Shown piece by piece: positions 1-49,343 of a stretch of 49,343 bases of DNA; the first letter of the stretch is position 1, and every line of letters starts with the position of its first letter. A model generated the notes under the pieces. That model was not told where the DNA came from. It searched no databases and was given only the letters and a program-made list of their open reading frames with translations. The stretch is from Leucoraja erinacea (lineage: Eukaryota): NCBI RefSeq assembly GCF_028641065.1, contig NC_073401.1, positions 1,874,658 through 1,924,000 on the forward strand, given 5' to 3'. The position numbers and the translations under genes were made by a program.

Positions 1-533
1 GCTGAATGGTTGGCAAGGTGAGGAGGTATTGACTTTGATTGTGATAATAGTTCATTTTAGAGATTTCATGAATTTCATTGTCATTGAAGTCAACAGAAGT
101 CAAGTTTGCGAGTAATGTTGTATGAGCAACTCCCACCATAATATCTGCTTTAATCTACCACACAAAATCTAAATGACCCCGGTACAATTTGAACATGAGA
201 GAACTGGAGAAAACATTTGTGCATTGCTATATTTAAGTCTCATTCCTTGACGATGATGATCCACAAAGTCCAGTGGCATTTTTCAGTGATGAAACATCTA
301 GGCACGAAAACATTTGCTAAAAATAACACGTAATGGAGAGCAGATGGGTTTATCATGTTGACCATGACTGTGCAATGTGATCTGTGTGGCAGAGGAGGAA
401 TCAGCAAACAACAAAGGCAGCCTGGAGATTTGAAAGGAAGCCAGGTTCATATAATATGGATTTACGGAGCAATTTTTTGTGTTCTGAAGGCAACCGTTTG
501 ATTAGAGAGTTACAAAGCTTTCAAACCATTTAC

Positions 534-593
534 CTTCAACGGAGATCGATACTGGATGACCGCTGGCTGGTGAGGAATGGGGCTGTAGGCCAT
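534..593 (-). CDS. Candidate first coding exon of an unidentified gene (MAYSPIPHQPAVIQYRSPLK)
   Basis: Kozak-like ACAATGG, exactly 20 codons, donor AAG|GTAAAT, in apparently non-repetitive sequence; no recognised homology. Confidence 0.25.
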
Positions 594-804
594 TGTTCAA
601 GCTTGTGGAACTGTGGATTAATCTGCCACATCTCCAGCGGAGCACTTAAGCAGTAACTGAGAAATAGAAACACCTAGGCGCTGGAATTCTGAAATAAAAA
701 CAGAAAACAGCTGAAAACGCCACAGGTCAGGCAGCAACTGTGGAAACAGAAACAGAGCTATTGTTAAAGGTTCAAGACTCTTCAGCAGAAATTGGGGACA
801 CAAC

Positions 805-941
805 TAGGACAGGTTAGGAGGGATATGGACCAAACGCAGGCAGGTGGGACGAGTGTAGCTGGGACATGTTGGCCTGTGTGGGCAAGTTGACCTGAAGGGC
901 CTGTTTCCATGCTGTATCACTCTATCACACTGTGACTCTAT
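805..941 (+). mobile_element. CR1 3'-end fragment
   Basis: gagggatatggaccaaacgcaggcaggtgggac...gaagggcctgtttccatgctgtat followed by a GACTCTAT-type tail. Confidence 0.75.
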
Positions 942-1280
942 GGAGGAACCTCGATAAAGGGACTTAGACCTGAAAAATTCGGCAAATTGTTGGGAGCGAT
1001 GGGTGATAAATCCTTTGGTCATGATGGACTTCATCCTAGGATCTCAAAATAAGTGGCGAGTGAGATATTTGACATTGACTCATTGACTTAATCTTTTCAA
1101 AATGAACCAGATTTGTGCAAGTTCCTTTAGATCAGAAAAAAAGCAAATGTAATTCCATTTATACGAAATGTGATAGAAACACAAAGCTGAAAACTTAGGG
1201 CCAAGTAGCTTCACATGTTGTGAGAAAATATGAGAAGATATCATTAAAAACTTTGTAGCAAGCCACTTAGAACACATTTA

Positions 1281-4100
1281 GTTTGCGAGTAGCACATTCT
1301 GCTACTGATAGATCAAGACGTTTGGTGGTGGACACACTGCTAGACCAATGTGACATTCTGTGCCTGCAAGAAACCTGGATGGCGAAACAAGATGTGGATA
1401 AGTTGAACACTCTACACATGAACTTCCGTGGGGCTGGAGAGTCCACTACCGACCTCAGTACGAGGCTGGTTCGGGGTAGGATAGCTGGTGGTGTAGCTAT
1501 ACTGTGGAACATCAAATATGACTCATTGGTGAAGGTGGTGCATCTAAATGTTGACTGGGCCATAGGGCTGGAGTGTAATTATAATGGAAATAAATTTACT
1601 GTCTTAAATGTTTATACACCGTATGAATCATATGAGCATGAGGACGAATTTCTGAACAGGTTAGCTTTTATTCAGTCCTTCATAGAGGACAACAGCTCAT
1701 CCTGTGTCTACGTCATGGGTGATTTTAATGCTGACATGGCAGATAGCAAATCTTTATTTGCAGCACACCTGCAGCAGTTTTGGAATGAGTCTAAACTAAT
1801 TCTATCGAGTAAAGCTCTGTTGCCTGACACAAGTTTTACCTATGTTAGTGAGGCGTGGCACACAACATCTTGGCTAGACCATATTGTGACCACAGCTGAT
1901 GCTCATGCCTCACTGGAAAATGTGGAGATTTGTTATGAACTTGCCACCTCTGATCACATACCTATTGCTGCACGGTTAAATGTTGAGAATGTCCAGTAAT
2001 AATAATGCTGCTCCCTCAAGTAAACTGGACTGGTCAAAACTGAGCAGAGAGGTTATGGCTGGATACTCACTGCGAACGGACAATTTTTTAATTATATTGA
2101 ATTGCCTCAAGAGGCCCTAATGTGCTCAAATATGAATTGTAAGGACATGCAACATGCTGAAAAACTCTGTGCCATGTATGATGTTATTGTGAAATGTCTC
2201 AATGCTTCCAGTGATCCCTTTTGTAAAAGCAGATGTAAGGTACCCAACATCAGACCTGGGTGGAATGAGTTTGTGGCTGAGCAGTACGCTGAGGCAAGAG
2301 AGGCCTTTAGACTCTGGTCAGAGGCAGGTAGGCCTAGACAGGGGGCATTGCTAGATATGAAAAAACGCACAAATGCTAGAGTTGAGTATGCACTTCGTTT
2401 TATTAAGAAAAATGAAAACACAATGAGAGCAGACTCGCTTGCCAGAAAGCTACGGAACAACAACCTTACTAACTTCTAGAAAGAGGTCAAAGTAATAAAT
2501 AACAATAAAACACCCCTACCGTCTGACATTGAAGGTGTTAGTAGCCCAGAAAAAATAGCTGAGAGTTGGCGTGAGCACTACTGTAACCTTTTTAACTGTG
2601 GTAAAAGTAACCCAGTTAGAATCAATCATGAACATATTGATCTCTCTGTAGATATGGTAGTTAGGGCAGCAGATGTCTATGATGCCATTAACATGTTGGA
2701 TAACACCAAAGCCTGTGGAATGGACTGCATTACTGCAGAACATCTAAAATATGCCAGCTATAAGCTCTGCCCCTTGCTTTCCATGTGCTTTAATGGTTGT
2801 TTGGTTCATGGTGTCCTGCCAAATACTATTATGTCTGTAATGTTAGTGCCTGTGCTTAAAGACAAGGCTGGTAAGCTCAACAGTATTGACAATTATCGAC
2901 CTATTGCATTAGCCAGTATCTTGTCTAAAGTACTGGAGAGAATACTGTTGACAAAGCTAGAAATGTATGTCCTTACTACTGACAATCAGTTTGGGTTCAA
3001 AAGAAAGCATGGAACTGACCTGTGTATCTATGCTCTTAAAGAGATTGTGTTCAGGTACACAAGCCTGAATTCATCTGTATTCCTATGTTTTATTGATGCG
3101 TCCAAGGCATTTGATAGAATTAATCATGAACAATTGTTTGTAAAATTGCTAGATAGAGGTGCCCCTAAATTTTTAATGAGAATTTTAGTGTTTTAGTATG
3201 CCCATCAAACGTTTCAGGTTAAATGGGACAATGTTGTATCTGCTCCATTCTGTGTTAGTAACGGAGTGCGGCAAGGAGGAATTTTGCCTCCTATTTTATT
3301 TAATGTTTATATGGACGAATTGTCAAATCAGTTAAATAGGTTAAAAACCGGCTGTCTTGTGGGCAACACTATTGTTAATCATCTGATGTATGCAGACAAC
3401 CTGGTCCTGCTCTGTCCATATAGTGCTGGGCTGCAGCAGATGCTGAAGGTGTGCTCTCAGTATGGCCTTGATTATGACATAAAGTATAACGCTAAGAAAA
3501 GCCGCATAATGGTAGTTAGAAGCGCTGAGGACAGGGAATCAACTTTTCCGACCTTTTATTTGTCAGACAGTCCTCTAACTGTGTGTGAGGAAATTAAATA
3601 CCTAGGTCATGTCATATCCGATGACTGGACGGATGACAAAGACCTCTACCGACAGCGCTGTAAAATTTATTTTCAAGCTAACATACTTATAAGGAAGTTT
3701 TCTATGTGCTCTGACTGTGAAGTGTTCCTTGTTCAGAACCTATATCACACCGTTATATACTGCTCAATTGTGGTCTAACTATAAGAAAAAGAGTATGCAG
3801 AGGCTTAAGGTAGCATACAATAGTTTGTGTCCACTAGAGTGCCAACCTGTGAGGCACTCTTAAGACAGCTGATGTTTAGTTTTATGTGTCGCCTGGACAA
3901 GTCAGAGAACCACATAATTGAAGCCCTAGTCAGCCCTCTGAAAAGCTGCTATAGATTCACTTCTAGGCTAAGATGGCATTGGTGCAATAGCTTGTATATC
4001 TTATAGGCTAATATGCAATTTTTAATATATTTTTTGTATCTCCTTATACTGTATGATGTGTCATATGGACCTGTGTCTGAAATAAAGCTTTATTATTATT
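1281..4100 (+). mobile_element. 5'-truncated LINE, probably RTE-X clade; disrupted ORF2 (APE endonuclease + reverse transcriptase)
   Basis: APE motifs DILCLQETW, MGDFNA, WLDH, SDH; RT motifs NYRPIAL, QFGF, FIDASKAFD, GVRQGGIL, YADN (mutated YADD). Premature TAG stops at 2477 and 3194 plus frameshifts; ends AATAAA then (TTA)n; ATTTA at both junctions (1276-1280, 4098-4102). Confidence 0.88.
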
Positions 4101-4923
4101 TACAGTAATCAGACAAAATTAATATGATTTTGTGAATGGACAGGAAAGGTTTAGAAGCATATGTGCAAATGTTAGTAGGTGGGACTAGTGTGGAAGGGGC
4201 AGATTATTTGGCATGGGAAAATTGGGTAGAAGGGCCTGTTTCCATGCTGCATGAATCTATGATTCTAAAGAGAAATAACTTTTACCAATTTATTGAAATT
4301 CATTAAAGAATTAACATATGCTGTGGCTAAAGGTGTATTTTCTAAGATTTCAGAAGGCATTGGATAAGGAGGTGTACCAAAAGCTATTACAGAATATGAG
4401 AGCTTGTATTACAGAAAGTAACATGTTGGTATTGGAAAAAGATAGGCTGGCCATCAAGACACCGAAATAAGGTGGGTCACTTGCTGGTTGGTAAGATGTA
4501 ATGAGAGGAGCACCAAGGGATCTTTGCTGAAGCATCAAGTTTCTACAATTTATGAAAATAATTTGGTTGGTGGCACAAGGATATGGTTATGAAACTTACC
4601 AAGCTATGTAAGAAGGAGGTTGTGAAGAGGACATAAGGAGGCTCTCAAGGGGTGCGAGTAGGTCAAGTGAGTTGGCAAATTGTGTGTGATAAGGGCAAAT
4701 GTCTGATTGTTCATTTTGGCAAAAAGAAGCAAGGAACACATTGTCTACACAGCAAGGGATTGGGGCGCCCGAGATACAAACGGACTGGCATCCTGATGCA
4801 GCATTCGGCAAAATACTCACTGTACAGGCAGGCAAGTAATTAGCAATACTTACACAGCATTATCATTATTGTTAAAGGTACTGAATATAACATTTGGATA
4901 TTATATATCATTTATAAGAGGTG

Positions 4924-5064
4924 GGTTGGAAGATTGCAACCTTCACGTGGTCCACCCTGTTTCGATGAATGCAATCAACCTGGCGTGCACTAACAGAAGA
5001 TCAAACAGAACAAGTTGTCTTACAACTTTAGGCTGTGCACGCAATATGTAAGAAGAAGCAGAAG
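4924..5064 (+). mobile_element. 141-bp retroposon with (AAG)n tail and 12-bp TSD (RTE-type 3' end or SINE)
   Basis: TTATAAGAGGTG at 4912-4923 and 5065-5076; ends aagaagaagcagaag. Confidence 0.75.
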
Positions 5065-5877
5065 TTATAAGAGGTGCACCTCTCATTACAACATGACAAC
5101 TACAACATGGGAATCTTGGGAATACTCTGGAAGTGCAGCATTGATTAGTCTCCTTATTTATGGTAGGATGTTTAAGTAAGCAAGTCAGAGAAAGATTACA
5201 GGAATGATACCGGAATTGGGCCAGGTTCTGGTATGAGATCAAGGGAAAGGTTGGACAGGTCCGGCTTTATACACCAAGGTTTAGAAGTGCTAAAGGTATG
5301 TGCAAGACTCAAAGGGATCAAGACAGAGTGAATGTCTTGTTTTCATGCAAGAATATAGAACTAGTAGTCACTGTTTAAACTAAGGGGTTACAAAGAGATA
5401 AGGTGACATTGTTTTGTGAGTATTTGAAACTAGCTTCCTCAAACAGTAGTGTAGTCTTTGAATGTAGTTAAAGCAGAGTAGATCCATTATAGATAAGTAA
5501 TATTGGTATTACTGGTATTGGTATTGCTGATGTATTATTGTCACAAATACTGAGATACAGGGAAAAATTTAGTTTGCATTTAATCCAGTCAAATCATATT
5601 ATAGACTAGAATAAGGGAGGGCTGGACCCTGAACGCAATATTCCACCTCTCCACCAATTCCAATATTGGTGGCCAGTGAGGGGGGGGGGGGGGGCTTTCT
5701 GGAACGCTAGTATGGTGGTTGCGGGCTGAAGGGACTGGTTTACAGAGGGCTAGTATGGACATTGTGTGCCAAATGGATTATTGGGCTGCAGCTCAGTCAC
5801 TCAAGTCAGTTGTTCTGGCAGCTCACTCACTCATGGCTGGTGGGCTGGCAGTTCACTCACGACTATTCCTTGAAATT

Positions 5878-6040
5878 CCATTTCAAGCAGGGTGCAAGGC
5901 CACCAAATTCAAGTGCAGTCTCATACAGGGTGCAAGGCCACCAAATTCAAGTGCAGTCTCATACCATTTCAAGCAGGGTGCAAGGCCACCAAATTCAAGT
6001 GCAGTTTCATACCATTTCAAGCAGGGTGCAAGGCCACTAA
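5878..6040. repeat. Tandem repeat, ~35-48-bp units (cagggtgcaaggccaccaaattcaagtgcagt)
   Basis: Three full units and a partial fourth are directly visible. Confidence 0.9.
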
Positions 6041-6356
6041 AGACAGCTAGTCTCCCTCCTCCATCTTGCAGAGACTGAGCCATGCCCACACTTCTGGGTT
6101 ATACAGTCCCGCCCCCCACCCACCAGAAGGGGTGTGGCCTTCATGGCGTGATACACAGGGGATAGAATCTCAACATTTTTTAAACACTGATAACTCTTTT
6201 ATTTTTCATCGATGTGAAAAATCCTCGGCACCTGATGAGCAGAGGGGGACTCTAAGATGGCCAAAAATCACAGCCATACATGGTAGCGTTTTTTCTAAAA
6301 TTAATATAAAGCGCAAACAGGAAGTGGTCTAGAATAGACTTTTAATTATATATAGA

Positions 6357-6460
6357 AGGCAAGGCAACTTTAATTAGGCAAGGCAACTTTAATTAGGCAA
6401 GGCGACTAATTAGGCAAGGCGACTTTAATTAGGCAAGGCAACTTCAATTAGGCAACACAG
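6357..6460. repeat. Minisatellite, ~19-bp unit aggcaaggcaactttaatt
   Basis: About five units are directly visible. Confidence 0.9.
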
Positions 6461-7009
6461 CTTTAGCATTTCCAAACCAAAGGCAACACAGCTTTAGCAT
6501 TTCCAAACTATATTTTCAAACCACATTAAGGGCACTGACAGGTTAGTAAAACCACTCACATTTTAGTAGACAAGTGTTCAGTGTTATTCACAGCTCAGAC
6601 TGAGAGATGTGACCCTCTCGCTCCCCCATCTTGCAGAGACTGACTGAGGTACTCAACACTTCCAGGTTTTATAGTCCCTCTGGAAGGGGCGTGGCCTTCA
6701 GGATCTCAACATTTTTTAAACACTAATAACTCTTTTATCTTTCATCGATGGAAAAAATCCTCTTGTCCTGCGCAGCGGAGGGGGACTCTGAGTAAGATGG
6801 CCAAAAATCACAGCCGTAAGTGGCAGCGTTTAAAAAAAAATCAATACACTGAACAGCAGGAAGTTGTCAAGATCAGACTTTTAGTAATATAAGATAGATA
6901 GGAAGGAACTGTAAATGCTGATTTATACTGAAGATAGACACAAAATGCTGGAGGAACTCATAATATGCTGGAATAACTCAGATTTATTCCAGCATTGCCT
7001 GCAGCATAC

Positions 7010-7300
7010 ATTATATTATAGATAGAATTATATTATACATGAGTATAATCAGGCAAAGTGCAAGTATACCAAGTGGTGCAAAGAGCAAAATTACTGAATA
7101 TACTGTAGTATTACAGTGTTTTGACATTACATTCACGGAGAAAGAGCAAGTAAAGTTAAAAAAAAGAGTGCAATCTTTGCAACACGTGGATTGGGAGATT
7201 GTGACTACACCCTATTTATGGGAGGACCATTCAATAGTCAGATAACAGTGGGGAAGAAGTTGTTCTCGAATCTGCTAGTATGTGCTTTCAAGCTCGGAGG
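7010..7300 (-). mobile_element. Rex1/Babar 3' fragment (tail probably continues at ~5500-5600, beyond the Helitron)
   Basis: Minus strand reads SLKAHTSRFENNFFPTVI*LLN, the Rex1-type C-terminal motif; a GTGACAATA tail motif lies near 5540. Confidence 0.55.
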
Positions 7301-7364
7301 CAGTAGGATGAAAGATTACTACAGATAAATGGATACGTAAACTTAAAGTTGCTATAAGAATACT

Positions 7365-7661
7365 TTGTTTAGTTTGAAATACAGCGTGGAAACAGGCCCT
7401 TCGGCCCACCGAGCCTGCACCATCCAACGATCCCCGAACATTAACACTGGGGACACTGAGGACAACTTACAATTCCACCAAGCCAATTAGTTTTCAAATC
7501 TGCATGTTTTCAGAGTGTGGGAGGAAACTGGAGCTCCGGCGAAAATCTACACAGTTCACGGGGAGAACGTACAAACTCCGTATGGACAGCAGCCGTAGTC
7601 GGGATCAAACCCAGGTCTCTGGCGCTGTAAGGCAGCAACTATACCGCTGCATGACCGTGCC
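7365..7661 (-). mobile_element. tRNA-derived V-SINE (HE1-like)
   Basis: Head GGCACGG...GCAGCGGTATAG with B-box-like GGTTTGATCCC; V-domain GGAGTTTGTACGTTCTCCCCGTG...CCAGTTTCCTCCCACAC; CR1-like tail GAAGGGCCTGTTTCCACGCTGTAT. Confidence 0.85.
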
Positions 7662-7981
7662 AACCTCTGAGATTAGCTGTGATCATAATAAGTGGATGTG
7701 CAGGTCTGAGAAGACTTGTGGCCTTTACTTGTTCCTGATTTGTACATTTGTAAATTTGTTTGCAATTGGATCACCAGCGACCTCAGACATTCACACCACA
7801 GGCCACCACCACTGACCGACCCAAGTCTCCAGTCACAACTCCTGCTGTACATTAAACAGTTCCAGCACGACCACATACTCACCTCACACTGTCAGCTGTT
7901 CACTCATGACAGCTGAATCGCCTGAGTGGATTGCACAACACTGACATATAATTTGTGCAGCAGCAGCTAATCAGATGATAT

Positions 7982-8668
7982 GTGTAAGAAGGAACTGCAG
8001 ATGCTGGTGTACATCGAAGATAGACACAAAATGCTGGAGTAATTCAGCAGGCCAGGCAGCATCTCTGGATAAGAGGAATGGGTCGAACTTACAACACAGT
8101 GGTATGAATATTGATTTCTCTAACAACCTAGAAACATAGAAAATAGGTGCAGGAGGAGGCTATTCGGCCCATCGAGCCAGCACCGCCATTCATTGCGATC
8201 ATGGCTGATCATCCCCAATCAGTAACCCGTGCCTGCCTTCTCCCCATATCCCTTGATTCCACTAGCCCCCTAGAGCTCTATCTAACTCTCTCTTAAATCC
8301 ATCCAGTGATTTAGCCTCCACTGCCCTCTGTGGCAGGGATTCCACAAATTCAAGTAACCCTTGCTTTCTCTCTCTCTCCATCCCTCCCCACCCGTTTTCT
8401 GACTAGTTACACTGACCTCCTGATTAATTTTACTGTTTGTATGCCACCTTGTCACCTCCCCCTCAGCCAACAATGAACCATTCTACATTTCATTGTTCAT
8501 CGTCTGCTTTGATCTGTTCTTTTCACACCTTACATATTCTTTGTATCTTTCCATATTTCGTTTCCCTCTCCCCGACTCTCAGTCTGTAGAAGGGTCTTGG
8601 CCCGAAACGTCACCCATTCCTTCTCTCCAGAGATGCTGCCTGACCCGCTGAGTTATTCCAGCATTTTT
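7982..8668 (+). mobile_element. Penelope-like element 3' end with inverted terminal copy, interrupted by a CR1 3' fragment (~8126-8350, minus)
   Basis: Inverted terminal repeat 7982-8085; ORF end ...SGMNIDFSN/FK*; hammerhead-like core at ~8584; CR1 tail agaaacatag in reverse orientation. Confidence 0.75.
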
Positions 8669-9429
8669 CATCCATCTTCGCTAATCAGGTGAAACTCGGA
8701 TGATTTAGACAATGGTGATACACCAGGAATCAATGGCGTAGATCCTAAACAGGAGGCATGAAAACCAGGTGCAAGTTTCCTGAAGGGCATGGTAACAAAT
8801 GAGTTCTGCTGCAGAGAAATAGATGAGTACCTCAATGATGTATGGGTCAGAGAGAGATCGATGGTTATACACAATGAAATGCTTGAGGAATCAGGAAACC
8901 TGCAGAGACCTTGTGTTTCATACCAAGCAGCAGCAAGCAACCACTCAGATGTCGTTGGGAAATGAAAGTGAAATTTAGTCTTTGAATAGAATCTCAGTGG
9001 CGTCCCCTCCATAAATTGTTCTTTCCCTTTATTCTTCGAAAGCAGCCATTTTGAGAGGGGAGAAGGCATTTTTGAAAAATCAGTGGGAGAGCGGAGAGAA
9101 AACTGTGTTTTAATTGAAAAGTGGCTTTGGCTCAAATGTAGATGGGTCATTTTGAAAAGCTGGCAATTTATTAGCTGAGGAGGAGATACAGCAGATAGTA
9201 AAAGGCTGGGATGGTTTATTGGGAGTGAGGTGTGTGGAGATGAAGTGCCGTGCTGAGGGAAAGTGTAGCATTGAGACTGGCTCAAGAGGCTTCAGCGAGA
9301 GAGCTGAGAAAAGCATAATAGCTGGTTAAAGTCTGTTATTCTGCGTAAACTTCCCGGCTTTTTGGTGTTGTTGAGATAGAGGGCAGGTGGGATCATTTAT
9401 AGTGTCCCTGAGGACTACACCTGCAGTAA

Positions 9430-9724
9430 GTTTAGTTGAGTTTAGTTTAGAGATACAGCACGGAAACAGGCCGAACCAGCGATCCCCGCACATTAACACT
9501 ATCCTACACTACACTAGGGTCAATTTACATTTATACCAAGCCAATTAACATACAAACCTTTACGTCTTTGGAGTGTGGGAAGAAACCGAAGATATCGGAG
9601 AAAATGCACGCAGTCACGGTGAGAACGTGCAAACTCCGTTCAGGCAGCACCCGTAGTCAGGATTGAACCCGGGTCCCTGGTGCTGTAAGGCAGCAACTCA
9701 ACCGCTGCGCCTCCGTGCCGCCCC
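9430..9724 (-). mobile_element. V-SINE (HE1-like), near full length
   Basis: GGGGCGGCACGGAGGCGCAGCGGTTGAG head, B box GGTTCAATCC, V-domain, (CTAAA)n-like tail. Confidence 0.88.
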
Positions 9725-10058
9725 GGAAAGCCGTGCTCAGCTGCAGTTTCCTAAGGACCACGTTAAGAAACTGAAGCTGCATGTGGATGACGTCAGGATT
9801 ATCCAGGGGTGTGAGTGTGTGATAGATAAGAGTTACAGTGAGGTGGTCATGCCTGAGGTACAGGCAGGTGGTCGATGGATGACCACCAGGAATGGGAGAA
9901 GGCAGAGAGGGCAGTAGATCCCTTCCACAACAAGCTTGCTCCTTTGGATAAAGATCTGGGTGGAGGAAAGGCAAGGAGAGAGTCGAGTTGGGCCTGGTTC
10001 TGAGGCCCAGCGGGTAGTGAAACTCTGAAACCCATAGTGATAGGAGACTCGCCAGTTA

Positions 10059-10295
10059 AGGACTTGTCCCACTTTCACGACCTAATTCACGACCTCTGCC
10101 GAGTTTGCCCTTGACTCATACTCGCAGCATGGTCGTCACGTGGTCGTAGGAGGTCATAGGTCGGTCGTAGCAGGCCATGATGCTAGTCGTAGGTACTCAT
10201 GTCATCAAGTAGGTCGGGGCGTTTTTCTAGCCTGATGAAAAATGTTCACGAGTAAAAAAGGTTGTGAATTAGGTTGTGAAAATGGGACAGGCCCT
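10059..10295. mobile_element. MITE, PIF/Harbinger type
   Basis: Terminal inverted repeats AGGACTTGTCCCACTTTCACGACCTAATTCACGACC / GGTTGTGAATTAGGTTGTGAAAATGGGACAGGCCCT; TTA TSD (10056-10058, 10296-10298); removal restores CR1 ORF1. Confidence 0.85.
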
Positions 10296-10506
10296 TTAGG
10301 GGACAGACAGGAGATTCAGTGGCAGCAAACGAGACTCCAGGGTGATGTGCTGCCTCCATAGTGCCAGGGTCCAGGATATCTCTGAGTGGTTGCAAAACAT
10401 TCTCAAGCGGGGGAGGGTGAGCAACCGGAAGTTGTTGTGCACCTTGGCACAAACGACATTGGTGGAAAAGTAACTGGATATAGGGAGTGAGGCAAGAGAC
10501 TAAAAG

Positions 10507-11424
10507 ACCGGAAGGCGGCGCGACTTTCGTCAGCAGCGGCCTCCGCAGCCCGTCCGCATTTTTATTATTTTTTGTCTATGTTTATATGTAGTTTTTGTTA
10601 TTTTTTGTTGGGGTGTGTGTGTGGGGGGGTGGGAGGGAGGGGGCAACTTTTAAATCTCTCCCTGCACTGGAGACCCGACCTTTTCTTGTCGGGTCTCCGT
10701 TGTCGTTGGGGCTGCAATGAGGAGCGGCCTCCAACAGAAGAAGCCGGGGACTCTGGTGCCGACTCACCTCACCGTCGCGGAGCTGGCCGAGTCCAGAGCG
10801 GGTGGAGCGGTGGTGGAGCGCTGCTGCTGCTGCTGCTGTTGCTGCTGCTGATTCGGAGGCTGCAACTGCGGGTCTGCGGATGGCGGCACCGGGAGCCCGC
10901 GGGTCCCTGGAGGGAGACCGCTTTTCAGGGCTCCTGCAACGGCGACTTCTCCCGCCCGAGTTGCGGGGTCGAAGAGCTCCTGGAGCGGGGCCTAACATCA
11001 CTGCCCCGCGCGGCTTGGAATGGCCGCGGGACTCTGCGAGCGCCCGCCGGGGGCTCCAACATCAAGACCCGGTGTGCGACCTCGCACCACCCGGCGTGGC
11101 TTTAATGGCCGTGGGACAATCGCCATCGCCAGCCGGGGGCTTTGACTTTGACTCTGTCATCGGGGGGGGGGGGGGGCCGCGGGACAATCGCCATCGCCAG
11201 CCGGGGGCTTTGACTTTGACTCTGACATCGGGGGGGTGAGAGGGCAGTGGAGAGATAAGTTTTTTTTTGGCCTTCCATCACAACAATGTGATGGATGTTT
11301 ATGTAAAATGTAAATTATGTTGTGTCTGGGGTCTATTTGTTTGTAATGTATGGCTGCAGAAACGGCATTTCGTTTGGACCTCAAGGGGTCCAAATGACAA
11401 TAAAATTGACTCTCTTGACTCTTG
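10507..11424 (+). mobile_element. GC-rich non-autonomous retroposon, copy A (full length, Rex1-like tail)
   Basis: AAAAG TSD (10502-10506, 11425-11429); 3' stem-loop ATTTCGTTTGGACC..GGTCCAAATGACAATAAA then a (CTTGACT)-type tail; no tRNA boxes seen; no credible ORF. Confidence 0.75.
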
Positions 11425-11837
11425 AAAAGCAGGTCCCTGAGCGTTTCTGTGGCTAACTCCTGGTGCCATGTGCTGGTGAGGTTAGAAATGTAAAGATAGG
11501 ATAGATGAATGCACAGCTCAGGATTGGTTCAGGGGCCAGAGAATCAGATTTGTAGACCATTATGATCTCTTCAGTGAACAAGCATTTTGTGTATATTGAT
11601 CACAACTCTATAAATTTTAAGATTGTTGTGAACTAAACCCAAAGACGACCTCCACAACCGTCTGTAGCAATGCATTCCACAGATTCAACACACTCTGGCT
11701 CAAGAAATTCCTCATCTCTTTTCTAAAGGCACAATCTTGTATTCAGAGGTTGTTCTCTCTGGACATAGACTGGTGGAAACATCCTCTCCACATCCACTCT
11801 TTCCAGTCCTTTCTTGATCGTGCTTGGTGTCTGAGGA

Positions 11838-12585
11838 TAATAGACAATAGGTGCAGGAGTAGGCCATTCGGCCCTTCGAGCCAGCACCACCATTCTATGT
11901 GATCATGGCTGATCATCCCCAATCAGTACCCCTTCTACCTTCTACCCATATCCCCCGACTGCTATTTTTAAGAGCCCTATCTAGCTCTCTCTTGAAAGAA
12001 TCCAGAGAACCTGCCTCCACTGCCCTCTGAGGCAGAGAATTCCACAGACTCACAACTCTCTGTGAGGAAAAAGTATTTCCTTATCTCCATTCTAAATGGC
12101 TTACACCTTATTCTTAAACTGTGGCCCCTGGTTCTGGACTCCCCCAACATCGGGAACATGTTTCCTGCCTCTAGCGTGTCCAAACCCTTAACAATCTTAC
12201 ATGTTTCAATGAGATCTACTCTCATCCTAAACTCAAGAGTGTACAAGCCCAGCTGCTCCATTATCTCAGCATATGACAGTCCCGCCATGTCCTTTCTCAA
12301 ATTAGGGGACCATAAATGCACACAATACTCCAGTTGTGGTCTCACTAGGGCTCTGTACAACTGCAAAGGACCTCTTTGCTCCTATATTCGATTCCTCATG
12401 TTATAAAGGCCAACATGCCATTCACTTTCTTCACTGCCTGCTGTACCTGCATGCTTACTTTCATAAACTGTTGTATAAGGACCCCCAGATCCCGTTACCT
12501 TTTCCCAACTTGACCTTTTCCCAACTTGATGCCATATAGATAGTAATCTGCCTTCCTGTTTTTGCTACCAAAGTGGATAACCTCA
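11838..12585 (-). mobile_element. CR1 3' fragment (ORF2 C-terminus + 3'UTR), internally deleted
   Basis: QLYRALVRPQLEYCVHLWSP, LGESRTRGHSLRI; tail (CTATTGT). Confidence 0.88.
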
Positions 12586-12737
12586 ACAGGATGTAGGTGA
12601 ATGTGGAGAATTCTAATATGCAAGGCCTGTTCGGATTTAAGAAAGAGGAGAGGTTGAGGCTCTTAAAGAGCATTAAGGTGGATAAATCCCCAGGATCTGG
12701 TGGGATTTATCCCAGATTATTGTGAGAGGCAAGAGGC

Positions 12738-13132
12738 ACACCTCCGGAATCACGGACAGTTTCCCAGCTGTTACCAGGCAACTGACCCATCCTCCCACAA
12801 CGAGAGAGCAGTCATGAACTATCATCTTCCTCATTGGTGACCTTTGGACTATCTTTGATTGGACATTGGTGGACACAAAAAGCTGGAGTAACTCAGCGAG
12901 ACCGGCAGCATCTCTGGAGAGAAGGGATGGGTGACGTTTCGGGTCGAGACCCTTCTTTAGACTTGATTGGACCTTACTGGCTTTACCTTGCACTCAAAGT
13001 TATTTCCCTTATCATGTATCTATACACTGCAAATGGCTCGATTGTAATCGTGTATTGTCTTTCAGCTGACTGGTTGGCACACAACAAAAGCTTTTCACTG
13101 TCCCTCGGTTAACGGGGCAATAAACTAAACTA
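12738..13132 (+). mobile_element. Rex1/Babar 3' fragment containing a PLE terminal repeat (~12870-12963, minus)
   Basis: ...DSFPAVTRQL-like coding end; 3'UTR closely similar to 13540-13812; CAATAAACTAAACT tail. Confidence 0.7.
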
Positions 13133-13311
13133 TGAAGAGATTGCGGGAGCTTTGATGAAGATCTTAGGATGTTTTTTAGCCACAGACGAGGTTCCGGACC
13201 ACTGGAGAGTGGCTAATGTTGGTCCATTATTTAAGAAGGGAAGTAGGCGAATCATGGGAATTATAGGCCAGTGAGCCTCACATCTGCGGTGGGGAAACTA
13301 TTGGAGAGGAT

Positions 13312-13814
13312 TCATTGGGAGGATTCGGCTCCATCCAAATCGGCAAGGAATTGTAGAGAATGGTAGACGTAGCCCAGACCATCACACAAACAAACATACC
13401 TTCCATTGACTCCATTTACACTCCAAGCTGCCTCGACAAGGCCATCAGCACAAGTCTCAACCCTCGTCAGTCCCTCTTCTCCCCTCCCCCCCATCGGGCA
13501 AGAGGCACAGAAGAGTGAAAATGTTTTTTCCAGATTCAGGGACACTTTTTCCCAGCTGTTATCAGGCAACTGGCCCACCCTGTCAACAACTAAAGTGGCC
13601 CTGACCTACTAGCTACGTCATGGTAAACCCTCGGAAAATCTTTAATCGGATCTTACTGGACTTACTGCACTAAATGTTATTCCCTTTATCATGTATCTGT
13701 ACACAGTGGATGTCTCGATTGTAATCATGTATTGTCTTTCCACAGACTGGTTGGCATGCAACAGAAGCTTTTCACTACACCTTGGCATTTGTGACAATAA
13801 ACTAAACTGAACTA
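13312..13814 (+). mobile_element. Rex1/Babar 3' fragment
   Basis: Degenerate DVAQTITQTNIPSIDSIYT and SPLPPIG..RFRDTFS; tail GTGACAATAAACTAAACTGAACT. Confidence 0.75.
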
Positions 13815-13961
13815 GAGTCAGTAATTCATGATGTAGATTTATAGAGCTTTGGTTAGGCTACATTTGGAGTATTGTGTGAAGTTCTGAGTTCTGGTCACCC
13901 CATTAAAGGAAGGATGTGAAGGCTTTGGAAAGAGTGCAGAGGAGGTTTACTAGAATGATAG

Positions 13962-14327
13962 TAGACAATAGACAATAGGTGCAGGAGTAGGCCATTCGGC
14001 CCTTCGAGCCAGCACCGCCATTCAATGTGATCATGGCTGATCATCCACAATCAGTACCCCGTTCCTGCCTTCTCCCCATATCCCCTGACTCTGCTATTTT
14101 TAAGAACCCTATCTAACTCTCTCTTGAAAGCAACCAGAGAACCTGCCTCCACCGCCCTCTGAGGCAAATAAGTCCACAGACTCACAACTCTCTGTGAGAA
14201 AAAGTGTTTCCTCGTCTCCGATCTAAATGGCTTACTCCTTATTCTTAAACTGTGGCCCCTGGTTCTGGACTCACTCAACATCGGGAACATGTTTCCTGCC
14301 TCTAGCGTGTACAAGCCCTTAACAACT
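13962..14327 (-). mobile_element. CR1 3' fragment
   Basis: EAGNMFPMLSESRTRGHSLRIRSKPFRSETRKHFFSQRVV; same subfamily as 11838-12585; AGAATGAT duplicated at the flanks. Confidence 0.88.
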
Positions 14328-14894
14328 TTAACAGAATGATGCCTAGATTAGAGTGGATTGGCTACAGGGAGAGGTTGGACAGACTATGGTTGTTTTCTCT
14401 GGAATGCCAGAAGTTGCGGGGATACCTGATAGACGTATATAAAATGATGAGAGGCGTAGATAGAGGAGACAATGAGAATCTTTATCCCTGGATGAAAAAA
14501 TCAAATACCAGAGGGCATAGCCTGACGGTGAAAGGGCAAAGTTTAAAGGAGATGTGTGGAGCATATCTGGAATGCATTGTCAGGTTGTGATTGAAGTAGA
14601 TATAGTTCTGGTATTTAAAATACTTTTGGATAGGCATATGGCTATGCAGGGAATGGCAAGATATAGGTTGCATGTAGGTAAGTAAGTAAGTAAGTAATGG
14701 TCTTAACATTATATTCAATTCAGATATTGTGGGCTGAAGGGCTTTTTCTTGTGCTGTACTGTTCTATGTCCTATAACAAACTCTGAAACATCACAGATGA
14801 CTCTGGTTCAAGCAAGGAAGTGGCCAGACATTGCCAACTATTGACAATGATAGCCATGCCCTGCTTTGACTAAACATCAGATATGAAATGGTAC

Positions 14895-15240
14895 AAAGAA
14901 CATTCATTCGATCCCTGTACCTTTTCATATCTCGTTTTCCTCTCCCCTGACCCTCAGTCTGAAGAAGGTTCCCGATCCAAAACATAGAAACATAGAAACA
15001 TAGAAATTAGGTGCAGGAGTAGGCCATTCGGCCCTTCGAGCCTGCACTGCAATTCAATATGATCATGGCTGATCATCCAACTCAGCATCCCATACCTGCC
15101 TTCTCTCCATATCCCCTGATCCCCTTAGCCACAAGGGCCACATCTAACTCCCTCTTAAATATAGCGGGAACATCACCTATTCCTTTTCTCCAGAGATGCT
15201 GCCTGGCCTGCTTACTTACTCCAAGTGTTTTATGTGTATG
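14895..15240 (+). mobile_element. PLE terminal repeat interrupted by a CR1 3' end (~14981-15165, minus)
   Basis: ctcagtctgaagaaggttcccgatccaaAACAT | CR1 | AACATcacctattccttttctccagagatgct. Confidence 0.75.
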
Positions 15241-16024
15241 TTCAATTTAAATGACATGCTTATTGAAACCCTAACATCTCACACATTGCTCCCCACTGAA
15301 ATTCAGGAAGGACAATTATTCCATCAACACTTTGGGAGACATTTATTTATAAGGGCCTTTCTGATCAATTTTTCATCTCCGGCAATTGTTCCTTTTCTCC
15401 AGAGATGCCGCCTGAACTGCTGAGTTATTCCAGCATTTTGTGTCCAACTTATTCTACCAACTCCCAATAATACAGTATTCTGAAAGGGATGCCTACCAAC
15501 AAATCCTTGACCAGACCGAGCTAGTTATGTTTCAGCTTGGGATTCAGCAATCTTTCAAAGCCTAACTCTGTGGCCTTTTGCAACATGAAACACCAGTAGA
15601 ATATGTCAAGTAGAATGACAGTTACATAAAGAAGGATTCCATCAATAACCAGCACATGGGTTACTAGGTTATAGTAACATCACAGTACATTACCCAATCA
15701 TTTACCTGGAGACTGTTTCACATTCACCTATCAAGCAATTAAAACTGACAATCTGAAACCAATCACTTACAGAGGAGGTGTTGCTATTGCCATTGAACCA
15801 AAAACAATCCAATTCCGGCAAATAAACACAGGCTCAGGCCTGTTGTCTCAGAATCACAGCCTCCTTTCTTTCAGTGCTTAATCCTTTCTTCCGGTGTTCC
15901 AGAGATAATTAGGGCAGGACTTTTTTCCAAATACATTCAATAACTTGCAGAAAATAGCAAGCATTTTCAGTTTCCTCTCCCCTCCTTGACACGTCAAGTT
16001 GCCAATCCATCACAAACTTCCATA

Positions 16025-16451
16025 AGACAGACACAAAATGCTAGAGTAACATCAGCGGAACAGGCTGCATCTCTGGAGAGAAGGAAAGGGAAGACCCTTC
16101 TTCAGACTGATGCCAGGAGAGTGGGCGATACAGTGATAGAATGCAGTCGGAGACAGTAAGACTGGTGGGAGAACTGGGAATGGGGAGGGGATGGAGCGAG
16201 AGGGAAAGCAAGGGCTGCTTGAAGTTAGAGAAGTCAATGTTCATACCGCTGGTGTAAGCTATGCAAGCGAAATATGAGATGCTGCTCCTCCAATTTATGC
16301 TGGGCCTCACTCTGACAGTGAAGGAGGCCCAGGACAGAAAGGTCAGTGTGGGAATGGGAGGGGGAGTTAAAGTGTTGAACAACCGGGAGATCAGGTAGGT
16401 TTAGGTGGACTGAGCGGAGGTGGACAGCAAAACGATCGCTAAGCCTGCGCT
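16025..16451 (-). mobile_element. Penelope-like element 3' end: GIY-YIG endonuclease C-terminus + terminal repeat
   Basis: Translates RRLSDRFAVHLRSVHLNLPDLPVVQHFNSPSHSHTDLSVLGLLHCQSEAQHKLEEQHLIFRLHSLH/SGMNIDFSNFK (R..H helix, catalytic E, GxN end), followed by the terminal repeat. Confidence 0.85.
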
Positions 16452-18035
16452 GAAATAAAAAGTCTACTAGATTTTCCTAGCAACTGTTGTCTCCCATTCA
16501 TTTGAGTGGTGTCTGCTGTGCTTGCCTCAGGTATGAACTGACGCTGACATCTGGGTCAATTCTTCAGCTGGAGATCTCAACCCGAAACATCACCCATTCC
16601 TTCTCTCCAGAAATGCTGCCTGACCCGCTGAGTTTTTGTGTCTATCTTGGGTTTAAACCAGCATCTGCAGCTCCTTCAAATCACAATCTTCCATAACACA
16701 ATTACACACATCCCAGCAGGACAACATAAATATAATTAATGCTCAAATTAATGTGCAAGATATTGAACTGGAACTTCCTGGCAGTACACTCCTTGCGTGC
16801 CTCTGCTTTAAATCTGATTGAATAGATAATGGCGCAAACCCCAATGTGTTCACAATTTCAAAGCGTGGGTGTTTCTGGGTACAATCAGAATGGCAGTTGG
16901 ACCTGATCATGTCCCACCCACAAACATACTGAGCCATGCTCCAGACATACCAAACCTTCAAAAAATAATCACAAAATTAGTACACTATAACAACTACATT
17001 TATTAATCTCTATCTGTTCAAAGTTTGTAAATTACATCAAGACTCCGCATCTTATCATGGGCTTTCTATTCCGTTTGAAGGAAAGAGGTGATGGAACTTC
17101 TTAAGAAACCCTAATGTCCTCCATGTCTTCAACATGGAGATCCAGTCAAAAGGTGTGAGCTGACAAAAAGTGTTGGACCTCTGCACATGCATGCGTTTGG
17201 ACAGCAGTCCCGAGCTTCATGGCACACAAGGAAATACCGGCAATTCTGCAATGGCATTGTATTATCATTTGATTCCTAAACTTGCTAATTATCAATTCCT
17301 TTCTGTCATTTTAATGGAAACTGCCAGAAAGCTATTAAATAAATTGCACGGGGAAATTCAATCAGGACCCACTCATACACTCCCTATCTCGCAGTTAACT
17401 TTCAAGATGATGTCATAAAATGTCAAACATAATAATTATGATGGGAAAGTTTAACAGTCCAAGCAGTTGAACACCAATAATTTAGAGTCAGTGTGTCGTA
17501 CTGCATAGAAACAGGCCCTTTGGCCCTCCCAGTCTATGCCAACTATCAAGTACCTATCGATATTCTTCATAAATGTACCTGCAGTTCATCACAGCACAGT
17601 TTCAGGGGTTGGATAAGGGTTTATATGGAAAGTTAGATCGCATGGGATCCAGGGACAGCTTGCCGACTGGATAGAGAATTGGCTTTGAGTCATAGAGTCA
17701 GAGTCATAGAGTGATACAGTGTGGAAACAGTCCCCTCGGCCCAACACGCCCACACGACGGTGCCAACCATGTCCCAGATACACTAGTCCCACCTGCCTGC
17801 ACCTGCCCCATATTCCTCCAAACCTGTCCTATCCATGTACCTGTCTAACTGTTTATTAAACGTTGGGACAGTCCCAGCCTGAACGACCTCCTCTGGCAGC
17901 TATTTGGAAAGAAGCAGAGGCTGATGGTGGGAGATCGTGTTTTTGGACTGGAGGTCTGTGACTAGTGGTGTGCTTCAGGGATCGGTGCTGGGCCCTTTGC
18001 TATTGTAGTTTTATCAATGATTTGGATGAGAATGT

Positions 18036-18380
18036 CGCAGGAGGTTCGACTAGCCTCGACCCGTGGTCCGATCACCCCCCGTGATGCGGGAGCTTGATCG
18101 CCCCGACATAGAGGGCTCGACCGCCTGCTGTGGGAGCCAAAATCGCCCCGACAACGGAAGGTCAAGTGTCCCGACCGCGGGAGAACAAAGAAGGGAAGAA
18201 GATTGAGATTTTTTTGCCTTCCATCACAGTGAGGAATGTGGGGGAGTTGCTGTGGTGGATGTTCATGTTAAAATGTATTTGGGTGACTTGTTGCTCTTTA
18301 TTGGCATGACTGTATGGGAAATCAAATTCCTCGTACGTTACAAAACATACTTGGCTAAATAAGTATGATTATGAATATGA
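18036..18380 (+). mobile_element. GC-rich non-autonomous retroposon, copy C (5'-truncated)
   Basis: Core GCCTTCCATCACAG...CTGTGGTGGATGTT; tail CAAATTCCTCGTA..ACATACTTGGCTAAATAA then (ATGATT)n. Confidence 0.7.
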
Positions 18381-18748
18381 TCGGCGGTCACTCAAAATGA
18401 GTATGACTGCTCTCCATAGGGTCGTCTACTTGTGGGTCTGTAGATGTCTGTAGAGGCTGATCCGTGATCCACGCACCTTGGAGCAACGTGGGCAGTGGAG
18501 ACTGGCAGTGGTTGGTAATCATCAAGCCCCCTTCTCTCTCCGTTCGACTGTTGAACTATCAAATGGGCATAGTTCCATTTCATGACATCCAGCTCCTTCC
18601 TGCACGGATTTCCTCCAGGAGCGCCTGTCCAGTGCAATTTGCTCCCAGTTGCTCGATGTGATGTGGAAATTCTACAAACTGTTCTTGATGTTGAAGCGTT
18701 TCTCTGGCCCGCCGGCGGCTCGCCGACCTTCCTTCAGCTGAGAACGAT
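18381..18748 (-). mobile_element. RTE (BovB-like) LINE 3' fragment
   Basis: SQLKEGRRAAGGPEKRF..NWEQIALDRRSWRKSVQEGA..HCPRCSKVRGSRISLYRHLQTHK*; inserted in the (ATGATT)n tail of copy C. Confidence 0.8.
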
Positions 18749-19870
18749 TATGATTATGATTATGGCAAGGCATGGTCAGTAAGTTGGCAGATGACACTAA
18801 AGTGGGCGGTACCATTACTCGCGAAAATTATGTATCTAAACTTACAGCAGGTTCTTGAACAGTTGGGCAAGTGGGCTGCGGAATGGCTAATACAATTCAC
18901 TGTAGATAAGTGTGTGGTGTGGGGTCAAACTAGTGTTGGACTTCACAGTGAATGGCATGGCCCTGGGGAATATTGCAGAGCAGGGGGATCCAGGAGCACA
19001 AGTACATCGTTCTTTGAAAGTGGCGTCACAGGTAGATAGGGTGGTCAAGAAGGCTTTTGGTACGTTGGCAGGGTGTTGAGTAGAGAAGTCAGGACGTCAT
19101 GTAACAGATATACAAGGCGTTGGTGAGGCATCATTTGGAGTATTGTACTACCCTTCTATGGGAAGGATGTTGGTGAGAAGATTTACAAAGATGTTGCCAG
19201 GACTTGAGGATCTGAGCTACAGGGCGTGGTTGGGCTGGCTGGGATATTATTCCTTGCAGTACAAAAGGATGAAGGATCTTTAGCTTAGTTTACAGATACA
19301 GCATGGGAACAGGACCTTTGGCCTACCGAGTCGATGCTGACCATTGATCACCCACTAACACTAGTTCCAGGTGTTTCTCAACCACTCCCTACACACTAAA
19401 GGGTCTAAATATCTCCATCCAACCCAGTCCTCAAGCATCGCATGACCTCACTTTCCCCCAGATATTAAGGCATAATAATAAAAATCTGGAAATCAGTAGA
19501 TGATTTCTTCCTTGCCTCTTGGCAATTTATTTTTCTCATAAGGTATTACAAAGTTGAAAACCGGTTATGGTCTATAAATGAAACATTTGACCTAACAAGT
19601 CAATGCCTGCATTTATGCTCCACACCATCTTCGAACCACTCCAATCAATTTATCTTGTGATTGCTTTTTATTTTGAATACATATTTAACTTCTCCTTGAG
19701 GGCAGCTGTGATCTTCACATCATCTGCTCCTGGTGTCATTAAATTGCATTTTCTGATGTAAGCTTTTCAGAGCTTCATTTCATAAGTGTGAGACAAATGG
19801 ATCAAGACTCTGCTGTGCGATGAACGGAATGAATGTGTTAGCATGTTCACTGTAAATAACTTTATCTGCT

Positions 19871-20110
19871 TTTTGTTTGGTTTAGATATACGCGTGGAAA
19901 CAAGCCTCTCGGTCCACCAAGTCCACGTCGACCATCGCTCATATGATTTACCCGTACACTATGTTCTGTGTCCTGCTCAAAAAAGGGCATTTTACAGAAG
20001 CCAATTAACCTACAAACCACATCTTTGGAATGTGGGGGGAAACCAAGCCATCCGCAGAAAACCTATACATTTACTGGGAGAAGGTACAAACTCCAGACAG
20101 ACTGCATACA
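19871..20110 (-). mobile_element. Degenerate V-SINE
   Basis: V-domain (GGAGTTTGTACCTTCTCCC) and CR1-like tail. Confidence 0.7.
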
Positions 20111-20428
20111 GAAACAGTTCTACCACAATTGCCACCACGATTTGGCAAGATCTTAATGTGTAAGAATTACAAAATAGGTTAACACGTATCCTTACAGTGT
20201 TCTAAGAAATTAGTTATTAATATCCTACTAACGCTAGCCTGTGTATTGCCATCACACTAGATTAACAATTCAAACGCCAAGGGTTCACACACTATCGTGG
20301 CAAGCAATGTTTGAAAATTTCAATAAAGATGTTATTTCTGAGTTTGGAACAGAAAACAAAGGTCTTGGCTGCTGTTGAAAACCTATCATATTTTACCATT
20401 GAATACTGAAACCTATCTGTAACCTATC

Positions 20429-21852
20429 AATTATAGACCTGTTAGTTTGATGTCAGTGGTGGGCAATTTAATGGAAAGGATACTTAGAGATAATATATAT
20501 AAGCATCTGGATAAACAGGGTCTGATTAGGAACAGTCAACATGGATTTGTACCTGGAAGGTCATGTTTGACTAATCTTCTTGAATTTTTTGAAGAGGTTA
20601 CTCGGGAAATTGATGAGGGTAAAGCAGTGGATGTTGTATATATGGACTTTAGTAAGGCCTTTGACAAGGTTCCTCACGGAAGGTTGGTTAAGAAGGTTCA
20701 ATGTTGGGGTAATAATGGGTGTGGAGTGGAGTAGCAAGATGGATTCAAACAGTGGCTGAATGGGAGATGCCCAGAGAGTAATGGTGGATGGTTGTTTGTC
20801 AGGTTGGAGGCCATGACGAGTGGGGTGCCACAGGGATCTGTGTTGGGTCCACTGTTGTTTTGTCATGTACATCAATGATCTGGATGATGGTGTGGTAAAT
20901 TGTTGCGCTTCGTTAGTAAGTATGCAGATGATACAAGATAGGTGGGGTTTGTGGATAATGAAGTAGAGTTTTCAAAGTCTACAGAGAGATTTATGCCAGT
21001 TGGAAGAGTGGGCCTGAAAGATGGCAGATGGAGTTTAATGCTGATAAGTGTGAGGTGCTACATCTTGGCAGGACAAATCAAAATAGGACGTACATGGTAA
21101 ATGGTAGGGAATTGAAGAATGCAGGTGAACAGAGGGATCTGGGAATAACTGTGCACAGTTCCCTGAAAGTGGAATCTCATGTAGATAGGGTAGTAAAGAA
21201 AACTTTTGGTGTGCTGGCCTTTATAAATCAGAGCATTGAGTATAGAAGTTGGGATGTAATGTTAAAATTGTACAAGCATTGGTGAGGCTAATTTTGGAGT
21301 ATGGTGTACAATTTTGGTCGCCTAATTATAGGAAGGGTTTCAACAAAATAGAGAGAGTACAGAGGAGATTTACTAGAATGTTGCCTGGGTTTCAGCAACT
21401 AAGTTACAGAGAAAGGTTGAACAAGTTAGGGCTTTATTCTTTGGAGCGCGGAAGGTTAAGGGGGGACTTGATAGAAGTCTTTAAAATTATGAGAGGGATA
21501 GACAGAGTTGACGTGGATAAGCTTTTCCCACTGAGAGTAGGGAAGATTCAAACAAGGGGACATGACTTGAGAATTAAGGGACAGAAGTTTAGGGGTAACA
21601 TGAGGGGGAACTTCTTTCCTCAGAGAGTGGTGGCTGTGTGGAATGAGCTTCCAGTGAAGGTGGTGGAGGCAGGTTCGTTTTTATCATTTAAAAATAAATT
21701 GGATAGTTATATGGACGAGAAAGGAATGGAGGGTTATGGTCTGAGCGCAGGTAGATGGGACTGGGGGAGAATATGTGTTCGGCACGGACTAGAAGGGTCG
21801 AGATGGCCTGTTTCCGTGCTGTAATTGTTATATGGTTATATGGTTATATGGT
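20429..21852 (+). mobile_element. Young 5'-truncated CR1 LINE (RT and C-terminus, frameshifted)
   Basis: NYRPVSLMSVVG, QHGFVPGRSCLTNLLEFFEEVT, VYMDFSKAFDKVPH, SGVPQGSVLGP, SKYADDT, LEYGVQFWSP; tail (GGTTATAT)n. Confidence 0.95.
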
Positions 21853-22011
21853 AACACTATTCAAGGCAGCTGTAGTTAACATCACAATACTAACACAAGG
21901 ACATCAGAACCTTTAGGAATATTGAAAGGTAATTTGGCTCTAGACACTATTGTTGTTGATAGATCAACAGGCAAACAGCAGAAGTGGTGTTCACCAAGCT
22001 ACAGAATGGTT

Positions 22012-22108
22012 AGACTGTGGAAGGGTCTCAACCCAAAACGTCACCTATTCCTTCTCTCCAGAGATGCTGCCTACCCCGCTGAGTTACTCCAGCATTTTGT
22101 CTCTATCT
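22012..22108 (+). mobile_element. PLE terminal repeat flanked by a ~44-bp duplication
   Basis: aagggtctcaacccaaaacgtcacc...ccagcattttgt; flanks 21968-22011 and 22109-22152 are imperfect copies. Confidence 0.75.
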
Positions 22109-22308
22109 CAGACAAACAACAAGAGTGGTGTCTACCACGCTACAGAATGGTTGGAATGAGCCACCAAGGTGACAGCCTTCAGCTATGTGGGAAGAGGAGA
22201 AAGACTAAAAATGACAACATATTTGAACTAGTCCGATGAACAACCCAGTGTCCTGGCAACTATTAGTCCAATTAATACCATGGAAAGTTGATTACCTGTC
22301 AAAATCAT

Positions 22309-22500
22309 GCGTAGGAAGGAACTGCAGATGCTGGTTTACACCAGATATAGACACAAAATGCTGGAGTAACTCAGCAGGTCGGGCAGCATCTCCGGAGACA
22401 AGGAACGGAGGACGTTTCGGGTCGTGACCCTTCTTCAGACTGAGGGACTCAGAGATGCCGCCTGTCCCGTTGAGTTACTCCAGCATTTTGTGTTTATCAC
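22309..22500. mobile_element. Inverted pair of PLE terminal repeats with intact hammerhead-like core (22411-22438, minus)
   Basis: Minus strand CTGAAGA-A-GGGTC-AC-GACCC-GAAA-CGTC; acacaaaatgctggagtaactca and tgagttactccagcattttgtgt form inverted arms. Confidence 0.8.
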
Positions 22501-22874
22501 CTTGGTTATGGAACAGCTGATTCTCGAGAGTGATTAAACATTCTTAAAGTAATCCACTACTGTCAAGTAGTCTGGGGCAATATGAGGCTATGAAAGGAGA
22601 TATGTAAATGTAGATGGAGAAATAAGAAGCTGCAGATGGTGGAATCTTGAGCAAAACACTAAGTGTGATGTAACTCAAAGGGTTAGGCAGCATCCGTGGA
22701 GGAAGTGGAGAGATGATTCAGATTGAAGAGTCTATTCCCCCCACAGATGCTGTGTACTTCCTGACCCACTGATTTCCTCCAGCACTTTGTGCAATTGTGT
22801 ATATAAATATAGGGTGTTGTGTTCTTCATGAGCCACCTTGCAACCAAGTTTTTGCCCACCTCCTATTGCCTCCA

Positions 22875-23062
22875 AAGAAAGACACAAAATGCTGGAGACT
22901 GGCAGCGTCTCTGGATAGAAGATTTGGGTCAGTCTGAAGAAAGGTCTCGACCCGAAACGTCACCCATTCGTTCGCTCGAGATGCTGCCTGTCACACTAAG
23001 TTACTCCAGCATTTTGTATCTATCTTCGGTGTAAACCAGCATCTGCAGTTCCTTCCTACACA
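22875..23062 (+). mobile_element. PLE terminal repeat with short inverted 5' copy
   Basis: Core at 22934-22961; CTCCTATTGCCT duplicated on both flanks. Confidence 0.8.
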
Positions 23063-23160
23063 CTCCTATTGCCTGTTGATTCAGGGAATTATATAGATTA
23101 CTAGGCCAAGTGGGACCAGTTGGGTCCCGTCCCCTCAACACGCGGTTGTGGGGAGAGAGG

Positions 23161-23434
23161 NNNNNNNNNNNNNNNNNNNNNNNNNNNNNNNNNNNNNNNN
23201 NNNNNNNNNNNNNNNNNNNNNNNNNNNNNNNNNNNNNNNNNNNNNNNNNNNNNNNNNNNNNNNNNNNNNNNNNNNNNNNNNNNNNNNNNNNNNNNNNNNN
23301 NNNNNNNNNNNNNNNNNNNNNNNNNNNNNNNNNNNNNNNNNNNNNNNNNNNNNNNNNNNNNNNNNNNNNNNNNNNNNNNNNNNNNNNNNNNNNNNNNNNN
23401 NNNNNNNNNNNNNNNNNNNNNNNNNNNNNNNNNN
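23161..23434. other. Assembly gap (274 N)
   Basis: Run of N. Confidence 1.
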
Positions 23435-23446
23435 CCCCCCCCCCCC

Positions 23447-23455
23447 CACACCACA

Positions 23456-23544
<89 letters not shown>

Positions 23545-23643
23545 CACCCTGCCCCCACCCCCCCACAACACAACACCCACACACAGTAACACAACACCAC
23601 CTCAAGTAGTCCCCCTCCCCCCCCCCCCCCCACACACACACAC
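23447..23643. repeat. (CA)n microsatellite and C-rich low complexity
   Basis: Directly visible. Confidence 0.97.
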
Positions 23644-24314
23644 TAACTTCCCCCCTTGATATTATATTAATATTATAATTAATATTTAATTAAGAGAGAG
23701 ACAGAAGGAACTGCAGATGCTGGTTTACCAAAAAAGACACAAAGTGTTGCAACTCAGTGGGTTAGACAACATCTCTGGAAGACGTGGATAAGTGACATAT
23801 TGGATCAAGTCCCATCTTCAGATTTATTTAGCTAGTTCGATTTAAATCCCACAGATGCCTTGGAGGGATTTGAACAGCTCTCTCTGGTTCCCTGCACTAT
23901 CAAACACATAGTTTAGTGAACAGGAAAATTGACCTGTGGAGTAAATGTTAAAATTCCAATTTGGAAAGTATACAATGTGGAAATGTTGTAGTACATTAGT
24001 GGCTTTGGCAGAAAGTGACCATGGGACACTTGGAATCCTCAGCGTCAAAGGTGGATGGCACTGCAAGGTTTGTAGTATAAGAGATCAGTTCCCCATCTGC
24101 TTGCTTCCATTCGCATTCTGGAACCTGATCTGTGGTTCCCTTCAAACTGATTTGTTTGTTTTATAATCATGACACATATCCAAATTGAAGTCTGCAGACT
24201 GTTCATCTAAATATATTGAACCTGGGAACTTTGTCTAACAGCAGTCAGGTTCTGGGACCTTTACAAATGTAGCGTTGATGTCAAATGTATTATAATGGAG
24301 CAGGTCAATGAATC

Positions 24315-24500
24315 AACTCCCCTTCCCATTCCAAAACTGACCTTTTTCTCCCGGGCCTGCTCTAGTCAGCGTGAGGCCAAACGCAAATTGGAGGAACAGG
24401 ACCTTTTATTTCTCTAGATCAGCTTACAACCCAGGATTTGAACATTGCTTTTTTAAATTCCAAGTAACACTTTCATTTGCTTCTTTTCCCCCATCCCCCA
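24315..24500 (+). mobile_element. Degenerate PLE GIY-YIG C-terminal fragment
   Basis: NSPSHSKTDL..GL...QREAKRKLEEQDLLF..SLQP..LNI, homologous to 16210-16370. Confidence 0.7.
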
Positions 24501-24540
24501 CCCTATCCACTCACGCATAGCCCCCAACTGCGCAGGCAAG

Positions 24541-24885
24541 GGTACAGAGGGAGAGGGAGGGGAGTAGAGAGGGACGGGGAGGGGGTGGAGAGGGAGAGTG
24601 TGAGGGGGATAGAAAGGAAGGGTAGAGAGTGAGGAGGAGGAGGGTGTAGAGGGAGAGAGAGAGGGAGGATTGAGAGGTAGAGGGGCAGAGAGGGGGAAGG
24701 GGTAGAGAGGGAGAGGGCGGTGAGGGGGGTAAAGAGAGAGGGTAGAGGGAGGGGGATTGAGAGGGAGGGGGGCAGAGAGGGAAGGGGTAGAGAAGGGAGA
24801 GGGGCGGAGAGGGAAGGGGTAGAGGGAGGGTAGAGGGCAGTAAAGGGGAGGTAGAGATGGAGAGGGGGAGGGGAGGGTGCGGGGC
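24541..24885. repeat. GA-rich polypurine tract
   Basis: Degenerate gggtagagagggag units; explains the spurious Pro/Leu/Ser ORFs. Confidence 0.95.
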
Positions 24886-25567
24886 CGAGCGAGTTGTAGT
24901 TCCTCTCGAGCACGGAGCGTGCGGGTCAGCATTTTTTTCTTCAAAATGGATGAGCTTGAAGAACTAATTTATTTTTTAAAGTTTTCAAAAGATTAGTAAC
25001 TTGGGAAATATAGGTTGAAATGCGACGGGAAGATATGTATCGCGTCCGCGGGGAAAATGTCAATCGCATGTGTGAAAATGGGAAGGCTGTGGCCTAGCGT
25101 TTGGAAGAAGATAGAAATTAAGGAGATTGACGGAAAGCTGACACAACCCTAGCCCACACAGGCACAAGAACAAAGGGAAGAGTTTTAGAATAATATAGAT
25201 AGATGTCTCTCAAGGGCATTGGGCCGATACATAAAAGGTTCAATATAAAATTCCCAGATTCTACGGGGGCACTCTCTAGTAGACTGCTGTGACAATTTTT
25301 GTATGACTGTGGTCCGTCTGATGCAATTAATGTTAAGTTGACGGTGGTTTTGTTCCCTGGCACAGTGCTGACTGGGATTTAAACTTAAACTGTCTGAGCC
25401 CATTTCATGTCAAAATTACTTTTATCAGAGATCGGCCAATCTACCAACCTCGATTCAGAGTCTAATAAGCCTGTATATCAACCCACGTATCAGGTCCTCC
25501 TTCTTAATGCCATTAAGTGGAAAGAAATCACAGAATTTTCACGGCAATAAAAACAAATCAAAGATTT

Positions 25568-25573
25568 TTTAAT
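25568..25573 (-). other. Candidate HSPB8 polyadenylation signal (ATTAAA)
   Basis: ATTAAA about 300 nt after the stop codon, followed by T/GT-rich sequence; not confirmed by transcript data. Confidence 0.35.
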
Positions 25574-25874
25574 CAAAGATGTATTCAAAATCAACAATGA
25601 AAGGCTTTTCTTACAGGATTGGTACTGAACCTGTCTCCTATTTTACAGCATATAAAATACATGCTATTGTGCAGGAAAACCTACAATCAATACACAGTCT
25701 TCTCATATACAAAATATACCAAAACAGATCAATATCTTCCGTAAGACTATCTAGAAGTATCAAAGTAAAGAAACAATGATTTATATACAGCCCTTGTCGC
25801 CTCATATAAAAGTAATAACCCCCTGTTTTTAGGCACATTTTATATTTGACAGGTCATTTCAGAGTCAGTTAAGA

Positions 25875-26046
25875 TTAAGAAACAGTCTGCTCCTGGCCTC
25901 TCAATCCATTTTCTTCTGCATCGATGCTCATGCTGTCATCCCCATAGAAGTAGCAAGGTGGTCTTACAGGAGGGGCTTCAATGATTAAGACTCCTTCAGG
26001 AGACAAAGATGCAAAAACAGTGGCGGGGTTCACCTCGGTGGGCAGC
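25875..26046 (-). CDS. HSPB8: HSPB8 coding exon 3 (to stop codon)
   Basis: Pyrimidine tract and ctctAG|G; encodes [26 protein letters not shown]...QEQTVS then TAA. Total CDS 400+64+172=636 nt, 211 aa. Confidence 0.96.
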
Positions 26047-26494
26047 CTAGAGAAGCAGAGAAATGAAAAAACATTGATCAAGATTTTCACACCACATCTC
26101 ATATCCCTAAAGTAGTTGCTAGTTAACTCTTTGGCAGTTTATGCTTAATGTATTCAGGACATAATTAGGCCGAAGAAACATTAACATATGTAGAAGATCA
26201 AGGGTGCCCTAGGTATAGTTAATGCAGGTTATTTATTCCTATTGATGAATGGGAAAGGGTTAAGGTTTTGGCACAATCCAAAAGTTGGGGAGTGCATCAA
26301 AAAACTGTTCTTATGCTGTGGTCTCACATTTACTGCCTGAAAGGGTGATGAATCAAAGTGTTAGAGAATCAGAGTGAGTCAGTCAGGGGTTCCAACAGAG
26401 AATTAGAAAAGTATATGGGACAGACTAACTTATGACAGAGTGTAACGAAAATGAGGCTGATGAGAATGCATAACTAGATGAATAGACTAAACTT

Positions 26495-26855
26495 ACCGAA
26501 TAGCGAAAGGTCTGGATAGAATGGATGTAGAGAGGATGTTTACACTAGTGGGAGAGTCTAGGACCAGAGGTCAAAGCCTCAGAATTAAAGGACGTTCCTT
26601 TAGGAAGATGAGGAGGAATTTCTTTAATTAGAGGGTGGTGTATCTGGGGAATTCATTGTCACAGAAGGCTGTGGAGGCCAATGGATATTTTTGCAGTAGA
26701 GATAGATAGATTCTTGATCAGTATTGGTGTCAGGGATTGTGGGGAGAAGGCAGAAGAATGAGGTTTGGGGGGAACGATAGATCAGCCATGATTGAATGGC
26801 GGTGTCGACTTGATAGGAGCAGAATTAGGCAATTCGACCTATCACATGAACTTAT
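26495..26855 (+). mobile_element. CR1 3' fragment in HSPB8 intron 2 (further fragments at ~27160-27280 and ~28270-28545)
   Basis: KGLDRMDVERMFTLVGESRTRGQSLRIKGRSF; 3'UTR agatcagccatgattgaatggcgg. Confidence 0.8.
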
Positions 26856-29800
26856 GTTGGTTTAGTCTCGATGGGCTGAATTACCTTCTTCAGTGCCATA
26901 GCAATTCAATTGCATTGTTGGCAACATCATGTGAAATTGTTTAAGCTTGCCTGAGAAATGCCAGTTTAAATTTAATTTTGGCTTTTTTCTCCCTGTTTTG
27001 TTCCAAGCCTAAAAATATCATTGTTAAAGTTTAAAAAAAAAGATATATTTAATAATGTCATTATCTGCAGCAGCTGGATATCACGTGATCAACTGCAATT
27101 GAAGATGGGACTGATTGGGGTCTACCTTTTGTAAACAATCCCAGATACTTAGAGCATCAGGGGGAAAGGTGGGACAATGGAGTTAGGAGGGGGAGATAGA
27201 TCAGCCATGATTAAATGGCGGTGGAGACGTGATGGGCCAAATGGCTTAATTCTTCTCCTATCACATGAATTTATGAACTTATTGAGAAATTAAATTCAAT
27301 TAGGGAAATCCTGTAGAATGGCCATGGCCTCTGAACCGCTGGAAATTCCAGTAAAATGGCGGACTTCAGTGTTACATTCCGTCCCTTTCCACATGTCCCA
27401 ATACATTTTGGTTGTGCTGCACTGCACTTTATGGGTGCTTATGAGATGCAAATTAATTACCAAGTTACTAAAATTACAATGTAACAACCTTCCAAAAATA
27501 TTTCATTAACTGTAAAAGAATTTGGGATATACTGACAAATGATGCAACATGCTCTCTCCTAATGCGAGTTTTCATACTTGCAGCCATATTAAAATGCGCC
27601 TGCCATTCTCTAGACGATGTGCTTTATAAATCCAAACCCTGCTGAATACCATGAATCAGGTCCGATGTCTCAAGCAAATCTTATATTATTGTTTGGAGTA
27701 TTCACCTCCATTTATTCATGAACAGGGTGAGTACAAGAGTTAGATTGGATCACTAAGGAACTCTATTTAATGCTACGTTTTGATCTGAGTTGACTCTAAA
27801 TCCCTATTTATTTCAAGAACCCCGATCCTGCTTAATCAGGCGCAAATGTGAAATTTAAAGAAGATAACAATTTCTGTGAAAAATGTATTAAACAGAAGAA
27901 TGTGAGGTCATAGATAGTAATATGTTCAATTAAATCATTTTTAGTATTTAGTTTTTAGTTTTTAGCTTTTTTTTAATGTATTTAGCTTCAGTATTAGTAT
28001 TTAAAAGGGATTTTGTTCTTTTGCTTTGGAAAAAAATCTGTTTGCTTGAATGTCGTCAGCTGAAATGTTTTCATCTTCACATCAGTCTTGGCACAAACAT
28101 TCTGTTGGCCTGTTTTGATTCTGAGGGTGATCACAGTATACTCATAGTTGGAGGCAGACATGTCTCTTAGGAGCATATGTTGCCTTCAGCACATCTCTGG
28201 ATTCAACTTACTAAGCTATTGAACCAGATACTTTGAAGTTGCATGGGTTTCTCCAGGTCTTCTGTAACTCATAATTAAGGTGAGAGGGGAACTATTCAAT
28301 AGGAACACAAGGTGCATCATTTGCACACGGAGGTTGGCACATATATGGAATGAGCTGCCAGAGGAAGTAGTTGAGGCAGGTACAATAACATCATTGCAAC
28401 GATATTTGGACCAGTGCATAGATACAGGTAGGAAAGGTTTAGAGGTAGATAGGTGAAAAGCAGGTAAATAGGATAACCTTAGACAAGCAGTGTGGTCAGC
28501 CTGGAAGCATTGGGTGGAAGGGCCTGATTCTGTGTTGTATGATCATAAGAGGCTGACAGACCAGCAAACCTCTGCAGAGACAGAAAGAACCCCTAGGAAA
28601 TGTTACATTTAGGGGAGACACAGGAAATCAAAAAGGATTGTTAAAAAAGATGTTCAAAACAACTTTCCAGTATCTTTTTCTTTGAGTTATGAGACAAAAA
28701 AAACCCCACTGGGGTTGAGACATGATAGAAACTATAGTTATGAGGAGAAATGTCATTATTGGGGTAATGACTCCATGAGTAGAGATTACCAAGAGAACAT
28801 GCATACAGTACATGGCTCATGGACTTTACAGTCAAAGTAAAACATAGTTTGAATCTTGTTTTGTTTTGAAGTATGCAATATTGATATCTAAATCCTGTTG
28901 ATGTTCAGCTGCACCTGACGTGGATACGAAATCAATTTTATACATGGGTCTCTGGACTCTCACTTTCCTTAAATGTTTATAGCTGGTTAATTTGATTTTT
29001 TTGTGAAAACTGTGTGTCTTTAATAAACGCTTTTCCAGAGATTAATAGGTTTTATTATTTGGAAAGCAAATTGTATAAATGTATTTGATGACAGCCTATA
29101 TTTCAAACGCCGAATGTTGAATGTCATTTATTAAAACTCTTCCAGTAAAATTGTGTTTACACCAGAATTGCAGTGCATAAATTGGCAAAGTTCACAGGGA
29201 AAATGAACAACTTTCCTCAAGGGTGTATTACATCAGTGAACAAAATTTGGACCAACCTTTCTGTTTATGACAAGCAAAACTAAAATTTTGAAATGTACAA
29301 CATCATGCATTTCATGGGCATGGGGTCATATGGACACGCATGCCAAGTTGTTGCTCAGTTACATTTTATTGCTTATTTTAACGTATGACATAATGAATGA
29401 CAAAATTACAACATATGGCAAATGCTGAAACATATTGCCTACTATATCTGTCCAACATTGTGTTAACAGACCACAATGCTAAGCTCTAAATCAGTTGTTG
29501 AGATACTGCTGAGATACAGATCGTATCCTATCTTTATTTTATTTTCATGATTTTTTACTAGTTTTTCTCATGCTCAAGATAACACACAAAATTCTACATT
29601 TCTGCTCAAATCCTCACGTCTGCAGTCGCAGTTGAAAGAATGATATTCATCATTTTTACTTTAAAAGAAAACGTATGTTGGACTAAACGCTCCTTATTTT
29701 CAACAAAGAGAATAAACTTTGCTCATTAATCTAAACTAATGCTCTATTACGGCCAATACTGATAGAATTAAGTTCCAAAAAAAATTGGGTCCAATGTTAT

Positions 29801-30117
29801 AAAATCAAATGTTTTATGGGTCTGATGTCATCTGTCAAAGAAGCATTTTTTAAATATATACTATTCCTGATTTAGTGCCTACAATGTTAACATATTCGTT
29901 TTTTTTGTTTGAACATTCTCTGCTGATATTTTAACTAATCCATCAGTGCATTTAAAATAAATTGATATAAAAGTGACAAGCTGACAGATCAACTAAACTC
30001 CTACTGCAAACATGGAAAAATAAATTATTGATTGCATCAATATTAAGAAGATTTAAGAATGTGAAAGGGAACCTCAGGATTTAGGGACATCAATTGGAAG
30101 TTTGACTGAATGATGTC

Positions 30118-30220
30118 AAGTCTGAAGAAGGGTCTCGACCCAAAATGTCACCCATTCCTTCTCTCCAAAGATGCTGCCTGTCCCACTGAGTTACTCCAGC
30201 ATTTTGTGTCTACCTTTGTG
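30118..30220 (+). mobile_element. PLE terminal repeat in HSPB8 intron 2
   Basis: agtctgaagaagggtctcgacccaaaatgtcacccattcc...ccagcattttgtgtc. Confidence 0.8.
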
Positions 30221-30585
30221 TCCAATTGGAGTTTTGAACGGATAGTTACGTGGATGCAGTGAGACCATTGTGCTCCAGTTCTGCCACTCTAACTGCCGGT
30301 CAGGGCTTGTTGTGGGCTCCCTTTTGTTAAAACCAATGTGATTTTCCAGAATGATACTACAACTGGTACACTCACCAAATAAGGTCGGGAATTACAGACA
30401 AAGAATCTCAAGTTCATGGGTACTCTCTCTCTGTCTCTTTTCTGGCCCATGCTCAACTTGGACTGACAATGAGAACTTAAAAAAAAAAAACAAAAGGCTG
30501 CCAATCCATTGGCTGACACAGTAAACTTTAAAAAATCACACTAAGTCTGAGCTCTTCGAGGTATTGAATAGGAGTTGCTACTTAC

Positions 30586-30649
30586 TGGATTTTCTTGGTG
30601 AAGTTTTTGGAGACTATTCCTCCTTCTTCTTGCTTTTCTTCATGTTTTC
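30586..30649 (-). CDS. HSPB8: HSPB8 coding exon 2
   Basis: Acceptor ttctcAG|GA; encodes (G)[20 protein letters not shown](Q); donor CA|GTAAG; 64 nt, phases fit exons 1 and 3. Confidence 0.97.
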
Positions 30650-31181
30650 CTGAGAATGAGACAAAGGGAGTGGTCAGGGAAGTATCGAACATGCTCGGTG
30701 ATCTCAACCCACAGAGGAATTTGTCGACATCAGCACTTCCGCTTTGGCCACTTAATTCCGCGATTGGGGGCCACGTTCTCAGCTGCTCTTTGGCCAATTA
30801 TCTATGTGCTCCAACGTCACAATGATGTCTCTTGGGATTCTGATGGCCTGAACACTGGAACAGCATCTGGTTCAACCCACCCATGTTTCAACATCGAACA
30901 TTCTCCAATGCAGAGCAAAACCCACTAACATTATAACACACAGTTGTTCTCTCCTCTCTCACCCTCCACCTGCCTTTGGGGACTGGGTGCATGGGTGTGA
31001 AACTGAGCAAGGATACCTCTTTAAACGACTGTCAAATTTAATGTTTCAACTTTCTCAAAATGAACATACCCCATTGAAAAATATTCTCCAATGATCCACC
31101 ATGAAATACCCAATCTGGCAAATAACTTGTACTATTAGGCTGGCAATTAACTTTTCTCCAATACAACAATCTCCACCAATA

Positions 31182-31333
31182 ATAGATACAAAAAGCTGAT
31201 GAAACAACTTCAGTCTGAAGAAGGGTCTCCGCCCAAGACCCTTTTCTCCAGAGATGCTGTTTGACCCGCTGAGTTACGCCAGCTTTTTGTGTCTATCTTC
31301 GGTTTAAACCAGCATCTGCAGTTCCTTCCTACA
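31182..31333 (+). mobile_element. PLE terminal repeat in HSPB8 intron 1
   Basis: Same repeat; AATCTCCACCA duplicated at the flanks. Confidence 0.8.
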
Positions 31334-31542
31334 AATCTCCACCATCTGATATTGAGTCAGCAAAGGAAAACACAACATTGGAAGCTCTCAGCTGGCCAGG
31401 AAGAAGATGGGTGGCGCCAGGTGATGGGTTAACCAGTCCTGACCTTGGTGCTCACAGTTTAGCTTCAGCCCAAGAGCAGTGGTCTTGCCCACCTCATATA
31501 GTGGGTGAAAGGGCCGGCTCTCCCTCTCAGCCCCCAACTGAC

Positions 31543-31942
31543 CTGATATCTCCACGAAGCTGTCTTTGGTTTTGATGGTGAGCTCCTCTGGGGCGAAGCT
31601 CTGCACGTTGACACACATCTTCCAGGGTTCGCCGGGGCTGAGGCTGGGTGGGCTCCTGGTCTCAGGGTAGCCCGTGTAGCGGGCCGTGTAGTGGGGCGGC
31701 GACGGGCTGCCGGCGGCCGCGGCATCGCGGGCTGCTGCCCCGTTGAAGGACGACCTCAGCGGGCCGGGCCAGGTGGATGTGAGCCTGGGGCGAGCCCAGT
31801 CGGGCCAGTCGGCCGTGAAGTGGTCGGGGAAGGGCGACATGCCGAAGTCCTCCTCCAGGAAGCGAGGATCTCGGAAGGGGTCCCTGGTGCTCCTGTGCCT
31901 GCCGGGGATCTGGCAGGAGAAGGGGACCTGACCTTCAGCCAT
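31543..31942 (-). CDS. HSPB8: HSPB8 (HSP22) coding exon 1
   Basis: Translates [11 protein letters not shown]...RDPFRD...[22 protein letters not shown]...[32 protein letters not shown], matching the HSPB8 N-terminus and start of the alpha-crystallin domain. Kozak GCCATGG; donor G|GTCAGT; 400 nt, phase 1. Confidence 0.97.
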
Positions 31943-32310
31943 GGCTACGCACTCTCTACCCCTCTCAGCTCACCGACCCGCTGCTTTATACTGGCGTTGG
32001 GGGAGGCGAGGACGCCGGCAGTTGTCATCAGTAAAATCTGATCTATGAGCAATGCGCAGGAATGCGGGCCGGCCCGCCCGCGGGAGCGCTATCCTCTTAC
32101 GTGTGCTGACCAAGTTTAGCCATCCCTCGCTTCGCCCTGCCTCCCCGCCGGCTATTTCAAGCAGCGCCGCTCATCCTTGTTTACCAGCCGCCGGCTCCAG
32201 TGGGCGACGATGTGTCCGCTTCATGGACCGCTGCCGGCGCTCGTGTGCTGACAAAAGTACTCACAAACCCGGCACTCACTGCGAAAAGTACCAAACACTT
32301 CAACTTGGGT
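31943..32310 (-). promoter_or_regulatory. HSPB8 proximal promoter / CpG-rich region with candidate TATA box
   Basis: CpG-dense sequence continuous with exon 1; TATAAA on the minus strand at 31985-31990, about 45 nt upstream of the ATG. Confidence 0.55.
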
Positions 32311-32312
32311 AA

Positions 32313-32622
32313 AGGGCCTGTCCCACTTACGCGGCTTTTACAAGCGACTGCCGGCACCCGTGATAGGTCGCCGAAATTTTCAACATGGTAAAAAATCAGC
32401 GGCGACCAGAAAGACGCCACGACTCTTTGGAGACCTCTCCACGACCGTAGGAGAACTCTCACCACCATGCAGCCTGTATGGTCGCAAGAGGTCTCCTATG
32501 GTTGTGAGAGGTCTCCAGAGCCTTTCTGGTCGCTGCTGAATTTTCCACATGTTGAAAATTCCGGCGACCTATCACGGGTGCCGGCAGTCGCCTGTAAAGG
32601 TCGCGATAGTGGGACGGGCCCT
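32313..32622. mobile_element. PIF/Harbinger-type MITE with long terminal inverted repeats, just upstream of HSPB8
   Basis: AGGGCCTGTCCCACT...AGTGGGACGGGCCCT; about 100 bp of inverted similarity; TAA/TTA flanks. Confidence 0.85.
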
Positions 32623-33029
32623 TTACACGACCGTCTGGCCACATTGTCCCCGTCTCTACCAAAGGGAACGAACTGCAGATGCTGGTTTACACTGAAGATA
32701 GACACAACATGCTGGAGTAACTCAGCGGGACAGGCAACATCTCTGGAGAGAAGGAATGGGCGATATTTTGGGTCGAGACCTCTCTTCAGACTATATTATA
32801 CTCTAGTATAGATACTATCATATTATACTTGAGTTTAATCAGGCCAAGTACAAGTGAAGTGCAAAGAGAAAAATACCGAATATTATATAATCTGCGGAGA
32901 TACTCCAGCATTTTGTGTCTATCTTCAGTGTGAACCATCAGCTGCAGTTCATTCCTATACATGAGTAGTATGGGTGCAGTGTGCAGTGTGACAGTGTGCA
33001 GTGTGACAGAAATCACGAGGCAGACGCAA

Positions 33030-33455
33030 TCAGGAGAGGATGTTTTCACTAGTGGGAGAGTCCAGAACTAGAGGTGAAAGTTTCAGTACTGAAAGACTTT
33101 CCTATAGGGACGGACTTTTCGGCACGGACTAGAAGGGTCGAGATGGCCTGTTTCCGTGCTGTAATTGTTATATGGTTATAGGAAGGAGATGAGGGGGAAT
33201 TTCTTTAGTCAGAGGGTGATTAATCTGGGGATTTCTTTGCCACAGCGGCTGCGGAGGCCAAGTCAATGGATATTTTTCTAAGGCAGAGATAAATAGATTC
33301 TTGATTAGTACCGGTTTCAATGGTTATGGGGAGACGGCAGGAGAATGTGGTTAGGAGGGAGAGATAGATCAGCCATGAATGGCGGAGTAGATTTGATGAG
33401 CCGAATGGCCTAATTCTCATCCTATCACTCATCCTATCACCTTATGACCTTACAT
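33030..33455 (+). mobile_element. CR1 3' fragment containing a ~70-bp insertion of the young CR1 tail (33109-33176)
   Basis: Insert matches 21778-21840; TATAGG duplicated (33103-33108, 33177-33182). Confidence 0.85.
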
Positions 33456-33777
33456 ACAAGGTGCTCCCTGCCTCCCCAAACCGATTTTGATCGTACGACA
33501 GAAATACACAAAACCGCTGGTTATGGGAACCATACCGCCCCACTGGCATCAAAAGCACACACAACGGATAAGAAAGAACAGTCACTCAACATGCAGAGGG
33601 AGAGGAAACCACTTTAGCTGTGTGTTGGGACATACATCAGACTTTTGAAAGGAATATTATGGGAGTGCATTTGTAAGTAAGGTTGTCCGTAAGCTAGGTA
33701 TCCATCACCGGAGGGGGTTTGTATTGCGAATAAAGTCTGTTTTTGAAGTTAAGACATTGAGTCAACCCATTCTTTAG

Positions 33778-34388
33778 TAGACACAAAATGTTGGAGTAAC
33801 TCAGCAGGACAGGCAGTATCTCTGGAGAGAAGGAATGGGTGACGTTTCATGCCATGATCCTTCACTCAGTCTGAAGAAGGGTCTCAAACCAAAATGTCAC
33901 CCATTCCTTCTCTCCAGAAATGCTTGGATAGAGTGGATGTCTTGGCTTGGCTTGGATAGAATGGATGTGGAGAGGATGTTTTCAATAATGGGGGAGTCTG
34001 GAACTAGTGGTCATATTAACCTCACAATTAAAGGATGTTCTTTAAGGAATGAGATGAGGGGAAATTTCTTCAGTCAGAGGGTGGTGAATCTGTGGAATTC
34101 TTTGCCACAGATAGCTGTTGAGGCCAAATCAGTGGATATTTTTAAGGCAGCGATAGATAGATTCTTGATTAGTACGGGTGTCAGAGGTTATGGGAAGAAG
34201 GCAGGAGAATGGGGTTAGGAGGGAGAGATAGATCAGCCATGATTGAATGGCAGAGGAGACCTGATGGGCCGCATGGCCTAATTTTACTTCTATTCCTTAT
34301 GACCTTATGCGGCCTGTACCGCTGAGTTACTCCAGCATTTTGTTTCTATCTTTGGTGTAAACCAGCACCTTCCGTTCCTTCTTACACA
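33778..34388. mobile_element. Inverted PLE repeat pair interrupted by a CR1 3' fragment (~33950-34308, plus)
   Basis: PLE repeat is broken after ccagaaatgc and resumes at gcctgtaccgctgagttac; CR1 reads LDRMDVERMF..NFFSQRVVNLWNSLPQ. Confidence 0.8.
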
Positions 34389-35569
34389 TTTCTTTGGCTA
34401 GATGGGACAATGTGGCTAGACGGTGTCCTCCTTGCTCATCTTACCTTCTCACAATTCTGGAAATTATTGTTGTGCAGTCAGACTACATTTAGATGGATTC
34501 ACAGTGTGACTTACTCTGAGTGGTGCCAGTTTGGGCTTTGGAGTTTGCCCCAACAAGTCCATGCATCATGTTTAAACAGAAAGTGCTGGAAATACCTGCG
34601 GAGAAATGACCTGGCAATATCTCTGTTTATCAAAGAGTCATTGGCCTGAAAGGTCAAGTTATTTCTTCTGCACATGGAAGCTGCCATATGTTCTCCATGT
34701 CATCCTGTGATTTACCCATGAGACTCCTGTTATCTCCTACATCCCAGCAGCTGTGAGTTGGTAGGTCAATTGCCAAGCCTACACTGACCCTGGTGTGGGT
34801 GAGATGAAGAGTCTGGGTATTGATTGGAATGTGGGGGGAAAAGGTTACATTGAGAATGAGACCCGGTCCGATCCGTAACCTGCTTGGGTTTTCTGTGAGA
34901 TCTTCGGTTTTCTCTCACTCTTTAAAGACACAGAGGGTTGTAGATTAATTGGCTTGGTGTAAATGTAAACATTGTCCCTATTGTAGGATACTGTAATGTG
35001 CGGGGATCGCTGGTCGGTGAGGACTTGGTGGGCCGAGGATGGATTCAATGTGCGGAAATGGCCTTCTTTGCTAACTGTTTTGTATAGGTGTTTTGAGAAT
35101 TTAATTTAAATCATTTGTGGTAAATAACTTAGAATATCCCATGGTTGAAAAGTTTTTTCTTCTTCTTAGGCAGTCCTTTGAGAATAACTTGCTTCCACTC
35201 AGATTTTGCGGATTCTGAGGTGTCTGACGAGACCAATGTGGGAACCTCAGACCCTTCTGTCTATTAATTATTGCAATCAAAAGAAAACATGAGGTAGTTG
35301 CCCAATGGATTATAATGAATTTGACCATCATAAAGTAATGTATCTTCTACATTTCAGAAACTCATCATTATATTACAAGGCTAGGAACAAATGAAGCTTG
35401 GTTTTCATGGAGCTAGTAGGTGATCATATTAAACTTACCCATCTACTAACTTTGTTTTGACTTCACCATTTGTCGTATATATTTAGTACATGGAGCCTAT
35501 TTGGAAGAAAGTTTCTCAGAGGTGGGTTTCCTTGAAAAAAAATGGGACCATTTCAGTAGTGTTTGACAC

Positions 35570-35885
35570 CAGAGATATTAAGCTGCTGCCTCACAACTCC
35601 AACAACTTGGGTTTACTCTGAATTCTGACATGCTCTCTGTGTAGTTTGTACATTCTCCCTGTGACTGCATGGGCTTTTTCCATGTGCTCCAGTTTCCTCC
35701 AATATCCCAACACAAAGAGTTGATCGGTTAATTGGCCTCTGTAAATTGTCCCTAGTGTATGGGGAGGGGAGTAGTTGAATCTTGTGTGGTGGCATTTATG
35801 GGAACTCAGGAAAAATAGAGCGGGCATGTGAATGGGTGCCTGATGTTCGGCATGGACTTGTTTCCATGCTGTGGGACTCTGTGAA
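35570..35885 (+). mobile_element. Degenerate V-SINE (partial copies also at ~34700-35045)
   Basis: gctgctgcctcacaactcc head; gtagtttgtacattctccctgtgactgcatggg V-domain. Confidence 0.75.
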
Positions 35886-35889
35886 ACTA

Positions 35890-36545
35890 TAGTTCTCCGA
35901 CTAGTTTCACTGTCCTCCTGATTAATTTAACTGATTGTATGCCTCGTTGTCATCTTCCCCTCAGTTTACAATGAACCATTTCCATTTCCTTGTGTCTGTT
36001 TTGATCTGTCATTTTCACACCTTACTGTTCCATGTCTCTTGTCTCCCTCTCCCCTCTCACCCATTCCCTTTCTCCAGAGATGCTGCCTGTCCCGCGGAGT
36101 TACAAGATAGACACAAAATGCTGGAGTAATTCAGCGGGACAGGCAGCATCTCTGGCGAGAAGGAATGGGTAATGTTTCGGGTCGAGACCTTTCTTCAGAC
36201 TTCACGTTCTCTTGGGATGACAAGGCAGCAGGCAGGTCGTGCAACGTTGAGAATAATGAGGGCAGCGACTGCAGGCCAGATCCAGCCCAGTGTGTGCTCT
36301 TAGGTGAATAAGATGGGAGAGTCATCCCTCATTCCAATAGTGTAGGTCCTTCAACAGCATTACGTTCCAGGGTGTCTCTGACTAACAAAATGTAGAACAA
36401 AATGTAGATAAACCCTCTGAAGAAGGGTTTCGACCTGAAACGTTGCCTATTTCCTTCGCTCCATAGATGCTGCCTCACCCGCTGAGTTTCTCCAGCACTT
36501 TTGTCTACCTTTGATTTTCCAGCATCTGCAGTTCCTTCTTAATCA
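35890..36545. mobile_element. Cluster of PLE terminal repeats (35890-36200 inverted pair; 36415-36543 second subfamily)
   Basis: Core variants at ~36172-36198 (minus) and CTGAAGAAGGGTTTCGACCTGAAACGTT at 36417; CAAAATGTAGAT duplicated around the second. Confidence 0.75.
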
Positions 36546-38024
36546 AAATGTAGATCAAGATGAGTGAGGATGTGAAACCTGTGATCAGAGAGCAGTCAGT
36601 TTAAATTTACAATGTTGTAACATGCAGGCAAAATGTAAACGAGAGTATCACCTTGTTGCATAGCAGTACCTCTTGAGTATATGGAAATTGTTTGAAAAAC
36701 ATCTAACGGCAGGAAATGTTGAATTTCTTATAATTTACATGTTACAGGACTTAAATAAAGTAGGATAAAGTCAATATTAATTATATCTGTAAACATCAGT
36801 CTCTATTTTTCTCTTGTTAGACTAATGGGTTTGGTTTATTTAAACTGCACCTTTCCTGTCCATTGAGCTGTAATCTTAGAATGATGCAGACATTTTGTTC
36901 AGAATGACTCAGCTCGTATACACTTTCTCTTTTCTAACATCACTGCAGCTTAATTCAGATCACAGCCTGGGATCCCATATCCATATTTTTATAGTTCTAT
37001 TTAACAATGTCACTTTGGCAAGATAATCAAGCAGAAATGATTTGACAAATTGTGTTTATGGCCACTTCATTTCAATCTAGGGGCCCTGCTGTTTAACAAC
37101 ACCACAGAAGAAGAACAAAACAGCAGGGAAGCACTTTACATTTCCAGATTCAAATCATTTGCTTGACTGGGAATCAAGTCAAACGCGGCACTACTGATGC
37201 TTCCATTCCCCAACTAACTTCTGAGGAACAACTGACCTTGGAAAACAGTTGATTCCACTGTGTAAATATCACACTGTAAGTACAAATTGAAAATTTGCTG
37301 TTGGAGGGGAGGTCAAGGGCACAAAACATTTAAGTGCCAACTAGCTGCCCTGGGGAAAGTCATGTCATGGGTTTCTGTCCAGGATTGTGGACCAGAAACA
37401 TTTTCACAGCCTAAAGGATGTTCTACACAAAAATGTCCTTGAGCTGCATATTTTATTTCAGGCTGTAAGTACAGCTAACTCATGCAATGATAGCAGTGCA
37501 TCACTTAGCATATCCAGCAAGGTCTTCTGGCCAGTTTAATGACTCAACTATTACATTGTGTGAACCTCCGTGCAGAACTGGTGTCATTTGATCAGAGAAA
37601 TGACTCTTTTACGTTGTAACATCACACCAAGTGGTTGCGGTCTTTTTACTGGGTACCCCCTCTGCCTTCTCTGATAAGGACAGTATGTTGTGAAGAGGAA
37701 TCCAAGGGTGGGGAAAATAAACGATCAAACTCTCACTCAACAGTAATAGCTATGAATGAAAAATATCTTACAAATTATTTTTAATCAACTTTTAGAGTCA
37801 AAGAGTCTTACAGAGTGGAAACAAGCCCTTTGGTCCAACTTGCTCACACCGGCCAACATGTCCCATCTACACTAGTCCCACCTGCCCGCATTTGGCCCAT
37901 ATCCTTTTATTGATGATCTCAATGGCACAGCAGATAAGACCCTGGCAGAAGTTAGTATTTTAAAGAATTTCACTATTCAGGAAAGAACTTCTCAGGAAGC
38001 GGAAAGTTCAAAATGTATTACCTT

Positions 38025-40300
38025 TTGAATGAATGAATGAATGTATGAATGAATGATTGAATGGATGAATACGTTTGTTGTCATTGCACAACACTGTGCA
38101 ACGAAATTCCATTACACCTCCTCCGGTTAAAAAATACAAACACGATAACCATTGACACATATGTACACTTATTAGTAAAATAATAAATAAGTATTTAAAA
38201 AGAATTTAAAAGAATTTGGTGGCATTTCTTGGAATTACATTTTGCTTCCCTAGTGTTCTCTGTTGGAATTTAGCTCTTTTATCGCACATGGGTAGAAACT
38301 ATTTTTTAGTCTACTGGTACGAGCCTTCAGAGACCTGAATCACCAGAGACCTGAATCACCAGAGACCTGAATCGCTTCCCAGAGGGTAGCAGAGTGAAAA
38401 GGTGGTTGGCAGGGTGGGATGTGTCCTGCTTGATATTTGTGGTCCAGCGCAAGCATCGGGCCCTGTATATATCATCCAAGGAGGGCAGTTGAGCGTTTGT
38501 AATGCTCTGTGCAGTTTTTATAATTCCCTGCAGCGCCCTCCTCTCAGCCACAGTACAGGTAGCAAACCACACCAGGATTCCATAGGAGAGGATACTTTCC
38601 ACGGCGCATCGGTAGAAGGACAGCAGCAGCGGCTGTGAGACGTTTGCTCTCCGCAGAGACCTCAGGAAATACAGCCGCTGCTGTGACTTCTTCACGAGAG
38701 TGACGGTGTTCATTTGCCATTTGAGGTCCTGGGAGATATTTATTCCCAGGAACTTAAAGCCAGTGACTCTCTCCACCATGTCTCCTTTGATGTATAAGGG
38801 AGCAGGTTCCTCTCTCCTCTTCCTCCTGAAGTCAACGACCAGTTCTTTTGTCTTTGATGGGTTGAGTACCAGGTTGTTTTTGGTACACCAGACAGTCAGT
38901 TTTTGGACTTCATCTCTGTAGGCAGACTCGTCGTTGTTGTTTATCAGTCCCACCACAGTCGTGTCGTCCACAAACTTGATGATCCTGTTTGTACTGTGTG
39001 TTGGTGTGCAGTCATAAGTGTATATTGTATACAAGATGGTACTCAGCACACAACCTTGTGGCGCTCCTGTGCTGAGCGTCAGGACTGGGGAGTAATTGGA
39101 CCCCATCCTGACAGTCTGTGGGCGGTCTGTTAAGAAGTCCTTCATCCATCTGCATGTGTTTGCATTAACACCCTGATCAGACAGTTTGTCCACCATTCTG
39201 CTGGGGATGATGGTATTAAATGCAGAACTAAAATCTACAAATAACATCCTCACATATGAGCCAGGGCGCTCCAGATGTGCCAGTGCAGAATGTAGAGCTA
39301 TGTTGATGGCATCTTCCGTTGACCTATTAGCTCTATATGCAAACTGATGCTGATCCAGGGTGGATGGGAGTGAGGACTTAATGTGGGCCAGGACCAGCCG
39401 TTCAAAACATTTCATCACCGTTGAAGTGAGAGCAACAAGTCTATAGTCATTCAAGCTGGTAATAGATGTTTTTATGGGTACAGGCACGACAGTAGCAGTT
39501 TTGAAACATTTAGGGACAGTGCACGTTGACAGAGAGAGGTTAAAGATGTCGCTAAAAACCTCCGCTAACTGGTCTGCACAGTCCCGCAATACTCTCCCTG
39601 GGATGCCATCTGGGCCAGCAGCCTTCCTGGGGTTGACCCTGCGGAGTGCTCTTCTGACGTCCTCCGTACTCACAGTGAGTGGCACAGTGAGTGCGAGGTC
39701 GTCAGTGCTGGGTGCGGCTGCAGGTGCAGGCTCCGCCTCATTCAGCTCAAAACGGGCGAAAAAGTGGTTGAGCTCCTCAGCTAGCGAGTTGTTACTGCTG
39801 TTGATGATCGGCCCCCCCTTGCCCTTGTAGTTTGTGAGTTGCTGAATGCCCTGCCAGACACGCCGAGGGTCCCTCTCGTTAAAATACCCCTCTAACCTTC
39901 TTCCATAGACTGTCTTTGCCTCTTTGATGGCTCTCTTTAGTTTAGATCTGACAGTGCTGTACAATTCATCACTGCCAGATCTAAAGGCTGAGTTGCGTTC
40001 CCTCAGCAGTTTCCTGACATCCCTGGTCATCCATGGTTTGTTGTTTGGATAGCACCTGACCTCCCTGTCGACAGTGACGTTGTTGATACAGTTCTGTATA
40101 TAGAACATGACTGTGGATGTGTATTCTTGTATGTCCTGGTTTGCAAACAGGTCCCACTGGGTGCGCTCAAAACAGTCCTGAAGTTGGGCGGCAGCGCCCT
40201 CGGGCCAAGTCTTTATGTTTCTCACACTGGGCTTGGTTCTCATAATGAGAGGTCTGTATGCCGGGGTGAGAAAGAGTGATAGATGGTCTAGGTATAATTT
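38025..40300 (-). mobile_element. Young 5'-truncated Rex1/Babar LINE with a 665-aa open RT ORF
   Basis: DHLSLFLTPAY (end of APE), KAAGPDGIPG, LNDYRLVAL, HQFAYRANRSTEDAI, FVDFSSAFNTI, GAPQGCVLS, KFVDDTT (mutated FADD); natural stop 38250-38252; 3' stem-loop and (ATTC)n tail. Confidence 0.93.
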
Positions 40301-41009
40301 CTGATGATCTAGGTATAATTTCAAACAAGTATCATTTTGGGATACAGTCTATGAAGATTTCAAGTTGTGACTTTAACACACTATCATGTTAACAAAAATA
40401 ACTGAATCTGTTGTTGACAAATGTTTTACTCCACTCCTCCACATTCTCTCATGCTCTATCTGGGCTGTCCAGATGAACTGATGGAAATGGATTTTTCTGA
40501 TAAGTCAGCCTCTCCCTTATCACTCTAAGCTGTGACAACAAGGATAATGGAATATGAGCTAAGTGAATGTCAATCTTTTTTTTCACGCTGCAGCTCCTAA
40601 GCTACCATGCCCAGCTACATCAAGTTTCTCGCAATCAAATTATATCCTTTATTAGTTAGGGTCTGTTACTCAAGTTCGCCTACTGCAGTTGGTCAGCAGA
40701 TTTTATTGAAGTCTAGAAATAGCTGTCTAAAACAGTGGTGAGAATGTGTTCTACCAAGGACAGCCTGTTTGTAAAGAACGGAGCAATGGATTTATCATCA
40801 TTAACATCATCATGGTTTATAATTTATAAAATGCAAACCTTTTTTTTCTTCTATGAGAGATTGGGCAACAAATCACAGAGGAAATTTTATCAGAGCAATG
40901 AGGCTTATCACAAGCGACACAGGTATGTGTGTCCTCAAGCCCATATGTGGCGGGAACAATTTTTATCTCTTTCCTCGACGTAGAAGTGACTTTTTCCGTA
41001 TCGTATCTC

Positions 41010-41357
41010 CGTCCATGCTGCAGCCTAACATCATGGAGCTGACGGTCCCATGGCTGGGGATCAACTTCGGGAGCTCCAACCACGGGAGTTTCAATCGACC
41101 CAATGCGGGAGCTTCGATCGCCGACTGCAGAAGCTTCGATCGCCCCAACTGCGGATGGTTTGACTGAGAGAGAAAAGGAGGGAAGAAGATAATACGTTAT
41201 TGCCTTCCATCACAGTGCGCTGTGGTGGATGTTTATGTTAATTTTTTTGTAGTTGTGTGTTTTGTTGGCTTTTTGGTATGACTGTATGGCGAGTCAAGTT
41301 ATCTGTATGTTCTTACATACTTGGCTAATAAATTCTTCGCATCTTGTATCTTGATTC
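41010..41357 (+). mobile_element. GC-rich non-autonomous retroposon, copy D (5'-truncated)
   Basis: Core hairpin 41206-41229; tail ACATACTTGGCTAATAAA; shares gcctaacatca and gctccaac motifs with copy A. Confidence 0.7.
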
Positions 41358-41532
41358 CTATGGTCCACCAATTCAGAAATGTTTTGTATATTCTCCAATG
41401 TAATCACTGTGCCAATAGCATTGTAACTCTAAACTGGGCAATATGGCCAGGAGTTCTGGAATCCTGGAATTTTCTCCTGAAACTCCTTCTCTTTCCCTCT
41501 CTATGGCGGCTTCCTTTTTTAAGATGCTCTTT

Positions 41533-42035
41533 AGATCATAAGATCATAAGAGATAAAAAAAGTAGAATTAGGCCATTCGGTCCATCAAGTCTACTTTGCC
41601 ATTCAATCATGACTGATCTAACTCTCCCTCCTAACCTCATTCTCCTGCCTTCTCCCCATAACCTCTATCACCAATACTTATCAAGAACCTATCTATCTCT
41701 GCCTTAAATATATCCACTGACTTTGCCTCCACAGCCTTCTGTGGCAAATAATTCCACAGATTCACCACCCTCTTCGTAAAGACATTCCTCTTTCCAGGAT
41801 GGGAGACTGCAACCTTAACGGATACGAGGAAACACTTTTTCTCACAGAGAGTGGCGAGTCTGTGGAATTCTCTGCCTCAGAGGGCGGTGGAGGCCGGTTC
41901 TCTGGATGCTTTCAAGAGAGAGCTAGATAGGGCTCTTAAAGATAGCGGAGTCAGGAAATATGGGGAAAAGGCAGGAACGGGGTACTGATTGGGGATGATC
42001 AGCCATGATCACATTGAATGGCGGTGCTTGCTCGA
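41533..42035. mobile_element. Two CR1 3' fragments in opposite orientation (41533-41795 minus, 41821-42035 plus)
   Basis: CR1 3'UTR motifs; RKHFFSQRVASLWNSLPQRAVEAG. Confidence 0.8.
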
Positions 42036-42494
42036 TTGTTGATTACTTCCTGATAGCGAAGAGTAACGGAGAGATGGGAACCTGATTTACTTGTTGAAAA
42101 GTAATCCGAATGCGAAGGGTACTCCTAATTCTGTAGAACTTAGAGAGGAGAGATAGAGGTTCCCCTATAGAAGTCCAGTCTTAGCTGGATAGTAACATTC
42201 GGGAGGAAAAGTAGTCATTTAAGGATTAGTACCCCTTAGCAAAGAGTAACCTAGGAAGGGGAAAATCTTCGGTATCGGAGGGAGAGGTTCACTGATTAAT
42301 AACAGCGTGACGCGGCATTGAGATTGAGCTTTTGTAAACTGTGCGCTGGCGCGTTGTCATTTTTGTAAATTGTAAAATTTTAATATTGTCTTTTTTGTAT
42401 TGTTATCGGACCCGAATTATGTAAATATTTTGTGTATGTAAATAGATTTAGAGTGTATTAAGATTTAGAAAGTTAACATTTAGAGCGGACCGCT

Positions 42495-42496
<2 letters not shown>

Positions 42497-42551
<55 letters not shown>

Positions 42552-43449
42552 AATAATATGTATTTATATAGTACATTTATAGTCAATTTTCATTGAACCC
42601 AAAGTGCTTTACATAATTTAAAAATCAGTTCCATACAAAGCATAAAGATGGGTTAACAAAATAATAAAATGCATAAACAGGACACAACATGTAACATAAA
42701 CATCCACCACAGCATTCATCACTGTGGTGGAAGGCACAAAAAATTTTGGCCGTCCTCCTCCATTTCCCCCCCCGTGGACAAGACCAGAGTCCAGAGTCCA
42801 GTCCAGGATCGGTCTTTCCTCACCGGAGACCGCGGCTTCAAGATTGTGTAGGCCGCAGGCCGGCGGTTGAGATTTAAAGTCCCCGCTGCAGCCAGAAGCA
42901 CCGTAGACTGCAGGGCCGGCGGTCGAAGCTCCCCTCCAGGGGTGATGGTAAGTCCATGCCGGGCCCGCGGTAGAAGTTATCCGCGGGCCGGCAATCGCGG
43001 CTTCTTCTTCCCCCGGGTCCCCCACGAGGGATCCCGGGCTGTAGGCGCCGCAGCAGCTGGAACTCTGCAGACCGCTTCAGGCTGCGACTTCAGGCTGCCG
43101 GCTGCCCCGGACCAGTGAAACGGAGCACTCCCCTCCGGCGAGCCCCAGCGAGGGCTCACCCGCTCCACGCCGAGTCCATGCTGCGCCTGCCACTGAAGCC
43201 CTGGGCACGTCTCCGGGAAAGACCTCACCGATCCTTGATGGTAGGCCACGGGGGAGGCGACCTGGAAAAAGTCGCCTCTCCATGGAGGAGGCGACCAAAG
43301 CGGTTTCCCCCTTACACCACCCACACCACCCCCCACACAAAACACAAAAAACCCCACTAAATACACACTTTAAAACATACTAAAAATAAAAAATAAAATT
43401 GAAAGGCTGACGCGCTGCTGCCATGGCTGCCGCCAAAACAGCGCCCCCT
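42497..43449 (-). mobile_element. GC-rich non-autonomous retroposon, copy B (full length, L2-like tail)
   Basis: Head architecture as in copy A; core hairpin 42703-42731; tail TGTAAAGCACTTTGGG...TATATAAATAAA then (TAT)n. Confidence 0.72.
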
Positions 43450-44099
43450 TCACAAGATGATATTTGTATTGCTGCTTGTGTGAGTGTTCAAGGATTTTTA
43501 AGGATTTAGATAATTGAAGTAAATTTGTGTTTGAATTAAATATTTGTAATTGTTTAGATTGTGGTATTGTGAGAATCTGAGTCATGGTGGTTCAATCAGG
43601 GTTTGTACTCTTTCAATCGCTGTGTCGGGGGAGGAGTCGTACTGCCGAACAATTGCACCACGAGGAGGATTTATTAGAGTGCGTGATTTATAATAAACTC
43701 ATGTTTGTGGTTTATGTAGGAGTGTGGTTGTGCCTGATAATAATAGGCAGTGTGATCTGCTTGCGTACTGTGTTACTTGCGTGTCTGAAGATTATTTTCG
43801 GGTGTTTCGATTGAGGATTAAATGAGTGCCAGAATGTGTTTGATTGTGCTCGAATGTGTTTGAGTGTTCCCTGGAGTACTCTGATCCTTGAATGACTGTG
43901 GATTGAGAAAATTGTAAGGTTGAAATGGTGTGGATTTTTGGGAGATAGGAGAATAATTTGAATAGGAGAGTAGGATTGGTGAGCAAAGGAGTAAAGAATC
44001 TTGAGGCTGTGAATGCTTTGAGCCATTACCATTATTCAGGAGTGAGCTTGATAAATTTAGGGATCAAATGGAAGGAGCGGAGGACTTAGGAATTCTGTT

Positions 44100-47000
44100 T
44101 TGGATGTTCGGAAGCATGGGGAATAGAATAGATCGAGATATGACAGGAGAGGAAAGGATCCCATTAGAACAAATGCGTAATGAGTTTCCTCACAAGGAAG
44201 AGAAATTAAGAAATTTATCAGGAGTGTTAAATAAGAAATTAGGAAACAAGCTTTGGCCATTGGAACAGTATAAGGGATAAAATACATTGAGAGGATTATT
44301 TGGCAACATAGTAATAACGAAAGTGCAAAAGAATTAATAGGGTTATAGAGAAACAATTATGAGGAACGGAAGGCGAATAAAGAGGTTAAGAGGGATAGTT
44401 GGGAAAAAGCGATTGGTAAACTTGGAATAGAACTGAAAGAAGGTGAAGTAGATTGACCTCCAGGCAGTAGGAAGGACAGAGTGGAGATGAAGGTAAACAC
44501 ACAGGACAAGGGGAAGGCAGATCTCCTGGAAGGAAACTAGTCTCTGTAAATTTAAAGATAAGGAATCCGATGGTTTATGCTGACTTCGAGGGGGAAGGAG
44601 ATGAATATTTAGAAGAGTGGACAGATGTTAACGTAAGTGGAAGTTCACAACTCCCACCATGTTCCTCTTGCGTTTCCCAGGCTTCAATTGTATGACTTGT
44701 TACCGTAAAACAAAAATCAGGTCCTCAGAACCTATAACAACTCCTGCAGTTTCTGTACCTGCACAGACTCTACCAACAGCAGATACTGGGGTACCAGATT
44801 CTTCGACCCTATGCACTCCATCATTGATAGATCGTCCAGTGGCTTATGGCACCCAGTGTAGAACGAAGAGGTTAGCTCAGGTGTTTAAAGAAATGGAAGG
44901 TATGATCGATATATTGCAGCAGCCAGAGTATTTATGAGCCACAACCAAGGCAGATCATACGAGTAGTAAGAAAGAGGAACGATTTATTGGACAGTATCGG
45001 GAAACCCCTAGCGAATGGGAAGATTCATCTGAGGGTGAGTCAATGATTGAAGATACCGAGATAGATTTTGATGTAACCAAAAGTTTACAAATTAAACAGA
45101 TATCCCAAAGGCAGTTCCCAGTAAGGGAAGGGTTGGGCACAGTGGATTTGACCAGTGCAGTAAGTACGAAAAATCCCAGTGCCACAGACGTCCATACTCC
45201 GTGGTAGCTCCATGAAATAATGGAAGTACTAAATAGAAACCCCGATAGGAAGCAGCACTATGCTGCTTTTATAGATTATTTAAGAAACACGATGTGTGTA
45301 TACCATGCAGATTCACGGGATTTGTGGGAGACCATACAACAGATAATTACTTCAGCTGAAAAGACCAAATTTCTAGTAACCCTAGGACACCCAACTTTTA
45401 AAGCTTTGGCAAACATAGTAATGGATGACAGTGCAAGCGAAGAGACTGTTTTAACAGTCCCTTGCAAAAACATTTCAGAAACCAAGCGATTTAAAAGAGT
45501 TCTGGAAATAAAACCAGAAAAGGATGAAGGAGCAGACAAATTTCTAGACCGTTCTTCAAAATTATATATGGACCAATCTGGAGACTTAAGACTATCAGAA
45601 TGGAGCAAGTTCCCCTCAATATTGTGCTATCCTATTGTATTGCCTCCCCACTAAAGTAGCGGACTTAATTAAGACTGATAACAGGGACTGGTCTGAGAAC
45701 TGAGCCAGTCAGATGGCCAGAGCTGTGAGGCACTATTGGAAGGAGGGTAGGAACCAGGAAAATGATCCTGTAACTGGAAGAGAAAGTGAACTTATAGCCA
45801 AGAAAGAATTGCCAAGATCTTACTCTGAACCATGGATCCCCAGAGTACCAGCAAATTATAGATTGGGAGAAAATAGGGTTCCAGATTACTCAGATTATTA
45901 TCACAACCACACTCCCAATTTAGAATCCCTTCCAATGGAACCAAGGGGTAGAATGAAGCCAACCTAATCAATGCTACACTTGTGGGGGGATGGGACATTG
46001 GAGTCGATCGTGTCCTGTGAGGGAGTATCGAGAAGGAAGGGGATAAAGAAGAGGGCTACGAACCAGTGGACCCCGATAAATTACCGGGACACTTGGGACC
46101 CCAAGAGTAAAGGACTAGGACACTGGCAAGGAGATCAGGTGCCAGGGACATTTTGGCAATCGAACCAATCCATTACCCTTAACCTACCAGTTAATACCAT
46201 CTATGAAATCTGAAGGCTTCATATAGGCCCAAAACAGCAATAAAACCCCGAAAGAACATCACCCCCTTCCAAAACCTAGGAGGAGACACAAAGAATCTAC
46301 TTATCGAGAACCCTCAGTGAAGAAAGGACTACGGAAAGGGAAAAATAGTAGCTGGTGTGAGAAAGAATGGCACTAGAAGAGAGAAGAAGCGACTATATTG
46401 TGCAGGGGGTACGGGAGTGGGGAAAGGAGCTATTATACGAACTTGTTATTGAGTTTGTGCCTGCAGGACAGTATAATCAACAATGTGCTATCTGGGGAGT
46501 GAGTTGAGAACAGGCAGAAGACATCAAAGGTAATGTAGCTCCCCAGAAACAGGAATCAACAAGCAGGATTAAATGATACTGTCCTGTCCCTTTAAGACAA
46601 ATCTGGGAAGACCAACTGATAGGGAAAGCTGCTCCTCAGTATCCCTACTCCCTTGAAACTGGCATCAGAGAAGAAGATGAAAACCTACCCCATTGCCCAA
46701 CTTTAACATCATCTAGCTTTTGACGCCAGTGAATGAAAGGAAAGTAACACCATCTAATCTTTGCTAAAGAAACAACACCGACAACCTATGATGACTGAAT
46801 TTGATTTGAAAAATACATTCCTTTGTGGTTAGGGGCAAAATACTTGCTTTGCGCCATAGTTTAGTTATAAATAAATTGATTTAAAGAGGGCTTATGGGAT
46901 ACAGTCTTAAAAATTGTTAGAGAATTGACTGTTGACTTGGCATTCTTCTCTTGTCGCACCCATAGGAGGATAGTCGGAGATGGGACGGGACTATTTAGTT

Positions 47001-48000
47001 ATTATTAAAAACGGGACAGACCCTAGCAGATATCAGGAATTAAGACAGACCCTGTAAATGTAAGGTGATAGTATAAAATGATGAGATAGACTGAAAATGT
47101 ATGAGTTCCCCTCGGAAATCTATTGACTACCATCCAGAAAGAGTTACTTAAAGATAAAAGGAAACTAGTAGAGAGAACCCCTATGGACTGAGAGCCGAGC
47201 CAACATACTAAGGAAGAAGTGCTGGAGGAGAGGTCTATTGAATTAGAAGGAGAAACTTGAATGGGTTTGGAGATATCAGAATCGATGTATTTGACTGATG
47301 GATCTAAATTGTACCCTTGATGGTAAAGTGGGTCCTATTATCAAGGTGGAAATAAATTGTCTCTAGAATTGGCATTCTTAATTGGATTTATGATAGAATT
47401 GACAACATATGGAAATTGATTGTTTAATTTTGAACAGCTGGGAATTCCACAGGAATTGGAATGTATTTGTGTTATCGGCCACAATGCTGTGGAATAAGAA
47501 GGGTAGGATGGACACTGAAATTTAAAATAGTAAAGTGCCTGTCCCACGAGCATGCGATTCCATGCGGCAAGCGTGACCTAATGTGGTCGCTTGAGCCGTA
47601 CGGCCTCGCAGGGCCGGTCCCTCTTCGATCTCTGGAGCCATATGGAATTGTGCGGAGCTGGTCCCGACATTGTGCAGAGCTCCGAAAAACTGACCGTGAC
47701 GCCTCGACGCCATACGCGGCGTCTTGACGCCGTACGTCACGCGCGAACTTCCCGCGCACTTCGCTCAAACTTCACGTCACTCACTCGACCTCCGCGCGGC
47801 CCCCGCTTCAAGTTTGTTTGGGCTCACCGCATGCAGGCGCATGCTGGTGGGATCAGCCCTTAAATTGAAAGCTGAGACGGAATCTGGTTAAATTGAAACA
47901 TTTATCATGGTTTGCTTTAAATCAGAGTCGCACCTGTAGGGAAATCTGGACTGAACCCAGCTAAAATATACATGAGAAACCATCATCAGATATACATATT
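44100..48000 (+). mobile_element. Heavily decayed, internally deleted endogenous retrovirus (gag-pol remnant)
   Basis: In order: capsid-like VYHADSRDLWETIQQIITSAEKTK (~45298-45370), PQYP (~46635), RT-like FDLKNTF (~46800), RNase H YLTDGS (~47288), integrase LGIP..CYRPQCCGI..TLKFKI..KLKAET..KSGLNPAKI (47437-47970). LTRs not identified. Confidence 0.65.
47534..47860. mobile_element. PIF/Harbinger-type MITE inside the ERV integrase remnant
   Basis: AGTGCCTGTCCCAC..AGCATGCG / CGCATGCTGGTGGGATCAGCCCT; TAA TSD (47531-47533, 47861-47863); CpG-rich interior. Confidence 0.82.
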
Positions 48001-49208
48001 ATAACATCGTGTGAATATGGAGAGAGCTGACTAGTGCTGATCCGAGGATAATAAAGAGTATATTATAGAACAGAATAGTAATAGGAATACAGTGATAGAG
48101 CAGAATATAATAGGATAGGGATAGTGAAATGGAAAAGAGATAATATTGCAGAAATACAGTGAATGTATGAGGAAGCATTGGTACATGAATGGTAACTTGC
48201 TTTGTCACAAGTTTTTAAGGAATTATAGGTTATAGGTTCGACTATGGAAAGGGATGGAAGAATGGGCAACAACACGGATGGAGGGAATTCACGACCACAA
48301 AAATCCGGGTGAAGAATCATCAAAATTGTGAAGCTAGGCCCACGAAAACTCGGAAAGCTTGTCAAGATTCTGGGAAGAAACATCCTCATCTTGTTGATGT
48401 TGATAGATGGAAAATGTAATAAACACACATATGTATATCTGGTTATCTGATTATCTGACTACTTGGTTATCACAAATCATGGTTTATCATATATGATAAA
48501 AGGAAGGAATATTAATCATGGCCAAATTGCAGAGACTAGGCCACTAAAATTGAATAAAGGCTTCTGGGCTGCTAGGCCATTCGGTCAATTTAAAAGTGCT
48601 TTCTGTAAAAATGGGACAAGCTGCATAGTGGTGCTAGTTTATCTAAAGCCTAGATCAGAGCTGCAGGAAGAGAATGGGAACATCTGCAGACCATGCCAAT
48701 TAGGTATAAAATGCATAAAATAGATTGGATGAATGCAAACCAGACACACAATGTAAATAATGTTGCAAAGCATTACTTTGCTGAATGTTGATTGGATTAC
48801 GTATTGAGTCTTGTTTGGTTTTCTTGCATATCAGGGCACATGTTGCGATGTTCGTTTCCTCTGAGAAACACTGTTTGAATACAATGCTTTAGCCACTGTA
48901 TTACTCGGTCAGGGAAATGTCTATCATGTACTGTGTTGATCGATATCAGTTATTGGATTGTAAAGAGAACACCCCCATGTGGTTCGGCTCCACGAGGTCC
49001 TGTGTCCATCTTCTGGGAGAGCGCTTAGGACTGTGTTACCTTATGGTCTTTATGGTCTCTGAGCGAGGCCAAGAGGGTGTGATCAGGCAGATACAAGGAT
49101 CGAACCCGCAGTGGTTAGGTACAGCAGTGGGAACTGTAATTGTGTTTTGTCAAAATAAAGTTTAGATGTGCAAGTGCTTGACTCAGTGATTTTTGACTGA
49201 AACTGGAT

Positions 49209-49257
<49 letters not shown>
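49209..49257. repeat. Poly-G run
   Basis: Directly visible; gives the spurious poly-Pro ORF. Confidence 0.95.
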
Positions 49258-49258
<1 letters not shown>

Positions 49259-49343
49259 GGAAGCTTAGAACGTGCAATTTACATTTGGTGTCTCAGAGAA
49301 AAATGGAGCACCTGGCCACAGGGAGAACATACAAACTCTAGAC

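Follow-up and report, generated by a model that had tools for sequence, protein, structure and literature searches.

Does one stretch of the Leucoraja erinacea genome, a window of 49,343 nucleotides, hold a family of non-coding retroposons that kept a single conserved core while the LINE-derived tail behind it was changed? An earlier note on this DNA had proposed as much from four copies. The best reading is that the copies belong to a group of LINE-dependent retroposons of about 0.55–0.95 kb that exchanged tails, and we put at roughly 0.68 the probability that they represent at least three diverged families of one non-autonomous, LINE-mobilised group without a Pol III head. The whole sample comprises four copies in 49 kb and one relative from outside the window.

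The core is indeed common to the four copies. The pattern GCCTTCCAYCACA-N(2-32)-TGTGRTGGATGTTYATGT occurred exactly four times in the window and in none of 100 shuffles, and no fifth copy was detected there by a profile HMM or by a covariance model with filters off. It forms a hairpin with a variable loop, the arms of which are identical at 29–30 of 31 positions across all six copy pairs; identity in the 70-nt flanks is 50–70%. No significant covariation was found in the stem, where eight of nine pairs are invariant among the four copies and 383 of 500 shuffles equalled the observed value. In A and B the core lies 600–760 nt downstream of the 5' end; among the copies the end motif of the tail is 90–134 nt away from it, so that the tails begin at a similar spacing. 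Several known elements were considered for the core and dropped: a splice acceptor (A is without the AG), an iron-responsive element (absent in A), an Sm site (lost in D) and an ENE triple helix (the paired U-rich loop is lacking). The copies, their parts and a LINE discussed below are located as follows.

10502–10506 and 11425–11429: 5-bp target duplication AAAAG flanking copy A
10507–11424, plus strand: copy A, apparently full length, 918 bp; its 5' end coincides with that of B in alignment
10507–10558, plus strand: GC-rich head of A, weakly homologous to the first 50 nt of B (z 4.1–4.7, block shuffles); candidate internal Pol II promoter
10654–10698, plus strand: 5' arm of helix P1 of A (10654–10665) and UUUU-loop hairpin P2 (10669–10698)
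11244–11256, plus strand: P1 3' arm of A, followed by a U-run
11270–11304, plus strand: core hairpin of A
11367–11404, plus strand: terminal stem-loop of A, with foot motifs common to a Rex1-type LINE end
about 11405–11424, plus strand: terminal repeat of A
18036–18764, plus strand: copy C, 5'-truncated, inside a CR1-like RT fossil
18216–18268, plus strand: core of C, with the tail running to about 18362
about 18381–18745: (TATGAT)n of C split by a reverse RTE-like piece, ending at 18764
38026–40348, minus strand: 5'-truncated LINE with RVT_1 and PF09004, candidate partner clade for the A tail
38074–38107, minus strand: 3' stem-loop of this LINE, with a microsatellite at 38026–38070
40949–41357, plus strand: copy D, 5'-truncated near the G-run, with a C-type tail and no clear target duplication
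40963–40976 and 41178–41192, plus strand: P1 arms of D, with P2 at 40980–41010 and the core at 41202–41238
42497–43450, minus strand: copy B, apparently full length, about 954 bp, with its own tail
43282–43299 and 42745–42763, minus strand: P1 arms of B, with P2 at 43251–43281 and the core at 42694–42735
42497–42558, minus strand: (TAT)n of B

Some of these limits differ from those first drawn. Copy D had been started at 41010 and begins near 40949; C had been given as 18036–18380, of which the start stands and the end does not, the interrupted (TATGAT)n tail running on to 18764; and B, described as ending in AATAAA, ends in TATATAAATACA(TAT)n. The Rex1-type LINE lies on the minus strand.

Copy A is flanked by its 5-bp target duplication and C splits the CR1 fossil, the two flanks of which align colinearly to a second CR1-like copy; both copies therefore moved as units. 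Copies C and D are 5'-truncated, no target duplication was found at the ends of B and D, and nested insertions abound in the window. Judged by its motifs, the flank of A may be a CR1 ORF1 esterase fossil, an identity that Pfam, PDB, Atlas and protein searches left unconfirmed.

Downstream of the core, the tails of C and D align with each other (z 15.5, none of 300 shuffles as high), and the remaining five of the six tail pairs gave no alignment (z −1.9 to 1.0). The proposal of one core with three 3' ends is thus upheld, with A, B and C+D forming mutually unrelated classes. Recurrence of the core-tail junctions could be seen for C/D, two copies that are only about 70% identical; the A and B junctions are each represented by one copy in the window. 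The tail of A had been matched to the 3' end of the LINE at 38026–40348, which is probably of the Rex1/Babar type. Two occurrences of the motif ATTTCGTT-N-AATGACAAYAAA were found in the window, at A 11367–11404 (plus) and at the LINE 3' end, 38074–38107 (minus), and none in 100 shuffles, the pattern having been chosen after both sites were known. In plain local alignment the LINE end was only the joint-best non-self match to the A tail among 1630 windows, with a score of 28 that an unrelated site equalled; at E≤1 the LINE end escaped an nhmmer model built from the A tail alone. The short motif and stem-loop of the original claim are retained, the wider match is weak, and these data point only weakly to derivation of the A tail from a Rex1-type LINE end. 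Within the window no LINE end matched the C/D or B tail; as proposed in the note, these may be Rex1-type and L2-type, respectively. Copies B, C and D end in microsatellites. Another LINE, at 1271–4100, was rejected as a partner, its tail resembling none of the four copies.

The earlier note had confined the relation between copies to the core, which understated it, since the copies are homologous upstream as well. Starting at their 5' ends (A 10512, B 43450), the bodies of A and B can be aligned with 70% identity over 534 ungapped columns (z 6.0–7.6, none of 300 composition-preserving block shuffles as high), and a 5' hairpin module is common to A, B and D (z 5.6–10.3); the match between the TG-rich linkers of A and B is compositional only. 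The shared layout runs from a GC head through a U/GU-rich linker, a G-run, the P1 5' arm, the P2 hairpin and a variable GC-rich body to the P1 3' arm, a U-run, the core hairpin, a U-rich spacer, a family-specific tail and a microsatellite. P1, a long-range helix predicted in A, B and D and noticed post hoc, has arms that differ in sequence between copies. Its cognate duplexes reached −23.5, −31.5 and −20.5 kcal/mol, compared with −7.9 to −18.7 for non-cognate pairs, with a small energy margin for D. The best cognate site lay 24–32 nt before the core in eight of nine tests; non-cognate arms also fell near the core in 7 of 18, and for A, 28 of 618 other windows paired as well as the fixed cognate window. 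The D domain enclosed by P1 folded no better than shuffles (z −0.6). On alignment and predicted folding, the sequence around the core is therefore not unrelated between copies: the bodies have diverged from one another but remain kin, with an RNA architecture in common. A coding role was rejected, as a Pfam scan of two long frames gave no match and the frames are not conserved; the description of the element as non-coding and about 0.9 kb long agrees with this result and with the 918 and 954 bp of A and B.

One relative was recovered from outside the window. A frame of A searched against 1.84 billion representatives gave two matches, of which P0001 was real: it is a diverged A-type body (E 4.9e-8), colinear over about nt 140–565 of A, that aligns to A in two frames with a switch between them and stops before the core, so that it is silent on the core-tail junction. 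P0002, at 26% identity and without a tblastn match in the window, was rejected as a relative. A profile of P0001 and two A frames retrieved only P0001 among 8000 candidates, the junction-spanning frame of B retrieved none of 628, and the ESM Atlas returned nothing usable for the translated frames. In GTDB genomes the core pattern gave no matches and the LINE protein no confirmed relative; no copy was found in plasmid records, and a 48-nt match between a phage record and the GCT-repeat region of A was rejected as low complexity.

The absence of a visible tRNA head holds: ARAGORN reported no tRNA, and Rfam gave no match at gathering scores and only weak unrelated matches for A, B and D at E≤5 (for C the scan was that at gathering scores only, and truncation has removed the 5' parts of both C and D). 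An exact B box is absent from all four copies. There are 8 runs of T≥4 in A and 12 in B, and such internal T-runs argue against Pol III. Judged from these absences, the copies are probably transcribed by Pol II. Hammerhead and HDV ribozymes, and hence a retrozyme, were dropped: the copies contain no hammerhead core motif and no Rfam ribozyme match, and no HDV-like fold matched a descriptor run without a positive control.

A cycle consistent with this architecture would begin when Pol II transcribes a full-length copy, starting at the CpG-rich 5' end. The RNA would fold into a rod closed by P1, and ORF2p of the matching LINE, binding the terminal stem-loop, would copy the RNA by target-primed reverse transcription. 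A different tail, and with it another partner LINE, could then be acquired through template switching or recombination immediately 3' of the core. We propose that the core was kept because it performs a partner-independent job at the RNA level.

The two strands at the foot of the core, (T)GCCTTCC and GGATGT, are invariant. They correspond to the fish 18S reverse primer CTGCTGCCTTCCTTGGATGTGGT (PMC5139125) and show complementarity to a conserved segment of 18S rRNA, a match with about a 1% probability by chance that was found post hoc. Core-18S cofolds gave a three-way junction for all four cores, in which two strands around the upper stem pair on either side of two unpaired target bases, AA; in full-length cofolds the 18S segment was placed on the core in one of four copies only. 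An opening-energy estimate favoured core binding in all four copies and ranked it above the best other site in three. The paired segment is presumably the U14-guided region, helix 14; U14 guides Cm414 in yeast 18S. Granting the rest of the model, our favoured suggestion, though a tentative one held at well below an even chance, is that the job of the core is docking on the small ribosomal subunit through this pairing, which would put the RNA near newly made ORF2p, as proposed for SRP9/14 with Alu. The alternative, a little short of an even chance, is that the element is as proposed and the core binds protein or pairs intramolecularly, the 18S match being chance or an antisense rRNA/snoRNA relic. 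The post hoc origin of the match is in keeping with this, as are the invariant TTYATGT and inner CACA/TGTG, which lie outside what rRNA pairing explains, and the 5' end of A, whose pairing with the 5' strand of the core is no weaker than that of 18S (−13.2 vs −12.9). However, no intramolecular partner is common to all copies or explains both core strands, the 5' edge of conservation coincides with that of the pairing footprint, and the opening-energy estimate also speaks for docking. That every part holds together is distinctly unlikely: the copies would then be long non-coding retroposons, transcribed by Pol II and forming a superfamily not described before, whose rod-shaped RNA would dock through its core on a universally conserved stretch of 18S rRNA, capture ORF2p across LINE clades and leave the tails free to swap.

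Other explanations concern the nature of the copies themselves. They may already be catalogued, as relatives of CoeG-SINE or as unclassified or SINE/LINE-labelled Repbase or Dfam families of cartilaginous fish; we consider this a minority prospect to be taken seriously, since four copies in 49 kb would imply an abundant repeat visible to de novo libraries. CoeG-SINE, the coelacanth element, is reportedly Latimeria-specific, which counts against kinship. Compared by description, it nevertheless resembles the skate copies in size, lack of coding capacity, high divergence and short TSD: its non-coding insertions measure 1018 and 1362 nt, one with a 5-bp TSD, and its copies are so diverged that at 80/80 one does not recover another (PMC4255032). 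The chondrichthyan SINEs of PMC5499810 and PMC3747384, on the other hand, all have tRNA heads. The core motif appeared only in unrelated papers in the full-text literature and was absent from searchable SINE-paper supplements, where exact short motifs were used and the 10-nt stretch GCCTTCCATC was met in two UCON3-domain rows with other flanks. A literature search with most subscription papers, Repbase Reports and figures outside its scope returned no description of the group.

It is improbable that head, body and core come from a LINE UTR, the copies being bipartite non-autonomous LINEs or deleted or truncated LINEs with long UTRs. Their GC-rich, non-Pol III 5' end does resemble a LINE 5' UTR, and bipartite LINE derivatives exist and can lose the tail by exchange (PMC5786205). 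Yet A and B, diverged as they are, share a homologous start, an outcome not expected of random 5' truncation; the 3' UTR of the Rex1-type LINE is without the core in a covariance-model scan; reports of bipartite forms are confined to RTE, Ingi, Vingi and R2; and the HDV-like descriptor noted above matched nothing. One body with three tails cannot, moreover, be the UTR of one LINE, though the ancestor of the group may have come from a 5' UTR. Highly improbable, finally, are one-off chimeras in which structured cellular or repeat RNA was fused to LINE ends by template switching and never propagated as families. A and B are single copies here, among nested insertions, as such an origin would have it, but C and D share a junction at only about 70% identity, the spacing between core and tail is similar among the copies, and the bodies match no Rfam family and have diverged well beyond what would be expected of copies of one cellular gene.

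We therefore return to tail-exchanging, LINE-dependent retroposons as the preferred reading. The tail-swapping superfamilies compared here have Pol III heads, and LINE-dependent elements would have to be defined more broadly to take in a group of about 0.9 kb without such a head. The core offers a testable hypothesis, 18S pairing, for why a domain is conserved while partners change, and such docking, if true, would give a SINE-type conserved domain its first mechanistic function. Whether or not the rRNA step holds, the copies provide usable marker families and point to a possible curation gap for cartilaginous-fish genomes.

In the CORE, V, Deu/Nin, Ceph, Meta and UCON3 superfamilies, as in the copies described here, a short domain is kept across diverged SINE families while LINE tails are exchanged, and the role of the conserved domains is called unclear (PMC4824008, PMC7245038, PMC11481361). 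Those domains sit directly behind the head, whereas here the core adjoins the tail, internal T-runs are present and there is no tRNA, 5S or 7SL head. By the SINEBase definition, the copies fit as interspersed, non-coding elements of <1 kb, but not in a tRNA-, 5S- or 7SL-derived head, and they exceed the SINEBase range of 75–662 nt. Bird RTE-dependent SINEs with GC-rich heads, SINE28 and SINEU likewise combine a non-canonical head with an unproven transcription route; unlike them, the skate copies show neither bipartite RTE parts nor a named RNA head. Bipartite non-autonomous LINEs (RTE, Ingi, Vingi, R2) are also non-coding, not transcribed by Pol III and equipped with a LINE tail, but both of their ends come from one parent LINE, whereas here three unrelated tails, putatively of clades outside that list, follow related bodies. 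The predicted core-18S geometry recalls the pocket of an H/ACA snoRNA, in which two strands around an upper stem flank two unpaired target bases; a guide role was dropped, as the unpaired bases are AA and not U-N, and the core has no lower stem, no consistent ACA or D box and no Rfam snoRNA match. A functional parallel is offered by Alu and other 7SL-derived SINEs: their 5' and 3' parts likewise pair into a closed rod, and a conserved module has been proposed as the means by which the RNA reaches the ribosome. In the skate copies, which have no 7SL similarity, the proposed docking would be achieved by direct pairing with rRNA instead of through SRP9/14.

Four copies of a retroposon group were compared in the window, and nearly all the evidence on the group comes from them.

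Retroposon copies and associated features (window positions)
10507-11424, plus strand: copy A
42497-43450, minus strand: copy B
18036-18764, plus strand: copy C
~40949-41357, plus strand: copy D
41083-41154 (D), 18088-18150 (C) and 42917-42933 (B): short GC unit (GGGAGCTT...GCC), repeated in both D and C, also found in B
18381-18745, minus strand: 3' fragment, presumably RTE-like, inside the microsatellite tail of C, which it splits; apparent duplication of ~13 bp

An earlier note had described one conserved core and three divergent 3' ends, and both observations held. The core pattern matched exactly four times in the window and in 0/100 shuffles, and HMM and covariance-model searches of the window found no fifth copy. 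The core arms are identical at 29-30 of 31 positions in all six copy pairs, and identity in the 70 nt on each side is 50-70%. The core folds as a hairpin with a variable apex (4-22 nt); its nine pairs are formed in 36/36 cells across copies, and covariation was not significant (383/500 shuffles as high) because eight of the nine show no variation. Downstream of the core, the C and D tails are alike (z 15.5), and no similarity was detected in the other five of six pairs.

Alignment indicates that the bodies 5' of the core are also related, which goes beyond the earlier reading. The A-B alignment begins at the first bases of both copies (A 10512, B 43450) and has 70% identity over 534 ungapped columns, with a score that none of 300 shuffles keeping local composition reached (z 6.0-7.6). 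The signal is carried by the head and 5' hairpin module; it weakens in the middle (z 2.3-3.0), and in the TG-rich linker the match is compositional only. D has a 5' module in common with A and B (z 5.6-10.3) and a 3' body and tail in common with C (z 10-11), and its family length is probably ~550 nt. A-C similarity is borderline, and similarity was not significant for B-C or the remainder of A-D. The sole relative found outside the window, P0001, is an open frame colinear with approximately nt 140-565 of A that changes frame and stops before the core; A-type bodies are therefore present elsewhere. A also contains a 68-bp tandem duplication with G-runs (11107-11236), and a second motif, GCCTAMCATCA, occurs at differing positions in A, B and D.

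The copies could be truncated LINE UTRs, but the fact that A and B begin at matching 5' positions speaks against this. The surroundings of A and C indicate movement as whole units. A is flanked on both sides by AAAAG, and its flanks look like a CR1 ORF1 fossil cut in two, an identity for which Pfam, PDB, ESM Atlas and protein searches gave no confirmation. The C flanks, reading INDLDEN and then QGMVSKLADDTK, match successive stretches of a different CR1-like RT copy (20787-20887 and 20907-21057), with spacing that differs by 8 nt from this reference, itself frameshifted there. The RTE-like fragment is younger than C because it is inserted into the C microsatellite tail. No target duplication was seen for B and D. 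Microsatellite ends, 5' truncation and short target-site duplications fit target-primed reverse transcription.

LINE fossils are dense in this animal DNA window, whose repeats we take to look skate- or ray-like and which also holds a small-heat-shock-protein exon, presumably HSPB8-like, at 31388-31969 (minus strand; Pfam HSP20 below cut-off). A MITE-like element of ~245 bp (10055-10298; terminal inverted repeats 10058-10095 and 10259-10296) interrupts the ORF1-like fossil in which A also appears to lie, and a further inverted pair lies at 32309-32626. B is located in an AT-rich stretch (42000-46200), possibly an old LTR-type element; a degraded open frame within it (45208-45654) had no Pfam match. 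Many sites carry repeats of several abundant families (100-360 bp), in both orientations; these probably represent the 3' ends of other retroelements.

Examples of abundant repeats (window positions)
8581-8677, 22012-22108, 30119-30215
11836-12194, 13964-14325

The proposal that the A tail is a Rex1 end stood in part. Two short motifs around a hairpin in this tail recur at the 3' end of a LINE (38026-40348, minus strand) that carries RVT_1 and PF09004 (Pfam), a combination we take to be typical of Rex1/Babar. However, plain alignment was weak, albeit joint-best of 1630 windows, and an nhmmer search with the A tail missed this end. The labels given to the B tail (L2-type) and the C/D tail (second Rex1-type) are tentative, since no LINE end within the window matches either. 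Another LINE (1271-4100, plus strand) is near-complete, with endonuclease and RT, a few stops and a (TTA)n end; its tail resembles none of the copies. The available part of PMC6274825 contained no Rex1 tail sequence.

No tRNA, Rfam family or exact B box was found in the copies, in line with the absence of a visible tRNA head noted earlier, and runs of at least four T are frequent (8 in A, 12 in B). The group is not a SINE by the SINEBase definition, as worded in the available text of PMC3531059. From the missing tRNA, Rfam and B-box signals we infer Pol II transcription. CpG observed/expected is 0.82-0.98 in A and B vs 0.44 for the window.

Whole-copy folds of A, B and D contain a long-range helix, P1, noticed post hoc, between a pyrimidine-rich arm before the 5' hairpin and a purine-rich arm before the core. 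The arm sequences differ among the three, and cognate duplexes were stronger than non-cognate in every row (shuffles matched them in 10, 0 and 14 of 2000 cases), with a margin of only ~1.5 kcal/mol in D. The best cognate site lay 24-32 nt before the core in 8/9 tests; non-cognate arms also fell near the core in 7/18. In A, 28/618 other windows pair equally well, and full-length pair probability is only 0.48. The domains of A and B fold better than shuffles (z -6.4 and -4.4), and that of D does not.

The core foot strands, (T)GCCTTCC and GGATGT, read as a fish 18S reverse primer, CTGCTGCCTTCCTTGGATGTGGT, in which the inner hairpin stands in for the central TT. This match was found post hoc; the 18S segment is presumably helix 14, where U14 pairs. 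Accessible portions of the sources give the primer (PMC5139125), the same segment in tardigrade 18S (PMC5830310) and U14 as guide for yeast Cm414 (PMC5699541). Cofolds produced a three-way junction with 4/4 cores (ddG -11.5 to -13.7 kcal/mol), and 10, 2, 5 and 0 of 500 shuffled targets bound equally well. Random 1.9-kb targets gave a split match of 14 in 5/3000 cases, those of 7 kb in 18/3000, those of 15 kb in 23/1500 and hairpin-rich 7-kb targets in 29/3000; the best in 46 kb of window background was 11-12. Opening-energy estimates favored binding at the core in 4/4 copies (-6 to -13), ahead of the best other site in 3/4. Full-length cofolds placed the segment on the core in only 1/4 copies, the 5' end of A pairs with one core strand equally well, and the invariant TTYATGT is unaccounted for. 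The foot strands might dock on the small ribosomal subunit through 18S pairing, by analogy with the Alu docking through SRP9/14 proposed in the consulted part of PMC7245038; we consider the docking step less likely than not, and the full rRNA-docking case improbable. Two UCON3-domain rows in that paper's supplement share a core 10-mer, GCCTTCCATC; it includes the 18S-complementary strand, so the same rRNA test may suit other SINE domains.

The group is real, mobile and modular, and tail exchange within it is likely, although shown for few copies. It is a new form of a familiar type of element unless repeat libraries already hold it, which we consider a lesser but appreciable chance. The closest candidate, CoeG-SINE (PMC4255032, in part), was compared by description and supplement search only. 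In the sections available, chondrichthyan SINEs are tRNA-headed (PMC5499810, PMC3747384), and the bipartite LINE derivatives described in PMC5786205 come from RTE, Ingi, Vingi and R2 alone. The accessible parts of PMC4824008, PMC7245038 and PMC11481361 describe CORE, V, Deu, Meta and UCON3 as superfamilies that persist by tail change. Motif searches in the searchable supplements of these SINE papers did not recover the core, apart from the 10-mer above. The group fails the head test of these superfamilies, but it works as they do.

Follow-up and report, generated by a model that had tools for sequence, protein, structure and literature searches.

A conserved free-loop hairpin in the core of an ORF-less retroposon family of Leucoraja erinacea

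Why conserved SINE-like cores persist while heads and tails are swapped around them is an open question, and the body is called the most enigmatic part of a SINE in the available text of PMC5786205. The locus analysed here, a 49,343-nt stretch of Leucoraja erinacea DNA (NC_073401.1, positions 1,874,658 to 1,924,000; hereafter the window), carries four retroposon copies, A to D, that hold one and the same hairpin (H2) at their core (Table 1). Such a core of 45 nt, a plain free-loop hairpin found with several tails in a transcribed family of high copy number, lends itself to tests far more easily than the CORE or Deu domains. The original prediction took the hairpin to be covarying and its pairing to be selected at the RNA level for a role in mobilisation. 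What has been kept in H2, and what might it do? The sequences, coordinates and strands of the four hairpins, the distances between their arms as drawn (4, 9, 20 and 4 nt in A to D) and the fifth pair, U-A in A, C-G in B and U-G in C and D, were read again and agree with that prediction. The arms also stand as drawn, but as loop lengths the distances do not hold for B and C, whose stems are longer and whose true loops are shorter; that of C is prolonged to 13 bp through U-G, G-U and A-U pairs (18230-32 with 18249-47).

Table 1. Positions, in window numbering, of the elements, their hairpins and the LINE discussed in the text
Feature	Position	Strand	Description
Element A	10506-11426	+	~920 nt, apparently full length, ORF-less retroposon; GC 0.59, CpG o/e 0.84
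5' head of A	10506-10720	+	GC-rich start followed by tracts rich in U, in GU and in G and by hairpin H1; homology with head of B
Head hairpin H1 of A	10669-10698	+	11/11 pairs, U-rich loop, z -3.65
Tandem duplication in body of A	11107-11236	+	68 nt
Core hairpin H2 of A	11274-11295	+	9 bp, 4-nt loop, fifth pair U-A
3' tail of A	11296-11426	+	terminal stem-loop (11370-11397), AATAAA, short repeat end
Element C	18040-18381	+	5'-truncated; of one lineage with D; in CR1-like RT fragment, with possible duplication of 3 nt
Core hairpin H2 of C	18220-18259	+	10 bp, extendable to 13; 20 nt between arms; fifth pair U-G
Distal piece of 6-nt tail repeat of C	18746-18764	+	split from C by 364-nt unrelated insert (18382-18745)
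LINE, 5'-truncated	38020-40348	-	673-aa RT frame (RVT_1 + ALKBH8_N); 3' UTR with terminal stem-loop, 4-nt microsatellite; without H2
Element D	40945-41352	+	~410 nt; starts within head region; shorter body; ends approximate
Head hairpin H1 of D, decayed	40980-41010	+	8/11 pairs, no stable fold, z +0.30
Repeat in body of D	41083-41154	+	22-nt repeat
Core hairpin H2 of D	41206-41229	+	10 bp, 4-nt loop, fifth pair U-G
Element B	42497-43449	-	~950 nt, apparently full length; ends in 3-nt microsatellite (42497-42558); tail differs from those of A, C and D
Core hairpin H2 of B	42703-42731	-	10 bp, extendable to 12; 9 nt between arms; fifth pair C-G
Head hairpin H1 of B	43251-43281	-	10/11 pairs, two both-sided changes relative to A, z -2.60

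By sequence comparison, A to D are judged to be copies of one diverged retroposon family and not four unrelated hosts of the core. The heads of A and B align over their first 215 nt with a score of 164 (0 of 500 local shuffles), the homology among the heads of A, B and D holds for each of the three pairs (0 of 1000 shuffles each), and when these heads were compared with 3156 tiles of the window the best non-self matches were the other two heads. The heads of A and B presumably resemble LINE 5' UTRs (Rex1/Babar). A 15-nt body motif is common to B, C and D, and a 10-nt motif to A, B and D; otherwise the bodies, save that of C with that of D, lie beyond local alignment, and local scores are confined to head and core. 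All four elements have a CpG observed/expected ratio of 0.82-0.92, against 0.44 for the window, which also carries RT-bearing LINE fragments and many SINE-like repeats and whose repeats look like those of a skate or ray. The retroposon context of the original prediction was borne out by the microsatellite 3' ends, the LINE-matching tail of A, the 5' truncation of C and D and the way in which C cleanly interrupts a CR1-like element, whose flanks around C are contiguous in another copy (20750-21000). The family has the marks of non-LTR retroposons: a simple repeat at the 3' end, truncated 5' ends and discrete insertions whose target duplications are short or absent. The sequence into which A inserted we take to be a CR1-like ORF1 fragment, and the 364-nt piece inside the tail repeat of C, which has no second copy in the window, an antisense RTE fragment. 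A protein-coding role of the elements was rejected: four frames of A and B are without a Pfam match, and protein searches with element frames were empty or gave one irrelevant match, that of the HMMER search with the frame of B being a single unrelated repeat protein (3.6e-05). The frames across H2 differ from copy to copy. As whole RNAs, A and B fold better than their shuffles (z -7.1 and -4.5, 0 of 20), although these values come from global shuffles and are inflated by uneven base composition.

H2 has a purine-rich tract and a U-run on its 5' side and a U/GU-rich linker on its 3' side. In A, C and D it is located 96-103 nt upstream of an AATAAA-like signal; in B its distance to the tail end is about 120-135 nt (121-134 nt to the words that correspond to the signal). 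There is no fifth copy in the window, where a profile of the four cores gave four strong matches. A 9-bp stem by itself is common, since the plus strand of the window holds 44 stems of at least 9 bp with at most one wobble; the non-random aspect of H2 is its recurrence at a homologous place. In predicted folds of the whole sense RNA the pairs of H2 have probabilities of 0.67-1.0 in A, B and D, and in C the inner eight of the ten pairs reach 1.0 while the outer two stand at 0.31 and 0.72. The G-U wobble had been said to work on the sense strand only; this is so for C and D, whose fifth pair has an antisense probability of 0. The H2 sequences of A and B are perfect palindromes and fold on both strands. 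The sense strand is not favoured by local folding in the four copies (sense z -2.5, -4.0, -0.75 and -2.8; antisense z -3.3, -4.7, -0.9 and -2.5).

The claim that H2 covaries was not supported by analysis. Relative to the commonest pair, none of its 11 pairs carries a both-sided change among the four copies and ten are invariant; the covariation score of 0.091 was equalled or beaten in 382 of 500 shuffles, and the covariation term of RNAalifold is +0.12, all of this on four sequences, a sample with no statistical power. The sole variable pair shows single transitions away from U-G. Because both transitions at U-G preserve pairing, the chance that two changes there are both compatible with pairing is about one in three (0.33, given the spectrum of changes in the reads described below), and as statistics the covariation argument from four copies carries no weight. 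The unpaired flanks of H2 are about as invariant as its stem (4/4 and 9/11 columns versus 16/18), and of about 33 core columns 29 show little or no variation. Hence, the four copies share a conserved block of sequence, about 45 nt long, that holds a stem of 9-13 bp and a loop free to vary.

A block of this kind might be kept for its primary sequence, as a DNA site, a single-strand protein site or a patch for tail recombination, with template switching tidying the palindrome and slippage of the reverse transcriptase varying the loop. The equal invariance of flanks and arms and the lack of both-sided change in H2 are what this explanation would expect. Moreover, A and B have each been turned into a perfect palindrome by one transition, as would result from quasi-palindrome correction, an established mechanism, and some contig joints remove or repeat pieces of the hairpin. 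However, a spacer that varies from 4 to 20 nt is a poor fit to a dimeric DNA site, and the U-G pair, which reads as a C-A mismatch on the opposite strand, survives uncorrected in C, in D and in most C-like reads. We consider conservation as primary sequence unlikely, though it deserves to be kept in mind.

A family-wide view was obtained from four public runs (of 24 listed) of three organisms, aligned to C at 80% likeness and biased in this way to C-like copies; the alignments took in 7881 and 7750 contigs and, from the other two runs, 3492 and 2176 reads. Depth peaks at 18204-18275 in all four runs. The core depth is 89-fold that of the 5' body and 2.3-fold that of the tail in the contigs of run X1, and 26-fold and 3.5-fold, respectively, in the reads of run X24. 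The family is very abundant, contig depth being no copy number. From the core, 93% and 92% of the RNA reads continue into unlike sequence, and the loose read ends give several distinct consensuses, purine-rich upstream and U-rich downstream. Reads diverging outside the core and several flank consensuses imply that many subfamilies share the core. Among the 40 substitutions listed of 474, none falls in the arms of H2 (18220-29 and 18250-59), and the 12 indels listed of 89 spare the arms, three of them falling in the H2 loop and the others outside the hairpin. At pair five, most C-like reads appear to carry U-G. The majority letters at 18248 and 18249 are C (76-90%) and A (64-83%), by which the G-U and U-G pairs of C become G-C and U-A and the stem is longer. 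Since positions are unlinked in these read tables, they show conservation and not covariation. That a large family keeps this stem in its core, with the loop free, is supported by the reads of three organisms.

The family is transcribed. In the poly(A) library X21 the ratio between strands is 7.4:1 at the core, 3.8:1 at the tail and 23:1 at the 5' body, and the usual library convention, applied without a control gene, suggests that the majority strand is sense; in X24 the ratio is 1:1. RNA-level selection on H2 would be plausible. The U-G pair of C and D, apparently shared by most C-like reads, makes it likelier, and so does the one-strand bias of this one poly(A) library. Words found upstream of H2 in the reads (compare 18203-18209) could pair with the 5 nt 3' of H2 (18261-18265); this putative lower stem would carry a one-sided U-rich bulge, and chance pairing is easy in purine- and U-rich flanks. 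Position 18264, 3' of the H2 of C, is polymorphic in the reads (C/T, 55-66% T).

The head hairpin H1, whose pairs were tabulated by script, has two adjacent C-G pairs of one copy swapped to G-C in the other between A and B, and is arguably a better covariation candidate than H2, though from two sequences. These both-sided swaps indicate that the family conserves structure over sequence somewhere. The 3' arm of H1 has an overlapping upstream copy in B, which permits an alternative hairpin (43295-43271).

At the other end of the elements three tail types are found, one in A, one in C and D together and one in B. The tail of A matches the 3' UTR of the LINE of Table 1 (38020-38260, minus strand; score 54, 0 of 300 shuffles), and in the terminal stem the inner sequence differs between the two while both pair. 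This LINE, which we take to be of Rex1/Babar type, is a candidate for the kind of partner that A uses. The tails of B, C and D match neither of the two LINE ends tested in the window, a LINE-shared 3' tail being found for one of the four copies; the tail of C and D is presumably of Rex1 type and that of B of L2 type. Tandem duplications of 16 and 21 nt are located at the two ends of the 673-aa frame (38328-38373 and 40282-40322). Another, fragmented LINE (1271-4100, plus strand) has endonuclease and RT domains, a 3' stem-loop of its own and a short repeat end, and its tail matches none of A to D.

The tails bear on the explanation that H2 is a functionless passenger, inherited from an ancestral LINE 3' UTR or founder, that stands out between low-complexity flanks which drift faster. 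Homology does extend outside the core, to the heads of A, B and D and to the body motif of B, C and D; the flanks are purine- and U-rich tracts, and CpG-poor arms would be slow to decay. Yet the bodies and tails of A, B and C/D are unalignable while most core columns are invariant or close to it, and the window LINE that shares the tail of A is without H2. A passenger origin of the conservation is in our judgement improbable.

Taking into account that (i) the arms and flanks are kept while the loop is let go, (ii) the tail of A matches the 3' UTR of a LINE that is without H2, and (iii) the core is the depth peak, with diverging flanks and with arms that are clean among the listed changes, we propose that H2 is a general docking stem that does not depend on the partner. 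H2 would be a conserved cis-acting RNA stem with an RNA-level function in mobilisation, a reading to which we give roughly even chances with a slight lean in its favour; the identity of its partner is less certain. In the model, the element RNA would consist, in this order, of the 5' head with H1, the variable GC-rich body, the purine-rich tract, the U-run, H2, the U/GU-rich linker and the LINE-type tail. It would probably be made by Pol II, as the presence of U-runs and the absence of a Pol III head suggest. The terminal tail, about 100 nt past H2, would select the LINE reverse transcriptase, and tails would be exchanged between lineages while H2 stays. With its arms and unpaired flanks read and its loop ignored, H2 may help to load or hold the RNA on the LINE ORF2 protein, or on a host factor by which the RNA is delivered to that protein, ahead of target-primed reverse transcription. 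The binding partner and any role of H2 in mobilisation we infer from these sequence features. A precedent is found in the stringent LINEs of zebrafish, whose 3' stem, according to the accessible part of PMC4176376, is bound generally by a conserved region of ORF2 independently of the loop, whereas the loop is bound specifically. The proposal of a docking stem is weakened by the lack of significant covariation in H2 and the equal conservation of its unpaired flanks, by antisense local z values that are as good as the sense ones and by the decay of H1 in D. The apparent dispensability of SINE bodies for retrotransposition, stated in the available text of PMC5499810, also counts against it.

Membership of the family in SINE classes 1, 2 or 3 fails at the head, where no tRNA, 5S or 7SL sequence and no Pol III promoter were found. 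ARAGORN returned no tRNA genes, the first 200 nt of A and B hold no pair of A and B boxes, and Rfam (E<=1), the check that the original prediction had named, gave five weak matches in the window, none within A to D. SINEs with conserved domains (CORE, V, Deu/Nin, Ceph, Meta and UCON3), as described in the available parts of PMC5786205, PMC7245038 and PMC5499810, are like A to D in their short central block, differing flanks, exchanged LINE tails, lack of coding capacity and microsatellite 3' ends. In contrast to them, A to D have no small-RNA head, have internal U-runs and are 920-950 nt at full length, and their block is a free-loop hairpin beside the tail and not a domain behind the head. 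Four core words of 9-11 nt are absent from the supplement files consulted (one of PMC5786205 and two of PMC7245038), and the UCON3 alignment in the supplement of PMC7245038, as far as it was available, is unlike the core by eye.

The bipartite non-autonomous LINEs (RIME, NARTc, Bov-A, RTESINE and Vingi derivatives) resemble A in being ORF-less, in having a LINE 3' end and in being probably transcribed by Pol II (PMC5786205, accessible text), and a LINE-derived 3' part together with absent ORFs was found in A. The tail of A, however, comes from a LINE with RVT_1 and ALKBH8_N domains, while the sources given for bipartite elements in the same text are RTE, Ingi, Vingi and R2 only, and a long GC-rich body and H2 lie between head and tail. 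Bird SINEs, as cited in the parts of PMC7245038 and PMC5786205 at hand, share with A to D a GC-rich 5' part not derived from small RNA and joined to a LINE tail, but they are uniform and mobilised by RTE, and those passages report no hairpin core across different tails. The tail stem-loops of stringent LINEs and SINEs (ZfL2-1, ZfL2-2 and UnaL2; PMC4176376 and PMC3747384, in part) lie near the RNA 3' end, like the terminal stem that A has besides H2; they adjoin the terminal repeats and their loop gives specificity, whereas H2, with its free loop, lies some 100 nt upstream and is common to unlike tails. As a terminal LINE stem-loop H2 was rejected, being 96-134 nt upstream of the tail end, with a loop of 4-20 nt, and recurring with different tails.

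Another relative to be weighed is the ENE. In the available text of PMC7583470 and PMC12501189, the ENEs of PAN, MALAT1 and plant transposons resemble H2 as stem-loops that have U-rich sides and are located towards the 3' end of an intronless mobile RNA, and the latter source reports that an ENE raises the mobility of the plant retrotransposon Evade. H2 and its U-tracts would then clamp poly(A) in a triple helix and protect the intronless RNA, an explanation that gains from the U-run 5' of the stem in A, B and C, the U-rich 3' side in all four copies and the presence of reads in poly(A) libraries. ENEs, however, have a two-sided, closed U-rich internal loop, and none of the four predicted folds has such a loop closed by a stable G-C stem; the 3' U-run beside the stem is just 3 nt, D is without an intact 5' U-run and Rfam gave no match. 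An ENE function of H2 is therefore very improbable.

Splicing would explain the 5' arm in another manner, as a 3' splice acceptor (U-tract and CAG) masked by the hairpin, or as the trace of an element spread by exon capture. A pyrimidine tract followed by CAG does stand at the end of the 5' arm in B, C and D. But A is without the AG, RNA depth has no step at 18229/18230, and among the joints, loose ends and common starts or ends listed none falls there, which makes a splicing origin hardly credible. A crude descriptor of the HDV-like ribozyme of LINE 5' ends, a nested double pseudoknot, gave no partial match in the four sense sequences, and Rfam gave no match. H2 was dismissed by eye as an IRE or SECIS, having no loop or motifs that match theirs, and as a Helitron end-hairpin, being followed by 100 nt of conserved tail and a microsatellite.

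For cartilaginous fish, the SINEs HE1, SacSINE1 and CmiSINE as well as Rex1 are described, with nothing like A to D in the available parts of the sources (PMC7245038, PMC5499810, PMC3747384, PMC2746220, PMC6274825 and PMC13343379). No description of the A to D family was found in the literature, Repbase, Dfam and most subscription papers lying outside the search, and a literature search for four core words of 15-18 nt gave no paper in which they are printed. The H2 pattern had no match in viral contigs. Its 110 matches in metagenome contigs were all inspected and rejected as bacterial-looking, none having blastn similarity to the window, and three matches in prokaryote genomes were all put down to chance. 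A family this abundant likely sits unnamed in automatic repeat libraries.

The widest reading is that of an undescribed, very abundant superfamily of non-autonomous Pol II retroposons of cartilaginous fish, free of small-RNA parts and with two hairpins conserved in structure, H1 and H2, in which H2 would serve as a loop-independent adaptor through which one RNA scaffold is mobilised by LINEs of different clades (Rex1- and L2-type) by way of tail exchange. We offer it tentatively and regard it as doubtful. If true, it would give a conserved retroposon core a structural, testable function, and would add ORF-less derivatives of CR1-group LINEs to the four clades of PMC5786205. Rays are reported to be among the vertebrates with the highest Rex1 coverage (PMC13343379, accessible text); repeat annotation would be affected if part of this coverage corresponds to non-autonomous elements with Rex1 tails. 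If the rival explanations hold, A to D would be an ordinary repeat, probably already present without a name in automatic repeat libraries.

The window has other features of its own. At 31388-31969 (minus strand) lies the first exon of a gene for a small heat-shock protein, with HSPB8 as its closest match. Just upstream of it, two inverted arms of 105 nt, 89% complementary and 108 nt apart (32309-32626), are probably a small non-autonomous DNA transposon. At 36066-36164, common SINE/LINE tail repeats placed head to head give a long hairpin with a weak microRNA-precursor score, which is an artefact of the inverted repeat. Upstream of the insertion site of B, broken frames of 100-148 aa (44632-45654, plus strand), one of which was tested and gave no Pfam match, are possibly a decayed transposon gene.
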